From the IMG/VR virus record IMGVR_UViG_3300025424_000296, positions 1 to 64,000 of that record: 64,000 bases of DNA. The stretch is one strand, 5' to 3'. Below are positions 1 to 64,000 of this stretch, piece after piece. Source of the stretch: a virus. The position numbers were made by a program, and so were the translations under genes. Positions within the stretch are counted from its first letter, which is position 1, and each line of letters starts with the position of its first letter. Below the pieces are notes generated by a model. That model saw only the letters and a list, made by a program, of their open reading frames with translations, was not told where the DNA came from and did no database searches.

Positions 1-1668
1 GTAGGTGCATTAACTAACTGGACACAAGTTTCTGCTGGTTTCTATAACATCGCAGCAGTTAAAACTGATGGAACACTATGGACCTGTGGATATAATAATT
101 ATGGTCAATTGGTTTTTCCTCAAGTGTCAACGATAGTTTTACCAAATCTTTCCTCTCCTATACAAGTGGGTGCACTTACCACATGGAAACAAGCTGCTGC
201 TGGATCAAACTTTGCAGCAGCAATTAAAACTGATGGAACATTATGGGCCTGGGGATATAATAGTTTTGGTCAATTGGGTAACAACGACCCAACTTTAGCC
301 CAACAATCTTCTCCAGTTCAAGTTGGTGCATTAACTAATTGGAAACAAGTTTCTGCTGCACAAAATTTTGCAGCAGCAATTAAAACTGATGGAACACTAT
401 GGGCCTGGGGAACAAACACCTCTGGTCAATTGGGTAATGGTACAACAGTTCTTTATTACTCCTCTCCCATACTAGTGGGTGCATTAACTAATTGGAGTCA
501 GGTTTCTGCCGGTACTGGTTTTACAGCAGCAGTTAAAACTGATGGAACATTATGGGCCTGGGGAACAAACAACGCTGGTCAATTGGGAAATGGTACAAAT
601 ACTGCTTATTTATCACCTATTCAAATTGGTGCGTTAACTACGTGGAAACAGATGTCTGCTGCACCAAATTTTACAGCAGCAGTTAAAACTGATGGAACAT
701 TATGGGCCTGGGGAACAAACAACGCTGGTCAATTGGGTATTGGTACAACAGTTCTTTATTCCTCACCTATACAAGTGGGTGCATTAACTAATTGGAAACA
801 AGTTTCTGCTGCACAAAATTTTGCAGCAGCAATTAAAACTGATGGTACATTATGGGCTTGGGGAATAAACATTACTGGTCAATTGGGTAATGGTACTGTC
901 ACAACTTATTATTCCCCAGTTCAAGTAGGTGCATTAACCAACTGGAGTCAGGTTTCTGCTGCACCAAATTTTATAACAGCAGTAAAAACTGATGGAACAT
1001 TATGGGCATGTGGACTAAACACCTCTGGTCAATTGGGTATTGGAACTACTACTTTATATTCATCTCCCGTTCAAGTTGGTGCATTAACCACGTGGAGTCT
1101 AGTTTATGCCGGTACTGGTTTTATAACAGCAGTAAAAACTGATGGAACATTATGGACATGTGGACTAAACACCTCTGGTCAATTGGGTTATAGCACAACT
1201 CAATCGAGCGTACCTCTTCAGTTGTCCTCTCCGGTTCAAGTAGGTGCATTAACCAATTGGAAATATGTTGCTGTTAATTCTTCAGGTTATTCAATGGCAG
1301 CAGTAAAAACTGATGGTACATTATGGACTTGTGGATATAATGGTCAAGGTCAGTTGGGTAATAGTACAATCGTTTCTTATTCCTCTCCAGTTCAAGTAGG
1401 TGCATTAACCAACTGGAGTACCGTTGCTACCGGTGTTAATAACACAGCGGCAATCAAAACTGATGGTACACTATGGACCTGGGGAATTGATAATTATGGT
1501 CAATTGGGTAATGGAACATCTGCATGGTATTCATCCCCAGTTCAAGTAGGTGCATTAACCACTTGGAATACGGTTTCAGTTGGGAACAATTCAATGGTAG
1601 CTACAGCAACACCAGCTGCTCCAACTTTTACTATAAACATCGGGCCCGGTGTGAAATTTAACACTTAA
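1..1668 (+). CDS. RCC1/BLIP-II repeat beta-propeller protein (5' end outside window), probable virion adhesin
   Basis: Frame is open from base 1; about 11 repeats of ~51 aa with consensus SSPVQVGALTNWxQVSAGxxFxAAVKTDGTLWxWGxNxxGQLG. Confidence 0.9.
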   Translation, partial: VGALTNWTQVSAGFYNIAAVKTDGTLWTCGYNNYGQLVFPQVSTIVLPNLSSPIQVGALTTWKQAAAGSNFAAAIKTDGTLWAWGYNSFGQLGNNDPTLAQQSSPVQVGALTNWKQVSAAQNFAAAIKTDGTLWAWGTNTSGQLGNGTTVLYYSSPILVGALTNWSQVSAGTGFTAAVKTDGTLWAWGTNNAGQLGNGTNTAYLSPIQIGALTTWKQMSAAPNFTAAVKTDGTLWAWGTNNAGQLGIGTTVLYSSPIQVGALTNWKQVSAAQNFAAAIKTDGTLWAWGINITGQLGNGTVTTYYSPVQVGALTNWSQVSAAPNFITAVKTDGTLWACGLNTSGQLGIGTTTLYSSPVQVGALTTWSLVYAGTGFITAVKTDGTLWTCGLNTSGQLGYSTTQSSVPLQLSSPVQVGALTNWKYVAVNSSGYSMAAVKTDGTLWTCGYNGQGQLGNSTIVSYSSPVQVGALTNWSTVATGVNNTAAIKTDGTLWTWGIDNYGQLGNGTSAWYSSPVQVGALTTWNTVSVGNNSMVATATPAAPTFTINIGPGVKFNT

Positions 1669-1728
1669 TTAATAATTGCATAATATAATAACTCACTGTA
1701 GACTAACACTACTCGACGAGGATATGCG

Positions 1729-1869
1729 ATGCAACAACAGTTCAAAGCCTTACTATTGATGATTGTTATGTTTGTGGTACTGTCAACACTTCTAAATGCG
1801 TTTATGAATACTTGGAACTATCTAGCCAAAATAGAAAGAGGGCGAGTTGTCACACTTGAACAACACTAA
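1729..1869 (+). CDS. Small membrane peptide (46 aa)
   Basis: GAGGA RBS, ATG..TAA, one hydrophobic stretch (ALLLMIVMFVVLSTLL); below ORF-track cutoff. Confidence 0.45.
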   Translation: MQQQFKALLLMIVMFVVLSTLLNAFMNTWNYLAKIERGRVVTLEQH

Positions 1870-1945
1870 ACCACGAGAACGATTGCTGGTCTGGACTTGC
1901 ATTGTAATTTTTGGAGGATGCTTCATTAATTTGATCTACAATGTA

Positions 1946-1973
1946 TTGACAAAATAATACGAGAAGGTATACT
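1946..1973 (+). promoter_or_regulatory. Sigma70-like promoter for the CAU tRNA
   Basis: TTGACA-N16-TATACT about 45 nt upstream of the tRNA. Confidence 0.7.
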
Positions 1974-2019
1974 AAGATTGTTGCTGCTGTGGTTAGTGGC
2001 GGTGGTAGGTATAAACAAT

Positions 2020-2095
2020 GCTCTGGTAGCCTAACGGTTAAGGCAGCTGACTCATAATCAGTTGATTGGGGGTTCGAATCCCTCCCGGAGCACCA
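2020..2095 (+). tRNA. tRNA with CAU anticodon (Ile2-like or elongator Met)
   Basis: Acceptor GCTCTGG/CCGGAGC, anticodon arm GCTGA-CTCATAA-TCAGT, T-loop TTCGAAT, encoded ACCA; paired 1:72 and no three G:C anticodon pairs, so not initiator. Confidence 0.9.
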
Positions 2096-2350
2096 CCCAC
2101 ATTTTATTTTTAAACTAATCTTTCACTAGAATTTATCCTATACTTTTCAATAATTTTCCAATCTGAATTTCCAAAATATATTAATCCAGTATTGATACCT
2201 TTTTCCTTAGCCCAATTTTTTAAATGCATATGTAGAGCCAGGCTCTACAGACTGGGTTTCTAAATACTTGTAACATTTTGATTATTAACAATATTTACCT
2301 TTGTAATATGCAATAAATAATTTTATCAGTGGTATAGAAAGGCTAATATA

Positions 2351-2524
2351 ATGAAGTTAAAAGTAGTCGAATCGGCAACAAAACCTGGACCGGAATATGT
2401 AGAAGTTACACTAGATTTAGTGCCAATGTGGGAAAAGCTTTTAGACAATTTTGAAAAACAAGCAAAAGAAATAAATTTGATTTTGAAACAGGCGGGTCAT
2501 GTTTCTAAAAGAAAGAAAATATAA
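2351..2524 (+). CDS. Hypothetical protein (57 aa, MKLKVVES...)
   Basis: TAAATA late core and AAAGG RBS upstream; TAATG overlap with next ORF. Confidence 0.6.
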   Translation: MKLKVVESATKPGPEYVEVTLDLVPMWEKLLDNFEKQAKEINLILKQAGHVSKRKKI

Positions 2525-2829
2525 TGCGATTGGAGGAAATAACACCTTCTAACAGAGCATTTTTGGACTTGGTTGGAAACGAAAAGTTAGCAATCGGTTC
2601 TGCTTATTTCGAGATGTTGAATTTATTTGATGCATGTAAAGCCGGCACGGTACATAAATCTATTTGGATAGATAATTTTGAAAGGTTCAATGCGGGTATT
2701 AATGGAGCATATGAAATACTTGACCGTATGCCTGATACAACTGACCAGTTTGTTAGAAATTTGAAATCAGTTATAGAATCATATCAACATGACGTGTACA
2801 AACTCAACAAGAAACTAATAAAACCATAA
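2524..2829 (+). CDS. Hypothetical protein, MRLEEI N-terminus
   Basis: ORF track; translationally coupled to the upstream ORF. Confidence 0.65.
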   Translation: MRLEEITPSNRAFLDLVGNEKLAIGSAYFEMLNLFDACKAGTVHKSIWIDNFERFNAGINGAYEILDRMPDTTDQFVRNLKSVIESYQHDVYKLNKKLIKP

Positions 2830-2891
2830 GACAATTTGACTGTAAACAGTTACTTCGATAATAATACAGTATACAAAAAAATATGGAGTAA

Positions 2892-3347
2892 TTGATGAAG
2901 AAACTCTTAATTTTAGCTGCAATTTTCCTAAATTTTGCTACCACAGCGTCAGCAGCAGAAATTGTTGTTAGCCAACGATCCCGCACACTAACACTGTATC
3001 AAGATGATGGATCAGTTAAGCGTTATTCAGTTGCAGTGGGTAAGCCAGGGTTTCAATGGCATGGTACACATACAATTGGTGCCAAGCAGGAATGGCCTGC
3101 GTGGACCCCTCCTCCAGCTATGTTAAAGCGTAAGCCATACCTTCCTCATCACATGGCAGGTGGTCGCGGCAATCCGCTAGGTGCTCGTGCTATGTATATC
3201 AGTGGTACACTGTATAGAATACATGGGACCAATGAGCCCAGCAGTATTGGTCGTGCTGCCAGTTCTGGTTGTATTAGAATGCGTAATGCTGATGTGGTTG
3301 ATTTGTATAACCGAGTGGCAGTCGGAACAACTATTACAGTTCAATAA
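2892..3347 (+). CDS. L,D-transpeptidase (YkuD/ErfK family), secreted
   Basis: Signal peptide; NPLGARAMY; catalytic IHGT...SSGCIRM motif. Confidence 0.92.
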   Translation: MMKKLLILAAIFLNFATTASAAEIVVSQRSRTLTLYQDDGSVKRYSVAVGKPGFQWHGTHTIGAKQEWPAWTPPPAMLKRKPYLPHHMAGGRGNPLGARAMYISGTLYRIHGTNEPSSIGRAASSGCIRMRNADVVDLYNRVAVGTTITVQ

Positions 3348-3622
3348 TGAGTTTGCTTAGAGAGTTTCCCGCAATGGAAGATTCCCCAGTAAGAATTTGG
3401 ACCACTGGGGGATACGATGTATCTGATCTTACTCTAAAAGATTTTCCATATGTTATTAATATATGCAGAGATAGCCTACCGTGGACATGGGTTGAGTGGT
3501 GTAAAAACAATTGTACTGAGCATTGGGCATGGTGGTTTGATAATAATATATGTTATGTGGGATTTATTGATCAGCAAGAAGCTTTATTATTTGCACTGAT
3601 ATATGTGGGAACAGAGGGATAA
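3347..3622 (+). CDS. Hypothetical phage protein
   Basis: ORF track; EWC..N ... F....A..F.L pattern shared with 19190..19411. Confidence 0.6.
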   Translation: MSLLREFPAMEDSPVRIWTTGGYDVSDLTLKDFPYVINICRDSLPWTWVEWCKNNCTEHWAWWFDNNICYVGFIDQQEALLFALIYVGTEG

Positions 3623-3857
3623 TCAAATGAATGATGCTGAAGATTTATATGATTTTGTTGATAGAGTTAATAGAGAAAATAACGAGAGAGAAATACGGCA
3701 AATGGAAGAAGATGGATATGTACAAATACCAGTTGAATTCAGAGTATATTTCAATAATCAAAAATGGATTAACCGAGAAACTCTACGTCATTTGCGAGCG
3801 TGGCTAACAGATGACACTGTTTATAAATTAGTTAAATCAGATTTTCAAATAACTTAA
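3603..3857 (+). CDS. Hypothetical protein (start probably 3627)
   Basis: ORF track, operon context. Confidence 0.55.
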   Translation: MWEQRDNQMNDAEDLYDFVDRVNRENNEREIRQMEEDGYVQIPVEFRVYFNNQKWINRETLRHLRAWLTDDTVYKLVKSDFQIT

Positions 3858-3881
3858 TCAAAACATAAGGATTGACGCTGT

Positions 3882-4229
3882 ATGTTAAAGCAAATCATGA
3901 AGACCTGGGAAGATAGTGAGTCAGTTTATTATGAAATCGGCTGTGATTGTCGCAGCAGTGATCATAATCTACAGGTTAACGCTGAGTCTGATAAGGATAG
4001 TACTTTAGCAGCATTAAATTTTGGTGTTACATTACATACTCGGTGGCAGTGGAATAGATTTAAACATCCGTTATTTGCTTGGTTAAATGAGCCACTAAAG
4101 CGTATCTCTATTGCCAGTGAGATTTTATTTCGGGGTAGATCAGAATATTATTATGAATTTATCCTAGGAGAAGATAATATTAAAGCATTGCGATATGCAT
4201 TAGATGAAATAGAAAAGAAGTTCAAATGA
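3882..4229 (+). CDS. Hypothetical protein
   Basis: ORF track; ATGA overlap with next gene. Confidence 0.6.
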   Translation: MLKQIMKTWEDSESVYYEIGCDCRSSDHNLQVNAESDKDSTLAALNFGVTLHTRWQWNRFKHPLFAWLNEPLKRISIASEILFRGRSEYYYEFILGEDNIKALRYALDEIEKKFK

Positions 4230-4879
4230 AGATAGTATTTTGCATACCGGGTAATAAGTTTAGTGATCGTTGGCTACATTCATGGATGGATACAATTGCC
4301 ACAATGAGTCAGAATGGAATAGAATGGGTTTATTCTCTTGCATATGATCCTGTTGTATATTATGCACGTAATAGAGTATTAGGTGGTAATAACATAGATG
4401 GTCCTGATCAAAAACCTTTTAGAGGTCAATTGGATTATGATTATCAAATCTGGATTGATAGTGATATGGTCTGGACCGGACAAGATGTTTTAAATTTAAT
4501 TAAATTAGACAAACCCATTGCAAGTGGTTGTTATATGATGGCTGATAATGTTCAATTACCAATAGTAGAAAATTTAGATTGGAATTATCTATTCAAGGCT
4601 GGTACATTTAAATTCTTACACCGAGATGAGTTAGCAACCAGGACTGCGCCGTTTCCTGCTAGTTATGCAGGATTTGGTTTTATGGCAATCAAGCGAGGTG
4701 TAATAGAACATATGAAGTATCCTTGGTTTAGACCTAAATTTGTAGAGTATGAACACTTTCATGAATTCACAGCCGAGGATGTTGCATTTTGTTGGACTGC
4801 CCAGGAATTGGGATATGAGATCTGGGTAGATCCAGCAACAAAATTAGGTCATGAGAAATTAGTACCATTAACACCATAG
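4226..4879 (+). CDS. GT-A fold glycosyltransferase-like protein
   Basis: YARN, WIDSD (DxD), GFGFMAIK, EDVAFC, GH motifs. Confidence 0.8.
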   Translation: MKIVFCIPGNKFSDRWLHSWMDTIATMSQNGIEWVYSLAYDPVVYYARNRVLGGNNIDGPDQKPFRGQLDYDYQIWIDSDMVWTGQDVLNLIKLDKPIASGCYMMADNVQLPIVENLDWNYLFKAGTFKFLHRDELATRTAPFPASYAGFGFMAIKRGVIEHMKYPWFRPKFVEYEHFHEFTAEDVAFCWTAQELGYEIWVDPATKLGHEKLVPLTP

Positions 4880-4894
4880 AAAGGAAACATAAAC

Positions 4895-5119
4895 ATGTTT
4901 ATTAAATTAACAAATGCTGCTGAACAACATAAGAGTAAAGCACTTTATATCAACCCTGACCATATTACAACTGTATATGAGCTGGTCAAAGAAGGTGAAA
5001 CCAATCCGACTACATTTATTTACGGCGGCCCAACAGGAGTTAATTGGGAAGTTGAAGAAAGTTTAGATGATGTGATTAAGTTATTGAATAAGACTGGTAC
5101 AAAGGCTGTTAAAGCTTGA
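4895..5119 (+). CDS. Small FlbD-like beta protein
   Basis: MFIKLT...LYINPDHI...V.ESLDDVI pattern typical of FlbD-like proteins. Confidence 0.55.
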   Translation: MFIKLTNAAEQHKSKALYINPDHITTVYELVKEGETNPTTFIYGGPTGVNWEVEESLDDVIKLLNKTGTKAVKA

Positions 5120-5136
5120 TAATTGTTGAATAAAAA

Positions 5137-5164
5137 TTTGAAGCTATGCAAACATAGCTTCAAA
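5137..5164. terminator. Bidirectional intrinsic terminator between convergent genes
   Basis: TTTGAAGCTATG-CAAA-CATAGCTTCAAA perfect hairpin. Confidence 0.7.
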
Positions 5165-5173
5165 AATTTAATA

Positions 5174-5728
5174 TCACCATTTCTTTTTCAGTTGAATAAT
5201 TTCTGATTCAATTTTACTCACAATTGATTCTTTGGCAACTACATTACCAGATGTTGAAACATTTGTATTACCACTTACAATTGTCTTAATATTACCAACG
5301 GCAGTTACTTCTTTAACAGTAATAGTGGTTTTACTTGGTTCACTTATAGAAACTTTTGACTGTTCTTTTACAACTTCTGCGGTTTTTGATACTACATTAG
5401 ATGTAGTCTTTGAGTTCTCCTTAGTATATTCTGTTGTTTTTGATTTCACGGGCTGAGGAACAGGCTTCGGTTCTGGTGTTACTGCAATTTTTGGTGCAGC
5501 AGGCGGGGGTGCTACAGGTTTTGGTGCAGCAGGCGGGGGTGCTACAGGTTTTGGTGTCAGTGGGGGTTTCTCATAAACTGACAACCCTTCATCTGAAAAA
5601 ACCTTAGCAGACCAACACTGAGTTTTATCGACAAAGTCACATGCTTCATCTAGCTTTGGAAAAACAAATTTCTCAGTTTTTTCTTTGTAATTTACCCAGT
5701 TGTAAATTTCAACTTTGAACTTACTCAT
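5174..5728 (-). CDS. Hypothetical protein with Pro-rich linker
   Basis: ORF track; GGAG RBS; PKPVAPPPAA duplicated. Confidence 0.7.
   Translation of the reverse strand: MSKFKVEIYNWVNYKEKTEKFVFPKLDEACDFVDKTQCWSAKVFSDEGLSVYEKPPLTPKPVAPPPAAPKPVAPPPAAPKIAVTPEPKPVPQPVKSKTTEYTKENSKTTSNVVSKTAEVVKEQSKVSISEPSKTTITVKEVTAVGNIKTIVSGNTNVSTSGNVVAKESIVSKIESEIIQLKKKW
5489..5556. repeat. Exact 30-bp tandem duplication
   Basis: TTTTGGTGCAGCAGGCGGGGGTGCTACAGG twice plus a partial copy. Confidence 0.9.
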
Positions 5729-5785
5729 GTTATATCTCCGATAAATTTATAGTTATTTAACAATTTAAATCATGATCATTAAAAA

Positions 5786-6691
5786 TTATTTTCGATCTGT
5801 TTTTAAAATTTTATCCCACTTATCTTTTAGGAATTCTATATATTGCTTGGGACTTGTAAAGCCTAATTTATTAAATATTTTCAGTAATTTTATTAATCCG
5901 GGGTCATTTTTAGTTCTGGAATTATGTATATCTGCTGATAATGAATTTGTCAAGTCTTGCGAATACTGTAACAGTTTCCACATTTTTGACTTACCTTCTT
6001 TGCTGAGCGAATTCATATCATTTTTATAGTATAACTCGCGCCATTCTTTAAAATAATCGCGATCAACTCGGCCCCAGGACTTTTGTGGTAGTACAGTTCG
6101 CATGCTCTTGACCAAGCTATCGGTTTCTATACGTTTGCCGGGATTTTGTGTCAACCAATCATTTGGTGTTTTGTAAACATATACAGGTATGCCCAGTCTC
6201 TTAGCACCTAATAATGTTTTTCTTAACCATACCAATCTATTTTGATCATCGTCATTTTTGATTTTATCAATTTCGTACAATATATGTACGCTCTTTATCA
6301 GTTTGGTAGCTGGTGTGGGAAACGGAATAGTAGGCTCTCTACTATAAATTCTATCTTCAGCTTCACTAGTCCTGGACCCGTCACTTCTGATCCAAGATCT
6401 TTCCCAGTAATCAACTGGAGCAGAGGTATATTTGTGATTTAACCAATTACCATCTAAATTAAACACAACTCCGTCTAGATAGTGATTTCTCAGTGTATAG
6501 TCGCCGACTTTACTTCTAGATGTGCTTAGATAATAAAACTTACCTGGTTTATGAAATTGCAGTTCAGCAGCCGTACCTGCACTGGCTGTGAGTTTAAAAT
6601 AACCACTATTTAAAATAAATGACGCAGTACTTAATCTGGTACTGTGGTATAATTCAGATGTAGCTGCTTCGAATAAGTCTTTTAATTTCAT
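5786..6691 (-). CDS. Hypothetical late protein, MKLKDLFEA N-terminus; possible ADP-ribosyltransferase-like fold
   Basis: TAAATA just upstream of ATG 6691; LYHST...YLSTSR...EAE pattern loosely resembles ART H/R-STS-E. Confidence 0.65.
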   Translation of the reverse strand: MKLKDLFEAATSELYHSTRLSTASFILNSGYFKLTASAGTAAELQFHKPGKFYYLSTSRSKVGDYTLRNHYLDGVVFNLDGNWLNHKYTSAPVDYWERSWIRSDGSRTSEAEDRIYSREPTIPFPTPATKLIKSVHILYEIDKIKNDDDQNRLVWLRKTLLGAKRLGIPVYVYKTPNDWLTQNPGKRIETDSLVKSMRTVLPQKSWGRVDRDYFKEWRELYYKNDMNSLSKEGKSKMWKLLQYSQDLTNSLSADIHNSRTKNDPGLIKLLKIFNKLGFTSPKQYIEFLKDKWDKILKTDRK

Positions 6692-6723
6692 GGTGTATTT
6701 ATTTAAAAATAACCAATAATAAA

Positions 6724-6747
6724 AAAGGGGCATCGAAATGCCCCTTT
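6724..6747 (-). terminator. Intrinsic terminator
   Basis: AAAGGGGCAT-CGAA-ATGCCCCTTT with a U-tract on the minus strand. Confidence 0.8.
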
Positions 6748-6778
6748 AGATCTCGTTGTGTATTTGTGTGTGTTTAAA

Positions 6779-7000
6779 TTACTTCTTCCAAAGAGAAGCA
6801 GAGTACAAATCATTTATACTCTTAAGAAATGGTAAATCCTTGTAGAACTCGCCAGCACTCTTGGTAAGAGCAGTGTGAAACTTTACAGAATCTTCCCAGG
6901 TCTTTGCATAAACTTCTGTGCTGATTTTGAACATAGAAGATGCAAATTCAATGTAAGCATTGCTTAATTCGGTGTGTGGTGTTTTTGATTTTTCTGACAT
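6779..7000 (-). CDS. Small amphipathic helical protein, phasin-like
   Basis: 73 aa all-helical pattern; GGAG RBS; preceded by a PhaR-type box. Confidence 0.5.
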   Translation of the reverse strand: MSEKSKTPHTELSNAYIEFASSMFKISTEVYAKTWEDSVKFHTALTKSAGEFYKDLPFLKSINDLYSASLWKK

Positions 7001-7047
7001 AAATAGTCTCCGTTAAACATTGTAACAAATTTATTATAAGTTATTTA

Positions 7048-7059
7048 TTGTGCATTGCA
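7048..7059 (-). promoter_or_regulatory. PhaR/AniA-type operator
   Basis: Minus strand TGCAATGCACAA matches TGCRNYGCASMA; lies between two TAAATA cores. Confidence 0.55.
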
Positions 7060-7088
7060 ACATATTTATTGTTCTGAACAAAAATATT

Positions 7089-7448
7089 TCATTTTTTATT
7101 TTTCTTTAGCCAAATTCTATAGCTACCAACACCTCCTCTGCTGTCAACAATGGGTTCTACACGCCGTATGCAACGTATTTGTTTGCACCAATCTTGGAAT
7201 TCATGAGCAATTTGTCCACTTTTACCTGTTATGATTACCACATGTTCAGTTTGTGCTTCATTATGATCGGCTACAAAGTCATTGACTTTACCATGTGCTT
7301 CGCTAACAGTCATGCCGTGTAGGTCTAGTCTACGTTTAAGGGCTTGTGGTTCTTTCATGGGTATTATGGTTTCTTGTGGACTGTTAAATACTCTATCAAT
7401 ATAGAGATTCCAATCTCGTTGATCCTGTTCTCGTAATGGCTCAAACAT
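7089..7448 (-). CDS. Stand-alone Smr/MutS2-domain protein
   Basis: LDLHGMT...A and VIITGK motifs; C-terminal GG.GS...L. Confidence 0.85.
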   Translation of the reverse strand: MFEPLREQDQRDWNLYIDRVFNSPQETIIPMKEPQALKRRLDLHGMTVSEAHGKVNDFVADHNEAQTEHVVIITGKSGQIAHEFQDWCKQIRCIRRVEPIVDSRGGVGSYRIWLKKNKK

Positions 7449-7555
7449 TTTGGTTTCTTTCTTTAGCAACTTCTACATTTTAACTAATTTTTATTAGTTT
7501 GCGAATCTTTTTTAAGAAATTAATAACCATGAATAAATACCTACATATTTGGAGC

Positions 7556-8512
7556 ATGGCTATGAAAATGAAATTAGAAGACTATATAGAAAAATATGGA
7601 GAATAATCTGGTACTCGGCGATTTTATGGTATGCAAAAATTATTAAAGACCAGACAAAAAACATATGAATCTCATCCATATAAACGACTGACTAAGGAAT
7701 GGTTTATATGGCGATATCCGGGGGATGGGTTACAACGTTTCAACGACCATGTTAACAAATCGAGACAATCCGAAGAAAATATGATTAAAAGATACGGAGA
7801 AAAGTTAGGCAAGAAAAAATGGGAAGAAACTGTACAAAAGAAAAATACCTTATCTATATTAAAAGCTAAAGGAGGTGAAAAGGCGTTATTAGAATGGAAA
7901 GAAAAACGTAATAAAGGATATGATGCTTATTGGGATAAGTTGTCGGAACAAGAAAGACAACAAGTTATAAAGAACCGAACCAAAAAATCTAAAGTAACAA
8001 AAAGGCAAAGATATGGTAATAAGAAAAAAATTGAAATTTTTAAAGAAAAATACGGCGAAGATGGTTCAGTCGAATATGCGAAATATTTACAAACTATTTT
8101 TAAATCAATTGGATATTCAAAAGAATGTGAAAAATTTATAAAAGATTTGATTAATAGCTATCCAATTTTACAACAGTATACATTATTCTATAGAGATCAA
8201 AATAATAATAAGGTTGAGTGGTTTTTAACAGACGGTAACAACATATTTTTCTATGATTTATGCATAAAAGAACGTATGATATTAGTAGAATATGACGGAA
8301 GCAAATGGCATCCCACTTATGATCAATATCTAAATAATCCTGATGATATTATGGAGATAATTGGAATGTCCGTAAAAGAAAAATTTGAAAAAGATCAAAA
8401 TAAAATTTTATTAGCTGAACAAAAAGGCTATACTATATTTGTAGTTAGATCAGATATGTCTAAAGATGAAATAAATCGAATTATATTAGACATCATACAT
8501 GAGGTTAGTTAA
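7556..8512 (+). mobile_element. Putative homing endonuclease (KYG repeats plus C-terminal Vsr/DUF559-like nuclease) with in-frame TAA at 7604-7606
   Basis: FYD...VEYDG..WH...D..K...A...GY motif; upstream in-frame segment MAMKMKLEDYIEKYGE* with GGAG RBS. Confidence 0.7.
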
Positions 8513-8984
8513 AATGGAAGAATGTTTTACTTCAACTAAAAGTTATTATAATTATCCGTGTGCTCACAGACAATACAGGCATGACGGAAATTGTGCTAAA
8601 ATACACGGATATTCGAGATCTTTTCACTTTGTGTTTGGTGCAAAAACTATGACTAAAGAAGGATTTGTAGTTGATTACGGTGATTTAGATGATCTTAAAG
8701 CTCACTTAGATTATATGTATGATCACACACTTGTTCTTGATGAATCTGACCCATTTATGGATATGTTTAAACAATTAGAAGTAGCAGGTGTTTGTGACAT
8801 TAGAACTCATCCATTGGGACCAGGTATGGAAGGTACAGCTCATTATCTATGTGAATGGGCAGATAACTGGTTACGAAATAAAACAAAAGGCCGTGCCTGG
8901 GTAATTACTGTAGAAGCAAGGGAAAACGATAAAAATAGTTCAATTTATCGAAATCCGGATGCTGGTTTCAAAGGTTGGATTTAA
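8499..8984 (+). CDS. queD: 6-carboxy-5,6,7,8-tetrahydropterin synthase (QueD/PTPS family)
   Basis: CAHRQ...C..IHGYS, VVDYG.L, DHT, V..RE..KN. Confidence 0.88.
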   Translation: MRLVKMEECFTSTKSYYNYPCAHRQYRHDGNCAKIHGYSRSFHFVFGAKTMTKEGFVVDYGDLDDLKAHLDYMYDHTLVLDESDPFMDMFKQLEVAGVCDIRTHPLGPGMEGTAHYLCEWADNWLRNKTKGRAWVITVEARENDKNSSIYRNPDAGFKGWI

Positions 8985-9019
8985 CCTTAAGTATCTTAAG
9001 TAATAACCATAGAGCTAAA

Positions 9020-9077
9020 GCTATACTCCGACTTGCAGCCTACTAGGCTAAATATTACTAACATATCGGAGTATAGC
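9020..9077 (+). promoter_or_regulatory. RBS-sequestering hairpin enclosing a late promoter
   Basis: GCTATACTCCGA (9020-9031) / TCGGAGTATAGC (9066-9077) flank TAAATA (9049-9054). Confidence 0.75.
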
Positions 9078-9078
9078 C

Positions 9079-10218
9079 ATGACAAATTATAAACCAAGTC
9101 CTACATATTATCATGTAACATGGAATCAGGGTTCCCCAACTGATTATACAGATCTAACAGGTACACAAGCCGGTGGGTTAGATAGTGTTTCACCAATAAA
9201 ATATAATGAAAAAGTCAGTATTACCGGTAATGCATCAAGTCCAACAACTACTGCCGGCGATACATTGTTAATAAATGGTTATACTATATTATTTGGTTCT
9301 AGTTCACTGGCAGACATATTAACCACAATCAATATGTCAACTGTGCTTACAAATGTTATTGCACACAATGCTGTTAGTTCTAATTATGTAACACTTACAA
9401 ATGCAGATGGTTATGAAGGTTTGATTATCGAACTAGCCGAAGGCAATGGTGCGTTAGCCAAGTTGGGATTTACAGCGGGTTCATATAATGCACTTCTTAA
9501 CGGTGTTGGTGGAGCATTTACCAACTTTACAAACGGTGATGTTGTTACCATTAATGGTGTTAATATAACAATGACAACGGGCGGTGGATTAAATGTTGCC
9601 GGTGCTGTTGCTACAATTAATTCATTTACATCACTTACTGGTGTAGTTGCTATAGCTGCTGCTGGTACAGTTCAACTATCTAGTGTAAATGGTCAACCAT
9701 TTGTTACTGCCGGCTCTGCTGCATCTAAACTAGGGTTCCCAGCTGGTGTATATGCTGGTTCTCCCGGCACACTAGATCAAAGCACATCGAAAACTCAAGC
9801 TAATCTACGTTGGCAGCAGGTAGTTAATCAACTAGAAGTTTTTTCAACTCCGTTTATGTTAGCTGATCAATTGGGAACAGGTAACTACAGTGGCGACGAT
9901 GAGCTTACTACATTTTCATTTACAGTTGGATATGAGCATCCAGATCAAATTTTCACAGTTGCATTAGCATCTGAACCAGATGCGGGTACAGTATTGACTG
10001 GAACTGCTGCTATCAAAAGAGCTGTAGCAAGAGGCTTGACTGCGTCTTATACAGGTAATACCAATCTATTTGATCCAACTGTTGAAGTACGTAACGGTTG
10101 TGCTATAAGACCAAATCCAGTAAGAACTGTTAGACTAACAGCAGACGGGTTTGATACTGTTGCTAATATTGCCACTGTTGAAGGTAATATTACAGTTAGC
10201 ATGATTTCATTAGATTAA
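9079..10218 (+). CDS. Probable virion structural protein with two flagellin-hook-IN-like repeats
   Basis: Thr/Gly-rich; repeated GD...ING..I...IN...V.A...KLGF.AG.Y; late promoter. Confidence 0.65.
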   Translation: MTNYKPSPTYYHVTWNQGSPTDYTDLTGTQAGGLDSVSPIKYNEKVSITGNASSPTTTAGDTLLINGYTILFGSSSLADILTTINMSTVLTNVIAHNAVSSNYVTLTNADGYEGLIIELAEGNGALAKLGFTAGSYNALLNGVGGAFTNFTNGDVVTINGVNITMTTGGGLNVAGAVATINSFTSLTGVVAIAAAGTVQLSSVNGQPFVTAGSAASKLGFPAGVYAGSPGTLDQSTSKTQANLRWQQVVNQLEVFSTPFMLADQLGTGNYSGDDELTTFSFTVGYEHPDQIFTVALASEPDAGTVLTGTAAIKRAVARGLTASYTGNTNLFDPTVEVRNGCAIRPNPVRTVRLTADGFDTVANIATVEGNITVSMISLD

Positions 10219-10240
10219 GATCATAGGAGGTAGCGGTTTT

Positions 10241-11410
10241 ATGTTATTAACAATACTGTTACTGCTTTCTGCTCTGTGTCTAAGTTCAATAGCTGGATTT
10301 TATAGTGTATTAGGTATGACTGCTATATTTGCTGCATCGTGGTGGCCAATTGTCATAATGACCGGTACATTAGAGTTTAGTAAAGTTATAGTAGCCAGTT
10401 GGCTATATAGAAATTGGGGTAAAACGCCACTATTTCTAAAATCTTATTTTACTGTTGCTGTGATAATATTAATGTTTATTACCAGTTTAGGTATATTTGG
10501 ATTCTTATCTAAGGCACATATAGATCAAATAGCAAGTACTAGCGATAACCCATTGTTTATCAAACAAATTGATCAGCAAATTGCAACAGAACAAGCTCAT
10601 ATCGATGATAATAGAAAAGTTATTGCACAGATGGATAGTGCTGTTAATAGCGTGTTAAGTCAAAGTGTTTCTGAAAGCGCACAACGAGCCAATAAGGGTA
10701 GCACTATGGCACGACAAGCTACCATATTGCGAGACAGCCAGAAAAAAGATCGAAACTCTCTTAATAAATCTATAGATGAGTTAAATGCAAAAATCAGGGA
10801 CCTCAACAAGGAACGATTGAAGTTAGAGCAAGATCAAATAAAGATCGAAGCAGAAGTTGGTCCAATTAAATATATTGCTCAAATGATATATGGCAATAAT
10901 CTGGATAAGTCTCTGCTTGAAAAAGCTGTACAATATGTAATAATCATGATTATCATGGTATTTGACCCGCTAGCGGTATTAATGATCATTGCTGCCAACA
11001 TGAGTATGCAACAACTAGCTGAAGATAAAAAAGCCAAGAAAATTGCGGAAAATGAGGATATCGAACTTAAAAAAAAAGTAGATGAACCGATTTTAAACCG
11101 CATTATAGAACCATTAGATACATCAAACACTGATTTTGCTTTTAACCTAATAGATGATACAATAGATCACGTAATAGAGGAATCAATAGAGTCAGTGTCA
11201 GACGATTCGATAGCAGAACCATACTCATTGGAAAGCAATGTCGACAATGACATAACTATTATAGAAGAACCTGTTCAGGAGTTATTGTATGGTAATGAAA
11301 CAGAAGCTCCTTATGTTCCCTCTGTTGTTAATAAACCAGATGATGTATTGCAAAATATAAAAAAATATCATAATGTTAGATTAGATGATGCAAGACGCAC
11401 ATTAAAATGA
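10241..11410 (+). CDS. Membrane protein with long coiled coil
   Basis: Three N-terminal TM helices, coiled coil, C-terminal TM with FDPLA motif, acidic tail. Confidence 0.75.
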   Translation: MLLTILLLLSALCLSSIAGFYSVLGMTAIFAASWWPIVIMTGTLEFSKVIVASWLYRNWGKTPLFLKSYFTVAVIILMFITSLGIFGFLSKAHIDQIASTSDNPLFIKQIDQQIATEQAHIDDNRKVIAQMDSAVNSVLSQSVSESAQRANKGSTMARQATILRDSQKKDRNSLNKSIDELNAKIRDLNKERLKLEQDQIKIEAEVGPIKYIAQMIYGNNLDKSLLEKAVQYVIIMIIMVFDPLAVLMIIAANMSMQQLAEDKKAKKIAENEDIELKKKVDEPILNRIIEPLDTSNTDFAFNLIDDTIDHVIEESIESVSDDSIAEPYSLESNVDNDITIIEEPVQELLYGNETEAPYVPSVVNKPDDVLQNIKKYHNVRLDDARRTLK

Positions 11411-11434
11411 TCTTTAATTTGAATAGGACAAATT

Positions 11435-12694
11435 ATGGGAAGCGGTAAACAATTGCATACTTGTAACTTTTGCGGTAAAAATCAATTAGAAGTAGAAAAA
11501 TTAATATCTGGTAATGATGTATTCATTTGTAATGAATGTATCACACTATGCTATGACATTCTAGAAGATGATAACGAAGAAAAAAAGAAAAAATCCAAGA
11601 AAGATTTGATAAGTCCTGCTGCTATCAAGACATTTCTTGATGATCGTGTGATTGGACAAGATATTGCTAAACGCATGCTAAGTGTTGCCATTTATAATCA
11701 TTATAAAAGAGTCAATAACCCAGTAATAGATGGGGTTGAAATTGATAAAAGTAACATGCTATTCATTGGTAGTAGCGGTGTTGGTAAAACATACATAGTA
11801 CAAAACATTGCCAAGATACTTGATGTACCATTTGTTATTGTTGATGCTACCAGTTTAACTGAAAGTGGATATGTGGGTCTCGATGTAGAGGAAGCTATCA
11901 CCAGACTTTATCAATCAGCTAATCAGGATATTGAAAAGACTCAGCGTGGTATTGTATACATTGATGAAATTGATAAGAAAGCTCGTAAAAGTGAAAGCAG
12001 TAGCATAACACGCGATGTTAGCGGTGAGGGCGTACAGCAAGCACTACTCAAAATGATGGAAGGTTGCGAAGTCAAAGTTCCCCCTCAGGGCGGACGTAAA
12101 AATCCACACGGTGAGTTTATTCTAGTAGACACTAAAAATATCTTGTTCATTGTCGGCGGGGCATTTGTTGGCTTATCAAAAGCCATTGCCAAACGACTCG
12201 ACAAGGATAATACAGGAATAGGATTTGGTGCCAAATTCTCATCCAATGATGAGGAAGAAAAGAATAGTATTGAATATCTTAAAAAGGTAGACAGTGACGA
12301 CTTAACCAGTTTTGGATTGATACCTGAAATGATCGGACGTTTACCAATTATTGTTCCTTTTGCAGATTTGGAAGAAGACGATTTGGTTAAAATTCTTCTT
12401 GAACCAAAAAATGCCATAATTAAACAGTATCAAAAAATGTTTAAATTGGACAATGTTACATTGGAGTTCGAACCTGAATCATTGAATGCTGTTGCTAAAT
12501 TAGCAATCAAAAGAAAAACAGGTGCCAGAGGATTGAGAAGTATTCTGGAATCAATATTATTACCTATACAGTTTGACTTACCAACTTATTCAGCTAATAA
12601 TATAGAGAAGATCGTTATTACAGACGAGTTTATAAACGGAGGTAAAGAGCCATTGTTAGTATATCGTACAGCAACCAAGGAACAGACTACATGA
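11435..12694 (+). CDS. clpX: ATP-dependent Clp protease ATPase subunit ClpX
   Basis: C4 zinc finger, Walker [13 protein letters not shown] pore loop, [22 protein letters not shown] loop, GARGLR. Confidence 0.97.
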
Positions 12695-13251
12695 AACCTG
12701 GGGTGAAATTTGATAGAAGAGCAAATTCAGAACCAGAATATATTGTAAACAACTGGATACGTAGCTCTAGTGTTAGATTAATCGATGAAACTGGAACAAA
12801 TGTAGGAGTTGTCGATACTAAACAAGCATTAAATCAAGCAAGAGATCTTGGATTAGATTTAATAACAATTGCCAAAGATGCCGAACCTCCTGTTTGTAAA
12901 ATATACGAACTTAGTAAGTACATTTATGAGCAAAAAAAGGTCAAGAAAGAGCTTGATAAAAAGAACAGAGAAAATGCTATTATTGTCAAGGAAATACAGA
13001 TTAGACCTCATATCACCGAGCATGATCTACTGATAAAACAAAAACATGCCAAAGAATTTTTAGAAGAAAATCACAAGGTAAGAATTGTGATGAAATTCAG
13101 AGGACGAGAAATTGCTTTTGCTAAAAAAGGCTTTGAACTTGTCACCAAGTTTATAGATGGATTAGGGGAGCATAAGGTTGAAAAAGATCCTAGTCTAGCC
13201 GGTAACACTATATTAGCTATACTTGCACCGTTGGCTAGACAATCGAAATAA
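12691..13251 (+). CDS. infC: Translation initiation factor IF-3
   Basis: VRLID..G.N.G...A...A...GLDL...PPVCKI, KEIQIRP.I..HD, FRGRE. Confidence 0.95.
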
Positions 13252-13311
13252 ATTAATTTGCTTTAATATAAGCTTTTACTTACAATTAGGTATCAACAGG
13301 GAAATATAAAG

Positions 13312-13617
13312 ATGTTTGATAAAAATGATGATCCGTTTCACGGTAAACGAGGTGTAAGCGTTAAAGTATTCAATAACAACATTAATGGTGCTATTGCACA
13401 GTTAAAGCGTAAAAGCAATGCAGAGGGTATCAATCGAGAGTTGCGTAAGCGCAAGCATTTTGAACCAAATACCATGAAACGTCGTCGTAAACTAGCAGAA
13501 GCTCAATTACGTTGGCGTAAGAAGCAAGATCAAATTAATGAAGTTGTAAAACCAAAAAAGAAAACTGCTACACCACCTTCTCAGGCACCTCGCCGAGAAG
13601 TTGAAACCAACTCATAA
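13312..13617 (+). CDS. rpsU: Ribosomal protein bS21 with N- and C-terminal extensions
   Basis: V.V.NNNI..A...LKRK...EGI.RELR.R.HFE....KRRRK. Confidence 0.88.
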   Translation: MFDKNDDPFHGKRGVSVKVFNNNINGAIAQLKRKSNAEGINRELRKRKHFEPNTMKRRRKLAEAQLRWRKKQDQINEVVKPKKKTATPPSQAPRREVETNS

Positions 13618-13628
13618 GAAGACACCCG

Positions 13629-14054
13629 ATGAAAAAACAAACCGCTATTACAGCAGGATTATTATTAGTCCTGCTTGGAGGTTGTGTACATTCAAACACA
13701 GATTTTGTATCAACATTTGAAGAAAATGAGATCAGAACGCCGCAGCCTGTTATGGGGGAACATTACTTTGACGCAGCACTTGATACATTAGAAAAATCAT
13801 GTGATCAAGGAAAATCAGAGAAATTACAAGCAGCTGATTCGGTCATGAAAAAAATTGTTGAATTGGGTTTAGATAATCACGGTCACAAACTAAAAGATGC
13901 AAATCCAGAATTGATCAGAGCTGGTAATACCTTATACAAATTAACCATGGAATTTTATAATAACAACACAGATCCAGCGTATTGCAGAACACAAGTTAAT
14001 GTTATAGGTCGTTATTTAGATCTTGTACATCCTAATTTTAGTTCTAAAAATTAA
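13629..14054 (+). CDS. Putative lipoprotein
   Basis: MKK-hydrophobic-LGGC lipobox. Confidence 0.65.
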   Translation: MKKQTAITAGLLLVLLGGCVHSNTDFVSTFEENEIRTPQPVMGEHYFDAALDTLEKSCDQGKSEKLQAADSVMKKIVELGLDNHGHKLKDANPELIRAGNTLYKLTMEFYNNNTDPAYCRTQVNVIGRYLDLVHPNFSSKN

Positions 14055-14099
14055 TGTAGTGAGTCTTGACTATCCTATCGAGAGTAAATATATTATCAG

Positions 14100-14162
14100 T
14101 GTAGATGCTCATGTGAGGTCTACAATGTAATAACATACTTCGCTTTAATAGGAGGTAATATC
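14100..14162 (+). promoter_or_regulatory. ROSE-like RNA thermometer leader of the sHsp gene
   Basis: 5' hairpin TGTAGA...TCTACA; 3' hairpin TACTTC-G-CT-TTAAT-AG-GAGGTA with bulged G opposite the SD. Confidence 0.65.
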
Positions 14163-14639
14163 ATGCGTAGTTTAAATGTAACCGCCTCAACTCTCGAGGA
14201 CCTTTTCCAAGACCTTAATCGTGTAGCTATTGGCTTTGAGCCAACTATTCGAAGATTACACGATGTACAAAATGCATTTTCGTCTAATCCCAACGGATAC
14301 CCGCCGTATGATTTAGAAATGGTAGAAGATGATCATTATAGAATCACATTAGCAGTAGCAGGCTTCTCATTAGATGATTTGGATATCGAAACAGCTAATA
14401 ATCAATTGACTATTACCGGTGAGATCAAAAACAAAGATGAGGATAGACAATATCTATTTAAGAGTATTGCAACTAGATCATTTAAACGAGTGTTTCACCT
14501 AGCTGATCATGTTAGAATTGAATCTGCTGATCTTGCTGACGGATTATTAACTGTTGACTTGATCAGAGAAGTTCCAGAAGCACTAAAGCCTAGGAAAATT
14601 GCAATCTCGAGTCAAAAAGTCATTGATGCTAAACTCTAA
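14163..14639 (+). CDS. ibpA: Small heat shock protein (IbpA/Hsp20)
   Basis: YPPYDLE, YRITLAVAGF, IATRSF.R.F.LADH, GLL.V.L.REVPE..KPRKI.I. Confidence 0.95.
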   Translation: MRSLNVTASTLEDLFQDLNRVAIGFEPTIRRLHDVQNAFSSNPNGYPPYDLEMVEDDHYRITLAVAGFSLDDLDIETANNQLTITGEIKNKDEDRQYLFKSIATRSFKRVFHLADHVRIESADLADGLLTVDLIREVPEALKPRKIAISSQKVIDAKL

Positions 14640-14662
14640 ATCATGATATTATGATTTGATAG

Positions 14663-14691
14663 ATAAGGTGGGATTACTCCCACCTTATTTC
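14663..14691 (+). terminator. Intrinsic terminator after ibpA
   Basis: ATAAGGTGGGA-TTAC-TCCCACCTTAT-TTT. Confidence 0.75.
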
Positions 14692-14742
14692 ATGCTTGAC
14701 AACAACTCAGTGTTGTTTATAATTGTTCTAATAGCGGAGAAC

Positions 14743-15066
14743 ATGATTATGAGCAAAATGCAAACCAAAGACGATGCTTCAACGCAAGTATTAGAAAAGG
14801 TAGTTGTACAACCTCCGAGAAAGTGGAACGTAGTTCTATATAATGATAATGTTACCACTATGGAATTTGTAATATTGGTATTGATGCAGATCTTCCACAA
14901 AAGTTTTGAAACTGCTAGTGATATTATGATAAACATTCACGAAAATGGTAAAGGTATTGCAGGTACTTACTCTAATGAAGTGGCAACACAAAAGCGAGAC
15001 GAAACTGTATCTGCTGCCAAATCAAATGGCTTCCCACTTAAATGTGAACTTGAACCTGCTGAATAA
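14743..15066 (+). CDS. clpS: N-end rule adaptor ClpS
   Basis: VVLYNDNVTTMEFV..VL...F...A..IM..IH..GKG.AG.Y..EVA..K...FPL; GGAG RBS before 14743. Confidence 0.93.
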   Translation: MIMSKMQTKDDASTQVLEKVVVQPPRKWNVVLYNDNVTTMEFVILVLMQIFHKSFETASDIMINIHENGKGIAGTYSNEVATQKRDETVSAAKSNGFPLKCELEPAE

Positions 15067-15142
15067 TTCAAAAATTTCTACGTATAATCTAAAAGGATTA
15101 AATAGTCTAGTTTAGCTGATACTCGCTTATCGGAGGTTAGTT

Positions 15143-15379
15143 ATGGATATACGTGATATAGTCTGGGACGAGGATGGCGAGATGCACTGCCATCAATTAT
15201 ATAGTTCGGATGTTACAATTGAAGATGTACCAAAATTAATTCAGGAACATCGCGATTTACGTCGAGCTTTACATGCCACAGTAGAATTACTAAAGAAAAT
15301 GGATTATAATCCAAATAATCCTAGATCTCGGCACGAATGGGATATTATCAATGAATTAAAGCGTAAACTAATCATTTAA
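15143..15379 (+). CDS. Hypothetical protein
   Basis: GGAGG RBS, TAAATA upstream. Confidence 0.6.
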   Translation: MDIRDIVWDEDGEMHCHQLYSSDVTIEDVPKLIQEHRDLRRALHATVELLKKMDYNPNNPRSRHEWDIINELKRKLII

Positions 15380-15401
15380 AATGTTTACATATAGTACCTG
15401 C

Positions 15402-15464
15402 TAAGTTGTTGATTTTGAATTGGTAAAAATACCGGTTGACAGCCATTATTTTGATAGTAAAGTT
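15402..15464 (+). promoter_or_regulatory. IHF-consensus site plus sigma70-like promoter
   Basis: Inverted AATCAACAACTTA (15402-15414); GGTTGACA with -35 at 15436. Confidence 0.55.
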
Positions 15465-15516
15465 ATATTGCAACAAACGGACAATGGTGTCCCAAACGTA
15501 CAAAAGGAGTAGTTGC

Positions 15517-15849
15517 ATGTCAGATCGTACTTTCAATATCGCTGGTTTTTCATCACTTTCCGGCCAGCGCAAGGTTCGCTTTGCCAATGGCACTGTTGAG
15601 GCCCGTGCAAAGATTCTAGAGCGTAATGGTCATGTTGACATTGACCTACGTGAGCTTCCTCGTGCAATGTCCAAGTCAGAAGCTATGGCGTTCCTTGAGG
15701 TTACTGCTGAGGACGTTCGTGCTCCTAAGGGTGTGCAGGCTGCTGCTGCTAAGGCTCGCAAGGGTGTTAAGGTTGCAGAAGTTATTGCAATTGCCAAGGA
15801 TGCTGGTAAGGCTCGTGCTAAAGAAGCTGCTGAGGAAATTGCAGCTTAA
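15517..15849 (+). CDS. Basic early protein with Ala/Lys-rich tail; paralog of 23745..24239
   Basis: AGGAG RBS; F.IAG.S...KVRFA...R.K.LE.NGH...L.ELP.AM.K..A.AFL shared with paralog. Confidence 0.8.
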   Translation: MSDRTFNIAGFSSLSGQRKVRFANGTVEARAKILERNGHVDIDLRELPRAMSKSEAMAFLEVTAEDVRAPKGVQAAAAKARKGVKVAEVIAIAKDAGKARAKEAAEEIAA

Positions 15850-15952
15850 TTTAAATTAGATTAATGGGGGACAGTTAGTCCCCCACTCTTTTATCATAAT
15901 TCGAAATTTGCATATGATATCATAAGACTGCTTAATTATGTAGAGCAGAATT

Positions 15953-16264
15953 ATGATATCATTACCTCCATTGATAAAATTAATATTAGTATTACAGCAT
16001 TGGTCAGAGACTTGCAGCGAGTTTTGGACAGATACAATACAGCCAACTGATGACCCAGTTGGAGAATTTATCAGAGATTATTCACTATATACATTTGAAT
16101 GGAAAATTTCAAGACCCCTTATACCTCGCAAGTGTTTTATTACCAATGACTGGTTATGGGGTCGTAGACATTATTGTGTTACAGTACACGACATAACCGG
16201 AATATTCGATATAAAAATTTGGATAGGTCTTGAAATAGGTACACAGATTAAGTTAATGTTGTAA
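15953..16264 (+). CDS. Hypothetical protein
   Basis: ORF track. Confidence 0.5.
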   Translation: MISLPPLIKLILVLQHWSETCSEFWTDTIQPTDDPVGEFIRDYSLYTFEWKISRPLIPRKCFITNDWLWGRRHYCVTVHDITGIFDIKIWIGLEIGTQIKLML

Positions 16265-16292
16265 TCATTTATTAAAAATTATTCTAAAGACT

Positions 16293-16388
16293 CTTGTAAT
16301 TTGAAAAAATATTCCTTATATAATTAACTTGCTAGCCTATTTAGGTAGCAAAACTTATACACATCTTGCTTTTTAAAGGAGATAGCAT
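16293..16388 (+). promoter_or_regulatory. RpoH-type promoter and ROSE-like leader of dnaK
   Basis: CTTG-N18-CTTATAT (16293-16321); hairpin 16329-16351; ATCTT-G-CTT..AAG-GAGAT (16363-16383) pairs the SD. Confidence 0.6.
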
Positions 16389-18254
16389 ATGACACGTACT
16401 ATCGGAATAGATCTTGGAACTACTAATAGCTGTGTAGCCATCATGGAAGGCGGCAAGGCAAAAGTAATCGAAAATGCAGAAGGCGCACGTACAACACCAA
16501 GTGTTGTAGCATGGACTGATCAGGAACAACTGGTCGGACAGCCTGCAAAGCGTCAAGCAATAACCAATCCAGAAAATACAGTATTTGAAGCTAAACGTTT
16601 AATTGGGCGTAGATTTGACGATCCAACTGTTAAGAAAGACATGAAGAGTTTATCATATCATGTGGTAAAAGCCGACAACGGCGATGCATGGGTAGACATC
16701 AAGGGCAAGAAATATAGCCCACAGGAAATTTCAGCACAAGTCTTACAAAAGATGAAGAAAACTGCTGAAGACTATCTTGGGTCACCTGTGACCAAAGCAG
16801 TTATCACAGTACCTGCATACTTTTCAGATTCTCAGCGTCAAGCAACCAAGGATGCTGGCAAGATTGCTGGATTAGAAGTCCTACGTATTATCAACGAGCC
16901 AACTGCGGCTGCTATGGCATTTGCTGTAGACAAGGGTGGTTCTGGTAAAGTTGTAGTAGTCGACGCTGGTGGTGGCACTCACGACGTTTCGGTGTTAGAT
17001 ATCGGTGACGGTGTCATCGAAGTGTTATCCACTAACGGTGATACACACCTTGGCGGTGCTGACTTTGACGAAGTTGTATTCCATTATCTAGTAGATGCAT
17101 TTAAAAAAGAAAACGGAATAGATCTTACCACAGATAAGATGGCAGTACAGCGTCTAAAAGAAGCTGCTGAAAAGGCCAAGATTGAACTTTCAAGTGCAAC
17201 TGAAACTGACATCAATTTACCATATATTACAGCAGATAGTTCTGGGCCAAAGCATCTTGTTACCAAACTAACTCGTGCTAAGTTTGACAGCCTTACAGAA
17301 GATCTTGTTAAACGCATCATTGCTCCGTGTAAGCGAGCTCTTAAGGATGCTAACCTAAAAGTTAGTGATATCAAAGAAGTGTTGTTAGTAGGTGGTACCA
17401 CTCGTATTCCTGCTGTTAAGACAGCTATTAAAGAGTACTTTGGTAAGGAGCCAAATAACTCTGTTAATCCAGACGAAGCAGTTGCTATTGGTGCTGCAAT
17501 TCAGGGAGGTGTTCTAGCCGGCGATGTCAAGGACGTGGTACTACTAGACGTTACACCATTAAGCCTTGGTATCGAAACATTGGGTGGTGTGTTTACTAGA
17601 CTAATTGATCGCAACACTACTATTCCTAGCAAAAAGAGCCAAGTGTTCTCTACTGCTGAAGACAATCAACCTGCTGTTACTATCCGTGTGTTCCAGGGTG
17701 AACGCGAAATGGCCAACGACAATAAGTTGTTGGGTCAGTTCAATTTGGAAGGTATTGCTCCGGCACGTCGTGGTATGCCTCAGATCGAAGTTACATTTGA
17801 TATTGATGCTAACGGCATTGTTAATGTCAGTGCTACCGACAAGGGAACTGGTAAGGAACAGAAGATTTCTATCCAGGCTAATGGCGGACTTGACGACAAG
17901 GATATCGAGCGTATGATCCGAGAAGCTGAAGAAAATGCTGAAGCTGACAAGAAAAAGCGTGAAATTGTGGATGCCCGTAACGGTGCTGATGCAATGATAG
18001 CCAGAGTTGAAAAAACCCTCGAAGAGGACGGTGATAAGATTGATGCAACTCTTAAAGCAGAGGTTGAGCAAGCTATTACTGATCTTAAAGCAGTTATGGA
18101 TAGCGAAGACGCAGAAGTTATACGTAATAATACCAATGCATTGGCTCAGGCTAGTATGAAAATTGGCGAAATCATGTATAAAGAAGCACAAGCCAACGCT
18201 GCTAAACCTGATGATGATGACATCATTGACGGAACAGCTGAAGAAGTAGCATAA
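16389..18254 (+). CDS. dnaK: Hsp70 chaperone DnaK
   Basis: [47 protein letters not shown]; full length. Confidence 0.98.
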
Positions 18255-18262
18255 TATGCCTT

Positions 18263-18478
18263 ATGCAGGCTATTAGTTATACAGATAATTTTGATAGTAT
18301 GGGATGGGGGTTTTTTATGTTCCCCCATCCAGTTTCTTTAAAAGACGTTGAAAACTTGCTCGGTGTGGACTATATAAATCCAAAAGATATACAAATTTAT
18401 CAAATGCATAGTTGTAATGGTATCATCGTGGTTCACAATTTAGAATTGGCTATGATGCTTAAATTTAAACTATTATGA
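18263..18478 (+). CDS. Hypothetical small protein
   Basis: ORF track; ends AMMLKFKLL. Confidence 0.45.
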   Translation: MQAISYTDNFDSMGWGFFMFPHPVSLKDVENLLGVDYINPKDIQIYQMHSCNGIIVVHNLELAMMLKFKLL

Positions 18479-18521
18479 GTACAAGGTTGAGTTTACTTGT
18501 GTAGTGCCTTAAACTGTATGT

Positions 18522-19190
18522 ATGATAGAATCAACTGAAATTATACAAATTGATTTTGATCGGATGCCGCCAAATGTCAAACAATTTATTGAAGTTGAAT
18601 TGAATAAGTGTAGACAGCACAACATCAAAATAAACCTACCAAAAACCAAAACTATTACACATAACGGATTGTTTGAATGTGCTGGATATTTTGATCAAGA
18701 GCCAGAAGAATTTGCAGTAGCCTGTGCTAAAAGTTACAAAACTTGGCTCAGTATTTTTGTTCACGAGAGTTGCCATATGGATCAATGGATAGAAGATATT
18801 CCCTTATGGCACGAACAAGTAAACGACGAAGATCCATTGGATTTAATGGACGAGTGGTTACTTAAAAAACGAGAACTCAACGACGAAGATTTAAATCGAG
18901 TCTTTGATATTGGATCAATGATAGAGTTAGATTGTGAAAAGCGTAGTGTTGATAAGATAAAAAAATATAATCTACCAATAAATCTAAACAGATATATTCA
19001 AAAAAGCAACGGATATGTTTGGAGTTATAGACTAATGCAGGAAACTCGCGACTGGGATCATAGTGCAGCATACGGACTTCCGGAGGTGTGGAAATCAATG
19101 CCCAAACACTTTGATAATGATTATTCGACTTTACCAGACAATATTAGAACTGTATTTTACAAACACATAGAGAAGTTTTCTAAAATCTAA
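18522..19190 (+). CDS. Putative zincin-like metalloprotein
   Basis: GYF...FVHESCHMDQ (HExxH) and downstream ELDCE. Confidence 0.6.
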   Translation: MIESTEIIQIDFDRMPPNVKQFIEVELNKCRQHNIKINLPKTKTITHNGLFECAGYFDQEPEEFAVACAKSYKTWLSIFVHESCHMDQWIEDIPLWHEQVNDEDPLDLMDEWLLKKRELNDEDLNRVFDIGSMIELDCEKRSVDKIKKYNLPINLNRYIQKSNGYVWSYRLMQETRDWDHSAAYGLPEVWKSMPKHFDNDYSTLPDNIRTVFYKHIEKFSKI

Positions 19191-19411
19191 TGACTCGAAT
19201 AGGTTTAATAGATGTAATTACCAGGAATACTGACTTTTATCATGCCAAGATAGATGTAGAGCACGTATTAGATGCTGTAGAATGGTGTGAAAATCATCCA
19301 AGTAACGGGATATTTTTTATCAAATGGGGTTATCTAACAGGCGACATCTTTGGTACGTTTGGATTCTCTGAGTCAGAAGATCACACGACTTTTAGTCTAA
19401 GATGGTGCTAA
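19190..19411 (+). CDS. Hypothetical phage protein
   Basis: AVEWCE...F....D...F.LRW pattern; TAATG coupling. Confidence 0.6.
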   Translation: MTRIGLIDVITRNTDFYHAKIDVEHVLDAVEWCENHPSNGIFFIKWGYLTGDIFGTFGFSESEDHTTFSLRWC

Positions 19412-19511
19412 TCAAAATACTTTGGTTCTGTAGTTGACCTATACCATATTATATTATAACATGTTAAAGCAACTTATAAATTGTCATGTTGCACTAAAAA
19501 GGAGATTACAT

Positions 19512-19736
19512 ATGACAACTTTAACTCAAGCAGAGAAGGTTCTCGATTATCTTGAGGCCGGCCGTACACTGACATCAAAGCAAGCTCGTGCTCGCTTTGG
19601 TATTCAAAATCTACGTGCTCGTATTTCAGAGCTACGTTCAGAAGGCTATAACATTGTATCAGAATCAGTTACATTTCGTGACACTGGTGCTCCTGGTGTT
19701 AAGTATCTTCTAGGTGGTCGCCGTCGTCACGCTTAA
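19512..19736 (+). CDS. Winged helix-turn-helix DNA-binding protein
   Basis: Q..KVL.YL..G..LT..QA...FGI.NLRARISELR..GY.I; AGGAG RBS. Confidence 0.8.
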   Translation: MTTLTQAEKVLDYLEAGRTLTSKQARARFGIQNLRARISELRSEGYNIVSESVTFRDTGAPGVKYLLGGRRRHA

Positions 19737-19760
19737 TTGTGTAACGATACGATTATAATT

Positions 19761-19784
19761 AAAGGGCTCTATGAGCCCTTTTTT
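19761..19784 (+). terminator. Intrinsic terminator
   Basis: AAAGGGCTC-TAT-GAGCCCTTT-TTT. Confidence 0.75.
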
Positions 19785-19821
19785 ATTGTATATGGTTTCA
19801 ATTATATTGTATGCTTGCGAC

Positions 19822-20007
19822 ATGAAAAAGCCTGTTAATCATGAAATGGTCAAGATAGACGAGGTACTAAAGGTACTCGATGATTTCAGAGTGGATATCA
19901 AGCAAACTTATAAATCTTCAGATCTTATTGATCAAATAGAACGCAAGATATTAACATTAGAGACCAAACGACGATTAGTTGTTATAGACGGTGGCAAGAA
20001 CAAGTAA
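19822..20007 (+). CDS. Hypothetical protein ending LVVIDGGK
   Basis: ORF track; C-terminal L.VI.GGK motif is common in alphaproteobacterial proteins. Confidence 0.55.
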   Translation: MKKPVNHEMVKIDEVLKVLDDFRVDIKQTYKSSDLIDQIERKILTLETKRRLVVIDGGKNK

Positions 20008-20017
20008 AGGACAAAAA

Positions 20018-20467
20018 ATGAACCCAATAATCAGAATGGATCTACCTCATGGAATGGTATTAATAGAGTGTTTTCCAAATTTAGCTCCAACACACGTAGC
20101 ACAAATTATTAAAATATCAAATGACGGTGCATATGATGGGGTACCATTTCATAGAGTTATCGATGGCTTTATGGCACAAGGCGGAGCTACTATGAAAGGC
20201 TATCCGCAGCTTCAAGCTGAATTTAATGATGCTCCGCACGTAGAAGGCATGTGTAGTATGGCTAGAACCCCTGATCCAAACAGTGCAAGTGATCAGTTCT
20301 TTATTTGCATAGCTAATGCACAATTTCTAGATAGACAATACACAGTATGGGGTCGAGTGATGTATGGAATTGAACATGTCCACGCAATTGCCAAGGGTGA
20401 ACCACCTGCAAATCCAACACCAATTGTCAAAATGCGATCAGTTGATCCTACAAGCATTGGAGCATAA
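20018..20467 (+). CDS. Cyclophilin-type peptidyl-prolyl isomerase
   Basis: AP.HV, YDG..FHRVIDGFMAQGG, SMAR..DPNSA..QFFI, LD.QYTVWG.V. Confidence 0.95.
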   Translation: MNPIIRMDLPHGMVLIECFPNLAPTHVAQIIKISNDGAYDGVPFHRVIDGFMAQGGATMKGYPQLQAEFNDAPHVEGMCSMARTPDPNSASDQFFICIANAQFLDRQYTVWGRVMYGIEHVHAIAKGEPPANPTPIVKMRSVDPTSIGA

Positions 20468-20469
20468 TT

Positions 20470-20724
20470 GTGGATGTTCTCGATTTTACAATGCTGGAAA
20501 ATCAACTGAGTCATAGCAAAGTTAAGATTGAGTTTATCAAAGTCGATGGTACATATCGAGTTATGATATGTACCAAATCTCCAGTAATAATTACGTCCGC
20601 AAATATGCCAGCTAATACCACAAACGCAGTGAACCAATCAATACTTAAGGTTTTTGATTTGGAAAAACAAGCTTGGAGAAGTATGCGCAAAGATCGTATA
20701 ACACAATGGGAACTATATGAATAG
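20470..20724 (+). CDS. WYL_2/SH3-like beta-barrel protein
   Basis: F.K.DGT.R.M.CT...VFDLEKQAWRS. Confidence 0.75.
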   Translation: MDVLDFTMLENQLSHSKVKIEFIKVDGTYRVMICTKSPVIITSANMPANTTNAVNQSILKVFDLEKQAWRSMRKDRITQWELYE

Positions 20725-21451
20725 TAAATGGTTAGAAAATCTTCAGAATCCTATGAACCAAAATGGGGTTTACATGATAGAAAGGTTTTCTAAAATTTTA
20801 AATTTAATAAATCCAAGTGAAATTAAAACAATATTTGAAATTGGAAGTTGGCATGCTATTGATGCACTAAATTTAGCGTATGTCTTTCACGATGCTGATG
20901 TTCATGTATTCGAACCAGTTCCTGAAAATATGAAACAGTGCGTGACAAATTTAACAATACCGCCAGATTCGGTTGCTAATCGTGTTCATTTACATGAGAT
21001 TGCTGCTAATGATGTAACCGGACCAATGTACTTTTATCCACTTGACTTAGAAAAACAGATAGGTGATAATCACGGTATCGGAAGTAAATTTCAATTGATA
21101 GATCCAAACTTTTATCAAAATCAACATAATATACAACGTAAAATAACCGTACAGGGTTATAGACTAGATGAATGGTGTAAAGAAAATAATATTGATAGTG
21201 TTGATTTCATTTGGATGGATGCACAGGGATCTGAACTTGATGTTCTAAAAGGTCTTGACAATATGCTAGATCACACTCAGATCATTATGACAGAAGTTGG
21301 AGTTAAAGAGTATTATCATGGGCAAACCCTTAAACCAGAAATAGACGAGTTTTTAGAAGCTCGAGGATTTATTGAATACACACCAAGTAGACGATATGCA
21401 CATGAGTATGAAATTGATACTATATACTTAAATCAAAAAATTAAATATTGA
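20717..21451 (+). CDS. FkbM-family methyltransferase
   Basis: IFEIGS, FEP.P, RLDEW, DFIWMDAQGSELDVLKG. Confidence 0.9.
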   Translation: MNSKWLENLQNPMNQNGVYMIERFSKILNLINPSEIKTIFEIGSWHAIDALNLAYVFHDADVHVFEPVPENMKQCVTNLTIPPDSVANRVHLHEIAANDVTGPMYFYPLDLEKQIGDNHGIGSKFQLIDPNFYQNQHNIQRKITVQGYRLDEWCKENNIDSVDFIWMDAQGSELDVLKGLDNMLDHTQIIMTEVGVKEYYHGQTLKPEIDEFLEARGFIEYTPSRRYAHEYEIDTIYLNQKIKY

Positions 21452-21492
21452 TTAATTAAGCGTTTGAAATTATTAGGCTAATTTATTTAAAA

Positions 21493-22275
21493 TTAGCCTA
21501 TTTGTTTCATTTCTGGTTGGTTACCAATTTGCTTAACTGAATCTTGCTCTGGCCAAGCATAGATATATTTGCCCATCATGTCCTGGACAACTAAGAATCT
21601 AATTCCAGATGCAGTGTAGCTGATAGTATCTGCAGTATATCCCTGCATGGTAGAACCGTAATCCATTTTAGCACGATCAACTTCTTCGCCGTTGGTCTTT
21701 AACCATTTGGCCACGGCATCAACTTCTCTGTTACTATTTGGACCTTGTCCACCTAGGTTAGCAATGACCGTAATATCTTCGATTGGAGTAGTAGTATATG
21801 GTTTGAATGTTTCCCTACCAAGCACACGAATCTGCTTGCTCATATAACCTGGAAGATTCTTAACTTGATGCCAGTCTGGGTTGACAGTTGACTGATCACC
21901 TACTTCGCTGCCAACAGTTGTCATTGCTTTGCTAATAAGCGCAGGAACTGTATCTGCTGCAACTGGTGTTGCACTTGCTGCGGGTAAATCTGGCTCTGCT
22001 GCTAATGCTGCATCAGGTATGTTCAAACTTCCTAATTTTTGAGCAGCATCTGGACTCATGTTTACCTTGCTCATGGCTTTTTTGGTAGCAGGTGCAGAAG
22101 CTTGTTTGAGTTTTGGTAATTCAGCTTTGTTATCCGGCTTTCCCACACTTGACTGTGATTTTGCAGTGGTTAATTCGCCCTTTGAAGTGGGTTCATCAAA
22201 CATTGTATCCCAATCTATATCAGTTGGGTCTGTTGTTTTTGTTGGTTTTGCTTCGGTGATCTCGTGTATTTTCAT
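21493..22275 (-). CDS. Hypothetical late protein, MKIHEITEA N-terminus
   Basis: TAAATA 8 nt upstream of ATG 22275; low-complexity N-half and folded C-half. Confidence 0.7.
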   Translation of the reverse strand: MKIHEITEAKPTKTTDPTDIDWDTMFDEPTSKGELTTAKSQSSVGKPDNKAELPKLKQASAPATKKAMSKVNMSPDAAQKLGSLNIPDAALAAEPDLPAASATPVAADTVPALISKAMTTVGSEVGDQSTVNPDWHQVKNLPGYMSKQIRVLGRETFKPYTTTPIEDITVIANLGGQGPNSNREVDAVAKWLKTNGEEVDRAKMDYGSTMQGYTADTISYTASGIRFLVVQDMMGKYIYAWPEQDSVKQIGNQPEMKQIG

Positions 22276-22332
22276 AGTGATATTATTTATTTGAAAACTG
22301 TGATGTAGCAAAAATGCAACACTCTAATTTCT

Positions 22333-22362
22333 GGTTGACAGCTGATTAAAAGACGTTATAGT
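22333..22362 (+). promoter_or_regulatory. Early sigma70-like promoter
   Basis: GGTTGACA-N16-TATAGT. Confidence 0.7.
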
Positions 22363-22392
22363 GTCACTATGACCAATAGGAGACCTCCAAAA

Positions 22393-22521
22393 ATGGCTAA
22401 AATCAATCCAGTTGCGAAAGCATTGGCTAGCGGTTCATGCCGTCCACAGGTTGTAAAAGCTCGCAAAGGTAAAGGCTCATATTCCCGTCGAGAACGATAC
22501 AGGCCGCTCGGGCGATACTGA
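22393..22521 (+). CDS. arfA: ArfA-like alternative ribosome rescue factor (42 aa, not in ORF track)
   Basis: MAKINPVAKALASGSCRPQVVKARKGKGSYSRRERYRPLGRY contains the ArfA signature N...AL.....R..V.K..KGKGSY.R; AGGAG RBS; TGATG coupling. Confidence 0.7.
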   Translation: MAKINPVAKALASGSCRPQVVKARKGKGSYSRRERYRPLGRY

Positions 22522-22979
22522 TGTTAGCTAATCGAGATAAACGTATCATGCAATTTATTAGGCGTCAAGCAATTGACGTTGAAAAGGTTAGTAATGCTCG
22601 TGTCGCTGCGGGTATTGCTATTAAAGGACAGTTGATCTCAACTGGCAAAAACAGCCGACGAACTCACCCCTTCCAGAAACAATTTAGTAAGAACGATCAT
22701 GCAATATTTTTTCATGCTGAAACTTGCGCTATTAGCAATAGCCTTAACCATATCCATAAAGACGATCTAAGACGTGCTACCTTGTTTATACATCGTGTTA
22801 AAATACCACTGCGATACAGTACAGAATGGGTAGATGGATTAGCTAAACCTTGTAATGGTTGCATGGCTGCTGTTGCTGCATTTAATATTCGCAGAGTTGT
22901 GTATAGTACAGATGTAAACCACAAATATGTGATATTAGAACGTAATAGTAAATGGTCTTGTGACGAGATAGGAGTATAA
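22521..22979 (+). CDS. Zn-dependent cytidine/adenosine deaminase superfamily protein
   Basis: HAE and PCxxC motifs. Confidence 0.85.
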   Translation: MLANRDKRIMQFIRRQAIDVEKVSNARVAAGIAIKGQLISTGKNSRRTHPFQKQFSKNDHAIFFHAETCAISNSLNHIHKDDLRRATLFIHRVKIPLRYSTEWVDGLAKPCNGCMAAVAAFNIRRVVYSTDVNHKYVILERNSKWSCDEIGV

Positions 22980-22980
22980 A

Positions 22981-23262
22981 ATGAAAGATCTAATAGCAAC
23001 TGTACGTGAGTATTCAAACAAAATCATAAACGATAGAGAACCTGTAGACATATTCGAAGCTCTACGCGACGAGGTAGAAGAGCTTGATGCAGAAATGTAC
23101 GGATATAGCCAAGGTGAAGATGGTATAGCAGGTGAAGCAATTGATGTTATTAATTGTGCGTTGGATTTGATCTTCAAAGCCAATCCAGAATGGACCAATG
23201 ATGATATCGTAGCATATGCTGAAAAGAAATGCCAGAAATGGTTAGAGAAAAATAGTGGTTGA
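22981..23262 (+). CDS. MazG-like NTP pyrophosphohydrolase
   Basis: DEVEEL...GEAIDVI..ALD (ExxE...ExxD). Confidence 0.75.
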   Translation: MKDLIATVREYSNKIINDREPVDIFEALRDEVEELDAEMYGYSQGEDGIAGEAIDVINCALDLIFKANPEWTNDDIVAYAEKKCQKWLEKNSG

Positions 23263-23287
23263 CATACAGTAGTCAGATGCTACTGTA

Positions 23288-23380
23288 ATACAAACAACGG
23301 ACAACTGGACGCAGGCCCTGCGAAGTGAGATAGGGAGGTAGCTGCCCGAAGGCATGGAGGGTGTCCGTTGGTTTGTGTAT
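23288..23380 (+). ncRNA. Candidate structured small RNA or 5' leader
   Basis: Starts right after TTGACA-N16-TACTGT promoter; 16-bp closing helix with one bulge; internal hairpins CGCAG/CTGCG and TGCC-CGAA-GGCA; GC-rich. Confidence 0.5.
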
Positions 23381-23396
23381 AAACAAGGAGTGAGAC

Positions 23397-23612
23397 GTGA
23401 AAAATGCAGTCCACTTTGTTGGTTTCAGAGGCAACGAATATGTAAACGCAGTTCGAGTTTTTGGTAAACCGGACTTTGTACATCGCTCCTGGGATATCCG
23501 CGCCCAGCAAGAAGTTGACCAAAATGATAGGGTTATTTTCGCTCGTACCCGAGATTTAGAGCGTATACAGACGCCAAAAAGCCAGGCTTTTGACGATTCT
23601 GCGGTAATGTAA
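23397..23612 (+). CDS. Hypothetical protein (VHFVGFRG.EY..A.RVFG.PDFVH..WD)
   Basis: AAGGAG RBS, GTG start. Confidence 0.75.
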   Translation: MKNAVHFVGFRGNEYVNAVRVFGKPDFVHRSWDIRAQQEVDQNDRVIFARTRDLERIQTPKSQAFDDSAVM

Positions 23613-23638
23613 ACAAACTTTTTTCCTTGATTTAGTAA

Positions 23639-23705
23639 AATCAACGACTTATAAGCACCAAAATGTTTAGATTTTGGTTGACGGGACAGCTAATGGTGCT
23701 ATTGT
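23639..23705 (+). promoter_or_regulatory. IHF-consensus site plus early promoter
   Basis: AATCAACGACTTA (23639-23651); TTGACG-N13-TGC-TATTGT. Confidence 0.65.
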
Positions 23706-23744
23706 ATGTGTATAAGCAGTTAAACACAAACAAGGAGTAAACAA

Positions 23745-24239
23745 ATGGATAAGGTTTTTGCAGTTGCCGGCATTAGCAAAATGGACGGCGTTTACAAGGT
23801 TCGCTTTGCTAAAGACATGAGTCGTGTTAAGGTTCTCGAGAAGAACGGGCACACGTATGTGCGCTTGATAGAACTTCCCGAGGCTATGGACAAGGCTGCT
23901 GCTGTTGCATTCCTTAAGGCTCATAAGAGCTTCCAGGATACGGTAGCACAGGATACACTTGCTGGTGAAGGTAAGGCAGCTCCGGCTCCAAAAGTCAAGG
24001 CAGCTAAACCAAATATTGCTCAACCAACTTTTGTTCCTAAGGCCGAAGTTGCTAAGACTCCTGCGGAAATCGAGCGCATCAAAGCCAAGAACTTGGCTAC
24101 ACTGCGTAAGGTTGGCAAGAGCTGGCAGGAAGTCCGTGATACAGAAGGTGAGCAAATGCTTGTTGAAGCCATGGAACATATTGATGCTCTTAGCGAAGCT
24201 GGTGTTCCTAACTACCGTTGGGCTCGAATTGATGACTAA
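23745..24239 (+). CDS. Basic early protein, paralog of 15517..15849
   Basis: AAGGAG RBS; shared N-domain; Ala/Lys/Pro-rich linker; hairpin terminator follows. Confidence 0.8.
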   Translation: MDKVFAVAGISKMDGVYKVRFAKDMSRVKVLEKNGHTYVRLIELPEAMDKAAAVAFLKAHKSFQDTVAQDTLAGEGKAAPAPKVKAAKPNIAQPTFVPKAEVAKTPAEIERIKAKNLATLRKVGKSWQEVRDTEGEQMLVEAMEHIDALSEAGVPNYRWARIDD

Positions 24240-24338
24240 TAGAGAGGGGCCAAGTCCCCTCTCAACTTTTTGGTTGACAAGTTACAAATACATGCTACTA
24301 TATCCATACAACATCAATTAGCAACAAAGGACCACGTT

Positions 24339-24479
24339 ATGAAAACGTTTAAAGTTAAGATCCGTGTTAGTAACGCCGGCTCTACACAAACAACCACTGT
24401 GAATGCTGACAACTATCAAAATGCTAAACATATGGCTGAGATGTTATACGGTAAGTCAAATGTGATTATGGTCTGGTAG
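24339..24479 (+). CDS. Small hypothetical protein
   Basis: Own early promoter (24274-24301), AAGGA RBS; similar pattern to 25248..25406. Confidence 0.65.
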   Translation: MKTFKVKIRVSNAGSTQTTTVNADNYQNAKHMAEMLYGKSNVIMVW

Positions 24480-24492
24480 AAAGCATATTAAC

Positions 24493-25227
24493 ATGATACC
24501 TAAAATTGTACACATCTGCTGGGATGATAAAAACGTTCTTAATCATCAATCACCTATGATTTTAAATGGATTGAAAAATTTATCATTGCTCAATCCAGAT
24601 TGGAAAATACAAATACATAGTGATCAAGACGTAGATGATTATATAAAAAACATGTTAAGCCCTGTTGATTACAGTTTATATACTAATACTCATATCGTTG
24701 AAAAATGCGATATTTGGAGACTGTTTAAACTGTATAATGAAGGAGGCTTATATATTGATATAGATCGCTTTTGCAATGTAAGTTTTGATGATATACTAAC
24801 TCCGGACATTAAATGGGTACTACCTACTTGTAATGATTATGATTTTTCTCATGATTTTATGATGAGTAGTCCGGGTAATCCAGTTTTTGCTAGTACTATC
24901 AATCTTATTTTAGAACGCAGGAGAGCAGGACATACAAATGTTTATTTTCTAGGACCTCAAACATATATGCATGCTATAACAATTCTATTAACTGGAGAAA
25001 TAATCAACACTAACCCGGGACAAGCAAAATTTGCAGAACTTAGAAACATTATATCAAAATTTGAATTTATTTTGACTTATAAAGAAAATGAACCATATGA
25101 TACAATAATCTACAAACATGACCCTGAATACTTTAAACAGGGAAATAGTATAGAAACAGATTTTGAAAAAATAAAACAAGAATTTTATAGGTCGTACAAT
25201 GTAAAACATTGGACAGGGGAATGGTGA
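24493..25227 (+). CDS. GT32 (DxD, OCH1-like) glycosyltransferase
   Basis: MIPKIVH..W, LNPDW, DIWR...LY..GGLYIDID. Confidence 0.88.
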   Translation: MIPKIVHICWDDKNVLNHQSPMILNGLKNLSLLNPDWKIQIHSDQDVDDYIKNMLSPVDYSLYTNTHIVEKCDIWRLFKLYNEGGLYIDIDRFCNVSFDDILTPDIKWVLPTCNDYDFSHDFMMSSPGNPVFASTINLILERRRAGHTNVYFLGPQTYMHAITILLTGEIINTNPGQAKFAELRNIISKFEFILTYKENEPYDTIIYKHDPEYFKQGNSIETDFEKIKQEFYRSYNVKHWTGEW

Positions 25228-25247
25228 TTACAGAAAAAGGAAATGCT

Positions 25248-25406
25248 ATGATAATTGAGAGATACAAGTTCTCTGTTTGGATTAATTCAATCGGACAGAG
25301 CTTTGATGTTATTATTCACAGTGACAGTTATTATCATGCTGAGATACAGGCAAAAGCACAGTACCCAAACGCTTATAAAATTATTTCATGTGGACGAGTA
25401 TTTTAA
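25248..25406 (+). CDS. Small hypothetical protein
   Basis: AAGGA RBS; D.Y..A...A.AQY pattern. Confidence 0.55.
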   Translation: MIIERYKFSVWINSIGQSFDVIIHSDSYYHAEIQAKAQYPNAYKIISCGRVF

Positions 25407-25413
25407 TAAAAGG

Positions 25414-25438
25414 TTGAAAGGGGCTGAGCCCCTTTCAA
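25414..25438. terminator. Bidirectional terminator
   Basis: TTGAAAGGGGC-TGA-GCCCCTTTCAA between convergent ORFs. Confidence 0.75.
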
Positions 25439-25439
25439 A

Positions 25440-25625
25440 TCAAGCAACAAGGGTTTCTTCTTCTAGCGCCGCAATTTGATCGCGAATAGCCAGTTTTTTC
25501 TTTTTGAGTTTGTGCAAATATGCAAACTCGTCATCAGTCATTAATTCTGCTTTACGTTTTTGGAGACTTGATATTTCTAGATCTATTTCGCGATGTTTAT
25601 TAATAAGATGATCTAAATTTGTCAT
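25440..25625 (-). CDS. YdcH/DUF465-like coiled-coil protein
   Basis: L..KH..ID..I..L...L..LKKKKL.IRDQI. Confidence 0.75.
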   Translation of the reverse strand: MTNLDHLINKHREIDLEISSLQKRKAELMTDDEFAYLHKLKKKKLAIRDQIAALEEETLVA

Positions 25626-25696
25626 GTTATCCTCCTTTATACCAGCTCTGATGAGCTAGTATAATGTTAATAATTCATGTCATAGTTTGCAAGAGT

Positions 25697-26587
25697 CTAG
25701 TCTGCTTTGTGAGTCATTTTTGGAATTGGAGTATCGTTTAGTTCTCGTTTATTCTTATACAATACTCTGTTACCTAATATTTCAATCCATAATTTAGTCT
25801 TTGGACTATTTAACGCCCAAAAGTTGAACGATAGGTTAGATTGAACTGGGCGTATAAACATAGTATCTTCGCTGGGTATCAACATGATCTGACTAGTGGT
25901 GCGCATCTTCTTTCTATCATCGGCAGTACGCAAGCAATTCAATTGTGGATTGTCTATATAAGTTCCAGCTAAACCGTCTATCATGTCATCTGCTGATTTG
26001 GCACGATCAACCACATACTCAGCTATCTTCTTACGACTTTCGGAACTAAGACGACTCATGATTTGATTTTCGTTCTCTGGATCTTTTTGATATCCAGCCC
26101 AGTCCAACCACACGCCGTGATTGGTTCTTACTATGGTTTCATCTCGAGGAATTTCTCTGATTTTATAAGTATATTTTCTATCAGCATATCCGCCCGGCTC
26201 CCAGCAACCTTCTAATAGATAACAAGTGTCTTTGTCAAATATCAGTGTATTACCGGGTAACTTTGATTTAATCAAATACATGGCAGCCGCTTTGACATTT
26301 GGATAACGCAAAGCTCGCTTTAGTTTAGCACCATCTTTGCTGGGTGTTTTACTACGTACTGTTATTTCTTTTTCGTCGTCTTTGACCATGAGGCTTGCAC
26401 TTATTATGCACACACCGCCGCTGTTTAATCCCTCACAGTACTGTGTAACATCATCCCAGAACATGAGAATCTCTACACCATTACTGGTAGTACTTTTAAA
26501 ACTGATTTCTGGAACATAGTTTCGATCTCTATTTTTTACTCCGATCCACCCAATATTATCAAAATATTTTGCTGAAATTATACACAT
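25697..26587 (-). CDS. N-terminal nucleophile (Cys2) hydrolase-like protein
   Basis: MC start, KNRD, EGLN..G, RTNH motifs. Confidence 0.7.
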   Translation of the reverse strand: MCIISAKYFDNIGWIGVKNRDRNYVPEISFKSTTSNGVEILMFWDDVTQYCEGLNSGGVCIISASLMVKDDEKEITVRSKTPSKDGAKLKRALRYPNVKAAAMYLIKSKLPGNTLIFDKDTCYLLEGCWEPGGYADRKYTYKIREIPRDETIVRTNHGVWLDWAGYQKDPENENQIMSRLSSESRKKIAEYVVDRAKSADDMIDGLAGTYIDNPQLNCLRTADDRKKMRTTSQIMLIPSEDTMFIRPVQSNLSFNFWALNSPKTKLWIEILGNRVLYKNKRELNDTPIPKMTHKAD

Positions 26588-26705
26588 TTAATAAACCTCT
26601 GCGATTAGATATTTATGCAACCTTTTGAGTGAGTTATGTTATTGGATATATCACCACATACTGCTATTAAATACACTAGTTGACCAACTCTGATAAGGAG
26701 GTTCC

Positions 26706-26909
26706 GTGGTAAAAGTATATCAACAAGACACATATAATTATTACCCAGATGAACCCTCCGCTTCATATAGAGAAGGTTTACGAGCATATAGAAGTTGGTT
26801 AAATTCCGGCAATCGACGCCCAGAAAATCCCTACTGGTTTGGATTAGATGAAAGCAGAGATTATCTCGAATGGGAACGCGGTTGGCTAGATGGTAGCTTT
26901 GAAATCTAA
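26706..26909 (+). CDS. Ribosome modulation factor (RMF)-like protein
   Basis: Y.EG..A....G....NPY.......W..GW..G matches the RMF-fold signature; GGAGG RBS; TAAATA upstream. Confidence 0.5.
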   Translation: MVKVYQQDTYNYYPDEPSASYREGLRAYRSWLNSGNRRPENPYWFGLDESRDYLEWERGWLDGSFEI

Positions 26910-27613
26910 CGATTGAGAGTCTTACAATTATTAAAATGATATCTTGCCATATTTCTATGTCCGCCTACTTTTTTACAATGCGGGCAAATTACTGGTTGTT
27001 GCTTCATATCTTGTTTAGCCCTTGCAATTCTGATTTTTTCTAAAGTTGATTCTTTTATTCCGTTGGTTTCGTAATAACGTTTTAATGACTGGGCTCGTTT
27101 ATTTTTTGTAGCAGTTGAATCTTTTCTACCTCGGTGAGAATTAGCTCTTTTGCGCTTAGTTTCTTCTGATTGTTTTCGGCCTTTTAAAGTTTTACTTATT
27201 TTAGCTTTTGTTTCTTGAGTTATTACTTGTTTAGCTCTTGCCGCACGTTTTTTACGTAGTGTGTCTTCTGATTGTTTTCGACCTTTTAATATTTTAGCAC
27301 GTTCTTCCTTTAAATATTTGTATGTTCTATTAGATATATTATTAAATTTATTCTCATTAGTTTTCATAGTCATAGCCCACGCAGCGAAAATCATCTTTCG
27401 TTTAGCGTCTCCGTGAGTCATTTTAGGTAATAGTCTATGACATATAAAATGTTCTTTAGCTGTTAACGATACCAAGTTACTTTTATCGTCAGACCCGCCG
27501 ATAGATTTTGGTATAATATGATGTTTTTCAGTATACCCATTAATGATTCTTAATTTAGCATGTTCTATTATTTTATAGTAAGTTTTTGTATATTTGTTCT
27601 GTATAAATGTCAT
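26906..27613 (-). mobile_element. Free-standing HNH homing endonuclease with NUMOD3 repeats
   Basis: EKHHIIPKSIGG.D..SNLV.LTAKEHFICH; repeated GRKQSEET.RK. Confidence 0.9.
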
Positions 27614-27625
27614 TAAGATCCTGAT

Positions 27626-28831
27626 TTAAATATATTTGTCAATAGAATTTCTTAAAGATTTTCGTAAATCGCAAATCATTGCATCTGTATGATTTGGAGT
27701 AGGGGTAATTCGTAATCTTTCTGTTCCAATAGGGACTGTAGGATATCCAATTGGTTGTATATAGATATTATGTTCATCTAATAACCAATCAGACACTTGT
27801 TTACAGCGCACAGCATTGCCTATTATTAGGGGTACAATATGTGTATTACCTGGCATGACATTGAAGTTTTCTTGTGCCAATTGTTCTTTGACTTTATCAA
27901 CTACCTCAAACATGCGACTTCTTGCTTCTGGATGATCTTGAACATAACGCACACTGGCTAGTGCACCTGCACATAGTACAGGACTCATACTGGTACTGAA
28001 TATAAATCCGTTAGCATAGCTGCGTATCATATCAATAAGATCACGTCCGCCTGCAATATATCCTCCCTGTATACCAAATGCTTTGCCTAATGTTCCCTGT
28101 ATGATATCAACTCCGTCTACACAATGTTGTTCTTCTGCAATACCAGCACCCCGAACACCATAAAGACCTACAGCGTGAACTTCATCTACATAAACCATAG
28201 CACCGTACTGACGAGCAATATCACATACATCAGATATAAGACCTTTGTCGCCATCCATGCTATACACACCTTCCATGGCAATAATAGGTTGTGCATCATC
28301 GTCTAGACTTTTCAGTATTTCCTTAAGATGAGCTAGATCATTATGATTCCAAACAGTACAGGGTGCTCGACTGCTTTTCATACCAACAATCATGCTATTA
28401 TGATTCATACTATCGGATATAAAATGAACTCCTGTGATTATTTTACCTAATACATTAAGTGTGGATTGATTAGCAACATACCCACTGGTGAATAACAGTG
28501 CAGCAGTTTTATCGTGTAGTCTAGCCAGTTCACTTTCTAAGGCTGTATGAAAATGAGTAGTACCGGATATATTACGAGTACCACCACTACCAGCACCAGT
28601 TGTGTCGAGCGCAGTATGCATAGCATCAATAACGACTTTATGTTGCGCCATACCGAGATAATCATTTGCACACCAATTTGTAATATGTTTAATACCATAT
28701 TTGCCATAGAACATGGCTTTGGGAAAATGACCGCGCTCTCTCAGAATATCTGTAAAAACTCGATAATTGCCATCAGATTTTAATTTCTGTAGACTTTGTG
28801 CAATAGCATCTTGTGTTTTTGATTTTAACAT
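27626..28831 (-). CDS. hemA: 5-aminolevulinate synthase (Shemin pathway)
   Basis: WC.NDYLGM, GAGSGGTRNISGT, LFTSGYVAN, VYSMDGD, DEVHAVGLYG, GTLGKAFG (PLP Lys), YPTVP.GTERLRITP. Confidence 0.95.
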   Translation of the reverse strand: MLKSKTQDAIAQSLQKLKSDGNYRVFTDILRERGHFPKAMFYGKYGIKHITNWCANDYLGMAQHKVVIDAMHTALDTTGAGSGGTRNISGTTHFHTALESELARLHDKTAALLFTSGYVANQSTLNVLGKIITGVHFISDSMNHNSMIVGMKSSRAPCTVWNHNDLAHLKEILKSLDDDAQPIIAMEGVYSMDGDKGLISDVCDIARQYGAMVYVDEVHAVGLYGVRGAGIAEEQHCVDGVDIIQGTLGKAFGIQGGYIAGGRDLIDMIRSYANGFIFSTSMSPVLCAGALASVRYVQDHPEARSRMFEVVDKVKEQLAQENFNVMPGNTHIVPLIIGNAVRCKQVSDWLLDEHNIYIQPIGYPTVPIGTERLRITPTPNHTDAMICDLRKSLRNSIDKYI

Positions 28832-28930
28832 TATTAAATATTTCTCTAGAAAAACAATTATAAACAAATCATTATGTGATATTTGACATTATTTAATCAA
28901 TATATTATAAATTATAAGGAGAAATTCGAT

Positions 28931-29164
28931 ATGACCAATGAACAGTTGACAGAAATAGAGCATAACCTGGGATTAGGTACTCAGTTTAATTCATCAAATA
29001 TTACACAACAGGTCGAGGTTAGGTTAAAAGGGAATGTAGAATCCGCGATGATTGGAGATTATAATAGGTCACCTAACGGAACTTTAATAAGATTACGTCG
29101 AGGAGTGATAACTAATTGGATTGATATCGACAGTATTGCAGCAATAGGAGTTATTAACCGATGA
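28931..29164 (+). CDS. Small beta-barrel (possibly Sm-like) protein
   Basis: AAGGAG RBS; beta pattern ending WIDIDSIAAI. Confidence 0.6.
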   Translation: MTNEQLTEIEHNLGLGTQFNSSNITQQVEVRLKGNVESAMIGDYNRSPNGTLIRLRRGVITNWIDIDSIAAIGVINR

Positions 29165-29751
29165 GCATATTTGATAGAATATTTGGAAGAAAACCAAATA
29201 CAACAACCATACCAACATTAAAATTTAACAAAAATGATTCAGTTACTGTTAGAGCAGAAAAGATTTTGAGAGCTTCTGGAATTCCTGAAGATCTAATAGC
29301 CTGGCATTTAGACGGTGCATCGAGTGCAGTTAGATCATATTTTAAACTAGATGGTTTAGATGAAAGCTTGGTTAAAGTTACACGAGGTAAAACAAAAAAA
29401 GAACGTAAACCTGCAACTAAAAAACAAAAAACTGCCAAATTGGTAATTGACAGTGATAATACCAAGGAGAGTTCTTTTCGCACCTCGGCGAAGACAGACC
29501 TTAAAAAGAAAACAACTGTGGCAAAAACTACCAAAACAGCAACTGGTAATCCTTCTGAGCCAGTCCCAGAGAAGAAGGTTAGGGCACCGAGGAAGGATTC
29601 GAAGGTAGCAGCATCTAATTTAGATGCAGGCGGATTTGGTCAGAATCGCGGTGACGGTGTGTTGGATACAGAATTATCTGTTGCTAAACCTCTAGCTAAA
29701 CCGCCATTGAAGAGAAAGACTGTTTTAAGAGTTAAGAAAGAGTCAAAATAA
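29161..29751 (+). CDS. Lys-rich hypothetical protein
   Basis: ATGA overlap; basic low-complexity C-half. Confidence 0.65.
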   Translation: MSIFDRIFGRKPNTTTIPTLKFNKNDSVTVRAEKILRASGIPEDLIAWHLDGASSAVRSYFKLDGLDESLVKVTRGKTKKERKPATKKQKTAKLVIDSDNTKESSFRTSAKTDLKKKTTVAKTTKTATGNPSEPVPEKKVRAPRKDSKVAASNLDAGGFGQNRGDGVLDTELSVAKPLAKPPLKRKTVLRVKKESK

Positions 29752-29874
29752 AAGTTTAAATCAAAATAATTTTATAATATCCTGTCGTTTGGCAGGATAT
29801 TTTTATGACATTAAACTTTATTGATTCAAAATATCAATGAATATACACTTTATAAACGTAAGGAGTAAATATCA

Positions 29875-30081
29875 ATGACAAAAGCACAATACGACGGTAT
29901 TATTGCACATATTGAAGCCAAACATAAATCTGGGTATCGTTTAAGGTTACATATGTCAAACGGCGAATATGTTCAAGGAACAGTAGAATTAGTAGGAACA
30001 CGTACTCTAATAGTTAATCAGGATACTAACCAAATAGCTTATGCTGATTTAGATCGTGTTGATTATATTACAGTTGGATAA
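29875..30081 (+). CDS. Small Sm/Hfq-like fold protein
   Basis: Helix followed by L.LHMSNG..VQG.V......LIV, resembling the Sm1 motif; AAGGAG RBS. Confidence 0.5.
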   Translation: MTKAQYDGIIAHIEAKHKSGYRLRLHMSNGEYVQGTVELVGTRTLIVNQDTNQIAYADLDRVDYITVG

Positions 30082-30151
30082 TATACTGGGTTATGTATAG
30101 TAAACTACTCATTTAAGTTAAATAGTATGTAAATACAAAAAAGGCTTATTA

Positions 30152-32086
30152 ATGACAAATATCTTTGACGACATTTTACAGGAAAAAAAGAAAATGCAAA
30201 GAGAGTCAATGAGTTTCATTGACTATCTTAAGCTGTGTAAGAAAGACTCATCAGTTTACGCTTCAGCTGCTGAACGCATGTTAGCAGCAATTGGTAAACC
30301 TACCATTGTTGATACCAGCAAAGACCCTAGACTGAGCAGAATCTTTCTCAATCGTACACTGCAAGTATATCCTGCGTTCAGCGATTTTTATGGTATGGAA
30401 GATACTATTGAACGTATTGTAGGATACTTTCGCCATGCTGCACAGGGTCTTGAAGAAAAGAAACAGATCCTTTACCTGCTGGGTCCAGTTGGCGGCGGCA
30501 AATCAAGTATTGCAGAACGTCTTAAAGAATTAATAACACGTTTACCATTTTATGTATTAACAGCAGAAGATGGAACACTGAGTCCAGTATTTGAAACTCC
30601 TCTTGGGGTGTTTGATGTTAATAGTCACGGTGAGAAATTAAAGAAGGATTATGGAATTGATCCTCGTTATCTTAATACCATTATGAGTCCATGGGCGATT
30701 AAAAGACTAGCAGAGTATGAGGGTGATGTTGGTCGTTTTCGTGTTACCAAAGTATGGCCAAATAAACTAGAACAAATTGGTGTTGTTAAGACCGAACCGG
30801 GCGACGATAACAACCAAGACATTTCAAGTCTAGTTGGTAAAACTAATATTCGCATGCTTGAACACTATGATCAAAATGATCCAGATAGTTACAGTTTCAG
30901 TGGTGCATTATGCCGTGGTAATCAGGGCATAATGGAGTTTGTTGAAATGTTCAAGGCTCCTATTAAGATGTTGCATCCGCTACTAACAGCTACACAAGAA
31001 GGCAATTATATCGGTACAGAAGGCATAAGTGCTATTCCATTCTCAGGTGTTGTCCTTGCACACTCCAACGAAGCAGAATGGCAAAGCTTTAAGAATAACA
31101 AGAACAATGAAGCATTTATTGATCGTGTTTATGTTGTTAAGGTTCCCTACTGTTTGCGTGTCAGTGATGAAGTTAATATCTATAAAAAAATGCTAGAACA
31201 CAGTAGTTTAAACAATGCCGTGTGCGCACCACAAACACTAGAAATGCTCAGCAAGTTCTGCGTATTAACTCGTTTAAATGAACATGAGAATAGCAGTCAA
31301 TACAGCAAGATGCGTGTATATGACGGTGAAGCAATTAAAGATGTAGATCCCAAAGCACGTAGTATACAAGAATATCGCGATGCTGCTGGTGTTGATGAAG
31401 GTATGGGTGGTATTAGTACACGTTTTGCATTCAAAGTTTTAAGTAAAACATTTAATTTTGATACAGCAGAAATAGCAGCAGATCCGGTTCATTTGATGTA
31501 TGTGCTTGAAGATAGCATACGCAGAGAACAGTTCAAAGACGATGTAGAAAACCGTTACATAGATTTTATCAAAGAGTATCTGGCACCCAAGTATGCGGAA
31601 TTCATTGGCAATGAGATTAGACAAAATTTCATTGAAAGTTATGCCGAATACGGTCAAAATTTATTTGATCAATATGTTGCGTATGCAGATGCGTGGATAC
31701 AAGAAATTGATTTTAAAGATCCAGATACAGGTAATATGTTTGATAGAGATATATTGAATAAGGAATTGGAGAAGATTGAAAAGCCAGCTGGCATTGCTAA
31801 TCCCAAAGACTTCCGTCACGAAGTTGTTAACTTTGTGTTAAGAGCTCGTGCAAAGAACGGCGGAGAGATATTGTGGTCAACTTATGAAAAATTACGCGAA
31901 GTCATTGAAAAGAAAATGTTTTCGACCTCAGATGACATGTTACCAGTTATATCTTTTGGTGCAAAAAGTAATTCTGAAATTCAATCAAAACACAGCGAAT
32001 TTGTAGATAGAATGAAAAATAACAGATATACTGAACGTCAAATTAAACGTTTAGTAGATTGGTTTATAAGAACTCAAAAAAGTTAA
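30152..32086 (+). CDS. yeaG: PrkA/YeaG AAA+ serine kinase family protein
   Basis: FYGME, QILYLLGPVGGGKSS, EPGD.NNQDISSLVGK, EFVEMFKAPIK.LHPLLTATQE. Confidence 0.97.
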   Translation: MTNIFDDILQEKKKMQRESMSFIDYLKLCKKDSSVYASAAERMLAAIGKPTIVDTSKDPRLSRIFLNRTLQVYPAFSDFYGMEDTIERIVGYFRHAAQGLEEKKQILYLLGPVGGGKSSIAERLKELITRLPFYVLTAEDGTLSPVFETPLGVFDVNSHGEKLKKDYGIDPRYLNTIMSPWAIKRLAEYEGDVGRFRVTKVWPNKLEQIGVVKTEPGDDNNQDISSLVGKTNIRMLEHYDQNDPDSYSFSGALCRGNQGIMEFVEMFKAPIKMLHPLLTATQEGNYIGTEGISAIPFSGVVLAHSNEAEWQSFKNNKNNEAFIDRVYVVKVPYCLRVSDEVNIYKKMLEHSSLNNAVCAPQTLEMLSKFCVLTRLNEHENSSQYSKMRVYDGEAIKDVDPKARSIQEYRDAAGVDEGMGGISTRFAFKVLSKTFNFDTAEIAADPVHLMYVLEDSIRREQFKDDVENRYIDFIKEYLAPKYAEFIGNEIRQNFIESYAEYGQNLFDQYVAYADAWIQEIDFKDPDTGNMFDRDILNKELEKIEKPAGIANPKDFRHEVVNFVLRARAKNGGEILWSTYEKLREVIEKKMFSTSDDMLPVISFGAKSNSEIQSKHSEFVDRMKNNRYTERQIKRLVDWFIRTQKS

Positions 32087-32087
32087 A

Positions 32088-33059
32088 ATGAATTACATAG
32101 AACATTATAATAAATTAATTTTGCGAGGGAAAACCAGAGGTATTAAAAAAAGCTCTACGGTATATTATGAATTACATCATATAGTCCCTAAATGTTTAGG
32201 TGGCACTAATAGTGATTCAAATCTTGTTTTATTAACACCAGAAGAACATTTTATTGCACATAAGTTATTGGTTAAAATTTATCCTAATAAAGGTAAATTA
32301 ATCTATGCAGTTAATATGATGTGTGTAGGCAGAAATAATAAAATGTATGGTTGGCTTAAAAAGAAACTTCAGCAGGTGTTGAAAGATGATAAAGAAAGAT
32401 CTGACAAAATTAGTAAATCTTTAACTGGTAGACATGTACCAGATTATATAGGAAGAAAAATTTCTAAATCTAATAAAGGTAGGATAATATCACAGTCAAC
32501 AAGAGAGAAAATATCAAATAGTACTAAAGGTGTTTCTAAACCAACTAACTTTGGTAAAAAAATTAGTGCCAGATTAAAAGGTAGAAAACATAATGATTTA
32601 CATCATAAAAAAGTTATAGATAGTAAATTAAGAAATGGTACATTACTGCAATCAAAATCTACAAAAGAAAAAATATCTAATAGCTTATCTAAATTGAAAT
32701 GGTATAATAATGGGACAACCAACATAAGATCGTCTGTTAATCCAGGATGTGATTATGTACCTGGAAGACTGCCAATAGCAAAAAAGAAAAAAATAAATCA
32801 AAAATATGATAAGGTTATTTTAGATACATCAACACTTCCTAAGTTCAAATATGATCATTACAAAAAATCTAACAACGGCAAACGAAATGGTGCATGGAAA
32901 GGGTATATTGTTACCCCTGATGGAATTTTTGAATCATCTATGCAGGCAGCTATATATTATAGCCTTACAGACGGTACTATAAGAAATAGATGTTTAAGTG
33001 ATAATCCAAAATTTAAAGAATGGGTACAACTTACTAATTTAGGTAATGAAAATGAGTGA
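32088..33059 (+). mobile_element. Free-standing HNH homing endonuclease inside the yeaG-yeaH operon
   Basis: YELHHIVPKCLGG.N..SNLV.LTPEEHFIAH; NUMOD3 repeats, WYNNG, C-terminal NUMOD1-like HTH. Confidence 0.9.
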
Positions 33060-34338
33060 TTACCACATAATCGACCAACGTTCGAATCCTAAGGGTAAGA
33101 ACTTACCAAATCGTCAAAAGTTCCTTAAGAAGGTGCGCAAGCAGCTAACCGATCAGGTTAGGGGTGCCATTGGCAAACGTAAAATAACCGATAGCCGCGG
33201 AGAAGATATCAAAGTACCGGTAGACGGAATAAATGAACCCAGCTTTGATTATGACAGAACTACCGGCGAATGGGAAAGAATACTTCCTGGTAATAAAAAC
33301 TTCAGTGTGGGTGATCGAGTTAAAAAACCACCTAGCAGTGGAGGCAAAGGTGGCGGAAGCGGGTCTGGTGGTAACGGCGGTGAAGGTCAGGACGATTTCC
33401 GCTTTACTATAACCCGAGAAGAATATTTGGATATTGTGTTCGAAGATCTGGAATTGCCAGATATGATCAAACGTACCGAAAAGGCAGCTACAATATGGCA
33501 TAAGATACGTGCTGGATTTAAAACAGATGGCAACCCCAGTCAACTAGATCTTGTACGTAGCATGAAGAACAGTTTAGGACGTAGACTAGCACTACGCAAA
33601 CCGTTAGAACGCAAGGTTAATGAGATACAGTCGTTATTAGAGGACAGTGATAATCCAGAACTACTCTTAGAAGAAATTGAAAAGCTTCAGAAGAAACGCA
33701 GTAGTATTCCCTGGGTTGATCCTATGGACCTACGTTATCGTAGATTTGATAAGAACCCTGTGCCTAATAGTCAAGCAGTGATGTTTTGCTTGATGGATGT
33801 TAGTGGCAGTATGGGTCAACATGAAAAAGATATAGCCAAGCGATTTTATTTGTTGTTGTATTTGTTCCTGCAAAGAAAATATGAAAAGGTACAATTGGTA
33901 TTTGTACGTCACACAGAAGATGCTCGAGAAGTAGACGAAGATGAGTTTTTCAACAGTCAGGAAACAGGCGGAACTGTTGTAAGTAGTGGATTAGAATTGG
34001 TAAACAATATCATAAAAGAACGCTATCCGTTAGATGCCTGGAACATATATGTGGTGCAAGCCAGCGACGGTGATAATTATAGTCACGACAATCAGGTCTG
34101 TACAGAATTGTTAAATGAACTACTTCCCAAGGTTCAATATTATGTTTATGCTGAAGTCAAAAATTATAATAATTTGCGAGAAATATTCATGGTGAACCCC
34201 CGACATTCCGGTCTTTGGGAAATTATGAACAATCTGATGCCTCGTTATGAACAACTGGTGAGTGTCCAATTAACCGACGTAGAAAGTGTAGTACCCATAT
34301 TCAGAAGTGTATTTGCCCGGGAGAAGACCAATGGTTAA
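33046..34338 (+). CDS. yeaH: YeaH/YhbH (DUF444) vWA-like protein
   Basis: K...NRQKFL, Gly-rich linker, FEDLELP, AVMFCLMDVSGSM, ETGGT.VSS, QASDGDN. Confidence 0.95.
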   Translation: MKMSDYHIIDQRSNPKGKNLPNRQKFLKKVRKQLTDQVRGAIGKRKITDSRGEDIKVPVDGINEPSFDYDRTTGEWERILPGNKNFSVGDRVKKPPSSGGKGGGSGSGGNGGEGQDDFRFTITREEYLDIVFEDLELPDMIKRTEKAATIWHKIRAGFKTDGNPSQLDLVRSMKNSLGRRLALRKPLERKVNEIQSLLEDSDNPELLLEEIEKLQKKRSSIPWVDPMDLRYRRFDKNPVPNSQAVMFCLMDVSGSMGQHEKDIAKRFYLLLYLFLQRKYEKVQLVFVRHTEDAREVDEDEFFNSQETGGTVVSSGLELVNNIIKERYPLDAWNIYVVQASDGDNYSHDNQVCTELLNELLPKVQYYVYAEVKNYNNLREIFMVNPRHSGLWEIMNNLMPRYEQLVSVQLTDVESVVPIFRSVFAREKTNG

Positions 34339-35809
34339 ACCTCTGTTCACAGGTTCTGAATGGGATTTTGAGTTATTAGACCGAGCAATGCGCGAGTGTG
34401 GCATTATAGCTAAAGAAGAATTAAGACTTGATACTTATAAAAATCAAATATGTGTAGTTAGTTCAGAACAAATGCTAGATGCTTATGCCAGCACAGGGCT
34501 TCCGGTTATGTATAAACATTGGAGTTTCGGTAAGAAATTCAGCCGAGAACGAGATCTATATCAAAAAGGAAAAAGAGGTCTTGCATATGAATTGGTATTA
34601 AACCTAGACCCTTGTATCAATTATTTAATGGAAGAGAATACAGCTTGTACTCAGGTCCTTGTTATTGCACATGCGGCGTATGGACACTGTCACGTGTTCA
34701 AAAACAATTATATGTTCAAGCAATGGACAGAAGCCGATTCAATGTTAGACTATCTAATCTTTGCACGTAATTATATAGTGCAATGCGAAGAACATTATGG
34801 TGAAGAAGCTGTTGAAGCGACATTAGATAGTGCTCATGCATTGATGATGAACGGTATTGATCGTTACAAGCGCCCACGTAAATTGTCCATGGTTGAAGAA
34901 CAGTTAAGACAGAAAGAGCGTACTGAATATCTTGAACGCACCGTTAACGATCTATGGCGTACATTACCCAGGACAGATAATGAAGATAACACTAATGAAG
35001 GTTATAAATTCCCAGCACAACCAGAAGAAAATATACTCTATTTCTTAGAAAAGAATAGCCCTGTATTAGAACCATGGCAGAGAGAAATACTTCGCATAGT
35101 ACGCAAACTTGCACAGTATTTCTATCCACAGTATCTTACCAAAATGTTAAACGAAGGCTGGGCCAGTTTTACACACTATTATATCATGAATAGATTACAT
35201 GATAAAGGCCTATTAACTGATGGTGCAATGTTAGAGTTCTTGAAATTACACACATCTGTACTTTATCAACCCGAGTACGATAGTCCATATTTCAGCGGGT
35301 TAAATCCCTACTATCTTGGCTTTGAAATATTCATGGACATCAAAAGAATGTGTGAAAATCCTGACGATGAGGATCGAGAACTATTCCCTGATATTGCGGG
35401 AAGTAACTGGGTTGATACCTGCTTAGATGCTGTGGCAAATTATCGCGATGAGAGTTTTGTACATCAATTCCTAAGTCCCAAAGTTGTACGCAAAATGAAA
35501 TTGTTCAAGGTTGTAGATGACAGCAGAGAAGATCATTTCGTGATTGATGCTATTCAAAACCGAGAAGGGTTCAAAGATATTCGCAGTAGACTAGCTCGTA
35601 GTTATGAGCTAGATGATTGGTGCCCTAAGGTAGAAGTATCTAATGCTGATATCAAAGGCGATAGAACATTAACATTAACCTATTACAGGGAGCGCGGTCG
35701 TAATATTGGAGGTAGCTGGCAGGTTATGCTATCTCATGTCCAAAGTCTATGGGGACATAAAGTCAAATTGGTTACTGCTAGAGGTAATACCATTGGCGAA
35801 ATAGCCTAA
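34331..35809 (+). CDS. spoVR: SpoVR/YcgB family protein
   Basis: EQMLDAYAS.GLP..Y.HWSFGK, GLAYELV, IAHA.YGH, YFYPQ..TK..NEGWASF.H. Confidence 0.95.
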   Translation: MVKPLFTGSEWDFELLDRAMRECGIIAKEELRLDTYKNQICVVSSEQMLDAYASTGLPVMYKHWSFGKKFSRERDLYQKGKRGLAYELVLNLDPCINYLMEENTACTQVLVIAHAAYGHCHVFKNNYMFKQWTEADSMLDYLIFARNYIVQCEEHYGEEAVEATLDSAHALMMNGIDRYKRPRKLSMVEEQLRQKERTEYLERTVNDLWRTLPRTDNEDNTNEGYKFPAQPEENILYFLEKNSPVLEPWQREILRIVRKLAQYFYPQYLTKMLNEGWASFTHYYIMNRLHDKGLLTDGAMLEFLKLHTSVLYQPEYDSPYFSGLNPYYLGFEIFMDIKRMCENPDDEDRELFPDIAGSNWVDTCLDAVANYRDESFVHQFLSPKVVRKMKLFKVVDDSREDHFVIDAIQNREGFKDIRSRLARSYELDDWCPKVEVSNADIKGDRTLTLTYYRERGRNIGGSWQVMLSHVQSLWGHKVKLVTARGNTIGEIA

Positions 35810-35830
35810 ATTAAATTTTAAACCTTATAA

Positions 35831-35898
35831 TTTCAACAACTTATTACCCTTGTTTACAATTATATATTGGTTGACACAGTTTGTTATTGTGTTACTAT
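35831..35898 (+). promoter_or_regulatory. IHF-like site plus early promoter
   Basis: TTTCAACAACTTA; GGTTGACA-N13-TGT-TACTAT. Confidence 0.55.
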
Positions 35899-36023
35899 TT
35901 TAATACAACGTGAGGATTGAATAATGGCTAAGCTAATTGGATTTGTAATCGGACTTGGTATTCAGTTTGTTGTGTTAAGTGCCATTTCGGCAGTCATATA
36001 CCACTAATACAAGGAGCAAGCAA

Positions 36024-36287
36024 ATGGGTTACGTTGTTTTCCACATTAACTCTAAGCGCAATGTTGGTTGGAAGCGTACTGAGCGTGGTGCCAAGATTAG
36101 CGTTGCTGCTTGGAATCGTCGTAGTAAGGGTGTGAATTACGATATTATGGAAGAAAACGAGTTTAATGAAAAGCATAATGGTTATGTCACTGTTAAGAAT
36201 ATGATGAGCGGTAATGACGTTCAGATCCGTGCCCAGGACGTTGGTGGTCCGTGTGATCCCAGTACTGAATTATATCATTGTATGTAG
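36024..36287 (+). CDS. Phage early protein (V.N.MSG..V......P.DPSTE.Y..M)
   Basis: AAGGAG RBS; high-expression codon usage. Confidence 0.7.
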   Translation: MGYVVFHINSKRNVGWKRTERGAKISVAAWNRRSKGVNYDIMEENEFNEKHNGYVTVKNMMSGNDVQIRAQDVGGPCDPSTELYHCM

Positions 36288-37046
36288 ACAACACCACCAC
36301 CCACCAAGGTGTGTTTTCTGAAATCCACTTGCAACACTTAACATAATTTTATATGTTAAGTGTTTTTCTTTACAAAATAGTTTTAGATTGTTGGTAATAA
36401 ATTCTTCATTTGTTGGACTGGTTATTTTGTAACATTTGTTACCGTTTGTCCCATTTTTAATTCTTGTTGCTACTGCTTTTTTTCTTGCTTGAGGCGTTGC
36501 AGCAGCTTTGGTCCAATGGTCTAAATTACCGCGTTGTTGTTGTGTTTTCCGACTTTTTGCTATTGATTCAGGAGTACAAGTCTTTAATGTCCCACGACGG
36601 GCTAATCGTGTTGCTAGTTGTTTTTTAATAGATTCGGGGCTGATAGTTACTAATGTATTATTGCGTCGTTTAGTCTCTAATTGTTTTTTAATAGAACTAG
36701 GAGAATTTGAATTTAATTTTCCATTTTTCTTTTTAGTTTCTATGATTTTCTTTTTACTTTCTTCTGATAACCTGCCGCCGTCTCCTGCTTCTTCTTTTAA
36801 GTTAGCCCAATTACGATCTTTAACAACATTCCATAATTTACTGTAATACAATCCCCATTCTATTAGTTCTTCTTCTGTTTGACATTCTCGTAGAATTTCT
36901 GTAGTGTAGTCATAGCCGTGCTTATCAAGATGGTTAAGCCATCTTGTTCCGGAGCCCGGGTACTTATGAGGATCTTTTCGAATAGTTTTACCTAGATATT
37001 TCAATCCTGTCTTATTATGTGTTTTAACATACAGATAAATAGGCAT
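36270..37046 (-). mobile_element. GIY-YIG (Seg-like) homing endonuclease
   Basis: IYLYVKTH.KTGLKYLGKT..DP..Y.GSG..W..H, WANL..E.GDGG, helical DNA-binding repeats. Confidence 0.88.
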
Positions 37047-37195
37047 TGCTGTTGCTCCTTATAAGCTATAGAGTAGCTGGGAATTGGCGTTCCGCGAGCT
37101 ACATCCTATTTATTGCTTATTAGTCCAGTTAACCATAAATATTTCCGGGTAGGGTAGCATTCAGTTACCCTGCCTTGATCTATTTGAAGGTTAAC

Positions 37196-37837
37196 ATGAC
37201 ACAGATTATCACAGCCGACTATTGGCCACAATTTTTTAATCCTCCGATTGCTGGTCAACATACCGGGGCAAGATTTGCGTTTGCTGCTACTTCGCAATTA
37301 CCCGCAATGTTGATGACATTCTTTTATGATACTGCTACTAAATCAATGAAGTTGATGCAGTATGACGCTGCTAATAAATGGAACAGCAATTGGTATTTGC
37401 AAAAGGTGCCAGGATTTGGTCTTGCTGAAATACAGGATGATTTACCGCAGAATAATGCAGCCTTGAAGATACTATTTGGATCACAAATAATTGAACGTTA
37501 TAAAACGCCAATTGGTTGGGGTAATACAGAAACCGTCGGAGGTCAATACACTAACAAACCGCAATTTGATCTTTTCCGCTGCACCCCTCTGCAATCCGCC
37601 ACCGGCTTTCAAACAATTAATTTTGAACAGCTACTTCCAACATTTACCACAGCAGATGGGCAGATATACCATGATGTACTGGTACAATTGTATCAACAGT
37701 CCTGGGGATCCGGTAAGACTGCCAGCGGTGCAAGAATGTGGATGGCTAAGGGAATAGGGCCTGTGGCAAATCAGTGGGTTTCATTAACTTCTAAAGTGAC
37801 TACAGATAGACAAGATGCTACAATTACTTACTTTTAA
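37196..37837 (+). CDS. Hypothetical beta-rich protein
   Basis: ORF track; W.AKGIGPV C-terminal motif; TAAATA upstream. Confidence 0.65.
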   Translation: MTQIITADYWPQFFNPPIAGQHTGARFAFAATSQLPAMLMTFFYDTATKSMKLMQYDAANKWNSNWYLQKVPGFGLAEIQDDLPQNNAALKILFGSQIIERYKTPIGWGNTETVGGQYTNKPQFDLFRCTPLQSATGFQTINFEQLLPTFTTADGQIYHDVLVQLYQQSWGSGKTASGARMWMAKGIGPVANQWVSLTSKVTTDRQDATITYF

Positions 37838-37853
37838 TCAGTAAGGATGCAGC

Positions 37854-38129
37854 ATGAAACCAAAGAAATCTGAGTTTGATAGATTTATTAAAAGAATGGA
37901 AAAAACCTTAGACACATATAGAATATTATTAGAAGACGAAAAAACTCGACAACATGTAAAAGGTTTTCCAGAACCAAATACCAGTTATTTTGAAGGTTGT
38001 ATACATGTATTAATGAGTTTGCTGTTTTCAGCAGCAGATATTAAACGTAAAGAAGATATGAAATTGGCAGAAGAGATACTGGCTAAAAAAGAAGCAGAAA
38101 AAAATGTCACTGATTCAACTGTTATATGA
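37854..38129 (+). CDS. Hypothetical protein
   Basis: AAGGA RBS. Confidence 0.6.
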   Translation: MKPKKSEFDRFIKRMEKTLDTYRILLEDEKTRQHVKGFPEPNTSYFEGCIHVLMSLLFSAADIKRKEDMKLAEEILAKKEAEKNVTDSTVI

Positions 38130-38201
38130 CTTTGTTGGGTTTATAGTCGGTGCTACTTTTTCTATCTTGTTGATTTTATTAATAACATTATTTACACATA
38201 A

Positions 38202-38259
38202 AATCAACGACTTAATGCACAAATAAAATGGTTGACAGAGCATCATCTGATGCTATTAT
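38202..38259 (+). promoter_or_regulatory. IHF-consensus site plus early promoter
   Basis: AATCAACGACTTA (38202-38214); TTGACA-N13-TGC-TATTAT. Confidence 0.7.
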
Positions 38260-38284
38260 TTGAGTATAGCAAAGGAGACAGCAA

Positions 38285-38695
38285 ATGGCTACTCGTAGCA
38301 TTATCGGAATGATGAACGAAGACGGTACTGTTACTGGCATATATGTACACTTTGATGGATATCCCGAAAATAATGGAGCTATTCTTGTCAACAATTATAC
38401 AAACAAAAACAAAATCCTTGAACTTTTGGATCTTGGCAACTTATCTTCGCTTGGCAGTGAAATTGGTAAAACACACGATTTTGATGATCGCAGCCACAGT
38501 GATTGGTGTACTGCTTATGGGAGAGATCGCAGGGAAAACGATACCCGGGCAATTGTATACAAAGATTTCGCAGAATTTCTAGCAGAAGATCGTGGACAAG
38601 ATTACTCATACTTGTATGTAAACGGTGTATGGGAGTGTCGTGATTATGATAAAAAACTCATAAACTTGGATAAATTTAAAGAACAAGCTGCTTAA
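38285..38695 (+). CDS. Phage early protein (MATRS.IG...IYVH.DGYP)
   Basis: AAGGAG RBS; motif typical of large-phage early genes. Confidence 0.8.
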   Translation: MATRSIIGMMNEDGTVTGIYVHFDGYPENNGAILVNNYTNKNKILELLDLGNLSSLGSEIGKTHDFDDRSHSDWCTAYGRDRRENDTRAIVYKDFAEFLAEDRGQDYSYLYVNGVWECRDYDKKLINLDKFKEQAA

Positions 38696-38754
38696 AATCA
38701 GTGACTTATAACTGGTATTTTTTTGGTTGACAACTCCTATTTTGGTGCTATTAT
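38696..38754 (+). promoter_or_regulatory. IHF-like site plus early promoter
   Basis: AATCAGTGACTTA; TTGACA-N13-TGC-TATTAT. Confidence 0.65.
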
Positions 38755-38773
38755 AGTGGTATAAAGCGAGGAG

Positions 38774-39037
38774 ATGATCATGGAACGTACTGTTTTTGTT
38801 ATAGTTGCGTTTACTGTGTGTGTGGTCGCTGGCATAGCCGGTTATACTGTTAAGCAGGAATTTGCTTGGCAGGAGTTTTCAGAACTACATGAGTGTCGAC
38901 TGGTCCATGCAGCACCCGAACACATGACATACCAGTCATCTTTTGATACAGTTACCAAAACAATCTCACTGAAGCCAATTCGTGTTTCCAATGAAAAGAT
39001 TTACATTTGCAATGACGGTAACGAGTACATCCGCTAA
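38774..39037 (+). CDS. Small membrane-anchored protein
   Basis: GAGGAG RBS; N-terminal TM; two Cys in the soluble domain. Confidence 0.65.
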   Translation: MIMERTVFVIVAFTVCVVAGIAGYTVKQEFAWQEFSELHECRLVHAAPEHMTYQSSFDTVTKTISLKPIRVSNEKIYICNDGNEYIR

Positions 39038-39092
39038 AAACGGTTGACAGCTATCCAATCTGTGCTATTATAAGGTATAGAACAAGGAGACC

Positions 39093-39482
39093 ATGATGCT
39101 TACTGTTGCTGAACGTGAGGAAATGCTTAATACCATTAGCGACCTTTCAAAAAGTGCTTACGGCTTCCGTGTTCGCAGGGACTATGCTGCTATGAGTGAC
39201 CTCGAGCTAGAAGCTGAATGGGATTATTTCCTTGAAGTTGCAGACCGTCGTACCCGGGAAGAAGCTGAGCAGGAGGCAATTGCACTAAAGGCATGGAACC
39301 TGCGTATTGCTGCCTTGGCCAAGAATTATGGTATTGGCATCGCTACTGCTGTACAGTGGGACATACAGGCTTCTGATTGTGAAGGTCAAGGTTTTGATTA
39401 CTATATGTGGGACCAAGGCATTGGATTCGAGGATGGTCGCCGCATTGCTCGTGAACTTGGATATTGGAAGGAAGTTGCATAA
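39093..39482 (+). CDS. Phage early protein (ISD..K.AYGFR.R)
   Basis: Own promoter 39044-39071; AAGGAG RBS. Confidence 0.75.
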   Translation: MMLTVAEREEMLNTISDLSKSAYGFRVRRDYAAMSDLELEAEWDYFLEVADRRTREEAEQEAIALKAWNLRIAALAKNYGIGIATAVQWDIQASDCEGQGFDYYMWDQGIGFEDGRRIARELGYWKEVA

Positions 39483-39519
39483 TGAAGCTCTCTAACAATT
39501 TGACAGTAGGAGATCTAGT

Positions 39520-41685
39520 ATGAAGGTTGTTACCTCACCTACAGCCACAGTTGATCATGCTAATGCAAACACCGACCAACAGTTCAGCATCAACTTTGAT
39601 GCTAAAATGGCTCGCATTCTTGCAGACGGATTATATTCTGACAAGGTGCAGAGTGTTATACGTGAGCTGAGCTGCAATGCATATGACAGCCATGTTGAAG
39701 CCGGCAACAGGGATTATTCAATTGAAATTCATCTTCCGACATATGCAGAACCTTGGTTCCATGTCAGAGACTTTGGTGTCGGACTCAGCCATGACCAGGT
39801 AATGAAAATCTATACTCAGTATGGTGCTAGTACCAAGACCAACAGCAATGACGTTATCGGGCAGTTGGGTCTTGGTAGTAAGAGTCCGTTTAGTATCACT
39901 GACTCGTTTACAGTAGAGGCTCGTCAAAATGGCATCGAGAATCACTACAAGATGTACCGCAACGAACAGGGTATGCCTTGTGTTGCGCATCTGCATCAGG
40001 GTCCTACAAGTGAGACTGATGGAGTTACGGTTAAGGTGCCGGTAAACACTAGTATGACAGCAGAGTTTGCGGAAAAAGCTCGCAATGTTTATAAATGGTT
40101 CCCAATCAAGCCCACAGTTGTAGGCGGATCTATAATATATAACTCAGTTGAATATGCATATCGTGGATCAGGTTGGGGTATTGGTAAAGGACCGGAGAGT
40201 AACCGGTATGGATGGTCTCGTAGACACGACAATCCTGTAGCACTGATGGGTCTTGTGGCTTATCCGCTCGATGTAAACAGTATCAAAGACATCACTGATT
40301 CTGCTCGTACTATATTAACAGGTACGCCATTGGTGTTGGAATTTGATATCGGTGAGCTCGAAGTTGCGGCTAATCGCGAAGCTCTTGGGTATGATAGTCG
40401 TACCTGTGCTAATATTAATACCAAATTGTCACAAATGTTAAAAGATCTTGCTACAGATTTTGCTAATCAAATTTCCAGTGCTAAAACACTTTGGGAAGCC
40501 AAACTCAAGTTCGGCGAAATCTTTAGCAAGAGCACATATGCTAATGTGTTTGGTAATGTGTTCAGGGATCACGGATTTACCTGGGGTAGTTTTGAAATCA
40601 ACAACACTGTAATTGATTTCAGTACTCGCAACTACTATCCCATTGACAACAACGGTCATGTTGTAATTGACATATATCAGGCCAATCACCGATATAAACG
40701 CCCTCGAAAGATAATTGCCATCGAAGATAATATTTCGTTTCGATGTGACCCTACCACTGTTATCATGTTCAATGATCTGGACAAAGGTGGATTGAGCCGT
40801 GTAGCTGAATATAATAAGAACACCAGCTATAGAAACGAAATTTGGCTGTTTGGGCCAAGTCCTAGAAAATCTTGGAGTCAGTTACGTGAAGCTCTAGGTA
40901 ACCCAGAAGTCATAATGACCAGTTCTCTCGCCAAGCCAGAGCGTAAGGTATCTGAACGTACTGACATGCTCAAATGGAATGGCGGATTTAGCAACGGTAA
41001 GAAAGCCTGGTTGCAAGTTACTATAGATTTAGATAATGCCGGACACTGCTATTATGTTGAACTAAATGGTTGGGATGTGCAACGAGACGGCAAGTATGTC
41101 AGTGACCTTGGTTGGTATATTCGCGAAGCAAAGGCAGCAGGTATTATACATCCGACATCAGAAGTGTATGCTATGCGTAACAAGAACAAGAAATTGGTAC
41201 GCGAGCATGCCAATTGGAAGGAACTGTTCAGCACCATTAAAAATGGTGTAATGAATAAGATCAGTAAAGGCACACTAGCACAAGAAGTAGCTGATAATGA
41301 GGAATACACTCGCTTGTGCAGCTTATCAAGTTGGAGATTCTGGGAAAGTGGTATTGCTCCGCGAGCTCACGATAGTGTGTTCAAAGACTTCTGTGCTAAA
41401 ATTGATGCAATCAAATCTGTTAACAGGTTGGCTAACTTGGACGCAATCAAGAACTTGGCTAGTCGATATGAAGTTGCCATGGTTAAAGCTGCACCCAGAT
41501 ATGATTTAACCGCAGAATTTGAAAAGGTTAAGAAACACTATCCCATGCTTGATCTTATCCTGGGGCGTATTTCGTCATACAATCGACCAGACTCTGCTAT
41601 GTTAACAACGGTGGGTGACTATATTGACATGGTTGATGCATGTTGGGTGTTCTATGCATTGCAGGATCGAACGGAGGAAGAGTGA
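39520..41685 (+). CDS. rIIA: rIIA-like protein (N-terminal GHKL/Hsp90-type ATPase)
   Basis: IL...LYSDK...VIREL.CNAYDSH, VRDFG.GL, YG.STK..SND.IG.LGLGSKSPF. Confidence 0.85.
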   Translation: MKVVTSPTATVDHANANTDQQFSINFDAKMARILADGLYSDKVQSVIRELSCNAYDSHVEAGNRDYSIEIHLPTYAEPWFHVRDFGVGLSHDQVMKIYTQYGASTKTNSNDVIGQLGLGSKSPFSITDSFTVEARQNGIENHYKMYRNEQGMPCVAHLHQGPTSETDGVTVKVPVNTSMTAEFAEKARNVYKWFPIKPTVVGGSIIYNSVEYAYRGSGWGIGKGPESNRYGWSRRHDNPVALMGLVAYPLDVNSIKDITDSARTILTGTPLVLEFDIGELEVAANREALGYDSRTCANINTKLSQMLKDLATDFANQISSAKTLWEAKLKFGEIFSKSTYANVFGNVFRDHGFTWGSFEINNTVIDFSTRNYYPIDNNGHVVIDIYQANHRYKRPRKIIAIEDNISFRCDPTTVIMFNDLDKGGLSRVAEYNKNTSYRNEIWLFGPSPRKSWSQLREALGNPEVIMTSSLAKPERKVSERTDMLKWNGGFSNGKKAWLQVTIDLDNAGHCYYVELNGWDVQRDGKYVSDLGWYIREAKAAGIIHPTSEVYAMRNKNKKLVREHANWKELFSTIKNGVMNKISKGTLAQEVADNEEYTRLCSLSSWRFWESGIAPRAHDSVFKDFCAKIDAIKSVNRLANLDAIKNLASRYEVAMVKAAPRYDLTAEFEKVKKHYPMLDLILGRISSYNRPDSAMLTTVGDYIDMVDACWVFYALQDRTEEE

Positions 41686-41695
41686 CAGATATGAC

Positions 41696-42358
41696 TTAAT
41701 TGTATCTATTAGGATCTAGCCAGAGGTCGCCTATTAGACTCCCTTGATGATTAATCTTACGAGATTCTAACATATGAAGTAGTATATGTTCCGGTGTCGG
41801 GGCATGATCTATTAGAAAACTTAAATCTCGTTGATTACCATAATTATAAGCAGCATACATAACGTCGGGCGGTGCAACATTAATCCAATCACATATCCCG
41901 TTATCATCTAGTACATCACCTCTAATAGGTATAGGTCTCATAAAAGCGTAAGGTTCTATCCAATTTTTCATATGCTCGCCAAAATCAACATGCACATCTG
42001 TTCTCGAGTTTACAATTCGATCGTAACCTCCTGCCCCTAAGATTATTTCTATCGTTGACTTTATTTGATAATACATTTTATAAACATTTGGTACAGTTGC
42101 ATGTAAACCGTCAAAGTCTCTTCGAGTTATGTATCTTCGTATGTGATCTTCTGTGGGTTCGGCTAGTGCAATAACATTATCATAATATTTTAAATCTAAA
42201 TCGGATACATGATAATCTTTATGGTAAGTCCATGTAGCCAAGTATGAGTGTACTTCATGCCCTGTGTTAATTAACTGATCTAATAGAAATTTACTATTAT
42301 CTAGTACTGAACTGGGATTAGAACGTAGAGGACCTCTGAATATAACTGCTAGCTTCAA
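41696..42358 (-). CDS. Putative glycosyltransferase-like protein (MK.A..F.G.LR...R.D family)
   Basis: N-terminal motif, YD.IV..RTD, PE..L; related to 58547..59296. Confidence 0.65.
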   Translation of the reverse strand: MKLAVIFRGPLRSNPSSVLDNSKFLLDQLINTGHEVHSYLATWTYHKDYHVSDLDLKYYDNVIALAEPTEDHIRRYITRRDFDGLHATVPNVYKMYYQIKSTIEIILGAGGYDRIVNSRTDVHVDFGEHMKNWIEPYAFMRPIPIRGDVLDDNGICDWINVAPPDVMYAAYNYGNQRDLSFLIDHAPTPEHILLHMLESRKINHQGSLIGDLWLDPNRYN

Positions 42359-42454
42359 TAAATTTCTCCAATTTTATGTATCATTTAGTATAAAATTATT
42401 GATTAATGGTGTCAAATTGCGATATATATTTGTAGTTAACCCAGGGGATTATTC

Positions 42455-43168
42455 ATGCAACTTACTCCAGAGCAAGTAAAAGTACTGCAAGCAGCTCGCT
42501 TACATTTTTGTATTCCGTGTTACGGCGGTCAAATAAACGAAGGCTGCTTTATTAGCATGTTAAAATATATGGCCACTGCTCAACGTCTCGGATTGAACTT
42601 TACCATTGACACTATGGTAAACGAAAGCCTGATTCCTAGAGGACGTAATAGTCTAGTAGCTAAGTTTCTACACTTCGAACCAAAGAGTACACACTTAATG
42701 TTTGTTGATGCTGATATCGGATTTGAGCCAGAAGAAATTTTCAAATTGATCTTAGCTGATAAGGATGTATGTGGCGGACTTTATCCTAAAAAAGCACTTC
42801 CAATTAGTTATGTAGTAAATAAAGTTCCAGACGCCAAGAAAGAAGGCAATATGGTTGAAGTACTTAATATAGGCACTGGTTTCATGCTTGTTAAACGTAG
42901 CGCAATTGAATCAATGATTGCTAAACATCCAGAACTACATTATCAGGATAACATTGGATTAGATCCAAAATATGCACCGTTTAAATACGCATTGTTTGAC
43001 ACTGAGATTGACCCAGAAACAAAAGAATATTTGAGTGAGGATTATTTGTTCTGTAAGCGTTGGAGAGCGATGGGCGGACATATTTGGGCAGATTTAACGA
43101 TAACACTAACACACATGGGCTATCATAGTTTCAGAGGCGATGCAACATTACTACAACCTCATTTGTAA
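42455..43168 (+). CDS. GT-A glycosyltransferase-like protein
   Basis: PCYGG, NESLI.R.RN, MFVDADI, GTGFML, YLSEDY.FC.RW...GG.IW.D. Confidence 0.85.
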   Translation: MQLTPEQVKVLQAARLHFCIPCYGGQINEGCFISMLKYMATAQRLGLNFTIDTMVNESLIPRGRNSLVAKFLHFEPKSTHLMFVDADIGFEPEEIFKLILADKDVCGGLYPKKALPISYVVNKVPDAKKEGNMVEVLNIGTGFMLVKRSAIESMIAKHPELHYQDNIGLDPKYAPFKYALFDTEIDPETKEYLSEDYLFCKRWRAMGGHIWADLTITLTHMGYHSFRGDATLLQPHL

Positions 43169-43547
43169 ACAAGTAAATAACCATGAGTTAATTGAGTATT
43201 CTATTCGATTAACTCATTCTCCTAGAATTACCGTTAAATATTTAAAAGAAGGAAAATATTCTGACTTCTTTCAAATGTTATCCGTGCATATAAGCAGTGA
43301 TGAACCTCGACAATTGCTATGGCATGTAGTAAATCAAAAATCAGAAGTTCAATTGTGTGCATGCGGTAAGCCACTAAAATGGGTTCGAAGTTTACAAAGA
43401 TACAGAACTACATGCTCACCTGCTTGTGCTGGGAAGAATAAGTCCGATCAATTTTCAAAAAAAGAAAAAATAAAAAAAGTTCCGTACTATAAAGACCCTG
43501 TTCGACTTGCTGCTGGTCAAAGCAAATGGGTTTTAACAATAAAATGA
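43140..43547 (+). CDS. Zn-finger protein, probably a truncated endonuclease-associated domain
   Basis: C.CG.......Y...CS..C motif; ORF ends without a nuclease domain. Confidence 0.45.
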   Translation: MQHYYNLICKQVNNHELIEYSIRLTHSPRITVKYLKEGKYSDFFQMLSVHISSDEPRQLLWHVVNQKSEVQLCACGKPLKWVRSLQRYRTTCSPACAGKNKSDQFSKKEKIKKVPYYKDPVRLAAGQSKWVLTIK

Positions 43548-43558
43548 GGGTTGCGACT

Positions 43559-43717
43559 ATGATTGAATGGTTTAAATCTACTAAACTAGGTCAATGGTTT
43601 ATGAAGCATAAATGGGCTAGACGCGGTGCGCTAGCCTTTTTGGCTTTTCAGCTGCTTAAAAGTACAGCTTGGACTGTGTTTTTTATCATGTTGTATTTAG
43701 GCTATATTAAACACTAA
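43559..43717 (+). CDS. Small membrane protein
   Basis: GAGG RBS; hydrophobic C-half. Confidence 0.5.
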   Translation: MIEWFKSTKLGQWFMKHKWARRGALAFLAFQLLKSTAWTVFFIMLYLGYIKH

Positions 43718-45697
<1,980 letters not shown>

Positions 45698-45775
45698 TTA
45701 CCAATATTTAGCTCGTAACATTACAAGTTTGTTAAGCCTGATACTTGACTAACAGATTAGATCCATAAATAAAAG

Positions 45776-46210
45776 ATGAGTACATATGTAGAATGGCCAA
45801 TACCATATGGCATAAATTTGATAACAGAACTAGCACCAGATAACTATTATCAAATAGCACGTAGCCAAACGGCTGTTTTCCCATTTAAAATGTCTGGCTA
45901 TTCTGCTGTAAGAGTAGATGCAGGGCATAGCAGCTTCTATGATAATCAACAAGGTACACTGTCAGTATGGGCAAGTGATCAAGTAAATGGAAGAAGTATT
46001 ACAGGTTATCCAAATTCTAATTTAACTAGAATACAGTTACAAGGATCTGGATCTAGTTGGTTGTTTCATAAATTGGGCGCAGATTTATCAGCCTTTCAAA
46101 ATGCCACAATAACACAATGGATCAATCCAATCCAAACATACTATATGTGTTTTCAAAATCTTGAAAATAAGGATAATGGATTATATGCTAAGTTTACTTA
46201 CATAATCTGA
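45776..46210 (+). CDS. Hypothetical late (structural?) protein
   Basis: TAAATA directly upstream; beta-rich. Confidence 0.65.
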   Translation: MSTYVEWPIPYGINLITELAPDNYYQIARSQTAVFPFKMSGYSAVRVDAGHSSFYDNQQGTLSVWASDQVNGRSITGYPNSNLTRIQLQGSGSSWLFHKLGADLSAFQNATITQWINPIQTYYMCFQNLENKDNGLYAKFTYII

Positions 46211-46227
46211 GAACTTATAATGCTCAT

Positions 46228-47037
46228 ATGAGCAATGATCATTTCCTACATTCAATTACAGTGTTAGATACAGAAACTACCAACTTGATACCTGAACTAG
46301 CAGAAGTAGTTGAAATTGCTGCGGCAAGATGGACCAAAACTGGTTGGAATATAGATTCTCTACTATTAGGCGCAGTGAATGGTATTCCGCCAGAAGCCAG
46401 CGCCAAAAATAATATTAGTAATAAAATGATTGACGGATTGCCAACATTTGCAGATTCAGCTGATAGTATCATCAAATTATTAAATTGGACAACCAGTAAC
46501 TATTATGTGGCACACAATGCCAAATACGATCGTGCTGTATTATCACATGCATGGAAAGGTACAACACATCAAAAAGCTGCAAAAGAGTGTGATGATCAAT
46601 CCAAATGGTTATGCACATGGAGACTTAGTCAGCACATACTACGACACGAGTTTACAGATTGTGAATATGGATTAAATTATTTAAGATATAAACTAGATTT
46701 AACTGTTAAAGATGATATTCAAACACATAGAGCTGGTGATGATACACTACTTTGTGCTACACTATTAGATTACCTAATAGCTGCTGCTATTAAAAATCGA
46801 CAAATTGATCCAGAGGATGATGTATTACGTCAATTAAATGAATTATGCTGGAGACCAATTATTCAAACCACTTGGCCGTTTGGTAAATATCGCGGTAAGC
46901 TGTTAACAGATTTACCAAATGACTATTATGCCTGGGCATTTGCTAACATACCGTCATTGAACGAATCGTCGACAGATTTTAATAGTGATTTAGCAGAAAG
47001 TGTTAGATTAGTGTTGGAAGAAAGATTATCTGATTGA
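46228..47037 (+). CDS. DEDDh 3'-5' exonuclease (ExoX-like) with C-terminal PFGKY domain
   Basis: LDTET, VAHNA.YD, HRA.DD, PFGKYRG. Confidence 0.9.
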   Translation: MSNDHFLHSITVLDTETTNLIPELAEVVEIAAARWTKTGWNIDSLLLGAVNGIPPEASAKNNISNKMIDGLPTFADSADSIIKLLNWTTSNYYVAHNAKYDRAVLSHAWKGTTHQKAAKECDDQSKWLCTWRLSQHILRHEFTDCEYGLNYLRYKLDLTVKDDIQTHRAGDDTLLCATLLDYLIAAAIKNRQIDPEDDVLRQLNELCWRPIIQTTWPFGKYRGKLLTDLPNDYYAWAFANIPSLNESSTDFNSDLAESVRLVLEERLSD

Positions 47038-47062
47038 TACTATAACTATATTGGGTGTTATT

Positions 47063-47245
47063 ATGACAGAACCTGCTGAAAAAATTCGAGAAGAACATGA
47101 TAAACAATTTCTATTAGACATGGCCGAAATTGTTTGGTTGCAGGTAAAAGGATATCCTATACCCAATTGTTATTCAGAAGAAGATAGATTAGATATATTT
47201 GCTAGATACTATCACCGGGCTGTTTCTCAGTCACAGGGAGAGTGA
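47063..47245 (+). CDS. Hypothetical protein
   Basis: ORF track. Confidence 0.55.
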   Translation: MTEPAEKIREEHDKQFLLDMAEIVWLQVKGYPIPNCYSEEDRLDIFARYYHRAVSQSQGE

Positions 47246-47291
47246 TAGCAAGCTTTAACTAAATATGTGCATCATATCTTGGAGATATCTG

Positions 47292-50200
47292 ATGCGCAAT
47301 TATGTTAGTAAAAATACTACATCTAACTCAAACACATATGTAGGATCACACGGCGAGTTAACAGTAGATCCGGTTACATTATCACTTAGAGTACACGATG
47401 GGTCAAGTCCGGGCGGTTTTCCAATAAGCGGTGGTAGCGGATTAGGAAACCTAACTGTAGCTGATCAGACCGTATCCCCATCAAACGACCACGATATTGT
47501 GCTAGGTGGTGGTAGTTTTGGGCACGGTTCCGTAACCATGCAAAATCAAGCTGCTGGTGGTAATGTTGTAATTTCAACAACAACACAAGATTGGATCAGT
47601 TCCTACGGTGTTTTACCAGTCAATTCTACAGCAGACATATTTGGAACCAGTGTGGCATTAGATGCAGATGTCAACATATATACCATAGGGTCAGATACCA
47701 GTGGTGCTAAGCATGGATACATATTAAAATATCAACCAGATGGCACTCAAGCGTGGCAAAAACAAGTCAATCTGTCTAATAGCGCAGGCGAAAGTCTTGC
47801 AGTAGATTCGGGTGGTAACGTTTGGGCACTATTTACTAACTATTCAGATGCCAGCTTCAATGTTTATAAATTAGATCCAACTGGAACTGTAGTAAGCCAA
47901 TGGGCTGTAGCAAGTTCCCCACAAACCAGCTATGGTTATGACCTAACACTGGATTCTGCTGACAATGTTATTGTTACTGGTAGAACGTATACCGTTAATA
48001 ATACATTTGCCAATATCACATCTGCAGCACCGAGTGGTGTGCTGGGTACTATATTAATAAATCCATCAGTTTTTGGTACTGAGATACCTGCAAATGACGG
48101 GTCGTGGACCATGACAGGTACTGGTATCAGTGGCACAGCTAGTGTAACAGCAGTTGTAGTAAGCTCTAACATTTCAGTAACCATTGACCAACGTGTTAAT
48201 TTTAGTACCGTCGGGGGTTCGTGGACATTAACTCACTATCGTAACGGTGATGTTGTTATCATAAAGTTAGATACACATGCTAATCAAATTGCATGGCAGT
48301 GGGCATTTGGTAATAATTATGCCGACTACGGATATGGTATCACAGTTGATTCTGGTGATAATGTTATTGTTACAGGTAACATAGCAGATCCAACATTACC
48401 ATATTATAATCGTACCCTTGCAGCAATTAAGTTGAATACTAACGGAAACATATTATGGAAAAAGGTGTTTACTCAGGTTGATTCTGGTACACCGGGATAC
48501 GCAACAGGATACGGCGTAACTGTTGACAACTCGGATAACATTTACATATTAGGTGAAACAAATCCGCTCAATGAAAATGATCAAGTTCTAATATTAAAAC
48601 TGGATTCTAATGGTAGTATAGTTTGGTCAAAGACACTTTATGCTGCTGGAACATTCGCGTACGGTACTGGTATAGGATACAGCCAATATGATGGCAGATT
48701 GTATATAACCGGAGTGGATCAAGGAACACAAATTTATGTCGGCGTTGGGTGTTTAGATACAGACGGTAATGCAATCTGGGAAAGAATTTTATCCTATAAT
48801 CCGGATAATGTAACAGAAAAATACTATACAAACGGTCATAAAGCTATTGCTGTCGACCGTGACCACTTGGTGGTAACAGGTTATTATTACGGAACAGATG
48901 CTAATCAATTTACAATTAAATTACCTGTAGACGGTAGTGGCATAGGTACATACGGTGATTGGTCATATGTGCCAGGATTTTTTGCCATAGTGGATAATTT
49001 TGCTAATATAACCGGAACTGATTTAACAACAAATCCGGTAGCAACCGGATTAACAGTTAGTATTCCCACAAACTCTACTGTTGATTTATCATACAGTGAT
49101 CAACTAATACAGTTACCTGATCCAACAAATGGGTTTGTTGCTCCTAGTATCATATCTAATATTGTTCAAACAAATGAAATCAAAGGTAATACTGATTTAA
49201 TTTTAACAACACCAAGCAATGTTTTAATTACAACAGGTCGAGAAACATTTATAATTGGTGTAAATGGTAGCTTGACATTGCCAGCAGGTGGTGATATCAA
49301 AGACAGCAATAATAACAGTGTATTATTCAAAGCTAATCAAAGTGTTAACACAAACAGTTCAGTAATATTTTCTAATGTTATAGTATCTAGCAATTTAACA
49401 GTTCAAGGAACAACCACAACTGTTAATCAAAGTGTGTTGAATATTGCGGATAACAAAATAACATTGAATAGTGGACAAACAGGTACTCCCACACAAAATG
49501 GTACTTTTGAAGTAGATCGTGGATCTAGCCCAAATACCAGCATACGTTGGAATGAGTCTACTGGAAAGTGGGAACAGACTCGTGACGGTAACACATATGT
49601 TGTATTACCTATTAACACATCAGAACTTGCAGAAGGTACAAACCTATACTTTACCAGTGCAAGAGCAAGAAGTGCGATTAGTGTTACAGGTAGCGGTAGC
49701 TACAATAGTTCAACTGGTGTTATTACAATATCTGGAGGAGTTACCAGTGTTAATACACAAACCGGTGCAGTTACACTAACCACAACTAACATAAACGAAG
49801 GCACTAATTTATATTTCAGTAACGCAAGAGTAAGAAGTGCATTGGTAGCAGGCACCGGAATTAATTACAATAGCGGTACTGGCAGTATTAGTGTAATCAA
49901 CGGTGTTTATACAACGGACACAGGCACGGTTACAAATACCATGTTAGCTGGTAATATTGCTGTTTCTAAGATAACTGGACTAGCTGTATCAGCAACAACA
50001 GATACTACAAATGCTAGCAACATTACAAGCGGTACATTACCTAATGCAAGATTAAGTAGTATTCCTAATTCAGCTTTAGCTAACGTTGCAGTAACAATTG
50101 GTACAACTTCAGTTAACCTAGGCTCTGCTTCAACAACATTAACTGGTTTAACCACAGTTAACATAGGATCAGCAGTTGCTAACTTGTATAATACTGCACC

Positions 50201-52022
50201 ATTAAATATTGTAGGTAACAGTGCCGGCAATACCATAATTGGAGTCAATCTTATCAACACTGCGGGCGGTGCTGGTAGTGGTTCTGGTATAGACTTCTAC
50301 ACTTATACTGGATCCTCGAGTCCTCCAGAAGCAAGAATATTTGCTTACGACAACGGTGACTATTCGGCAAGTATTCAGTTTGCTAACAAGATACCTGGTG
50401 CCAATACCAATGTTCTACAAACAAATATGACCTTGACTACCAGCGGTAACTTGAACGTTGTTGGTTCTGTTAGTGCTCCAAGTTTTGTAATTAACGGTCA
50501 GCCAACAAGTTTTGGTTTAGTAAACAGTTCTTACTTGTTTGCACAAAATAACGCTGATCAAACAGTAGGGCAAAATGTTGCAGTTAACTTCCAAGTTACA
50601 AATGCAAGTAACGGCAGTCTTATAAACAAGATAAGCAATACACAAGTAACACTAACAGCAGGTAATACTTATAAACTAGAAGCTGTTGTGAGAAGAATGC
50701 AATCAAGTTCAACTTGGGGTGCATTCAGATGGTATGATGTAACCAATTCTACTTATGTTGGCTTAGAAGGATTTAGTGAAGTAGCAAATTCAAGCGGTGC
50801 TATTGGTTCAACTGATGTAGCTACATACTATGTAACTCCTAGTGTTAATACCACATATGAACTAAGACAAACCACAGTTAATTCTGTTATTGCAAATGGT
50901 AATTATGTTTCAATGGAAATTACGCAAATCAATCCTGCAATAGCAGTTCAAGCAACTGCTACTGGCACATTGAATGCTAACTATGCCAAATATACAAGAA
51001 CGACATCACAAAGTGTATCCGCTAATACGGTAGTTGTTTGTAACGTGGTAGAAAACGTATCAGGCAGCGATATATCAGTTAATACTTCAACTGGACAGGT
51101 AACATTAGTTGCAGGCAAAACTTATAGACTTCGAGGAACAGTAGGAACCATGGCAGGTAGCACAGTATCATCATTGCTGGGTTACTGCTGGTATAATGAA
51201 ACTACCAGTTCTTGGATCGGTGAAGGTTCTGGGTGGGTAAGTCCAGGTAGCACCAACTGGAACTCGGCTGCTGGGGGCACTGCTGAAGCAATATTTACTG
51301 CTGCATCAACCACAGTAGTATCATTTAGAATAATATCTGCAAATAATGTATCTAGTATAGGCGGAACGGCTGCAGACTGGGGATCACCATATGGTTATCC
51401 TTGGATTGACATAGAAGAGATTGGAACAGCTTTCAGCCTAAACACAATTAATACATTAACCACTACATCCAGTGTAAGTGTTGGTGGTAATTTATCTGTT
51501 GCAGGTAATATAACTGGCACATTAAATGTTACTGCTCCAACTTTCCATGGTGTTACACCGTCGTGGTCACTGGGAGATTCAGCTTCAGCTGCTTGGTTCT
51601 TGTTAGGAACATGGAATACAACAAATGCTGGTACCTCATTATATATGAGATTGATAGCACACTGCGGGTACAATGCTGTAGCACTTCAAAATCAAGTAAC
51701 CGAATTGATGTTTGTTACTAGTAATGCAAGTTCATACATTGCAGGTTCTAGTGGTAACTTCTATGCCAACGGATTAGCTAGTGCAAACAGTCGTTTGGGC
51801 ACAGGTGGAACAAGTCCTAGCTATCAAGCACCAAATTATTTTAGAATTGTTCAAGTATCTCTAACTCAGTATCAAATATATGCTTATTTTGGTTCGGCGT
51901 ATATGAGAAATAGTAACTACAGTATTCAAATCAGCTCAGGTGATACTTGGGTAGATGGCGGCGGCGGTGTAGTATCAGCACCTAGCGGCAACTATATAAC
52001 TATTACTCCAACATCATTCTAA
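47292..52022 (+). CDS. Large tail-fibre/virion protein (Mtd-like N-terminus, beta-propeller, EGTNLYF repeats, jelly-roll-like C-domains)
   Basis: G..GELTVD......VHDG..PGG; repeats G..VD..DN.I.TG; EGTNLYF twice; GGAG RBS and TAAATA. Confidence 0.85.
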   Translation: MRNYVSKNTTSNSNTYVGSHGELTVDPVTLSLRVHDGSSPGGFPISGGSGLGNLTVADQTVSPSNDHDIVLGGGSFGHGSVTMQNQAAGGNVVISTTTQDWISSYGVLPVNSTADIFGTSVALDADVNIYTIGSDTSGAKHGYILKYQPDGTQAWQKQVNLSNSAGESLAVDSGGNVWALFTNYSDASFNVYKLDPTGTVVSQWAVASSPQTSYGYDLTLDSADNVIVTGRTYTVNNTFANITSAAPSGVLGTILINPSVFGTEIPANDGSWTMTGTGISGTASVTAVVVSSNISVTIDQRVNFSTVGGSWTLTHYRNGDVVIIKLDTHANQIAWQWAFGNNYADYGYGITVDSGDNVIVTGNIADPTLPYYNRTLAAIKLNTNGNILWKKVFTQVDSGTPGYATGYGVTVDNSDNIYILGETNPLNENDQVLILKLDSNGSIVWSKTLYAAGTFAYGTGIGYSQYDGRLYITGVDQGTQIYVGVGCLDTDGNAIWERILSYNPDNVTEKYYTNGHKAIAVDRDHLVVTGYYYGTDANQFTIKLPVDGSGIGTYGDWSYVPGFFAIVDNFANITGTDLTTNPVATGLTVSIPTNSTVDLSYSDQLIQLPDPTNGFVAPSIISNIVQTNEIKGNTDLILTTPSNVLITTGRETFIIGVNGSLTLPAGGDIKDSNNNSVLFKANQSVNTNSSVIFSNVIVSSNLTVQGTTTTVNQSVLNIADNKITLNSGQTGTPTQNGTFEVDRGSSPNTSIRWNESTGKWEQTRDGNTYVVLPINTSELAEGTNLYFTSARARSAISVTGSGSYNSSTGVITISGGVTSVNTQTGAVTLTTTNINEGTNLYFSNARVRSALVAGTGINYNSGTGSISVINGVYTTDTGTVTNTMLAGNIAVSKITGLAVSATTDTTNASNITSGTLPNARLSSIPNSALANVAVTIGTTSVNLGSASTTLTGLTTVNIGSAVANLYNTAPLNIVGNSAGNTIIGVNLINTAGGAGSGSGIDFYTYTGSSSPPEARIFAYDNGDYSASIQFANKIPGANTNVLQTNMTLTTSGNLNVVGSVSAPSFVINGQPTSFGLVNSSYLFAQNNADQTVGQNVAVNFQVTNASNGSLINKISNTQVTLTAGNTYKLEAVVRRMQSSSTWGAFRWYDVTNSTYVGLEGFSEVANSSGAIGSTDVATYYVTPSVNTTYELRQTTVNSVIANGNYVSMEITQINPAIAVQATATGTLNANYAKYTRTTSQSVSANTVVVCNVVENVSGSDISVNTSTGQVTLVAGKTYRLRGTVGTMAGSTVSSLLGYCWYNETTSSWIGEGSGWVSPGSTNWNSAAGGTAEAIFTAASTTVVSFRIISANNVSSIGGTAADWGSPYGYPWIDIEEIGTAFSLNTINTLTTTSSVSVGGNLSVAGNITGTLNVTAPTFHGVTPSWSLGDSASAAWFLLGTWNTTNAGTSLYMRLIAHCGYNAVALQNQVTELMFVTSNASSYIAGSSGNFYANGLASANSRLGTGGTSPSYQAPNYFRIVQVSLTQYQIYAYFGSAYMRNSNYSIQISSGDTWVDGGGGVVSAPSGNYITITPTSF

Positions 52023-52221
52023 TATATTAAATTTTAATATAAGGATTTCAATGATATACAACATTGGTTAGTTAATAATAATCAATGTTGTATAAATATA
52101 TCGTAAGCCATTAATAAATTTAAAAATCAAGTGAACTATGATTAGTGTTCAAAACGTAGCAGTGATCCGGGATCACAGCAGTTTAAACATTAATTTAAGA
52201 TTCACCGGTTAAAAACCAAAG

Positions 52222-52256
52222 AACTCTAGGGTTACAGAATAGTCCTAGAGTTTTTT
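52222..52256 (+). terminator. Intrinsic terminator preceded by a 24-codon mini-ORF (52138-52212)
   Basis: AACTCTAGG...CCTAGAGTT-TTTT. Confidence 0.7.
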
Positions 52257-52700
52257 GTTAGGTAATTGATATTAGGCTGGTTTCTTAAAATAATGAGTAT
52301 AGCTACAAACAGCAACTAGTTCCCAACCCTGTGCACCAAAACTATTAAGTGTATCTAAATCTGGATTGCCACTATAAATCATATATTGCCACATGGTAAT
52401 TCCTCCATTTTTGATATTTAGTTTATTTTGGTTAACTTTTTGGTTAAAATACCATATTATTGTGGTTAATTTTCATTGACATGATTAAATAAACATGATA
52501 AACTATGCAGATAACCACAAGGTTATGTTGAGATAGGGGAGTCTCATCACTCCGAAAAGATTAGTTATGAGTTCCGTGTGAGACACACAAGGCAGTGAAT
52601 TCTTGTGTACGTGAAAATAACAAGATCTTCTCAGCATTACCATGTGGTTGACACTTCTAATAAAGATGCTAATATAATCTATAGCAAAGGAAGTGATGTT

Positions 52701-52829
52701 ATGAATCAAAATGAATTAAAATCAGTGCCCACATGGGCAGTTATACTTGTAGCAGTTGGTATGATTGCTGCTAGTGTTGTATATGCTTATACAACTGATC
52801 CAACCACAATCGCCGATGTAATCAAATAA
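52701..52829 (+). CDS. Small membrane protein
   Basis: TTGACA..TATAAT promoter, AAGGA RBS, one TM helix. Confidence 0.55.
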   Translation: MNQNELKSVPTWAVILVAVGMIAASVVYAYTTDPTTIADVIK

Positions 52830-52953
52830 TGACGGTTGTGTAACTTGGCAGGCGGGATGACGTTCTCATATGTCCTCAAGTCGTAGGTTCCAGTTCTGAC
52901 ACCAAAACTATTTTAATACTTGACATAAAAATTACTGTAGAGTAACATAAAGT

Positions 52954-53145
52954 ATGAGCATACATGAAAAAATAATTATGATACTTGTGATATTGGTTAT
53001 GCTTGTAATCAGTATACATTCTGATCAATCACACAATAATAAAGATATCGAAGCTTGTAAACAAGCGGGTAGTGTTGTAGTTATTAAAGATATCACCGGC
53101 AAAACTGTTTGTTTACACCCTGGTGCAGCCATTAACACCAATTAA
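52954..53145 (+). CDS. Small membrane-anchored protein
   Basis: TM helix then C..AG......C. Confidence 0.55.
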   Translation: MSIHEKIIMILVILVMLVISIHSDQSHNNKDIEACKQAGSVVVIKDITGKTVCLHPGAAINTN

Positions 53146-53152
53146 CAGGAGC

Positions 53153-53356
53153 ATGGACATGTCCAAAGATATTAATTTCAAAGACTATGAACTAACTCAG
53201 ATGGGAATAGATGAAATACTAGATAAGGCTGCTCGTCTACAGGTATTTCTCAGTGAAAATTATAATAACATCACACTTCAAATGTGTATCGATCATGTGA
53301 TCCGTGCATATGCATCATATAATCCAGCCGAAGAAACTGTGGGTAAATACGCCTAA
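53153..53356 (+). CDS. Hypothetical protein
   Basis: AGGAG RBS. Confidence 0.5.
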   Translation: MDMSKDINFKDYELTQMGIDEILDKAARLQVFLSENYNNITLQMCIDHVIRAYASYNPAEETVGKYA

Positions 53357-53526
53357 TACAGTCCGGGCTAATCCTCTACTAGGCCAATGCAAATTTGAGC
53401 TTAGATATGATGTTAAATCTGGGATTTACCAGTGAACTTAGAGGACGCTCTAAGGTACGGATATCCAGGGGTGACAAGCCCCATTAAAATCATTTCTAAC
53501 TAGGCAATATGACTTATAAGTAACAT

Positions 53527-54981
53527 ATGATATATGACCTACTAATTGTCGGCGGCGGAATTAACGGCTGTGCTATAGCAAGAGATGCAGCAGGTCGTGG
53601 TTTACGAGTTCTGTTAGTCGAACAAAACGACCTAGCAAGTGCTACTTCTTCAGCATCAACAAAACTAATACACGGCGGCTTACGCTATCTTGAAACATAC
53701 GATTTCAGATTGGTACACGAAGCACTAGCAGAACGTGAAATATTACTGGCTAACGCACCTCACATCATTTGGCCCTTGAACTTTGTACTACCTCATGCAA
53801 AAGGACTGCGTCCAAAATGGATGATCAAACTTGGTCTTTGGTTATATGATCATCTAGCAACACGTAAAACATTACCCAAGTCTAAAATGGTAATGCTCCA
53901 GGGTAACTGGATGGGCAAACCTCTTAAGAAAGAATACGAAATAGGGTTTACCTACGCAGATTGCTGGGTAGATGATGCTAGACTAGTTGTGCTTAATGCA
54001 GTTAATGCTAGAGAATATGGAGCGGAAATATGTGTAGGTACTCGTCTATTGAATGCTACGTCTCAAAATGGATCGTGGACTGCAACACTTAGTAATAGAC
54101 GAGAAGTTCAATCACGAGTACTGATTAATGCAGCAGGACCGTGGGTGTCTGAAGTACTTGATAATATAGAAATAAAATCTCATAAACATGTGAAATTAGT
54201 CAAGGGATCGCATATTGTAGTACATAGACAGTATCCGGGTAGTCATGCTTATATACTACAGAACAATGACGGACGTATTGCATTTGCTATTCCCTATGAA
54301 GGGGCATATACATTAATTGGTACAACTGACTTTGTTCATAATGATGCACCCGGACCTGTTGCTATCAGTGATGTTGAAACTGATTATTTGATTGAGTTAG
54401 TTAATCACTTTTGGGACAAACCGATCGCTCACAGTGATATAGTCTGGAGTTATGCAGGATTGAGACCACTATATGATGACGGTTCGGTAAATGCATCAGT
54501 TGTAACTAGAGATTATGCGTTTGACCTTAATACAGATTCTGCACCGGTATTATCTATATTTGGTGGTAAGATTACAACTGCTCGTAGATTGGCAGAACAT
54601 GCACTGGACGAGTTAGGCAAGTTTCTACCCAGTTGCGGAAACAAATGGACCAAGTCAGCAGCATTACCTGGCGGCGGTATAGATTTTGATAGATTTGTTA
54701 GACAACTACGTGAAGATAAACCTCTGATAGATTTTCACTTGTTATACAGACTTGCTCGTGCCTATGGTACACGAGCGTATGACCTATTAGGTGATGCTAC
54801 AACAAATGAGGATCTTGGACGAGACTTTGGGCATGGATTGACACAAGCCGAAGTTGATTATTTAATTGCAAATGAGTGGGCAAGATCTGCTGACGATATT
54901 CTATGGAGACGCAGTAAATTAGGATTGCACATGACTCAAGACGAGCAAGCAGTATTACGTGAATTTGTCAACAAAGAATAG
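53527..54981 (+). CDS. glpD: Aerobic FAD glycerol-3-phosphate dehydrogenase
   Basis: GGGING..IARDAAGRGL, TSS.STKLIHGGLRYLE, DDARLV, NAAGPW, GLRPL, GGKITT.R.LAE, DILWRRSKLG. Confidence 0.96.
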   Translation: MIYDLLIVGGGINGCAIARDAAGRGLRVLLVEQNDLASATSSASTKLIHGGLRYLETYDFRLVHEALAEREILLANAPHIIWPLNFVLPHAKGLRPKWMIKLGLWLYDHLATRKTLPKSKMVMLQGNWMGKPLKKEYEIGFTYADCWVDDARLVVLNAVNAREYGAEICVGTRLLNATSQNGSWTATLSNRREVQSRVLINAAGPWVSEVLDNIEIKSHKHVKLVKGSHIVVHRQYPGSHAYILQNNDGRIAFAIPYEGAYTLIGTTDFVHNDAPGPVAISDVETDYLIELVNHFWDKPIAHSDIVWSYAGLRPLYDDGSVNASVVTRDYAFDLNTDSAPVLSIFGGKITTARRLAEHALDELGKFLPSCGNKWTKSAALPGGGIDFDRFVRQLREDKPLIDFHLLYRLARAYGTRAYDLLGDATTNEDLGRDFGHGLTQAEVDYLIANEWARSADDILWRRSKLGLHMTQDEQAVLREFVNKE

Positions 54982-55036
54982 TTGACATTAAGTTATAAGG
55001 CACTATATTAAACATATAAAAGAAAGGAAACCGACT

Positions 55037-55225
55037 ATGAATAGATTCTTTATTACAACAACTCTAATGGTCGTACTTGCTACAACTTCGATCCCTAACT
55101 ATCTAGGATCTCTGATCGATGGAAATAGTGGTGGCTATCGATACGAAGCCAATGCTTCTACAATTAATAGAAAGCTGTCTTGTTTTACTCGTAGCTGGGA
55201 TGGACACACTACAGACTGTCTCTGA
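55037..55225 (+). CDS. Small hypothetical protein
   Basis: TTGACA promoter and AAGGA RBS. Confidence 0.45.
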   Translation: MNRFFITTTLMVVLATTSIPNYLGSLIDGNSGGYRYEANASTINRKLSCFTRSWDGHTTDCL

Positions 55226-55272
55226 GGTTAACAGAGTTTTAAAAGATGCTAGTATATATGAGTAATAAATGT

Positions 55273-55352
55273 TTCCTTGTAGCTCAGTTGGTAAAGTAGT
55301 GACTGTTAATCACTTAATCACTTAGTCGTTGGTTCGAGTCCAACCGGGGGAG
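55273..55352 (+). pseudogene. Degenerate tRNA-Asn(GUU)
   Basis: Anticodon arm AGTGA-CTGTTAA-TCACT, T-arm GTTGG-TTCGAGT-CCAAC; 8-nt duplication TTAATCAC, D-stem mismatch, three G:U in the acceptor, no CCA. Confidence 0.7.
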
Positions 55353-55412
55353 ACAAAATTAAATAATTTTGTGATTTGACTCAGTTACGTACATCACTTA
55401 TAATCATTGATT

Positions 55413-56081
55413 ATGTTAGAACATTTAGAAGATCAAATCAGGAAATTAAAACCTTTCTTTGCCAAAGGTGCTGTTAAAGATATATTTTCCTGGCAAGAAT
55501 TAGAGTCTTTAATAAATCTTAAACCTTTATTAAACCACCAGAGATTTCATATAATATCTGGAAAAAGATATGATCCTGGATTTTTTGCATGGACAACTGA
55601 TCGTGAATTATATAGTATAGAATCATTAGAAAATGATGTACCCAAATATCTATGCTTTTTACAGGATGCGTCGCGTGTAAATTCACAAGTTAACACAGTG
55701 TGTTCAGAATTAGAGGAATTAACCAAATGTCCAACAGATGCGCATATATATTTTGATTTAAATCCGGTCGCTAAAAATGGGTTTGGAATACATTATGATA
55801 TGTCACATAATTTAATTGTGCAAATTGAAGGAAAAACTCAGTTTGAATGCTGGGACATCAAAGGCGGACCAGAGCCAATGGGTCCTAAACCAGAGTCTTT
55901 ACCAGAAGATCCTATTTTAGATGTAACAATGGAACCAGGTGATGCGATTTTTGTTCCTGTTTATCATTATCACAGAGCAAGATCGATAACTAAAAGACTA
56001 TCTATTAGTCTCCCTAGCTGTGCCACTTCTCCATTCACTCCGTGTCAGGAAAGACAATGGATTAAATTAAATATAGATTAG
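55413..56081 (+). CDS. JmjC/cupin-4 2OG-Fe(II) oxygenase
   Basis: HYD...LIVQ.EGK..., PGD..F.P...YH.A. Confidence 0.88.
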   Translation: MLEHLEDQIRKLKPFFAKGAVKDIFSWQELESLINLKPLLNHQRFHIISGKRYDPGFFAWTTDRELYSIESLENDVPKYLCFLQDASRVNSQVNTVCSELEELTKCPTDAHIYFDLNPVAKNGFGIHYDMSHNLIVQIEGKTQFECWDIKGGPEPMGPKPESLPEDPILDVTMEPGDAIFVPVYHYHRARSITKRLSISLPSCATSPFTPCQERQWIKLNID

Positions 56082-56088
56082 GAAATTA

Positions 56089-56832
56089 ATGTTCACTTTT
56101 TTTCATCGCAAACCTACTATAACAATTGACTGTTTTACCTGTAATGAATTTGCATATGAACACACACCGATAGTAAAGACTTCAAGATCTTTACCAGACT
56201 GGTGGCGTAAACTGCCGAGAAGTAAACCCACAAATCCAATCTATCCACAGTTACAAAAAACCAATATGAGACACTGTTATGGCTTTATAGAACTTTTCAG
56301 ACGTGGTCTGATTATACCGACATGGTGTGAAGCACATATCAAGTGTTACAGTGATAATGTAGTGTGTGAACCATCTAAATCAAATATTACTGGGTTTGAA
56401 AGTCACGAGAGAGAGTTATTTGCAGGTGGGTTTTCTAGCTATAATCATTTCAAATGGCACCCGCCTTGGTTAATTAAAGAAAAAACAGGATTGCACTTTT
56501 TCTTTACTGAAGCAACTTGGTTAATAGAAAATCAATGTTACACTATTCTACCAGGTGTAGTTGAATATAAACTAAATCATAGTACTGCTATTAATTTCTT
56601 TTTTCCAAAGTCAGACGTACCGTATGATGTTTATCTACAAGCAGGTCAACCTCTGATTCAGATAGTTCCGTTGTTAGATGATAAGAATATTGAACATAAA
56701 AATCATCTAATAAGTTCTGAAGAATATAACAGGATGCATGGTGCGTGTGCCATGGGATTATTTGGCGGATATAAATCTCTTACTAGATTATCTAAGAAAA
56801 ATGAAGAACAATCTAAATGTCCATTTGACTAA
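56089..56832 (+). CDS. Hypothetical protein (possible dUTPase-like beta-clip); paralog of 59411..60145
   Basis: MFTFFHR, P.WW..LP, NMR.CYGF, LPGVV, AGQPL.Q..P, KCPF. Confidence 0.8.
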   Translation: MFTFFHRKPTITIDCFTCNEFAYEHTPIVKTSRSLPDWWRKLPRSKPTNPIYPQLQKTNMRHCYGFIELFRRGLIIPTWCEAHIKCYSDNVVCEPSKSNITGFESHERELFAGGFSSYNHFKWHPPWLIKEKTGLHFFFTEATWLIENQCYTILPGVVEYKLNHSTAINFFFPKSDVPYDVYLQAGQPLIQIVPLLDDKNIEHKNHLISSEEYNRMHGACAMGLFGGYKSLTRLSKKNEEQSKCPFD

Positions 56833-56895
56833 AATCAAATTGAATTTCATATCATTGATAGATTAAACAAATTTTATTTTTAAACGGAGAAAAAT

Positions 56896-57210
56896 ATGAA
56901 GAAGCCTTTTATTTCACTACTAGCAATACTTGTTATCTCACTATCTAGTATCACTCAGGCCAGTGCATGGCGAGGCGGCGGCTGGGGTGGTCACGGCGGA
57001 TATGGCTGGGGTCGCGGTGGCTATTATGGTGGTTATGGTAGGGGCTATGGTTACGGTGGTGGTTGGGGAGGCTACGGCGCTGCTGCTGGTATTGGATTAG
57101 GACTAGGTATACTAGGTGGTGCTATTGCTGGTAGCCAGTATTACAACCAAACTTGTATTAACCCTTATAATGGTGTTAGGTACTATTGCAACGGGTATAA
57201 CGGTTGGTGA
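56896..57210 (+). CDS. Secreted Gly/Tyr-rich protein
   Basis: Signal peptide, GGWG/GYG repeats, glycine-zipper helix. Confidence 0.75.
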   Translation: MKKPFISLLAILVISLSSITQASAWRGGGWGGHGGYGWGRGGYYGGYGRGYGYGGGWGGYGAAAGIGLGLGILGGAIAGSQYYNQTCINPYNGVRYYCNGYNGW

Positions 57211-57217
57211 GTTAAAT

Positions 57218-57259
57218 TAACTCCGCTGTGTTAGAATAAATATCAGCGTAGCGGAGTTA
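57218..57259 (+). promoter_or_regulatory. RBS-sequestering hairpin enclosing a late promoter
   Basis: TAACTCCGCT (57218-57227) / AGCGGAGTTA (57250-57259) flank TAAATA (57237-57242). Confidence 0.7.
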
Positions 57260-57263
57260 TTAG

Positions 57264-57986
57264 ATGAAAATAAACGAATTAGAACGCAACATTATTAAAA
57301 AGAGTGACGCTAAACTTTGGCCCTATAAGCGAAGCGATTACACAAAAGAATTACCTATTTCTATCGGCGAGTATGATGTTCTTTCTAAAACACACAGTCA
57401 ACGAGCAGGTGATAATATATCAACTATTAGCGGTATAATGGTTGGTGTATTTGACGGCGAAACAGGTGTTGCTAATATGTTTATTTCTCCTAGTGATTAC
57501 CAGGGCATTAAATGTTATCATGTTGAATATACGTTTCTTAATCCAAAATACCAAGGACAGGCTATAGGCTATGAATTATACAGAGGTTTGATAGTATTAA
57601 TGGGTATACCATTGATAACTGTTGGCAGCCAAAGTCCGGGTGCAAGAAAGACTTGGCTACGATTAGCACAAGATCCTCAGATAACAGCATACGGACTTGA
57701 TATTGATAGAGACATTGTGTTCAATTTACAAGCAAATAAAAATCAAACAGAATTAAAAAGTTCAGGTAAAAAGATACAGGTTTATGACAATTATAGCACG
57801 GGTATTATTTTGGTAATTAAGAATGGCCCATATGCTCGTAAGTTAGAAAAGTTAAGAAGAGAAACACAAGATCGTGTTGGATATTATGATCCATTATTTT
57901 ATGATAAACTAAGTGTTGATAAAAATATCAAGAAGCCAACCAAGCCAGATATTTTCGGCACTAAGAAATTTGATCCAATAACTTGA
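57264..57986 (+). CDS. GNAT-fold protein, MKINEL N-terminus
   Basis: L.P.YQGQ.IG..LY...QS.GA...W..L acetyl-CoA-binding pattern. Confidence 0.7.
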   Translation: MKINELERNIIKKSDAKLWPYKRSDYTKELPISIGEYDVLSKTHSQRAGDNISTISGIMVGVFDGETGVANMFISPSDYQGIKCYHVEYTFLNPKYQGQAIGYELYRGLIVLMGIPLITVGSQSPGARKTWLRLAQDPQITAYGLDIDRDIVFNLQANKNQTELKSSGKKIQVYDNYSTGIILVIKNGPYARKLEKLRRETQDRVGYYDPLFYDKLSVDKNIKKPTKPDIFGTKKFDPIT

Positions 57987-58247
57987 GAGTATTTGTGTAA
58001 TGATAGATTGTAAATTAATTATTTGGTTTTTGTGTGGTATTGTTATAATAATATTAATGACAATGTTTGATGACGTATTATTGGGGCCGCCAAACTTTCC
58101 CTAAAAGGAGAACTGCAATGGATGAAAAAAATGCAATTAAGGCTATTACAATTTTAGCTGTTGGATTTGGTTGTACAATACTTCTTGGATTTGTGTTTAG
58201 TTCATTAGTAATGAAGTACGGTTTTAATTAAAAGGTAGCGCAATCAA

Positions 58248-58538
58248 ATGAAAAAATTATTCACAGTGGTATTGACAATTTTTATAATAAGTACCAACCT
58301 TGCTATAGCTCAAGTTTATTATGCACCATATCCTGTATACGGTGTTCAGGTAGTAGTACCTCCACCTGTTGTAGTAGCACCTGCTCCTGTAATTGTACAG
58401 CAACCCATAATTGTACAGCAACCCATAATCGTACAGCAACCTGTTACAGTGTATACCCCGACTTGTTGGATGCAACCGGATCCTTACACTTTTCTTGGTG
58501 AAATATTCGGATATGATTACTATCAAGTTTGCAGGTAA
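58248..58538 (+). CDS. Secreted Pro/Val-rich protein
   Basis: Signal peptide; P(V/I)IVQQ three times (18-bp repeats). Confidence 0.65.
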   Translation: MKKLFTVVLTIFIISTNLAIAQVYYAPYPVYGVQVVVPPPVVVAPAPVIVQQPIIVQQPIIVQQPVTVYTPTCWMQPDPYTFLGEIFGYDYYQVCR

Positions 58539-58546
58539 TCTTATTA

Positions 58547-59296
58547 TTATTGGTTAGAAAGCATTCTTTTGGATGTTATGGGTATATTTGCATTTATATC
58601 CCATTTTACACCATTATATTTTAACCAATCTGTATAAATTTTATGCGGATCAAAGGTATATAAATTCAAATCTGCAAATCTATTTAAATTATTATAAATG
58701 TCTGCCCAAATATCCATACTCTGGCTATTACCACTCACCCATAAATCATGTAAAATCGCATACTTATCTTTGTAAAATCCGTTATATGTCAAAATGTCGG
58801 GGTTTAGTATGGTAAGATCAATATCTTGTTCAAATAATACATCCCACCTTGTAGCAATTACGTAATCGTATTTTTTCCCAGTGAAAACTTCTTGTTGTTT
58901 TTTAAGGGTTATTACTGCACTTCTAGAATGCATTAAGCCAAAAACACCAAGAGGTCTATGTTTAGCAAACGGCATACCAAATCTTTTAAATTGTGTGGTT
59001 AATTCTTTAAATCTATTGATGTGCAAATTAAAATTATCTAGATGTAAACCTACTGGTTTGGTACAGTTAATCATACCCTCGATGACTCCCAGATCTACAG
59101 GCGAACTTGATAAATGATACCCGGGGTGATAAAGAGAAGACATACATTGCTCTGGCTCTATTTGAAGTCCGATACTATCAGTCCATGTCATAGCAAATAT
59201 ATCAGGATTATATGGTTTGATTAACTTCTGGTAAATTCCTTCCCAACACAACTCAAAAGTTCTAAGATGGCCGTATAAACAAAGAGCAATATTCAT
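58547..59296 (-). CDS. Putative glycosyltransferase-like protein
   Basis: MNIALCLYG.LR, YD.VI..R.D; related to 41696..42358. Confidence 0.7.
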   Translation of the reverse strand: MNIALCLYGHLRTFELCWEGIYQKLIKPYNPDIFAMTWTDSIGLQIEPEQCMSSLYHPGYHLSSSPVDLGVIEGMINCTKPVGLHLDNFNLHINRFKELTTQFKRFGMPFAKHRPLGVFGLMHSRSAVITLKKQQEVFTGKKYDYVIATRWDVLFEQDIDLTILNPDILTYNGFYKDKYAILHDLWVSGNSQSMDIWADIYNNLNRFADLNLYTFDPHKIYTDWLKYNGVKWDINANIPITSKRMLSNQ

Positions 59297-59410
59297 AATT
59301 TATCCTCAGTTTTCTTTGTAATAAACTTGATTGACAAGGTTTTAATTTACAAATATACTTATCTATAATAAAGTGCATATTTAACATTTATAACTAAATT
59401 ATGAGGATAT

Positions 59411-60145
59411 ATGTTTACATTTTTTCACAGAACAACAAAAATAACTCTAGATTGTTTTACAGCTATGCCCGAAGTTTATAACTGTGTGCCAATAATTAAA
59501 ACATCGAGAACTATACCAGACTGGTGGAAATCTTTACCAAATCCTGGCAAAGGAAATGCATTAGTGAATCCTAACGACAATAACAATATGCGGCGTTGTT
59601 ACGGATTTGTTGAGCTGTTGAAAAAAGGTGTAACCTTATGTAATTGGGCAGATATGCATCTCCGTGTGACCGATGCTGGATATAAATTTAAAGTTACTGC
59701 CGGAGTAGAACCGGGATGCCATCATACTGATCAATATCAAGGAGCATTTTTAGACTGGTTTCACGTTAAGATGCATAGTCCTTGGTACTTCAGAGAAAAA
59801 ACAGGAGTACAATTTTTGTTTATGGGTGCTGAATGGCTGTTAGACAAATACGACTTTAAAGTTTTACCAGGTGTCGTTGAATTTCAAGTTAATGCTGCAA
59901 CTAATGTTAATATTATGGTACAAGCCAGAAGAGATCCGTATGATATATTTTTACCAGCAGGCCAGCCGTTAGTACAGTTAATACCATTAACTGAAAATAA
60001 AACAATAGAAGTAAAATGCCATGTAGTAACAGATGCAGAATACAGTAAAATTGCTCGACATCATATAACTTATAGGGGAATTAAAGAACAATTAAAATTA
60101 TATAAAAAGGCGCATACACCTGAATCAAAGTGTCCTTTTCACTGA
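59411..60145 (+). CDS. Paralog of 56089..56832
   Basis: End-to-end motif sharing. Confidence 0.8.
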   Translation: MFTFFHRTTKITLDCFTAMPEVYNCVPIIKTSRTIPDWWKSLPNPGKGNALVNPNDNNNMRRCYGFVELLKKGVTLCNWADMHLRVTDAGYKFKVTAGVEPGCHHTDQYQGAFLDWFHVKMHSPWYFREKTGVQFLFMGAEWLLDKYDFKVLPGVVEFQVNAATNVNIMVQARRDPYDIFLPAGQPLVQLIPLTENKTIEVKCHVVTDAEYSKIARHHITYRGIKEQLKLYKKAHTPESKCPFH

Positions 60146-60175
60146 TTTTAAATCTTTAAAACAAGGTAGAGTTAA

Positions 60176-61735
60176 ATGCAAATTAATAGTATAATAATTG
60201 TAGGCGGGGGATCATCAGGATGGATGACTGCTGCTCTAATTTCAAAATTACTACCTGAAATTAATTTATCACTAGTAGAATCTAAACATATACCTATCAT
60301 CGGCGTCGGGGAATCAACTTTATCAAGTATTAACTCATATTTGCGAAGACTTGAAATACATGATGATCAATGGATGAGTAAATGTAATGCTACTTATAAA
60401 ACATCTATTAGATTTACTAATTTTTTTGAACAGGGTAAATCATATCATGACGTATTAAAATATCTAGAGGTTCCATTTCCCATACCAGGTAATTTTGGAA
60501 TTACAATATTTAATCTATTATGCCTTAGATTTCCTGACGAATTTAGACCAGAAGATTTACCTAAATTTGCAGATGACACTTGGCAAATGATAGAAAATAA
60601 CAGGTACACCGATGATCCTGGTCCAATGAGTTGGGATACTAAAAAAGAAAAAGCATATCATTTTGATGCTTATAAATTTGGATTGGTATTAAAAGATTTA
60701 TTAGCCATTCCGAATGGAACAACACACATACAAGACGATGTATTAGAAGTACAAACTGATAAATTTGGTGTTAGCGGACTTGTGACTAAAGAACATGGAA
60801 TATTAACAGCCGACTTATACATAGACTGTACAGGATTTAAGTCGTTATTGCTAGGTGAAACATTGGATACCCCTTTTAATAGGTTTGATGATACGCTGTT
60901 AAATAATAAAGCTGTAGTTACCAACATACCATATCTTGATAAAGTTAATGAATTAACCAGTTATACTGATTGTACAACCATGCCAAATGGTTGGCTATGG
61001 ACTATCCCTACATGGGATAAACTCGGAACAGGATATGTTTATTCAGATAAATTTGTTGATAATGAAACTGCAAAAAAACAATTTATAGACACTCTGAGAT
61101 CTCGATATGGAGACAGAGTTAACGAATGTGAATTCCGTTACATTGAATTCACTCCCGGTGTGAGGGATATACCATGGAATAAAAATGTCGTCGGTATTGG
61201 ACTAAGTTGTGGATTTATAGAACCACTTAGATCAACCGGACTTCAGGTTACACATGATATGGCAATAACATTAACTGATATATTAATTAAAAACAGTAGG
61301 AAAATAGGTAGTATTAATAAAGAAATTTATAATTTTAATGTTAAAGTACTCTTGCACAATGCTAGAGATTTTGTATCTTTACATTACGCATTATCTAAAA
61401 GATGCGACACAGATTATTGGAAACACGCAGTAAATGATGTAAGTTATTTTAAGGATAATGATCTTTTTAAACAATTTGCATATTCTGGAACTAGTAATGT
61501 ATTGAATAAATTTAACAGTAATGATCAAATGTTTAGAACGTATGCTAGTTCTGGATATAATAGAATGACAGAAGCTGATTTTAAAATTTTATTAGACGAT
61601 AATCCTGATTTAGATAGAGATTTACAAACTGTTAAAAAGATATGGACAAGACGGCATCAAGAAATCGGAGCATATGTAAAAACGTTGCCTACTACAGCTG
61701 AATTTTTAAAGAAAAATATATATAATACCGATTGA
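60176..61735 (+). CDS. Flavin-dependent tryptophan halogenase-like protein
   Basis: VGGGSSGW, IGVGEST, AT.K (catalytic Lys position), AYHFDA, DCTGF, W.W.IP, F.EPL.STG. Confidence 0.92.
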   Translation: MQINSIIIVGGGSSGWMTAALISKLLPEINLSLVESKHIPIIGVGESTLSSINSYLRRLEIHDDQWMSKCNATYKTSIRFTNFFEQGKSYHDVLKYLEVPFPIPGNFGITIFNLLCLRFPDEFRPEDLPKFADDTWQMIENNRYTDDPGPMSWDTKKEKAYHFDAYKFGLVLKDLLAIPNGTTHIQDDVLEVQTDKFGVSGLVTKEHGILTADLYIDCTGFKSLLLGETLDTPFNRFDDTLLNNKAVVTNIPYLDKVNELTSYTDCTTMPNGWLWTIPTWDKLGTGYVYSDKFVDNETAKKQFIDTLRSRYGDRVNECEFRYIEFTPGVRDIPWNKNVVGIGLSCGFIEPLRSTGLQVTHDMAITLTDILIKNSRKIGSINKEIYNFNVKVLLHNARDFVSLHYALSKRCDTDYWKHAVNDVSYFKDNDLFKQFAYSGTSNVLNKFNSNDQMFRTYASSGYNRMTEADFKILLDDNPDLDRDLQTVKKIWTRRHQEIGAYVKTLPTTAEFLKKNIYNTD

Positions 61736-61770
61736 CTTTATCAACAAAGACTATATAGTATAAAAACGTT

Positions 61771-61860
61771 ATGAGAAAGAACAAAACAGTGGGCTACTGG
61801 CTAAATTTTATTTGTTTGCAACTAACCTGGATTGAACCAGGGGAGGGGCCTATCGTATAG
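61771..61860 (+). CDS. Attenuator leader peptide MRKNKTVGYWLNFICLQLTWIEPGEGPIV
   Basis: ATG about 10 nt after TTGACT-N16-TATAGT promoter; stop codon lies in the 5' arm of the antiterminator. Confidence 0.55.
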   Translation: MRKNKTVGYWLNFICLQLTWIEPGEGPIV

Positions 61861-61922
61861 TGTGATGTGATGACATTATACGACTTTTAGGCCCTTGGAA
61901 CAGACGTGTTTCAAGGGTTTTT
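61844..61922 (+). promoter_or_regulatory. Mutually exclusive antiterminator/terminator (attenuator)
   Basis: Antiterminator 61844-52/61888-96 plus 61853-63/61873-83; terminator CCCTTGGAACA-GACG-TGTTTCAAGGG-TTTTT shares 61892-96. Confidence 0.75.
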
Positions 61923-61944
61923 GTTTATCAAAGGAGAAACTGAA

Positions 61945-62100
61945 ATGAAATGGTCCAAGTTGATTCAACGAACATACAAAGCTATAATCAAGGGCGATGT
62001 AGAAAAAGAAGCCAAACTATGGCATAGAGCTCTTAAGAAAAATATGAAAGCGCATGCCAAAGGTAAAAAGAGAAAACCAGGCGATACTGTTATACGTTAA
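61945..62100 (+). CDS. Small basic protein (51 aa)
   Basis: AAGGAG RBS just after the attenuator. Confidence 0.65.
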   Translation: MKWSKLIQRTYKAIIKGDVEKEAKLWHRALKKNMKAHAKGKKRKPGDTVIR

Positions 62101-62110
62101 AATCCAGTAT

Positions 62111-62187
62111 GCTCCCATAGATTACGTTGGTTAGATCGTTGCCCTTTCACGGCAAAGAACCCGGATCGTCGCCGGGTGGGAGCACCA
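62111..62187 (+). tRNA. tRNA-Glu(UUC), non-canonical T-loop
   Basis: GCTCCCA/TGGGAGC, TTGCC-CTTTCAC-GGCAA, CCCGG-ATCGTCG-CCGGG, ACCA. Confidence 0.9.
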
Positions 62188-62201
62188 TTTAAAAGTTATA
62201 A

Positions 62202-62278
62202 TGGCGTGTAGCTCGGTTGGTCAGAGCATTCGACTGATAATCGAAAGGTCGGTAGTTCAAATCTACCCATGCCAACCA
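62202..62278 (+). tRNA. tRNA-Ile(GAU)
   Basis: TGGCGTG/CATGCCA, TTCGA-CTGATAA-TCGAA, T-loop TTCAAAT, ACCA. Confidence 0.93.
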
Positions 62279-62344
62279 TTATAAATAGATTTACTACAAT
62301 TTATACCATAAAATATCATATTTATAATACATAAAGGAACATTC

Positions 62345-63112
62345 ATGCTCATCGATTGTGTTTCATTTCTAAATGAATATGAAATGTTAGAGGGTAGATT
62401 AAAATATCTTTATGATATAGTCGACCACTTTATTATAGTAGAATCAGACTTTACATACACAGGTACACCTAAACCATTTAATTTTCAAGAAAATCGTGAT
62501 AGATACATGCCATTCATGGATAAAATCATTTATCTTCCTACACATCTTGATTATCAACCAGGAGTTAATCCCTGGCATATAGAAGACCGTCAACGAAATA
62601 GATATAATGATGCACTACAAGAATTCAGTAATGACACAGTGGTTATGATGAGCGACTGTGACGAAATACCATTGAAAGCTACGATACCTGCAGCAATTGA
62701 AGATTTAAAACAGAAAGGAACAACAACTGCATTCCAACAGCAATGCTTTTGGTTTAATTTTGATTGTTATGCAACATATCATAGCAATCCATGGCCGGGT
62801 ACAATCATGTCAACAGTTGGAATTTTAAGAAATCAAACAACTGGCCCAATGCGCGGACAACGATACCATTATAGACCAACTCAAAATGGTGGCTATCATC
62901 TTTCATACTTTTTTGACAACGAACGAATCAGTTTTAAAATACAAAGCTCGTCGCATAGAGAACAAGACTCTGAGACTGTTAGAAATTTAGACTACATTAG
63001 TGATAAAATTAAAAATCGTATTTGTTTGTTTAACAATGTACCATTTGACACCCCGCCTCCAATTGATCCTGAAATTTATGAAATTTTTCACGGATTACAA
63101 AATATGGGATAA
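62345..63112 (+). CDS. GT17-like beta-1,4-N-acetylglucosaminyltransferase
   Basis: DC..F.NE..MLE.RL..L...VD.F.IVES..T.TG.PK, E..QRN, SD.DEIP, G.H.SYF. Confidence 0.88.
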   Translation: MLIDCVSFLNEYEMLEGRLKYLYDIVDHFIIVESDFTYTGTPKPFNFQENRDRYMPFMDKIIYLPTHLDYQPGVNPWHIEDRQRNRYNDALQEFSNDTVVMMSDCDEIPLKATIPAAIEDLKQKGTTTAFQQQCFWFNFDCYATYHSNPWPGTIMSTVGILRNQTTGPMRGQRYHYRPTQNGGYHLSYFFDNERISFKIQSSSHREQDSETVRNLDYISDKIKNRICLFNNVPFDTPPPIDPEIYEIFHGLQNMG

Positions 63113-63176
63113 ATCCTTAATTTATTGACTTTGTAACTTTTATTACAAAATAATAAATGATCAAGGAGGAAAGACC

Positions 63177-63368
63177 ATGAATAAGATTTTAATCACACTA
63201 ATAGTATCACTATTTGCTACATCTGTTGTGGCACTAACCGTCATACCGGCAGCAGTAAAAACTTCAAATGATGTTGCAGTTTCCAAACCAGCTGCTAAAT
63301 CCCACACAGGAACTTGGTTGCCACCAAAAGAAATACAAGACAAGGTTGCAAAAGAAAAACAAAAATAA
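63177..63368 (+). CDS. Small secreted protein
   Basis: AGGAGG RBS; signal peptide. Confidence 0.6.
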   Translation: MNKILITLIVSLFATSVVALTVIPAAVKTSNDVAVSKPAAKSHTGTWLPPKEIQDKVAKEKQK

Positions 63369-63382
63369 TATACTTTAAAGAT

Positions 63383-63458
63383 GCTGGTGTAGCTCAGTTG
63401 ATAGAGCGCGGCATTAGTAATGCCGATGTCGGGAGTTTGAACCTCTCCACCAGCACCA
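63383..63458 (+). tRNA. tRNA-Thr(AGU)
   Basis: GCTGGTG/CACCAGC, CGGCA-TTAGTAA-TGCCG, GGGAG-TTTGAAC-CTCTC, ACCA. Confidence 0.88.
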
Positions 63459-63463
63459 CCTTA

Positions 63464-63590
63464 GCCCTTGTAGCCCAACTGGCAGAGGCAGGAGACTTAC
63501 GAGAAAGGGTTAAAGCCCATAACGGTGCGATTCCGGAATCTCGGAGATAAAATCTCCCAAGTATCAGTTCGAATCTGATCAAGGGCACCA
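63464..63590 (+). tRNA. tRNA-Leu(UAA)-like gene with a 50-nt anticodon-loop insertion (Val UAC if spliced in another register)
   Basis: GCCCTTG/CAAGGGC-ACCA, D-arm GCC/GGC, anticodon stem GGAGA/TCTCC enclosing 57 nt, T-arm ATCAG-TTCGAAT-CTGAT. Confidence 0.85.
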
Positions 63591-63660
63591 GAAATTATAA
63601 GTCCGACCGCTGGTATCACAACTTCAATAAGTAGTATTAGTACAACTTGTGAGATTTTTA

Positions 63661-63840
63661 ATGAAAGACCGTGTAATTTTAACAACATTTTTGATTTTAA
63701 TTCTAGCAATGGCATTGGTAGGATGTAATTCAGTTGAGAACATTGATACTAACGGCTATTACACTCATAGCAACAGTATAACTCAACATGTTTGTCCGGT
63801 GCAGGTTAGACATAACGTCGTTAAATGGTTACCATGCTGA
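63661..63840 (+). CDS. Small lipoprotein
   Basis: Hydrophobic signal plus LVGC lipobox. Confidence 0.6.
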   Translation: MKDRVILTTFLILILAMALVGCNSVENIDTNGYYTHSNSITQHVCPVQVRHNVVKWLPC

Positions 63841-64000
63841 TATTGTAATCAGTTGTATGTTAACCTATACTTGATACATGATTACAACAACTATATTACT
63901 ATTGGGCACAGTCGTATGGCTTATTCTAACTATAATTGTTTTTGGTTTAACTGGATTTGATAGAATTTTGGCATGCTTGCAAATGTGGTTTGATAGAAAA

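Follow-up and report, generated by a model that had tools for sequence, protein, structure and literature searches.

The IF3, S21 and Clp genes of jumbo phages and a phage ArfA have already been published. Phages above 200 kb carry translation sets that include IF3, bS21, chaperones and rescue components, for which redirection of host ribosomes and, for IF3 and bS21, roles in initiation have been proposed (PMC7162821, PMC7824862). The clpX-IF3 adjacency and the roles of S21 and IF3 have also been discussed (PMC11242549), while gp30 of pelagiphage HTVC027P is a known phage ArfA (PMC12753301). In bacteria Smr proteins contact bS21 and are linked to it in operons, the contact in E. coli being made by the Smr domain when the ribosome is stalled (Saito et al., bioRxiv 10.1101/2021.08.16.456513). 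Smr and ArfA are unmentioned in PMC7162821 and PMC7824862 (0 occurrences in the latter), whereas at the locus described here both lie beside the known genes.

The window, with a G+C content of 36%, covers the initial 64 kb of an IMG/VR viral contig of 113,210 bp. CheckV places the contig at 28% completeness, which implies a genome of approximately 400 kb. Gene identity was assigned by the cut-offs of curated models (Pfam, NCBIfam/TIGR), PHROG was also searched, and Atu_ph07, Phosso, G001, G002 and G003 served as five large relatives. Gene identities, motifs, synteny and distribution were observed directly, and from these we infer the activities of the products and their targets. The sequence-only reading described ten dispersed genes for ribosome initiation, rescue and hibernation, a description that stands in part. 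Nine of the ten, for Smr, ClpX, IF3, bS21, Hsp20/IbpA, ClpS, DnaK, cyclophilin and the ArfA-like peptide, are real, each scoring above its curated family threshold (Table 1). The "RMF-like" ORF is not what its label implied, and "dispersed" is inaccurate, as the other named genes span no more than 15.4 kb and include a collinear block of six.

Table 1. Features of the locus, with the positions (kb) of corresponding genes in four relatives; the Atu_ph07 record is circular
Feature	Positions	Strand	Evidence	Phosso	Atu_ph07	G001	G002
Smr-domain nuclease, stand-alone, SmrB-like architecture	7089..7448	-	PF01713 46.8 bits vs cut-off 25.7	371.9	10.0	186.2	538.0
QueD/6-pyruvoyl-tetrahydropterin-synthase-like gene, conserved divergent Smr neighbour	8499..8984	+	PF01242 69 bits				
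ClpX unfoldase	11435..12694	+	NF003745 575.6 bits vs cut-off 359	381.0	1.9	178.1	512.2
IF3	12691..13251	+	TIGR00168 152.1 bits vs cut-off 60	382.6	0.3	176.4	
bS21, C-terminal basic/proline tail	13312..13617	+	PF01165 48.4 bits; TIGR00030 43.8 bits vs 28.95	389.8	489.1	169.1	510.8
Lipoprotein-like ORF, 141 aa, inside block	13629..14054	+	N-terminal signal/lipobox-like sequence in translation; no Pfam match				
Small heat-shock protein, Hsp20/IbpA type	14163..14639	+	PF00011 74 bits	397.0	487.3	159.5	
Sigma-70-type promoter match before ClpS, TTGACA-16-TATAAT	14696..14723	+	Perfect, 12/12				
ClpS, N-degron adaptor of ClpA	14743..15066	+	PF02617 99.8 bits	398.1	486.3	158.5	502.0
Intrinsic-terminator-like hairpin closing ClpS unit	15865..15885	+	8 pairs (6 G-C), then T-run				
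DnaK (Hsp70)	16389..18254	+	PF00012 886.9 bits				
Cyclophilin-type peptidyl-prolyl isomerase	19991..20467	+	PF00160 116.3 bits				
Sigma-70-type promoter match before ArfA-like gene, TTGACA-16-TATAGT	22335..22362	+	11/12; sequence read directly				
ArfA-like peptide, 42 aa, own stop codon	22393..22521	+	PF03889 28.4 bits vs cut-off 25.5				
Cytidine/deoxycytidylate-deaminase-fold protein, translationally coupled to ArfA-like gene	22521..22979	+	PF00383 38 bits; PF14437 28.5 bits				
Acidic two-helix protein, 67 aa (earlier "RMF-like")	26706..26909	+	Small, mostly viral family				

The block Smr ... ClpX-IF3-bS21 ... Hsp20-ClpS is common to Agrobacterium phage Atu_ph07 (MF403008), Sinorhizobium phage Phosso (PV764938) and two complete IMG/VR megaphages, and Sinorhizobium phage AP-J-162 has the same order. 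Identity to the Atu_ph07, Phosso and AP-J-162 set is 54-55% for ClpX, 38-39% for IF3, 42-44% for ClpS and 29-37% for Smr. In the window the block occupies ~8 kb compared with ~27 kb in these three phages, lacks their topoisomerase and thymidine-kinase genes, and is joined by DnaK, cyclophilin and ArfA-like genes that they do not have. ClpS is present in all five large relatives, Hsp20 has a matching relative position in Atu_ph07, Phosso, G001 and G003, and the ClpX-IF3 adjacency is shared with Atu_ph07, Phosso and G001; IF3 is missing from G002, a complete genome. DnaK, cyclophilin and ArfA are found in none of the five, and cluster together on a closer 9.9-kb relative (L035) at 65-72% identity (DnaK 68%; cyclophilin, which adjoins DnaK, 65.5%). 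All three are missing from four complete megaphage genomes that have Smr and bS21, and conversely neither Smr nor bS21 occurs in six phage genomes with ArfA, of which four are CheckV-complete and the others are the cultured Cr30 and vB_EliS-L02. These opposite absences show the rescue parts to be inherited separately. Inheritance of the parts as a unit is therefore not borne out; independent distribution is the outcome that the sequence-only reading had itself set against its proposal.

The Smr gene encodes 119 aa from an ATG at 7448, with a TTG at 7469 also open upstream, and is recovered by a six-frame search at 47.6 bits. Orthologues occur in Atu_ph07, where the gene is annotated as hypothetical, in Phosso and in IMG/VR megaphages, and the pairing with the QueD-like gene recurs in Phosso and G001. 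Like E. coli SmrB, the protein is a stand-alone Smr domain that retains the catalytic DxH (DLH), with LDLHG aligned to SmrB D99-L-H101 and the motif invariant in 8/8 sequences, and it has an N-terminal extension with a hook-aligned helix. By alignment only, its QDQRDW matches SmrB EDQALF, the '--xxxa' uS2-hook motif, with one acidic residue and the aromatic at the correct spacing; the first acidic position is Q, unlike in SmrB. Judged by the same alignment, the full motif is present in the Smr of Atu_ph07 (EELELW) and G001 (EEKKLW) and absent from the 80-83-aa forms of G003-G005. The linker is shorter than that of E. coli SmrB (~25 versus ~80 residues), GHG is replaced by GKSG, and BLASTP identity to SmrB is 31% over 42 residues. 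The window Smr scores 12.3 bits with the NCBIfam SmrB equivalog (NF003432) against a cut-off of 128. Its best NCBIfam similarities are to the MutS2 C-terminus (2.8e-7) and SmrA (3.6e-6), with SmrB at E=0.11, all so far under cut-off as to be non-discriminating. Given its stand-alone architecture, retained DxH and hook alignment, the phage Smr looks SmrB-like rather than MutS2-like; SmrA lacks the DxH motif (Saito et al., bioRxiv 10.1101/2021.08.16.456513). A further likeness to E. coli SmrB is the genomic association with bS21, the two genes occurring together in all six large records tested. Two points may be new: a phage Smr with DxH and SmrB hook alignment, and its constant company of a phage bS21 in these records.

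ClpX, aligned with its E. coli counterpart, keeps the Zn finger, the GYVG pore loop and the IGF ClpP-docking loop, and RKH becomes RKN in 3/3 phage ClpX sequences. IF3 has both domains (IF3_N 89.7 bits, IF3_C 88.9 bits). Its ATG at 12691 overlaps the ClpX stop (ATGA), a junction read directly, and the two genes are translationally coupled. Because this start is ATG and not the non-canonical AUU of infC autoregulation, the phage IF3 is expected to be free of that control. Sigma-70-type promoter matches precede the ArfA-like, ClpS and Hsp20 genes, with promoter-like sites overall no commoner than in shuffles (86 versus 76.6 +/- 8.8), and GGAGAA precedes the ClpS ATG at 14743. With terminators taken as boundaries, the named genes fall into four or more transcription units.

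The ArfA-like gene was located through its KGKGSY motif and is recovered by a six-frame search at 27.0 bits; the PF03889 match spans just positions 24-43 of the 44 in the profile. PF03889 is likewise matched by all of its homologues, which are 36-51 aa long, and by HTVC027P gp30, and such peptides are present on at least 43 viral contigs. In ArfA the basic KGKGSYxRK segment fills the empty mRNA channel. In the phage peptide, which is very basic (pI 11.4), KGKGS and R of this segment belong to a core invariant in eight sequences including E. coli ArfA (YhdL). The alignment covers ArfA residues 12-45 and includes the segment before the core, where phage residues 3-24 align at low identity with ArfA 12-33, in the RF2-contacting N-terminal part. 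Within this alignment ArfA's first 11 residues have no counterpart and the hydrophobic tail, associated in E. coli with control that depends on RNase III and tmRNA, is lacking. Instead of the truncated non-stop mRNA route, with its hydrophobic tail and RNase III hairpin, the gene has an AGGAG ribosome-binding site and its own TGA after 42 codons. Also unlike ArfA, the peptide's stop codon overlaps the start codon of the deaminase-fold gene (TGATG; read directly), the product of which has no NCBIfam assignment.

The ORF at 26706-26909, earlier taken for a hibernation factor, is a plausible gene, with AAGGAGG 6 bases before a GTG start and small homologues, and has no Pfam, NCBIfam or PHROG match. 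It resembles RMF (PF04957) in size, in its two-helix hairpin and loosely in motif order ([RE]GYxA ... [CN]PY ... WxxGWx[ED]A). The RMF HMM (gathering score 27.9) detects nothing at E<=1 on the protein or the contig and scores 2/9 relatives at E>=0.096, while hhalign gives a probability of 13.5% against RMF. An AlphaFold2 model is a helical hairpin (pLDDT 80.5) for which Foldseek places the RMF structure 2jrm at rank 2 (E 3.8, TM 0.44-0.49) and VIA-align places 4v8g_AV at rank 15 (Z 3.7), both below significance. RMF is strongly basic and binds 16S rRNA near the anti-Shine-Dalgarno region. True RMFs (n=14) have pI 10.1-10.9 and charge +5 to +8, compared with pI 4.6 and -4 for the 67-aa protein (whole family pI 4.1-4.8), a net charge incompatible with that rRNA-binding mode. 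Lacking an HMM match, acidic and with a low hhalign probability, it is rejected as RMF and is not a hibernation factor; a false call is thereby removed.

Our results are best explained, with a probability of roughly 0.65, if this stretch is the accessory block typical of its lineage, through which an Atu_ph07-like megaphage supplies its own initiation and proteostasis proteins as parallel, separately acquired modules. An inherited collinear core, Smr ... ClpX-IF3-bS21 ... Hsp20-ClpS, would here have been compacted into 8 kb, with DnaK, cyclophilin and the 42-aa ArfA added by this sub-lineage. IF3 and bS21 would load on the host 30S, so that both initiation and the supply of subunits are biased in favour of phage messages. 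The burden of folding and turning over the proteome of a ~400-kb phage would fall to ClpX (working with ClpP of the host), ClpS (with ClpA of host or phage origin), Hsp20, DnaK and the isomerase. The SmrB-like nuclease may cut mRNA at collided ribosomes, and mini-ArfA may recruit host RF2 and so release non-stop ribosomes without tagging. Mini-ArfA would probably be made constitutively, given its own stop codon and early-type promoter. This explanation agrees with published readings (PMC7162821, PMC7824862, PMC11242549, PMC6102473, PMC12753301). Selection for co-expression, as opposed to mere inheritance, could explain why rescue, initiation and chaperone genes stay close over deep divergence (IF3 ~38% identity).

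The sequence-only reading joined the same genes into one phage-run ribosome quality-control pathway, in which Smr cuts, ArfA releases, IF3 recycles 30S subunits, ClpX degrades and the RMF-like protein provides hibernation. Its SmrB-like Smr and ArfA-like core survive, and these SmrB-type motifs together with the alignment to ArfA 12-45 make it mechanistically conceivable that mRNA is cleaved and release then proceeds through RF2 without a tag. It also gains from the span of 15 kb, from the neighbouring of DnaK, cyclophilin and ArfA again on L035, and from the company of Smr and bS21 in 6/6 large records alongside the bacterial contacts and operon linkage reported by Saito et al. The hibernation arm and the single pathway do not survive: ArfA and Smr are independently distributed among complete genomes, complete G002 lacks IF3, and separate promoters and terminators define the transcription units. 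ArfA-mediated release adds no degradation tag and so yields no substrate for ClpX, and the partner of the adaptor ClpS is ClpA rather than ClpX. Neither ClpP nor tmRNA was found within the 113-kb contig; ClpP, ClpA, tmRNA or RRF elsewhere in the genome, of which the contig is only 28%, may link the parts. We consider a single pathway improbable. The block is genuine and largely known, and that reading of it is unsupported.

Slightly less doubtful, though still unlikely, is that Smr and ClpX serve DNA transactions, with Smr a MutS2/SmrA-type DNA-nicking endonuclease and ClpX remodelling replication or topoisomerase complexes. The MutS2 and SmrA similarities of Smr would fit, had the scores been discriminating, as would the topoisomerase genes between Smr and ClpX in Atu_ph07 and Phosso and the ClpX role proposed for Atu_ph07 and AP-J-162 (PMC6102473, PMC11242549). 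However, the window keeps Smr and ClpX-IF3 with no topoisomerase genes, ClpX is translationally coupled to IF3, the Smr retains the DxH that SmrA lacks and its N-terminal hook aligns with SmrB. MutS2 itself is now assigned to ribosome rescue (PMC10897456). A mainly counter-defensive role, in which Smr and ArfA clear jams and IF3 and bS21 replace targeted host factors when abortive-infection nucleases cut tRNAs or mRNAs, differs from our preferred explanation solely in the proposed selective pressure. Iyer et al. interpret IF3 and Pth2 of jumbo phages in just these terms (PMC7824862), the ArfA-like ORF of Cr30 lies between two RNA-ligase genes, and the promoters before ArfA, ClpS and Hsp20 are consistent with early expression. 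Against this, the block contains no defence or anti-defence gene signature and nothing in the analysis ties its expression to host attack, which leaves counter-defence as the main role a rather remote prospect. A long shot of our own is a matched pair in which phage bS21 replaces host bS21 and Smr reads this mark at collisions, steering cleavage and rescue towards or away from phage-programmed ribosomes; constitutive mini-ArfA would complete untagged rescue and the acidic RMF-shaped protein would be a decoy for a basic ribosome-binding factor.

As an accessory block of an Atu_ph07-like lineage, the locus leaves two questions. One is whether a phage SmrB-type nuclease, present from Atu_ph07, which can be cultured and has a tractable host, to uncultured megaphages, is active at collided ribosomes during infection. 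The other is whether phage ArfA peptides of 36-57 aa, which are widespread, act together with host RF2 in ribosome rescue, free of tmRNA-linked control. Beyond these, the block represents the expected accessory load of its phage lineage.

The genes flagged in this region are best read as an inherited accessory block that carries parallel modules. The sequence-only reading had described a dispersed phage toolkit and proposed that it could serve phage-run ribosome quality control, and nine of the ten genes that it named are real by curated models (eight in the table, ArfA below). The window makes up the first 64 kb of a 113,210-bp IMG/VR viral contig with a CheckV completeness of 28%, which implies a phage genome of roughly 400 kb, and the flagged stretch has a G+C content of 34-41%. 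Megablast of the block against the phage collection gave no match and no near-identical record, and none of the Smr, ArfA-like and 67-aa proteins belongs to a PHROGs family. A tblastn search with IF3 matched 102 phage records, mostly jumbo phages, with Sinorhizobium phage Phosso (PV764938) and Agrobacterium phage Atu_ph07 (MF403008) as the best, and these two were the only matches to the Smr protein among 50,697 phage records; in Atu_ph07 the Smr gene spans 9907-10236. The S21 genes of the relatives were found only by HMM search, as tblastn with bS21 matched none of the same 50,697 records; a single-protein IF3 scan of IMG/VR returned no relatives.

Features of the window and positions (kb) of core genes in Phosso, Atu_ph07 (circular) and the IMG/VR megaphage records G001 (complete, 480 kb), G002 (complete, 608 kb) and G003 (67% complete), from the annotations of Phosso and Atu_ph07 and HMM searches of whole records
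Feature	Position	Strand	Match or description	Phosso	Atu_ph07	G001	G002	G003
Smr	7089-7448/7469	-	PF01713, 46.8 bits	371.9	10.0	186.2	538.0	present
389-aa protein	10241-11410	+	membrane + coiled coil					
ClpX	11435-12694	+	zf-C4_ClpX, AAA_2; NF003745 575.6 (cut-off 359)	381.0	1.9	178.1	512.2	not found
IF3	12691-13251	+	both domains; TIGR00168 152.1 (cut-off 60)	382.6	0.3	176.4	absent	not found
bS21	13312-13617	+	TIGR00030 43.8 (cut-off 28.95)	389.8	489.1	169.1	510.8	present
Hsp20	14163-14639	+	PF00011, 74 bits	397.0	487.3	159.5	absent	present
ClpS	14743-15066	+	PF02617, 99.8 bits	398.1	486.3	158.5	502.0	present
ORF	15436-15849	+	no family match					
DnaK	16389-18254	+	PF00012, 886.9 bits					
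Cyclophilin	19991-20467	+	PF00160, 116.3 bits					
WYL_2 protein	20470-20724	+	84 aa; Sm-like SH3 barrel					
Deaminase-fold protein	22521-22979	+	152 aa; cytidine/dCMP type; HAE...PCxxC					
ORF	23745-24239	+	no family match					
296-aa protein	25697-26587	-	no family match					
67-aa ORF	26706-26909	+	no Pfam, NCBIfam or PHROG match					
5-Aminolevulinate synthase	27626-28867	-	TIGR01821, 547 bits (cut-off 338)					

The shared gene order across these relatives shows that the core of the toolkit was inherited as a collinear block in the Atu_ph07-like lineage. This core is compacted to 7.1-15.1 kb in the window, with ClpX and IF3 overlapping in an ATGA, and QueD is a conserved divergent neighbour of Smr. 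The adjacency of clpX and IF3 (PMC11242549), the Clp gene set (PMC6102473) and huge phages with IF3, S21, RRF, release factors and tmRNA (PMC7162821) have been described previously.

DnaK, cyclophilin and ArfA are lineage-specific additions. None of the five large relatives has any of the three, and a closer relative is a 9.9-kb IMG/VR fragment, L035, on which cyclophilin (65.5% identity), DnaK (68%), an ArfA-like ORF with NPLFRQR...KGKGSY and a homologue of the 296-aa protein (72%) all lie within 5 kb. Smr and S21 are missing from four complete ArfA-bearing genomes (158-183 kb) as well as from Caulobacter phage Cr30 and Erythrobacter phage L02, which also carry ArfA-like genes, and ArfA is missing from four complete genomes with Smr and S21. 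The rescue genes are therefore not one co-inherited set: Smr and ArfA are distributed independently, the pattern that the earlier reading had itself named as refuting its proposal. The 296-aa protein begins, like its L035 homologue (477-1445), with MC(I/V)(I/V)SAKYF and is possibly an N-terminal-nucleophile hydrolase with the cysteine as nucleophile; on L035 this homologue adjoins cyclophilin and DnaK.

The ArfA-like gene, for which no coordinates had been given, was located by a motif scan that found KGKGSY in one ORF. Its 42-aa product scores 28.4 bits against PF03889 (cut-off 25.5) through the C-terminal 20 profile positions only, and the ATG at 22393 is preceded by a TTGACA-16-TATAGT promoter match and an AGGAG box. 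An identical 42-aa protein is called in a large protein collection, and relatives of 36-51 aa all match PF03889. With at least 43 IMG/VR loci and a published phage ArfA in pelagiphage HTVC027P (PMC12753301), ArfA-like genes are common in viruses. The TGA stop of the gene overlaps the ATG of the deaminase-fold gene, which is translationally coupled to it. The deaminase-fold protein has no NCBIfam family and also matches MafB19-deam, the Pfam family that TadA matches as well; as the AGU anticodon of a tRNA-Thr encoded on the same contig has A at position 34 (A34), the protein may deaminate tRNA A34 and not nucleotides. The 389-aa protein directly upstream of ClpX has homologues (42-43% identity; L056:537-1313, L060:3253-4053 and L061:2606-3403) on three small viral contigs that are otherwise unrelated, in each case 0.8-1.6 kb upstream of an ArfA-like gene, a recurring neighbourhood.

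NCBIfam similarities of the window Smr to MutS2 (2.8e-7), SmrA (3.6e-6) and SmrB (0.11) are non-discriminating since all fall far below cut-off. Saito et al. (bioRxiv 10.1101/2021.08.16.456513) define the proteobacterial SmrB clade by a DxH motif, which SmrA lacks, by a loop of the form GxG, and by a '--xxxa' motif (EDQALF) in an N-terminal helix, which hooks onto uS2. When the phage Smr proteins are aligned with E. coli SmrB by MAFFT, all of them keep DLH, and EDQALF corresponds, by alignment only, to QDQRDW in the window, TERKLW in Phosso, EELELW in Atu_ph07, EEKKLW in G001 and RDFELW in G002. In the sub-clade G003-G005, Smr consists of the 80-83-aa domain only. The same authors report contact between the Smr domain and bS21 on the stalled ribosome, and operons in several bacteria that link the Smr and bS21 genes. 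All six large Smr-bearing phage records encode bS21, a co-occurrence that is suggestive only because the six are related. Our literature search found no paper naming both SmrB and jumbo phages.

In ClpX, which shares 54% identity with its E. coli counterpart, the Zn finger, the Walker motifs, GYVG and IGF are conserved. The three phage ClpX proteins compared (the window, L002:15984-17243 and L003:807-2066) all carry RKN in place of the E. coli RKH loop, a lineage-wide change. Since RKH loops help in recognising ssrA tags, substrate choice by the phage ClpX may differ. ClpS serves as adaptor for ClpA and not for ClpX, and ArfA release yields no tagged ClpX substrate; neither ClpP nor tmRNA was found in the 113-kb contig, 28% of the genome. 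Strong terminator-like hairpins at 15865, 19761, 21474 and 24242, together with consensus sigma-70 promoters in front of ClpS and ArfA, mark off at least four units in the region. Overall, sigma-70-like sites are no commoner than in shuffles, and the T4-type late promoter TATAAATA is rarer than expected (7 sites against about 25). The ORFs at 15436 and 23745 look paralogous, sharing an N-terminal AG(F/I)S...G..KVRFA...R.K.LE(R/K)NGH followed by an Ala/Lys-rich tail, and the WYL_2 protein lies between cyclophilin and an FkbM-type methyltransferase.

The 67-aa ORF, previously called RMF-like, is probably genuine: its GTG start lies downstream of AAGGAGG, and an exhaustive phmmer search recovered homologues of 55-73 aa with the consensus AYxEGYxAYxSW...RPxNPY...WxxGWxDASFD. 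A 305-kb contig is listed as carrying the same protein; tblastn found no match in 50,697 phage records, and PDB searches with the ORF and its family profile gave nothing useful. The long proteins that it matches, each at 4-7 short places, are of the collagen-repeat or fibre type, and these matches were taken to reflect repeats or composition and not whole-protein homology. A distant fold in common with RMF is possible. An AlphaFold2 model based on the family (pLDDT 80.5) shows a simple helical hairpin, for which Foldseek ranks the RMF structure 2jrm second (E 3.8) and VIA-align places RMF 4v8g_AV fifteenth (Z 3.7; top QslA, Z 4.9), both below significance. The Atlas neighbours of the ORF are viral clusters, in one of which 11% of members carry the RMF family; Foldseek with a single-sequence model (pLDDT 65.8) returned noise only. 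The RMF HMM (PF04957) finds nothing in the whole contig at E<=1 and touches only two of nine relatives (E>=0.096), and comparing its family profile with that of 14 true RMFs yields a probability of 13.5%. Charge is decisive: the ORF and all eight relatives have a pI of 4.1-4.8 and a net charge of -4 to -9, against a pI of 10.1-10.9 for the 14 RMFs. The protein is not RMF, and its acidity excludes an RMF-like role in ribosome hibernation. Nearby, 5-aminolevulinate synthase represents the C4 route to haem precursors that is typical of Alphaproteobacteria, consistent with the cultured relatives having alphaproteobacterial hosts and with the bilin theme on the same contig.

The original observation holds in part, without the RMF call, and its interpretation is supported in part, without co-inheritance. 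Within the inherited accessory block, an IF3 without AUU autoregulation and bS21 would form an initiation capture module, and ClpX, ClpS, Hsp20, DnaK and cyclophilin a proteostasis module. The SmrB-like nuclease and the constitutive mini-ArfA would be two ribosome-rescue candidates acquired separately; action of Smr and then ArfA is a mechanistically sensible sequence that co-inheritance does not support. What is modestly new is the candidate SmrB-type hook motif in phage Smr, the co-occurrence of Smr and bS21 across this clade of phages, and the rejection of the RMF call.

Follow-up and report, generated by a model that had tools for sequence, protein, structure and literature searches.

The window analysed here comprises positions 1-64,000 of an IMG/VR virus record of 113 kb with a G+C content of 37.5%. 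CheckV estimated a completeness of 28% for the record, so that it probably represents part of a huge-phage genome. A short gene on the plus strand of this window encodes a 42-residue peptide that begins with MAKINPVAKAL, contains the core K25-G-K-G-S-Y30-S-R32 and ends with RYRPLGRY. The gene, its upstream signals and the genes that follow it are arranged as follows:

22335-22362, plus strand: sigma-70-type promoter (TTGACA at 22335-22340, a 16-nt spacer, TATAGT at 22357-22362)
22378-22382, plus strand: Shine-Dalgarno sequence AGGAG, read from the sequence, 10 nt 5' of the arfA-like ATG
22393-22521, plus strand: arfA-like gene, 42 codons plus TGA at 22519-22521
22521-22979, plus strand: cytidine/dCMP-deaminase-family gene, 152 aa (PF00383, E = 1.6e-9; phrog_174)
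22981-23262, plus strand: MazG-like pyrophosphatase gene, 93 aa, the third in the unit (phrog_1247, E = 5e-15)
23258-23286, plus strand: second promoter of the GTTGACA-N16-TAnnnT family, overlapping the MazG-like stop codon
23397-24239, plus strand: two further ORFs, 23397-23612 (71 aa) and 23745-24239 (164 aa)
24242-24263, plus strand: intrinsic-terminator-like hairpin of 8 pairs (6 of them G-C), followed by a T run

The initial annotation of this DNA had described a strong promoter and ribosome-binding site in front of a 42-residue frame with a KGKGSY.R core, and each of these elements was recovered. The promoter is an 11/12 match with the top sigma-70-type score in the interval 21.4-25.4 kb, AGGAG lies 10 nt before the ATG, and the core is made up of K25-Y30 together with R32. 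An in-frame ATG at 22369, 7 nt past the -10 hexamer, could give rise to a leaderless form of 50 residues; the start at 22393 is favoured because of the N-termini of the homologues. A 9-nt inverted repeat (GTTATAGTG / CACTATGAC; 22355-22373) extends over the -10 hexamer and the transcription start predicted at 22369-22370. In a second sample, a 3.8-kb contig is 99.7% identical to the record over 20261-24066, and none of the 11 differences falls within 22333-22521. Metagenomic relatives of the peptide carry lake-type sample names, and those at 71-85% identity agree with the 42-residue peptide in length and start. A megablast search with the interval 21.4-25.4 kb gave no match among isolated phages.

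The upstream neighbour of the arfA-like gene (21493-22275) lies on the opposite strand. Together with the promoter and the string of plus-strand genes, this orientation places the arfA-like gene at the head of a transcription unit, in agreement with the earlier suggestion that it leads a promoter-driven series of genes. Its stop codon and the start codon of the deaminase-family gene overlap (TGATG), and translational coupling between the two is therefore probable. The deaminase-family protein is divergent and of the zinc type, with HAE and PCxxC motifs present; it may be of either the dCMP type or the tRNA type. A tRNA-Thr with the anticodon AGT (A34), which would require A-to-I editing, is encoded at 63383-63458. 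Pfam and PHROGs searches found no family for the ORFs 23397-23612 and 23745-24239, and the hairpin behind them likely marks the end of the arfA-like transcription unit.

The promoter at the head of this unit is one of 10 copies of the pattern GTTGACA-N16-TAnnnT in the window, all of them on the plus strand (at 15435, 22334, 23258, 24273, 35870, 38231, 38726, 39043, 52647 and 54981). Because only 0.33 copies would be expected by chance, we regard them as a real phage promoter class. Most carry TGC ahead of the -10 hexamer, and every copy that was inspected (part of the 10) has a ribosome-binding site and an ORF behind it. We infer that the class is of an early type, because its consensus is host-type (sigma-70-like).

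Within the genome of this huge freshwater phage, the arfA-like gene is part of the takeover region. Within about 15 kb 5' of it lie the following translation and proteostasis genes, each identified by Pfam or tblastn:

7092-7448, minus strand: Smr-domain nuclease
11435-12694: ClpX
12691-13251: IF3
13312-13617: bS21
14163-14639: Hsp20
14692-15066: ClpS
16389-18254: DnaK
20018-20467: cyclophilin

A PTPS gene is also located in this island (7092-20467). In a distant relative of the phage (L197), an ArfA-like gene follows that of DnaK at a distance of about 0.8 kb. Searches of the 113 kb (about 28% of the genome) for a release-factor domain, SmpB or tmRNA gave no match, so that any release factor involved would be that of the host. 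Comparisons of the phage IF3 and DnaK with other proteins singled out no host. Five to six tRNA genes are present in the window. The segment 63464-63587 (124 nt) matches the Rfam tRNA model end to end with 44 bits, and ARAGORN made no call for it; judged by the match to the model, it is a predicted tRNA gene with a long insertion. A 67-residue ORF at 26706-26909 was considered as an RMF-like protein and rejected, as it had no Pfam match at E <= 0.1.

On sequence comparison, membership of the 42-residue peptide in the ArfA family is established. The Pfam profile PF03889 (ArfA) matched the peptide with 28.9 bits (gathering threshold 25.5; E = 7.9e-7), aligning residues 17-36 with profile positions 24-43, and a six-frame search of the record returned the same match with 27 bits. 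A profile built from the peptide and seven relatives matched E. coli ArfA in the PDB with E values of 7e-7 to 1.4e-6; the search recovered each of the six different E. coli ArfA sequences, which represent 12 ribosome-structure entries. When a profile of 34 short relatives was aligned by hhalign with one of 15 canonical ArfA sequences (from Pseudoalteromonas, Colwellia, Vibrio and Aliivibrio), the match between the short clade and gammaproteobacterial ArfA reached a probability of 98.3% (E = 2e-14), and peptide residues 3-38 were placed without gaps on residues 19-54 of gammaproteobacterial ArfA. Individually, 33 of the 34 short relatives match Pfam ArfA. The initial annotation had made its ArfA assignment subject to an HMM search; Pfam, PDB-profile and profile-profile comparisons have each returned a match and uphold it.

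KGKGSY and R32 are invariant in close relatives, with R32 nearly invariant among the 34 relatives, and the channel-binding half is the best-conserved portion of the short ArfA-like peptides. The N-terminal helix motif NP[VI]A[KR]xL is near-invariant in the short clade. NCBIfam and PHROGs gave no match for the peptide. Membership in DUF7230 (PF23876) was rejected, the score of 18.2 bits lying below the gathering threshold of 27 and only 5 of the 34 relatives matching at E <= 0.01. The peptide has no GGQ motif, and PF00472 (ArfB and class I release factors) is absent from the whole 113-kb record. Given the very short length and the basic, low-complexity composition of the peptide, we also considered that the frame might be open by accident. 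This explanation is hardly credible in view of the Pfam match above threshold and of the approximately 1,000 clusters of relatives found at E <= 0.001 among 1.84 billion representatives, and it was rejected on the conservation of sequence, length and start.

When 1.84 billion cluster representatives (50% identity) were searched with an HMM, 1,023 proteins matched at E <= 0.001, 108 of them at E <= 1e-10; the median length in the best 148 of the 1,023 is 48 residues. Relatives are encoded on at least 233 IMG/VR contigs, as determined by a pattern scan, and in a set of one genome per species 85 matches were obtained, mostly in Pelagibacteraceae and also in Pseudoalteromonas, Colwellia, Vibrio and Rhodospirillales. 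SAR11 and other Alphaproteobacteria encode peptides of 36-49 residues that score above the Pfam ArfA cut-off (L094, L083, L092 and L095, and about 50 loci of Pelagibacteraceae, L084-L159). These have the same short N-x-x-A-K-x-L ... KGKGSY layout as the phage peptide, with Lys at the position of E. coli Ala18, but they are chromosomal and only 44-59% identical to it. A review describes ArfA as restricted to Beta- and Gammaproteobacteria (PMC8012679), and a 2024 survey recorded arfA in 0 of 2,376 alphaproteobacterial genomes (PMC11633108); the short alphaproteobacterial and phage family has therefore been missed. Short ArfA-like genes with a natural stop are common in phages and SAR11. The family is under-studied and wider than the reviews state, and it is there that the remaining interest lies.

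Isolated phages of Alphaproteobacteria that encode an ArfA-like peptide include Caulobacter phage Cr30 and Erythrobacter phage vB_EliS-L02, in both of which the ORF is unannotated, as well as others. The Cr30 ORF (KF301602.1; L205:2453-2605) has the core KGKGSF and is flanked by the genes for GMP reductase and an RNA ligase; its stop overlaps the following start codon. The Caulobacter control genome gave no ArfA match; together with the Cr30 homologue, this indicates that the RF2 of some hosts has never co-evolved with ArfA. Cr30 offers a tractable system for functional work.

Phage ArfA genes have been annotated before, namely g10 of Citromicrobium phage RXM (PMC8953757) and gp30 of pelagiphage HTVC027P, whose transcripts occur both early and late during infection (PMC12753301). 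Both are phage-encoded and assigned to PF03889 or ArfA, and on the basis of annotation they appear to be of the same kind as the peptide described here. HTVC027P and RXM are a marine podovirus and siphovirus of other lineages and with other hosts, whereas our peptide is from a huge freshwater phage. In addition, the JGI/IMG protein collection contains the exact peptide with a precomputed PF03889 assignment, and two of its relatives are named ArfA by JGI. The term 'unannotated', as used initially for the gene, is therefore only half correct, and the novelty had been overstated. Phage ArfA genes are a known kind to which the 42-residue gene adds another member; as one more example, it opens no new question by itself.

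The occurrence of similar chromosomal peptides in SAR11, Rhodospirillales, Vibrio, Pseudoalteromonas and others is compatible with a passenger gene, acquired from a host and retained without a specific role in infection. We judge this very unlikely, since the gene has a consensus-grade promoter and a good ribosome-binding site, occupies the first position of its unit and is coupled to the next gene. It has also been kept in huge-phage contigs (71-85% identity) and, near DnaK, in the distant relative, and the number of viral contigs with relatives speaks against a mere passenger as well.

The residues of the peptide were mapped onto E. coli ArfA by combining the hhalign result with a second alignment, in which the gammaproteobacterial profile was compared with E. 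coli ArfA. By this mapping N5, V7, A10, L11 and C16 of the peptide correspond to N14, I16, L19, L20 and F25 of E. coli ArfA, the strand-equivalent segment P18-V21 to Q27-E30, K25-Y30 to K34-Y39, R32 to R41, R35-Y36 to K44-H45, and Y42 to W51. The peptide has the KGKGSY-x-R core in common with E. coli ArfA (YhdL; PF03889; PDB 5MDV, 5MDW, 5U4I, 5H5U, 5MGP, 7OJ0), as well as the hydrophobic helix pattern N-x-[IV]-x-x-[AL]-L and the basic tail for channel binding, located at residues 31-42 in the phage peptide. Residues 15-24 of E. coli ArfA form a short helix, Q27-E30 contact RF2 as a strand added to its sheet, and the C-terminus occupies the mRNA channel, 46-48 residues being ordered on the ribosome in cryo-EM structures (PMC8012679). 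AlphaFold2, run on the 34-sequence alignment, predicted a helix at residues 6-13 of the peptide (pLDDT > 80), consistent with the E. coli helix, and an unstructured remainder; the model would suit a peptide that becomes folded only upon binding to its target. Truncation of ArfA to 40 residues (1-40) abolishes activity (PMC8012679). The phage peptide continues for 12 residues past KGKGSY and ends at the equivalent of W51, beyond position 40 and covering the 46-48 ordered residues. It therefore spans the functional core, and its size is that of the active truncated E. coli ArfA core.

The differences from E. coli ArfA concern the N-terminus and two defined positions. Residues 1-9 of E. coli ArfA have no equivalent in the phage peptide, which retains only M1-N5 of the segment 1-14 that becomes ordered upon RF2 opening. 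Lys9 takes the place of Ala18, where a small residue is required for RF2 activation in E. coli; A18T ArfA binds and recruits RF2 without activating it (PMC8012679). Lys or Arg is found at this position in 107 of 129 short-clade proteins, and one residue before it there is a near-invariant Ala (123 of 129). The pocket motif K44-H45 is represented by R35-Y36, which is basic-aromatic but not K-H; the equivalent pair is K-Y in the closest relatives and variable throughout the short clade. Lys9 and the reduced N-terminus lower our confidence in an E. coli-style activation of RF2. As judged from the alignments, neither these features nor the R-Y pair would bear on family membership, which is based on homology. 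Activity would also depend on compatibility with the RF2 of the host; Thermus RF2, for example, is recruited but not activated by E. coli ArfA (PMC8012679).

The Lys at the Ala18 equivalent and the strongly reduced N-terminus, combined with the superior conservation of the channel-binding half, would also suit a ribosome-binding blocker that fills the empty A site and the channel without activating RF2, as A18T does, and that competes with tmRNA-SmpB. Truncated phage products could in this way be spared ssrA tagging and ClpXP, or the quality control of the host could be disabled; the phage encodes its own ClpX and ClpS, so the fate of tagged proteins is of importance to it. This alternative appears unlikely to us for the following reasons: the SAR11 and other alphaproteobacterial homologues share both the Lys and the short N-terminus, and a pure blocker encoded on the chromosome would be harmful; the near-invariant NP[VI]A[KR]xL helix argues for a specific partner besides the channel; and stalled ribosomes that are never resolved would be costly to the phage, too.

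A rescue factor that senses empty-channel ribosomes in the manner of ArfA but has a different partner, either RF1 in addition to RF2 or another hydrolase, or that acts on another ribosome state, was considered as well. BrfA (Bacillus) and ArfT (Francisella) are small basic peptides that sense the empty mRNA channel and recruit a class I release factor. ArfT additionally uses RF1, and the two peptides illustrate that partner specificity can change (PMC8012679); neither is homologous to our peptide, which matched no such family. The divergence of its N-terminal half from E. coli ArfA, of which Pfam aligns only residues 17-36, and the existence of homologues in phages of ArfA-less hosts could point in this direction. 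The segment aligned with the RF2 strand and the hydrophobic helix pattern are nevertheless conserved without gaps, and neither a release-factor domain nor SmpB or tmRNA is encoded in the 113 kb (about 28% of the genome); we therefore give a changed partner little credence.

The expression of E. coli arfA is governed by an internal hairpin, either an RNase III site or a terminator, that results in a message without a stop codon, and the product appears only once tmRNA is overwhelmed (PMC8012679). This tmRNA-gated non-stop control is absent from the phage gene. Its ORF contains no internal hairpin or terminator and encodes no hydrophobic tail, the RNA over and past the ORF folds no better than shuffled sequences (z +1.04 and z -0.16 in two tests), and in the 170 nt scanned past the core the best hairpin is located in the deaminase-family gene and lacks a T run. 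Given the gene's own stop, the lack of a terminator or RNase III hairpin and the coupling to the deaminase-family gene, tmRNA gating of the E. coli kind is impossible. The natural stop without a hydrophobic tail reported initially was thus confirmed (TGA, with no significant hairpin in folding or terminator scans), and 'constitutive' is the correct reading of the gene's architecture.

A G+C-rich hairpin between core and stop was found at five other viral loci (L005, L033, L047 on a 561-kb contig, L051 and L057; core-adjacent hairpin ORFs at L005:4090-4210, L033:4090-4210, L047:4080-4225 and in L057). A T-rich tail at L005, L033 and L057 gives it the form of an intrinsic terminator, so that the non-stop-mRNA layout known from E. 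coli arfA also exists in viruses. Among others, Rhodospirillales, Thalassospiraceae and other Alphaproteobacteria (L083, L090, L092, L105, L110) also have a hairpin between core and stop; at the non-SAR11 loci L083, L090, L092 and L105 an intrinsic terminator lies within the ORF, unlike in the phage gene. The SAR11 genes (about 38 residues) end with a plain natural stop, as the phage gene does, and in marine gammaproteobacterial arfA the hairpin extends across the stop codon. We regard the recurrence of this ArfA-specific device on the short-clade core as the best indirect evidence that the clade does ArfA-type work. The family represents a natural experiment, in which the same core occurs with and without tmRNA-gated non-stop control.

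ArfA ORFs of Pseudoalteromonas and Colwellia (L086-L088, L096-L101, L119, L141, L152, L155, L157, L160, L161) end with ...ESYL[IM]AA, a sequence similar to the last residues of the ssrA degradation tag. The stop codon lies under the hairpin in Colwellia and in Pseudoalteromonas L101; at L086-L088 and L097-L099 the strong hairpin is located past the stop.

Based on the homology and the mapped segments, we consider it probable, with some reservation, that the short ArfA-family peptide is an RF2-recruiting rescue factor for stalled ribosomes. The basic C-terminal half (K22-Y42, including the KGKGSY loop) would enter the mRNA channel left empty when a ribosome has stalled on the 3' end of a truncated mRNA, and the helix 6-13 and P18-V21 would recruit host RF2 and hold it open. 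Ribosomes stuck on cleaved host mRNA, as suggested initially, may be the substrate. RF2 would then hydrolyse the peptidyl-tRNA, and the ribosome would return to the pool without tmRNA tagging, presumably to the benefit of the phage. The peptide would be made whenever the operon is transcribed. If active, it would provide a huge phage with its own untagged route of ribosome release beside IF3, bS21, chaperones and Clp components, and the gene would be part of a viral programme that runs the host translation apparatus.

A wider proposal is put forward only tentatively and with more doubt than confidence: the short clade may constitute a distinct, tmRNA-independent class of rescue factors, characterized by Lys at the Ala18 position, a near-absent N-terminus and a natural stop (here, in SAR11 and in many but not all relatives). 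Expressed from an early promoter as a takeover or counter-defence tool, such a peptide might recycle ribosomes without tagging during the destruction of host mRNA or the cleavage of mRNA or tRNA in abortive infection, perhaps in conjunction with the phage Smr nuclease and ClpX. It might do so in ArfA-less hosts as well, and its activation of RF2 would be unlike that by E. coli ArfA.

At several marine viral loci (L016, L020, L021, L043, L062, L071 and L076) the ArfA-like module is fused to a C-terminal region of 70-110 residues. This region, for which no Pfam family was found, contains the motif NYTKPxMRK...GQWSARKAQ.

Follow-up and report, generated by a model that had tools for sequence, protein, structure and literature searches.

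In a giant phage, a sigma70-type promoter, a tiny reading frame and two competing RNA hairpins, one of them an intrinsic terminator, precede a small protein gene and two tRNA genes, and at least seven diverged relatives keep the same layout. Judging from sequence alone, this is probably a translation-sensing brake on tRNA gene expression, that is, a ribosome-mediated transcription attenuator, a type of control for which no published account was found in front of tRNA genes. The DNA considered here, hereafter the window, is the whole 64,000-nucleotide stretch at positions 1 to 64,000 of the IMG/VR virus record IMGVR_UViG_3300025424_000296 (113 kb in total).

Anatomy of the leader region

The observation made in the initial annotation holds, as all the elements it described were recovered at the same positions. 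The features of the locus are as follows:

61732..61759 (+), sigma70-type promoter (TTGACT, 16 nt, TATAGT), whose -35 hexamer overlaps the TGA stop of the halogenase gene
61771..61860 (+), leader ORF of 29 codons, with its TAG stop at 61858-61860; an in-frame GTG at 61789 would give 23 codons, the usual length in the family
61826..61841 (+), small hairpin P1 (5 bp) inside the leader ORF, 2 nt before the antiterminator, possibly a pause hairpin
61844..61896 (+), antiterminator hairpin, pairing 61844-61863 with 61873-61896 (8 + 11 bp around an internal loop: lower stem 61844-51 with 61889-96, upper stem 61853-63 with 61873-83), with the leader stop in its 5' arm
61891..61927 (+), intrinsic terminator (stem 61891-61902 with 61907-61918, -17.2 kcal/mol) and its U-tract (T5GT3), whose bottom pairs compete with the antiterminator lower stem
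61931..61936 (+), Shine-Dalgarno (SD) sequence AAGGAG, 8 nt before the small ORF
61945..62100 (+), first gene of the putatively regulated operon, a conserved 51-aa basic protein of unknown function predicted to be a helical hairpin
62111..62187 (+), tRNA-Glu (UUC)
62202..62278 (+), tRNA-Ile (GAU)

The long hairpin and the terminator share 61889-61896, and the region 61765-61930 folds far better than shuffled sequences (z = -4.85, 0 of 200 shuffles as good). Sigma70-like sites are strongly enriched in the intergenic DNA of this phage, about half of the 45 best sites falling in 7% of the genome, and the 61732 site ranks 32nd and has the 16-nt spacer common among them. The terminator is one of about 13 clean intergenic intrinsic terminators in the 113-kb record, and the only one of these with a strong competitor in the 50 nt upstream. 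Of the 29 AAGGAG sites in the genome, 18 precede an ORF of at least 50 codons. In contrast, the leader ORF taken alone is weak evidence, as 3-15% of shuffles give one. One detail of the initial annotation requires correction: the upstream hairpin, described there as not overlapping the antiterminator, can be extended by 4 weak pairs (61818-23 with 61844-49) that do touch the antiterminator arm, although such 1:2 pairing is not conserved in the family.

The bacterial-type operons, SD sites and sigma70 promoters argue for a phage and against a giant virus of eukaryotes using hairpin 3'-end signals. No curated Rfam family reaches its gathering threshold in 61736-62115, the best score being that of His_leader (17.6 bits against a threshold of 49), which covers the terminator only, and no second copy of the cassette was found elsewhere in the 113-kb record. 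A fold search with the small protein returned only generic helical hairpins, all with E above 2.

Conservation of the cassette in related phages

Comparison with related phages had been set beforehand as a check, homologous loci lacking the hairpin overlap or the ORF counting against the attenuator, and its outcome was positive. The small basic ORF has homologues, and a search of IMG/VR with their alignment gave 27 loci. In the loci designated L086-L099, the homologue is followed by tRNA genes and preceded by the same cassette, found in eight other sequence versions: a sigma70-type promoter (TTGACA-17-TATAAATA in relatives at the equivalent place), a leader ORF of 23-29 codons, P1, the long antiterminator hairpin, the overlapping U-tailed terminator and an SD site. 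The two-hairpin layout, the leader ORF and the position of its stop recur upstream of tRNA genes in seven other diverged versions. The register is conserved: the stop codon lies 13-16 nt (20 in L088) after the first nt of the antiterminator 5' arm and 26-33 nt before the terminator, the two hairpins share 5-8 nt that form the bottom of the terminator stem, and the terminator ends 22-30 nt before the small-ORF ATG.

An ORF is kept in all 9 versions, whereas it occurs by chance in 13-32% of shuffles per version, with a product of 6e-6 over 7 versions, although these versions share ancestry, so that the ORF statistics overstate independence. The 5' part of the leader ORF in the window is only 45-53% identical to the others. 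The stems stay canonical although their sequences differ: P1 is present in every version with three different stem sequences, and 6 of 11 terminator pairs show compensatory changes across versions. A covariance model built from the 8 relatives alone finds 61824-61924 as the sole significant hit in the 64-kb window (26 bits, E about 6e-4, the next hit having E = 0.44), while family members score 64-94 bits. A separate lineage, at IMG/VR locus L042, has an analogous cassette with a 46-codon leader ORF ending in the antiterminator.

Other routes to relatives gave little. The halogenase reached at most 42% identity in IMG/VR, with no tRNA synteny except in L042, and at most 54% in a large protein database. 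The GT17 protein found nothing close in viral or metagenome contigs, and the small ORF searched as a single sequence found nothing in viral contigs or in a word-indexed database, nor did its alignment in genome contigs. The 1585-aa protein gave two distant contigs lacking the locus. Exact words from tRNA-Glu and tRNA-Thr found one unrelated phage and nothing, respectively, a 15-mer from P1 gave 118 mostly chance hits and one duplicate of L098, and blastn against GenBank phages matched only the tRNA-Ile.

A proposed model of ribosome-mediated attenuation

The favored interpretation, well supported by the comparison with relatives and held with more confidence than any alternative though not certain, is a leader-ORF transcription attenuator at the head of a small operon comprising the 51-aa basic protein, tRNA-Glu and tRNA-Ile, and belonging to a cassette family kept by a lineage of giant freshwater phages in front of tRNA genes. 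In this view, transcription would start near 61766, and the nascent RNA would fold into P1 and then into the antiterminator, whose 3' strand holds the first 5-8 nt of the terminator stem, i.e., the pairs next to the U-tract. A ribosome translating the leader promptly and sitting on its last codons or its stop would cover the whole antiterminator 5' arm, so that the terminator forms and RNA polymerase stops at 61919-61927 (OFF). In contrast, a ribosome delayed or stalled more than about 9 codons before the stop would leave the antiterminator intact, and transcription would run into the small gene and the tRNAs (ON). The anatomy, its statistical reality, its conservation with changed stem sequences and the conserved stop-codon register are established by the analysis, while translation of the leader, the dependence of read-through on it and on ribosome position, and the behavior of untranslated RNA (for which modelling leans towards termination) are inferred.

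The modelling agrees with this scheme in part. A ribosome footprint on codons 23-30 gives P(terminator) = 1.0, and a stall at codons 13-15 gives P(antiterminator) of 0.5-0.7 in the window. Locally, the antiterminator and terminator states are nearly isoenergetic in 5 of 7 versions, the terminator state differing from the antiterminator state by +1.1 kcal/mol in the window, the most even balance of the family, and by -0.4 to -2.2 in four others. No promoter fits between the terminator and the SD, so the small ORF needs read-through, although a sigma70-like site inside it (61960-61988) could feed the tRNAs independently.

The interpretation proposed in the initial annotation is partly supported. 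Its claim that absence of translation gives read-through is not supported by folding: the naked full leader favors the terminator (P about 0.9 in most versions; in the window by 3.4 kcal/mol over a 1.5 kcal/mol barrier), and in the L087 group, L096 and L098 the terminator wins at equilibrium at every modelled ribosome position, so function would have to be kinetic. Its remark that the leader has codons for all four downstream tRNAs (Glu, Ile, Thr and Leu) carries no information, this being expected by chance (P = 0.50). No run of any codon exists, so no specific signal can be named. A Trp codon is found in 7 of 7 versions and a Cys codon in 6 of 7, but the Trp codon is part of the P1 stem. Moreover, only Glu and Ile lie behind the switch, since tRNA-Thr and the insert-bearing tRNA have their own promoter at 63125-63154 and lie beyond a glycosyltransferase gene. 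The proposed link to anticodon nucleases or starvation is conjecture. A trp-like 1:2 anti-antiterminator, attractive in several minimum-energy folds, is not supported either, as the best duplexes between the 5' part of the leader ORF and the antiterminator 5' arm are no better than shuffles (combined Fisher p = 0.15, only L099 being individually significant). Lastly, the leader ATG of the window lies only about 5 nt from the predicted start site and has no SD, unlike real genes of this phage and unlike the leaders of relatives, which have GAG, GAGAG, AAGG or AAGGAA 5-8 nt before the ATG, and this copy may therefore be poorly translated.

Alternative explanations

Could the hairpin pair be a real attenuator in which the leader ORF is tolerated rather than used? 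It might be operated by a trans-acting factor, such as a phage or host RNA-binding protein (possibly the small basic protein itself) or a processive antiterminator giving early-to-delayed-early timing, or simply be a constitutive partial terminator. This is unlikely but not negligible: the naked RNA defaults to the terminator, several versions have no modelled ribosome position favoring the antiterminator at equilibrium, the window copy lacks an SD, and a conserved basic helical-hairpin protein is always the first gene after the switch, an arrangement seen in autoregulated leaders. However, it does not explain why an ORF of 23-29 codons survives in all versions despite 45-70% nucleotide identity, nor why the stop keeps its register inside the antiterminator arm, and no protein-binding motif was identified. 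About as unlikely is the possibility that the family element is a working ribosome-sensing attenuator of which the window carries a decaying or rewired copy, having lost the leader 5' UTR and SD and acting as a fixed partial terminator. The distance from the -10 hexamer to the ATG is 11 nt in the window, whereas the implied 5' UTR in relatives is about 15-25 nt, and the window has the lowest covariance-model score of all members. Nevertheless, the ORF, P1, the stop register and the antiterminator/terminator balance are all intact, and the in-frame GTG at 61789, preceded by a purine-rich stretch, could serve as the start.

Less likely still, the promoter and the terminator may delimit a stand-alone structured small RNA of about 155 nt, the downstream genes receiving only incidental read-through or using another promoter. 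The layout and the strong fold are compatible with this reading, and the terminated product would accumulate in any model, but no Rfam family matches, the SD and ORF start 9 nt after the U-tract with no promoter between them, this linkage to the small ORF and tRNAs is conserved, and the sequence outside the stems is poorly conserved. It is very unlikely that the hairpins are only the 3' end (stabilizing stem-loop plus terminator) of the upstream operon (P59331, gene 59411-60145, halogenase), with a coincidental promoter-like site and ORF. This is indeed the first terminator after the halogenase stop, 156 nt downstream, and transcripts from upstream would end here too, but in relatives the same cassette follows quite different neighbors, such as tRNA-Ser genes in L098 and L099 and other ORFs elsewhere, and keeps its own promoter, whereas other terminators in this phage sit 10-30 nt after a stop and before the next promoter.

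Implications and comparison with known systems

Phage tRNA genes are usually discussed as constitutive codon supplements or as decoys against tRNA-cleaving defenses (PMC10264068, PMC11464382, PMC11555353), and how their expression is controlled is almost unknown. A conserved leader-ORF switch in front of them would mean that some giant phages measure translation itself and make tRNAs on demand, extending a textbook amino-acid-operon mechanism to the translation apparatus, and it singles out a small protein family of unknown function that would be co-regulated with tRNAs. More tentatively, the cassette may be a general gauge of decoding speed: whenever ribosomes are slow on the leader, whether from host tRNA depletion, anticodon-nuclease defense, starvation or phage-induced shut-off, the phage would switch on its own tRNAs together with the 51-aa protein, itself part of the response, for example by binding the ribosome, a tRNA or its own leader RNA. 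A sister subfamily of this protein sits next to phage tmRNA genes. If so, this would be the first attenuator known to control tRNA genes, and would give phage tRNAs an inducible, feedback-regulated logic.

An accessory tRNA array kept silent and switched on when translation is impaired is found in Anabaena PCC 7120 (the trn operon; PMC8421152), but that control acts at the promoter, through direct repeats bound by the repressor TrcR (PMC8421152, PMC10272220), and the first of these papers does not contain the words attenuator, leader or terminator. In ribosome-stalling attenuators of antibiotic-resistance genes (B. subtilis vmlR, PMC9226507; streptococcal msrD, PMC10314930; tylosin-induced yxjB, PMC6851288), a short upstream ORF likewise senses impaired translation in general rather than one amino acid, and switches a terminator/antiterminator pair to induce a gene that helps translation. 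There, however, a drug-bound ribosome arrests on a specific nascent peptide and the ORF overlaps an anti-antiterminator, whereas no arrest motif or inducer is known here, and the output is tRNA.

The leader-peptide attenuators of enterobacterial amino-acid operons (trpL, hisL, pheL, leuL, thrL, ilvL) share with the present element a promoter-proximal short ORF, an intrinsic terminator before the first gene and an antiterminator sharing nucleotides with it, a ribosome at the end of the leader favoring termination and a ribosome held back favoring read-through, both effects being inferred here. The phage element differs in having no run of regulatory codons, no supported 1:2 pairing, a leader stop inside the antiterminator 5' arm, and tRNAs and a small protein rather than biosynthetic enzymes as regulated genes. 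The cassettes of the giant freshwater phages at L086-L099 are homologous, sharing the small ORF, the order of parts, the stop register and the covariance-model match, and among them the copy in the window is the most diverged, with a shorter 5' UTR without an SD, a 29-codon ORF from the ATG, a different P1 stem, and only two tRNAs behind it.

The viral record and the organization of the cassette

The record to which the window belongs (113,210 bp in IMG/VR, the window being its first 64 kb) is rated 28% complete by CheckV, which implies a genome of several hundred kb. It encodes DnaK, ClpX, PrkA with DUF444, a tryptophan-halogenase-like enzyme and a family-17 glycosyltransferase. Its genes have clear Shine-Dalgarno (SD) sites, clean intrinsic terminators follow many of them, and sigma70-type promoter matches are strongly concentrated in the 7% of DNA that is intergenic, where about half of the 45 best sites lie, many of them with a 16-nt spacer. 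The host is therefore bacterial, and a mechanism coupling transcription and translation is possible in principle.

The observation made in the initial annotation was confirmed, as every element that it listed is present at the position it had indicated. The locus comprises:

61732-61759, promoter (TTGACT-16-TATAGT)
61771-61860, leader ORF of 29 codons
61826-61841, 5-bp hairpin (P1)
61844-61863 paired with 61873-61896, long hairpin (putative antiterminator)
61891-61918, terminator stem, followed by a U-tract
61931-61936, AAGGAG site
61945-62100, small ORF of 51 codons, followed 11 nt later by tRNA-Glu, and then by tRNA-Ile

The 166-nt stretch folds with z = -4.85, and the promoter ranks 32nd in the genome, within the class of sites that is enriched in intergenic DNA. 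Among 13 clean intergenic terminators, this is the only one whose bottom pairs have a strong competitor within 50 nt upstream. Taken alone, the leader ORF is weak evidence, since 3-15% of shuffled sequences give one. The AAGGAG site and the 51-codon ORF follow the U-tract directly, with no room for a promoter. However, a sigma70-like site (TTGATT-17-TATAAT, 61960-61988), scoring as well as the 61732 promoter, lies inside the small ORF and, if active, would transcribe tRNA-Glu and tRNA-Ile independently of the putative switch.

Only these two tRNAs lie behind the switch. A TATAAATA motif at 62280-62287, just after tRNA-Ile, precedes the glycosyltransferase gene; this T4-type late-promoter motif occurs 7 times in the 113-kb record, 6 of these being intergenic. 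tRNA-Thr and a fourth, insert-bearing tRNA have their own promoter at 63125-63154. The latter (63464-63587) matches the Rfam tRNA model (44 bits) only with an insertion of about 50 nt in the anticodon loop, far too short for a group I intron, and is not called by ARAGORN; its identity (Val UAC or Leu UAA) depends on where the insert lies. The layout consisting of a sigma70 promoter, a strong SD, a small hydrophobic ORF of 62-63 aa and tRNA occurs twice more, at 54982-55354 (tRNA-Asn) and 63125-63458 (tRNA-Thr plus the insert-bearing tRNA), in both cases without a leader switch, while tRNA-Met (2020) and tRNA-Cys (67333 in the record) each have a promoter 46-47 nt upstream.

Related cassettes in other viral loci

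DNA and protein searches with the flanking genes gave nothing close. In contrast, an exhaustive HMMER search with the 51-aa ORF found three small homologues, and a search of IMG/VR with their alignment returned 27 loci (L086 to L112). In loci L086 to L099, the homologue is followed by tRNA genes (from 2 to 15 within the stretch retrieved), and is preceded by the same cassette as in the window: TTGACA-17-TATAAATA, a purine-rich ribosome-binding site, a 23-28 codon ORF, a small hairpin, a long hairpin whose G-rich lower 5' strand pairs with a C-rich 3' strand, a terminator that begins with that same C-rich strand, a U-tract, then AAGGAG and the small ORF. As the attenuator promoter of these relatives itself includes TATAAATA, it could serve both early and late transcription. 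These loci give eight distinct upstream sequences and, together with the window, make seven clearly different versions, because L087, L088 and L089 are close to one another.

The 51-aa basic ORF belongs to a conserved small-protein family predicted to be a two-helix hairpin with a basic tail (pLDDT 83), with no Pfam, PHROG or PDB match. One subfamily (51-52 aa) heads tRNA arrays behind the putative attenuator, whereas a 43-aa sister subfamily lies just after a metallophosphoesterase-like gene, and is followed in three loci (L100, L105 and L111) by a permuted tmRNA gene.

Conservation of the leader

The position of the leader stop is conserved, 13-16 nt after the first nucleotide of the antiterminator 5' arm (20 nt in L088, which has an indel and uses the next in-frame stop), 1-8 nt before the end of that arm and 26-33 nt before the terminator. 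A footprint of about 28 nt centred on a terminating ribosome therefore covers the whole 5' arm and nothing of the terminator. After dinucleotide shuffling, each version has a 13-32% chance of harboring such an ORF, with a product of 6e-6 over seven versions. This value overstates the case since the versions are related, but the window, the L087 group and L097 are only 45-57% identical to the others across the 5' part of the ORF, the remaining four being 67-70% identical to each other, and counting four independent lineages still gives about 6e-4.

The stems are also retained despite sequence changes: P1 has three unrelated stem sequences, the upper antiterminator stems all differ, the terminator alignment shows compensatory changes at 6 of 11 pairs, and an A-U pair in the upper stem has become G-C between the close relatives L087 and L088. 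A covariance model built from the eight relatives alone recovers 61824-61924 as the only significant hit in the 64 kb (26 bits, E about 6e-4, against E = 0.44 for the next hit), and finds no second copy in the rest of the record. The window's copy is nevertheless the most diverged member, with 26 bits against 64-94 for the others. Its ATG lies about 5 nt from the predicted start site and has no SD, whereas real genes of this phage and the leaders of the relatives have one, and this copy may thus be weakly translated; an in-frame GTG at 61789 would give a 23-codon leader, which is the family norm, but its upstream purine stretch is weak.

Another example is L042, a separate phage lineage that also carries a halogenase and 23 tRNAs. 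It has an analogous cassette (L042:838-1066) with a 46-codon leader using most amino acids, whose stop again lies in the antiterminator, the latter covering the whole terminator 5' arm. A different small ORF, and a 23-tRNA region that includes the halogenase gene, follow.

Possible mechanism and alternative readings

The interpretation proposed in the initial annotation is only partly supported. A conserved leader-ORF attenuator in front of tRNA genes is likely, with moderate confidence, and lends itself to direct testing; the arrangement of its parts and their conservation are established from sequence, while translation of the leader, control by ribosome position, the signal sensed and the default state are inferred. 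The anatomy fits ribosome-mediated attenuation: a ribosome on the last 8 codons or on the stop would remove the antiterminator 5' arm, and modeling then gives P(terminator) = 1.0 in the window, whereas a ribosome held further upstream would leave the arm free. A modeled stall at codons 13-15 gives P(antiterminator) of 0.5-0.7 in the window, and a stall at codons 10-13 gives up to 0.9 in L099. Locally, the two states are nearly isoenergetic in five of seven versions (+1.1 kcal/mol in the window, and -0.4 to -2.2 in L086, L097, L098 and L099), with refolding barriers of 4-10 kcal/mol, which is the behavior expected of a switch decided kinetically. P1, located within the ORF 0-5 nt before the antiterminator, may be a pause hairpin that synchronizes the ribosome and the polymerase, but this is inference only.

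In contrast, the claim that untranslated RNA gives read-through is not borne out. In the modeling, the full naked leader favors the terminator in most versions (P about 0.9), and in the window by 3.4 kcal/mol, with a barrier of only 1.5 kcal/mol from the co-transcriptional structure; in the L087 group, L096 and L098, the terminator wins at equilibrium wherever the ribosome is placed. A trp-like anti-antiterminator, by which absence of translation would mean termination, was suggested by several minimum-energy folds, but the pairing is no stronger than in shuffled controls (Fisher p = 0.15). Nor is the cassette simply the 3' end of the upstream gene, since it keeps its own promoter behind quite different upstream neighbors: the halogenase in the window, tRNA-Ser genes in L098 and L099, and other ORFs elsewhere.

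Regarding the signal sensed, there is no codon run in the leader. The presence of codons for Glu, Ile, Thr and Leu, put forward in the initial annotation, has no weight, because half of random 29-mers with this phage's amino-acid usage contain them all, and three of the five Glu/Ile codons lie so late that a stall there would favor termination or have a mixed effect. All versions contain Trp and six of seven contain Cys, although these amino acids make up only 1.6% and 1.0% of this phage's proteins; however, the Trp codon is part of the P1 stem, and is not read here as a signal. The most economical reading is a general gauge of how fast the leader is translated. The proposed link to anticodon-nuclease defence is attractive in view of recent work on phage tRNAs (PMC10264068, PMC11464382, PMC11555353), but remains a conjecture.

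Comparison with known systems

In this view, the element would work like the leader-peptide attenuators of amino-acid operons, but lacks two classical features, a codon run and a supported 1:2 pairing, and is not a member of any curated RNA family. In sensing translation in general, it would also resemble the uORF attenuators of antibiotic-resistance genes (PMC9226507, PMC10314930, PMC6851288). No report of attenuators on tRNA genes was found in full-text literature searches, and the nearest published biology is the Anabaena tRNA array induced by translational stress, in which control acts at the promoter through the repressor TrcR (PMC8421152, PMC10272220).

Follow-up and report, generated by a model that had tools for sequence, protein, structure and literature searches.

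A threonine tRNA gene with the anticodon AGT in a phage contig and a class of similar genes in uncultured viral sequences

The window analyzed here is a 64-kb stretch of DNA, the first part of a 113,210-bp IMG/VR virus record with a GC content of 37.5%. CheckV estimates the completeness of that record at 28%, from which the whole phage genome should measure several hundred kb. At positions 63383..63458 of the window, on the plus strand, lies a 76-nt tRNA-Thr gene with the anticodon AGT and an encoded CCA end. It was called by ARAGORN and scores 63.4 bits with Rfam family RF00005, whose gathering score is 29; this is the third-best value among the tRNAs of this phage. Its minimum free energy fold is a cloverleaf (−30.3 kcal/mol, z = −3.3). 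The acceptor stem reads GCTGGTG/CACCAGC and is followed by A73 and then CCA. All four stems are fully paired, with a single G-U pair in the T stem, and the variable loop is ATGTC. The anticodon A34-G35-T36 (63416..63418, + strand, with A34 at 63416) sits in the loop TTAGTAA, both in the sequence and in the ARAGORN drawing. A first-pass annotation of this DNA had described a tRNA-Thr with a TT-AGT-AA loop and intact stems at this position, and the gene call, the Rfam score and the fold all confirm that description. The identity set of E. coli threonyl-tRNA synthetase (ThrRS) consists of G1:C72, C2:G71, G35 and U36. Since all of these elements are present in the sequence, charging by the ThrRS of the host is expected. 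Judged by these features, the gene is almost certainly functional.

The D-loop of the tRNA is AGTTGATA, in which G18 (63400) is followed by A19 (63401..63401, + strand) instead of the usual G19. In the T-loop, TTTGAAC, the positions T54, T55 and T56 are occupied by T, and T56 (63438..63438, + strand), the tertiary partner of A19, replaces the usual C56. The elongator elbow elements G18, T54 and T55 are therefore present, with A19:U56 substituting for G19:C56. We scanned IMG/VR for the exact A19-bearing D-arm, TAGCTCAGTTGATAGAGC, which occurs in at least 119 stretches, and examined 80 loci among the matches listed. T56 was found in 72 of the 74 viral tRNAs with this D-arm, whereas 15 of the remaining 318 tRNAs at these loci have it. 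The association also holds in cells: with one genome per prokaryote species, and among the matches listed, 107 of 108 tRNAs with the A19 D-arm carry T56, and the carriers are mostly tRNA-Gly(UCC/GCC) and tRNA-Ala(CGC). Two orthologous Thr(AGT) genes (L228:2287-2360 and L169:9734-9807, minus strand) differ only at positions 19 (G/A), 56 (C/T) and 59 (G/A). They lie on two syntenic phage contigs, one of 412 kb and the other of 409 kb, with about 90% identity in the flanks, and their difference reads as a natural compensatory swap of the elbow pair.

The viral and cellular covariation and this swap show that A19:U56 truly replaces G19:C56 at the elbow, and does so isosterically. Such covariation argues for a working tRNA. 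The earlier proposal that the paired changes reflect selection and not decay is thus supported by the counts and by the intactness of the gene. The suggestion that the pair is something special did not survive, as it is ordinary and common in bacterial tRNA-Gly. We also considered A19:U56 as a phage-specific mark and rejected the idea on the same grounds. In genome loci L412-L531, the pair is native to chromosomal tRNA-Gly(UCC/GCC) and tRNA-Ala(CGC) of Bacteroidales, Clostridia, Opitutae and Bdellovibrionota. A literature search for A19:U56 in phage tRNAs returned nothing specific.

ARAGORN found seven tRNA genes in the 113,210-bp record: Met(CAT), Asn(GTT), Glu(TTC), Ile(GAT), Thr(AGT), Leu(TAA) and Cys(GCA). 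The tRNA-Leu(TAA) gene (63464..63590, + strand) begins 5 nt downstream of the Thr(AGT) gene, and for that reason the two are probably on one transcript. Its anticodon loop holds an insertion of 50-53 nt, detected by ARAGORN with introns allowed and by Rfam (44 bits, 53-nt insert). The insertion is far below the size of a group I intron, and the stems and CCA end of the tRNA are all intact. On the other side, a sigma-70-like promoter match, TTGCAA-17-TATACT (63346..63374, + strand), stops 9 nt upstream of the Thr(AGT) gene; with 9 of 12 positions matching in a consensus scan, it is weak evidence. Three of the other tRNA genes, all on the plus strand, are unusual in form. The 83-nt tRNA-Asn(GTT) at 55272-55354 (40 bits) combines a weakly paired acceptor with an additional stem-loop in its variable region. 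Both tRNA-Glu(TTC), at 62111-62187, and tRNA-Cys(GCA), at record positions 67333-67407, have a non-canonical T-loop that lacks the usual TTC. The tRNA-Glu(TTC) gene was absent from the window-wide Rfam search at the gathering score, yet reached 45 bits in the genome search.

The phage encodes a DnaK (16389-18254, + strand) with about 63% identity to the DnaK of gammaproteobacteria. Other genes include rIIA and one for a halogenase-like protein. The nearest named relatives are the huge metagenomic phages LR756502, LR745206 and LR756504 (630-640 kb) and Ralstonia phage RsoM2USA, with which our phage has a PrkA/YeaG-YeaH-SpoVR-like gene set (30152-35809, + strand) in common at 50-61% identity. 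Despite the common PrkA/SpoVR-like genes, an orthologous tRNA is absent from all four; the Thr tRNAs of RsoM2USA are Thr(TGT) and Thr(GGT). Because the sequence covers only 28% of the estimated genome, Thr(UGU) or Thr(GGU) may be encoded elsewhere in our phage. A flanking 255-aa ORF had no homologue in IMG/VR, and its sole match in a set of 5.8 billion proteins was itself, on nine contigs. The halogenase-like neighbor led to 80 loci at about 40% identity, none of which contained Thr(AGT).

To place the gene among viral tRNAs, we searched IMG/VR with a class pattern made up of the D-arm and anticodon loop, TAGCTCAGTTGRTAGAGC-N6-YTAGTAA. It occurs in at least 119 stretches, and ARAGORN called tRNA-Thr(agt) in all 116 loci examined. 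The first-pass annotation had implied that A34 Thr tRNAs are rare, and in phages this does not hold. The same D-arm pattern with G34 (anticodon GGT) was found in 58 IMG/VR stretches. When only genes that encode CCA are counted, the figures among the matches listed are 102 for AGT and 35 for GGT. Together with the gene of our phage, the AGT matches listed give 80 distinct Thr(AGT) sequences, with a median pairwise identity of 73%. Across the 80, G1:C72, C2:G71 and the YU-AGU-AA loop show virtually no variation. Pairing at the stem positions is kept in 89-100% of sequences, and a single position can show as many as six pair types. Covariation of this kind is the signature of a functional family maintained by selection. 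Within the arrays, AGT is accompanied by TGT in 59 of the 116 loci and almost never by GGT. Viral arrays L097-L215 also hold candidates for other A-first anticodons, namely Gly(ACC), Phe(AAA), His(ATG), Pro(AGG), Leu(AAG), Ser(AGA), Ile(AAT) and Ala(AGC).

Part of the class is not from phages. An AGT anticodon is normal for the Thr tRNA of giant eukaryotic viruses, and some of the Thr(AGT) contigs in IMG/VR are such viruses, a few of them labelled as giant-virus bins. CCA is encoded in 102 of the 116 Thr(AGT) genes, which fits phage genes rather than those of eukaryotic viruses. Several ORFs flanking Thr(AGT) genes match phage families, for example a DnaB-like helicase and a homing endonuclease. 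A preprint from 2026 states that tRNAs with ANN anticodons for four-codon boxes, except Arg(ACG), are absent from bacteriophages (bioRxiv 10.64898/2026.05.15.725136). The stretches found here, at least 119 in number, do not agree with that statement. Among cultured phages, a BLAST search of 50,697 phage records with a common Thr(AGT) tRNA and a whole array, which is an indirect search, found no identical anticodon arm, and the three best matches that we fetched were all TGT. The literature likewise yielded nothing specific on phage Thr(AGT). We put at about an even chance the broader proposition that uncultured phages systematically favor A34 over G34 in the tRNA-Thr that reads ACY codons, the opposite of bacteria.

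Within this class, the gene in our window shares the D-arm TAGCTCAGTTGRTAGAGC, the YTAGTAA loop, G1:C72, C2:G71, the A73 of most members and the CCA end, as well as a place among contigs rich in ACT and poor in ACC codons. It differs in that A19:U56 occurs in only 4 of the 80 members and in that its best match among those listed, L246, is just 83% identical; that is also the nearest AGT gene to this tRNA. All exact matches to its anticodon arm in IMG/VR are TGT. A scan of JGI metagenomes that allowed any base at position 34 returned only Thr(TGT) kin, about 84% identical and with A19:U56. From these comparisons, our AGT copy may be the product of a recent U34-to-A change. The relatives would also suit a less constructive account, in which the AGU anticodon has no selected function and stems either from an assembly error or from a recent U34-to-A mutation, neutral or slightly deleterious, in a Thr(UGU) gene. 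We think this very improbable. The remainder of the gene is flawless by Rfam score and fold, AGT has been kept in about 80 diverged viral sequences, and the presence of the flanking 255-aa ORF on nine contigs indicates that the phage has been assembled repeatedly.

Codon use offers a reason why a phage might carry such a tRNA. Threonine is the commonest amino acid of this phage (8.1% of residues), and its codons are ACA (44%), ACT (37%), ACC (15%) and ACG (4%). The ten most Thr-rich ORFs encode fibre-like proteins with up to 19.5% Thr. It had been proposed that the tRNA serves the ACT codons of these fibre genes. The ACT role is consistent with the ACT and ACC shares of this phage and with the trend across viral contigs described below. 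The special link to fibre genes is not: the fibre-like Thr-rich ORFs prefer ACA and are not enriched in ACT (35%, versus 38% elsewhere), so we rejected it.

Across viral contigs, the choice of anticodon follows codon use. With ORFs called crudely in flanks of roughly 10 kb, statistics that ignore relatedness, and AGT loci taken from the matches listed, the median ACT share was 0.40 in AGT loci versus 0.25 in GGT loci (Mann-Whitney p = 2e-10), and the median ACC share was 0.14 versus 0.27 (Mann-Whitney p = 1e-9). By the same crude procedure, the ACT share of 0.40 in AGT loci compares with 0.33 in loci with TGT only (p = 0.003), and this difference of 0.07 persists after adjustment for GC content. 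The pattern fits a choice of A34 where U-ending Thr codons prevail and of G34 where C-ending ones prevail, as far as these sequence counts go.

If A34 were converted to inosine, either by the TadA of the host or by a phage deaminase of the CDA family, the tRNA would read ACU, ACC and ACA, which together make up 96% of the Thr codons of this phage. The phage does encode a zinc deaminase of 152 aa with HAE and PCxxC motifs (22521-22979, + strand), a member of a virus-only family with the further conserved motifs THPF, RVK and G-LAKPC-GC and 489 relatives in IMG/VR. It has 44 homologues in a large protein set, some of them named automatically as TadA and others as dCMP deaminase. Profile searches against the PDB place it as near to TadA (S. 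aureus 2b3j, E = 1.7e-4) as to dCMP deaminases (3-6e-4). The AlphaFold model (pLDDT 86.7) is about equally similar to all CDA folds in Foldseek (TM about 0.5). Its ESM Atlas neighbors are virus-only clusters, and its best PHROG match is a dCMP deaminase. The next gene after it, which it abuts, encodes a MazG-like pyrophosphatase (22981-23262, + strand).

A partnership between this deaminase and the tRNA was suggested by local tblastn, which found homologues with 40-48% identity in 10 of the 116 Thr(AGT) loci, where they end tRNA arrays that include Arg(ACG). In one locus (L224), about 130 nt separate the deaminase from Thr(AGT). The reciprocal test gave a different picture: among the best 80 of the 489 deaminase loci, none had Thr(AGT) within 10 kb, and 48 had no tRNA at all. 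Arrays of the same gene order beside the deaminase hold Thr(TGT) or Thr(CGT) instead. Over whole records, the deaminase is present anywhere in only 7 of 48 Thr(AGT) records, and complete Thr(AGT) phages of 412 kb and 240 kb have no CDA-family gene. In our phage, the deaminase lies 40 kb from the tRNA. Because the reciprocal and whole-record tests removed the link, we take the two genes to occur independently, and we rejected the phage deaminase as the partner that converts A34 to inosine. Its adjacency to arrays is inherited gene order in one phage group. In one phage group, the deaminase directly follows tRNA-Gly(TCC), the last gene of arrays of 24-27 tRNAs. The deaminase is no obligatory partner of Thr(AGT), and nucleotides are its more likely substrate.

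Editing by the host would face a separate obstacle. The substrate loop of TadA is reportedly of the tRNA-Arg(ACG) type, U33-A34-C35-G36, as work by Wolf in 2002 and Losey in 2006 is said to have found. The Thr(AGT) loop, U33-A34-G35-U36-A37, does not conform to that type, as both G35 and U36 differ. An engineered Thr-tRNA(AGU) in E. coli was left unmodified and was functional all the same (bioRxiv 10.64898/2026.05.15.725136). Some bacteria do edit A34 in tRNAs other than Arg (Rafels-Ybern 2019 and Wulff 2024, as cited in that preprint). The G35/U36 loop and the E. coli result favor an unmodified base, and A34 is probably unmodified in a host with an ordinary TadA. Overall, we regard a role for inosine in this tRNA as unlikely.

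The excess of AGT genes, at least twofold over GGT genes with this D-arm, could also be viewed in terms of defense. An A34 isoacceptor might serve mainly to escape a host toxin or defense system that attacks tRNA-Thr(GGU), or another Thr tRNA of the host, through its anticodon loop. Thr decoding would then continue during infection, and such a function is compatible with codon matching. There are precedents for both halves of this idea. Phage tRNAs with changed anticodon loops that resist anticodon nucleases are documented (eLife 2023, PMC10264068), and there is a type VI toxin whose modification is confined to tRNA-Thr(GGU) in its charged form (PMC13617354). Like the T5-like resistant tRNAs of the first report (PMC10264068), our gene is a phage isoacceptor whose anticodon loop is unlike that of the host; unlike them, it is changed in the anticodon itself and tracks codon use. 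We found no Thr-specific antiphage nuclease in the literature and identified no such system here, and nothing in the 64-kb window points to a defense context. Moreover, codon matching is the simpler explanation of the association with ACT and ACC. We know of no cognate nuclease for a Thr(AGU) phage tRNA. Nuclease evasion, which the first-pass annotation had raised, is thus plausible and is not needed to explain the data; as the main function of this tRNA, we consider it improbable, and more so than inosine.

Taken as a single gene, the tRNA adds one case to a type, tRNA-Thr(AGU), already described in Mollicutes and in a few Firmicute genera. In eukaryotes, tRNA-Thr(AGU) is the standard I34 isoacceptor, made by ADAT2/3. 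Our gene shares with that tRNA, and with tRNA-Arg(ACG) and its enzyme TadA, an A34 in a four-codon box. In contrast to tRNA-Arg(ACG), it has G35 and U36 in place of C35 and G36, and no dedicated deaminase is linked to it. The closest parallel among cellular tRNAs is that of Mycoplasma capricolum and other Mollicutes (Andachi 1987, as cited in bioRxiv 10.64898/2026.05.15.725136). There too, a bacterial-type Thr body carries A34-G35-U36 in an AT-rich genome, with A34 in place of the G34 of other bacteria. According to the same preprint's account, A34 of the Mycoplasma tRNA was reported to be unmodified. Our tRNA differs from the Mollicute type in being phage-encoded, in acting against a background of host tRNAs, in its A19:U56 pair and in its encoded CCA.

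The reading that we prefer, and consider probable, is that the gene encodes a functional phage tRNA-Thr(AGU) that is charged by the host and reads ACU in place of a GGU isoacceptor, supplying an ACU-rich proteome. It would belong to a large, varied class of phage Thr(AGU) tRNAs that has received little recognition, and its A19:U56 pair would be isosteric and have no special role. In such a scheme, the tRNA would be expressed and charged by host ThrRS, and ACU would be read through a Watson-Crick pair between A34 and U. The tRNA would fill the place of the bacterial tRNA-Thr(GGU) and feed the Thr-rich, AT-rich proteome of a phage in which ACU is common and ACC rare. An unmodified A34 may also weakly read other ACN codons, as in Mycoplasma.

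The class-level AGU pattern is more interesting than the single gene. The comparison across viral contigs adds that Thr(AGU) is widespread among uncultured phages and conserved there, that it outnumbers Thr(GGU) with this D-arm and that it tracks ACU-rich, ACC-poor codon use. For annotators, this means that A34 Thr genes should not be discarded as errors, and that an A34 Thr tRNA should not be paired with an adjacent zinc deaminase unless there is evidence for it. To our knowledge, bacteria have almost no A-first anticodons apart from Arg(ACG). Phages are a source of many natural A34 tRNAs for tests of decoding, modification and fitness. If the pattern persists after exclusion of eukaryotic viruses and correction for relatedness, phages would serve as a natural experiment on the avoidance of A-first anticodons by cells. 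Possible answers would then include efficient decoding by unmodified A34, a relaxed specificity of host TadA, and escape from toxins that target the GGU isoacceptor.

Follow-up and report, generated by a model that had tools for sequence, protein, structure and literature searches.

To our knowledge, bacteria and their viruses are thought to possess only one kind of tRNA intron, the self-splicing group I type. Protein-dependent tRNA splicing is regarded as a trait of archaea and eukaryotes. Phage T4 does repair tRNA that has been nicked in the anticodon loop: this is the work of Pnkp and Rnl1, the latter of which seals nicks with 3'-OH and 5'-phosphate ends. The pair serves counter-defence by way of repair and is not known to act in splicing.

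Group I introns occur in the anticodon loops of bacterial tRNAs, for example in cyanobacterial and plastid tRNA-Leu(UAA) (PMC3984707). They measure some 200 nt and upwards, have a catalytic core of P3-P9, and are marked by a U-G pair at the 5' site and by G as the last base. The bulge-helix-bulge introns of archaeal and eukaryal tRNAs are short and spliced by proteins; structure defines the cuts, which lie at several positions (PMC4090602). The closest published relatives of the locus described here are introns in tRNAs of the Lak megaphages. These 'enigmatic' introns of 79-93 nt have no Rfam match, are conserved across samples and belong to phages of gut Prevotella that use a recoded genetic code; at least one 'may encode a tRNA' (Devoto et al. 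2019, PMC6784885). That paper offers neither a model of the family nor a splice rule or mechanism for them (PMC6784885).

How does our locus compare? Like the Lak introns, it is an anticodon-loop insert in a very large phage, and we compare the two by their described architecture. The Lak Tyr and Phe introns (Table S6) set a canonical T-arm hairpin beside a long closing stem, forming a tRNA-like unit; in our own reading they have a 5' leader of ~26 nt, a full-size acceptor-like stem of 7-8 bp and a T-arm of sequence GGTTCGAWTCC. The family reported here is instead leaderless, with a 5-bp closing stem (P1), a 3-bp T-arm-like stem (P4) and a core of its own (TGCRAWY loop, GAATC, AAR). It is a well-defined variant of these barely described phage tRNA introns, and its miniature leaderless form is new; a literature search found nothing published on such a leaderless miniature family, nor on a model or splice rule for one.

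The window, the whole stretch of DNA that was analysed, covers the opening 64 kb of an IMG/VR virus record (G000) that is 113,210 bp long, is judged 28% complete and has a G+C content of ~36%. The record encodes a T4 Gp34-type long-tail-fibre domain, collagen-repeat fibres, DnaK, ClpX and ClpB, a PrkA/DUF444/SpoVR operon, a RuBisCO-like protein and a tryptophan halogenase. This gene content points to a very large tailed bacteriophage with T4-like traits as the predicted source. There are seven tRNA genes on the record, and an encoded CCA closes every end read. The interrupted tRNA-Leu gene and the tRNA-Thr gene just upstream are probably co-transcribed. The features of the locus are as follows.

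63346-63374: promoter-like site preceding the tRNA-Thr/tRNA-Leu pair
63383-63458, plus strand: tRNA-Thr(AGT), 5 nt upstream of the interrupted tRNA-Leu
63464-63590, plus strand: interrupted tRNA-Leu(UAA) with a short variable arm and encoded CCA, predicted from Rfam, ARAGORN -i and exon homology
63464-63498, plus strand: 5' exon, with acceptor strand, D arm, GGAGA (5' strand of the anticodon stem) and C32 U33 U34, as placed by the register test and the model-match borders
63499-63548, plus strand: 50-nt tRNA-shaped mini-intron, the three-way-junction form without P3, with exact borders in the match to model R1
63500-63504, plus strand: 5' strand of P1, CGAGA, pairing with TCTCG at 63539-63543 (paired in 7/7 copies)
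63505-63507, plus strand: junction AAG after the 5' strand of P1
63508-63517, plus strand: P2 hairpin GGT-TAAA-GCC in the 'D-arm' position, starting at intron nt 10 (3/3 modelled pairs covary)
63523-63535, plus strand: P4 hairpin CGG-TGCGATT-CCG, T-arm-like, whose 7-nt loop fits UGCRAWY; the family's invariant core
63536-63548, plus strand: junction GAA, 3' strand of P1 (TCTCG) and 5-nt tail GAGAT, as in the layout table
63549-63590, plus strand: 3' exon, with A35-A38, TCTCC, variable loop CAAGT, T arm, acceptor strand, A73 and CCA

A preliminary description of this DNA had stated that all tRNA stems and the CCA are intact and that the anticodon stem encloses 57 nt. This is correct: the acceptor, D, anticodon (GGAGA/TCTCC) and T stems are all present, as is the ACCA end. 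The Rfam tRNA model RF00005 covers 63464-63587 end to end (44 bits, gathering score 29, model positions 1-71), and its alignment places 53 nt as an insertion into the anticodon loop. With default settings ARAGORN misses the gene. With introns allowed, a check that the description had proposed, it reports a tRNA-Leu(taa) spanning 63464-63590, which contains a 50-nt intron and forms a full cloverleaf. Since default bacterial tRNA finders miss interrupted genes of this kind, phage tRNA repertoires are under-counted.

The insert resembles the group I introns of cyanobacteria and plastids in several ways. The host gene is of the same type, tRNA-Leu(UAA); both elements are presumably mobile; and the group I insertion point also lies at U34/A35. 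It differs in being only 50 nt long, in having no P3-P9 core, no terminal G and no Rfam match to group I or any other intron at E up to 10, and in belonging to a family whose insertion point varies. The earlier judgement that this is not a group I intron therefore stands. We also considered a remnant of a cyanobacterial group I intron and rejected it, as its size is wrong and the terminal G is absent.

Which tRNA do the exons encode? We scanned metagenome contigs with a 22-mer from the 5' exon and obtained two relatives, one of them (L091) a second interrupted gene. The other (L090) is an intronless tRNA of 77 nt that has the D arm and anticodon stem seen here and the loop CTTAAAA. This intronless form matches 577 cultured-phage records, among them tRNA-Leu-2 of KVP40, annotated 'codon recognized: UUA', and its relatives. 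The KVP40 gene (AY283928.2, 173859-173935) shares with our locus the D arm CCAAYTGGCAGAGGC, the loop CTTAAAATCTC, A73, CCA and the 77-nt spliced length. The KVP40-type tRNA-Leu genes of cultured phages are uninterrupted, unlike this one. When set side by side with L090, KVP40 and 6E35.1a, our exons show every feature of the short-arm family: 77 nt when spliced, a 5-nt variable loop, a 3-bp D stem with loop AAYTGGCAGA, the anticodon loop CTTAAAA and A73-CCA. Homology thus places them in the known family of short-variable-arm phage tRNA-Leu(UAA), bearing out the suggestion in the preliminary description that the gene encodes a Leu tRNA with a short variable arm. UUA is the commonest Leu codon of the phage, at 41% of its Leu codons.

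The minimum-free-energy fold of the insert is the three-way junction that had been proposed from this one sequence, composed of CGAGA/TCTCG, a GGG..CCC hairpin and the CGG-TGCGATT-CCG hairpin. The energy of this fold is ordinary (z = -0.49; 65/200 shuffles are at least as stable), so thermodynamics alone could not validate it. Covariation across six homologous inserts does validate the predicted junction. We built a covariance model, R1, from two members on other contigs with a hand-written structure, leaving this sequence out. R1 recovers the other five members and nothing else below E = 0.1 in the 399 kb searched. Its match at this locus is full length and runs exactly from 63499 to 63548 (40.7 bits, E about 1e-7). 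A covariance-model search of phage contigs had been named as a check on the insert, and the homologues it finds conserve the structure. The alignment of the seven sequences is fitted to the model; in it, every copy forms all 14 modelled pairs by standard pairing, and compensatory changes on both sides are seen at 9 of them. The observed percentage paired, the pairs or cells with double changes and the covariation score are each reached in 0/500 shuffles, and a single one of the 500 reaches the count of further pair types. When partners are moved by one column as a control, pairing is halved.

Read from its 5' end, the consensus consists of one free nucleotide, P1 (5 bp, ending in GA/TC), AAR and the variable hairpin P2. 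In five members a TAGAA-like sequence and P3, closed by C-G, come next. The 3' part is A, P4 (YGG/CCR with the 7-nt loop TGCRAWY), GAA, the second strand of P1 (P1') and a tail of 5 nt. P1 is 100% paired in the 7 sequences, with double changes in 3/5 pairs and an invariant terminal GA/TC. All three modelled pairs of P2 covary across the family; the P2 loop is not conserved. P3 is absent from this copy and from its orthologue on a 134-kb contig described below, and every feature but this optional one is present at our locus. Both hairpin loops had been called T-loop-like. This holds for the second, with its conserved UGCRAWY, and fails for the first, which varies freely.

The family numbers seven distinct copies, this locus and six homologues on five other uncultured large-phage contigs. 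A search with a pattern from the exon consensus led to a clear homologue on the 134-kb phage contig (G001), which holds the core in three tRNAs: Leu, Ala (G3:U70) and Thr. A scan of IMG/VR with the core, A-YGG-TGCRAWY-CCR-GAATC, located it in the long-arm tRNA-Leu(UAA) of G002, G003 and G004/G005; the ten other matches of the pattern lie in coding sequence and are due to chance. G002 is a complete 455-kb phage and the sole complete genome among the intron carriers. One intron-bearing gene recurs unchanged in the assemblies of four samples: G004, G005 and two others (L107, L109, L119, L120). The host genes are therefore short-arm and long-arm tRNA-Leu, tRNA-Ala and tRNA-Thr, interrupted in the anticodon loop in 7/7 cases, and within 113 + 134 kb the core is found solely inside tRNA anticodon loops.

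The core pattern has at least 120 matches in 596 Gb of prokaryotic genomes, roughly the chance expectation; among the matches listed, a single one lies within a tRNA, where a phage-like contig that had been binned in a MAG carries the G002 sequence again. Neither the locus nor a larger intron copy had an intron match by blastn among 50,697 cultured-phage records. Exact and degenerate scans of IMG/VR with the two insert hairpins, a 24-mer from the T-arm/acceptor region and the 5'-exon 22-mer returned 0 matches, our own record being left out. The preliminary description took the insert for an intron-like intervening sequence, and a conserved family confined to tRNA anticodon loops agrees with this. 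We are highly confident that the insert belongs to a real, conserved intron-like family, which is apparently mobile.

Where would such an intron be cut? Depending on the register, removal of 50 nt had been said to leave an anticodon of Leu or of Val, and on recomputation this arithmetic is correct. We enumerated all registers for all seven members. One alone fits 7/7: the intron begins 1 nt before P1 and ends 5 nt after P1'. This register restores a 7-nt loop, U33 and the expected anticodon, which is UAA in five members, UGC in the G3:U70 tRNA and UGU in the remaining one. The insertion point is 34/35 in five members, 32/33 in G004 and 35/36 in G003. Because the insertion point varies and the rule does not, the putative splice sites are taken to be set by the intron's own fold rather than by position in the tRNA. 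They carry no conserved nucleotide; there is no terminal G, and the last base of our insert is T.

The dimensions of the intron are those of a tRNA. Throughout the family 9 nt precede P2, just as the D stem of tRNA begins at position 10, and 16 nt separate the end of the T-loop from the 3' site, the equivalent of tRNA positions 61-76 (at this locus CCG at 63533-63535 plus 63536-63548). The intron's first base stands opposite the first base of the tail, as G:A, A:G, G:G or C:G. By this count the putative 5' splice site falls on the RNase P site, where a mature tRNA begins, and the putative 3' site on the 3' end of a tRNA after CCA. It is only in layout and dimensions that the intron resembles a tRNA; its stems are short. 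Even the largest copy, a four-way junction, gives no match to RF00005 at E up to 10 when searched alone, and so does not qualify as a nested tRNA gene.

Several other readings must be weighed against a spliced tRNA-Leu. The register arithmetic also allows tRNA-Val(UAC), with splicing close to or at the canonical 37/38 site: the loop would read CTTACAA if the 50 nt were taken out behind loop position 5, and CTTACGA if behind position 6 or 7, and in either case the anticodon is UAC. CTTACAA resembles what we take to be the loop of E. coli tRNA-Val(UAC), and GUA accounts for 37% of the Val codons of the phage. Yet neither the intronless homologues nor the G001 orthologue can yield UAC, only the CTT/AAAA register holds across the family, and the tRNA body is that of the phage tRNA-Leu family. 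Since the exons are homologous to phage tRNA-Leu and the intronless loop is CTTAAAA, sequence comparison settles the predicted identity as Leu(UAA), not Val(UAC); of the two registers that had been left open, Leu survives the test of all seven members, and a mature Val tRNA is most improbable. We give just as little credit to an archaeal- or eukaryal-type bulge-helix-bulge intron, cut by EndA/Sen and sealed by RtcB, even though the size range (50-80 nt) and the anticodon-loop location recall archaeal introns and, as in a bulge-helix-bulge motif, the 5' site precedes an intron helix by 1 nt. The motif itself is absent. No 4-bp helix with two 3-nt bulges can be drawn; the best candidate is a 3-bp helix with bulges of 1 and 6 nt that is not conserved, and the 3' site lies 5 nt after P1, not 6. 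Neither EndA nor RtcB, nor any splicing endonuclease, was found in G000 (113 kb, 28% complete), and the hosts of the family are bacterial viruses, this one to judge by its T4 Gp34-type fibre, ClpX, DnaK and PrkA operon. An assembly artefact or chimeric join is scarcely credible: specific, structured homologues were assembled independently in at least five other contigs, and a gene neighbouring the locus is present on 9 contigs from several sources.

More serious is the possibility that the insert is never removed. It would then be a selfish mobile element in a redundant tRNA gene, and the product a dead tRNA or a tRNA-like RNA that decodes nothing, for example a decoy for anticodon nucleases or for some other protein that binds tRNA. 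In G001 and G002 an intronless tRNA-Leu(UAA) accompanies the interrupted one, so that loss of the latter to an insertion could be tolerated. The anticodon is dispensable for LeuRS, and the unspliced RNA might therefore still be charged. Precise restoration of the loop is trivial, because any discrete DNA insertion gives the same on removal. The exons tell against this reading. In intron-bearing genes they form perfect cloverleaves, and between this gene and its intron-bearing orthologue on G001 there are 8 exon differences, every one of them part of a compensatory stem pair; of the 4 such pairs, two belong to the T stem and one each to the acceptor and anticodon stems, and the unpaired positions are identical. 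The two introns are ~70% identical (39/56 aligned columns). This pattern suggests that selection keeps the cloverleaf of intron-bearing genes in working order, and hence that the insert is removed. In addition, the interrupted Ala and Thr genes are the sole tRNA-Ala and the sole tRNA-Thr seen in the 134-kb G001 fragment, and 7/7 insertions lie in anticodon loops, the only place with known cut-and-seal repair in T4-like phages. We think it unlikely that the insert stays in the RNA; the masked-anticodon decoy that the preliminary description had offered becomes less likely because 8/8 differences between these two short-arm genes are compensatory. Could the insert remove itself, as a new class of small self-cleaving or self-splicing ribozyme with the junctions and T-loop as an active site that cleaves, and may even rejoin, at the sites on either side of P1, and with host RtcB or a phage ligase to finish the reaction? 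In favour, AAR, TAGAA, GAA, TGCRAWY and the GA/TC of P1 are conserved beyond the apparent need of a shape mimic, and the splice sites hold a constant place in relation to the fold of the intron. Such conservation of the junctions could equally mean a ribozyme or a specific protein partner. But 50 nt with two cleavage sites would be smaller than any known self-splicing RNA, the splice sites have neither a conserved nucleotide nor a terminal G, P3 is dispensable, RtcB is absent from G002, and no Rfam family matches at E up to 10. Searches of this copy and three larger ones with the Rfam ribozymes (hammerhead, twister, twister-sister, pistol, hatchet, HDV-like, group I/II) found none at that threshold, and hammerhead, hairpin, HDV-like, pistol and hatchet ribozymes were ruled out by eye as well as with Rfam. 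A ribozyme thus seems quite improbable.

We conclude that the insert is probably spliced out at the RNA level. Our leading interpretation, which we hold with some reserve, is that the locus encodes a functional short-arm tRNA-Leu(UAA) decoding UUA, split between U34 and A35 by a mobile tRNA-shaped mini-intron that is cut and ligated by enzymes. Among the readings in the preliminary description, 'protein-spliced or novel intron' appears the best. On this interpretation the intron would fold by itself into a miniature cloverleaf, with P1 standing for the acceptor stem, P2 for the D arm and P4 for the T-arm with its T-loop. A point against it is the intron's short 'acceptor plus T' stack, which would comprise 5 + 3 Watson-Crick pairs plus putative non-canonical layers. 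Enzymes that read this tRNA-like top half could then cut the pre-tRNA at both sites, 1 nt 5' and 5 nt 3' of P1, corresponding to tRNA position +1 and to the bond after position 76.

Which enzymes might do so? The tRNA-like geometry would make RNase P the natural and best candidate for the 5' cut. The 3' cut could be made by an endonuclease of the RNase Z/BN or RNase E type or by a phage enzyme; here the choice is uncertain because RNase Z usually cuts CCA-less precursors after position 73, not 76, and because the 3' tails are not CCA, save for CCCA in one copy. Cutting would leave 3'-OH and 5'-phosphate ends, with the anticodon stem holding the exons together. An ATP-dependent phage RNA ligase of the T4 Rnl1/Rnl2 type could seal the nick and produce the loop CUUAAAA. 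The T4 Pnkp/Rnl1 pair has a counterpart of this kind in the family: in the complete, intron-bearing 455-kb G002 there are genes for an Rnl1 homologue (54477-55052, 100 bits) and for three ligases of the Rnl2 family, and a search of the same genome for RtcB found none. RNA ligases of this kind are common in jumbo phages (PMC7824862), so the G002 ligases fit the model without discriminating between readings. A search of the rest of the record for RtcB, Rnl or endonuclease genes had also been recommended. Pfam searches of the 113 kb for RtcB, EndA, Rnl1 and Rnl2 found none of them, nor any nuclease candidate, which says little because the record is 28% complete. As a whole, then, the proposal of a mobile mini-tRNA-like intron cut by RNase P and a 3' endonuclease and sealed by an Rnl1-type ligase, in a pathway of the phages' own, is a tentative one.

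The locus and its six homologues define a compact intron family, described by a covariance model, by nucleotides that are conserved and by one rule for the splice sites, and its members are too small for self-splicing by any known chemistry. Their ends lie at the points where tRNA-trimming enzymes cut a tRNA, and this suggests a route of tRNA splicing that is new to bacteria. If so, it would constitute a third mechanistic class of tRNA intron beside the self-splicing and bulge-helix-bulge classes, and it would give phage RNA ligases a housekeeping role, the Rnl1 type being known so far only for tRNA repair. The 'enigmatic' tRNA introns of megaphages would be explained, a selfish element would be seen to exploit tRNA mimicry, and the mini-tRNA, once released, might itself serve some function.

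Some smaller features of the locus bear mention. The preliminary description had noted a second GGAGA (63543-63547) that could replace the 5' strand of the anticodon stem. It exists and can pair with TCTCC; indeed this alternative is the best fold of the arm (-14.8 versus -14.2 kcal/mol). As a functional strand swap it does not hold up: the 5-nt tails of the six homologues are GCCCA, GTGAA, AAAAT, AAGCT, GCCTA and AAGAA, and the pairing is therefore no feature of the family. GGAGA was also rejected as a target-site duplication, which would leave a 5-nt loop, and the DNA palindrome GATTCCGGAATC was set aside as a protein site, since the homologues do not conserve it. A c-di-AMP riboswitch hit on L104 scored 19 bits against a gathering score of 38 and was taken as chance. 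No similar tRNA was seen at 80 halogenase-related loci inspected. The glycosyltransferase gene adjoining the locus has no relatives except its own sequence. The insert is present once in the 113-kb record.

Two further interrupted tRNAs lie on other contigs:

L091:2273-2401, short-arm tRNA-Leu(UAA) with a 51-nt insert at site 34/35, as in the interrupted tRNA-Leu of the window
L096:663-807 (33663-33807 of G001, a 134-kb phage contig), minus strand, the fourth interrupted tRNA of G001, with a 67-nt insert of a type unlike the mini-intron family

The L091 insert keeps the (1,5) geometry of the family, in which the cuts fall 1 nt before P1 and 5 nt after it, but its core differs: P1 is GGAC/GTCC, and there are a 6-bp hairpin and the T-arm ATCAG-TTCAATC-CTGAT. 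Because R1, the covariance model of the family, gives no match to this insert, it probably represents a sister subfamily.

The L096 insert is similar in design to the tRNA introns of Lak megaphages. A 13-nt leader is followed by a closing-stem unit and then by CAAA; the closing stem, of 7 bp (TGCCTTT/AAAGGCG), stacks directly on a canonical T-arm (TTTGG-TTCGATC-CCAAA). The exon border again falls 16 nt past the T-loop. The anticodon is probably CAT, in the loop CTCATAC, whereas ARAGORN types this tRNA as Trp.

Over-long tRNA-model matches also occur in two uncultured megaphages of 630-640 kb that have a PrkA homologue in common with the window phage:

L088:725-848 (LR745206.1), 124 nt
L089:172-274 (LR756502.1), 103 nt

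Their inserts are unrelated to the mini-intron family.

At L116:6608-6654, outside any called tRNA, the intron model gives a weak, free-standing hit of 14-18 bits (E ~0.1); it includes CCGG-TGCGAAT-CCGG and may be a degenerate solo intron copy. A c-di-AMP riboswitch model matches L104:7825-7958, across the intron-bearing anticodon arm of the tRNA-Leu of the complete 455-kb phage G002. At 19.3 bits, below the gathering score of 38, this match was treated as chance.

The remaining features belong to the window and to G001, which is rich in introns:

window 63383-63458, tRNA-Thr, anticodon AGT, neighbour of the interrupted tRNA-Leu
window 55272-55354, tRNA-Asn(GTT), 83 nt by ARAGORN, just 40 bits in Rfam
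G001 38958-39035, minus strand, 78-nt tRNA, anticodon TCA (ARAGORN)
G001 37804-37895, minus strand, 92-nt tRNA-Ile(TAT) (ARAGORN)
window 63670 onward, plus strand, small ORF directly downstream of the interrupted tRNA-Leu

The tRNA-Thr has the T-loop TTTGAAC and an A34 anticodon, unusual among bacterial-type tRNAs. The tRNA-Asn exceeds a standard class I tRNA in length. The TCA-anticodon tRNA is a possible opal suppressor. The small ORF starts with a lipoprotein-type signal peptide, MKDRVILTTFLILILAMALVGCNS, complete with lipobox cysteine, which is consistent with a bacterial host.
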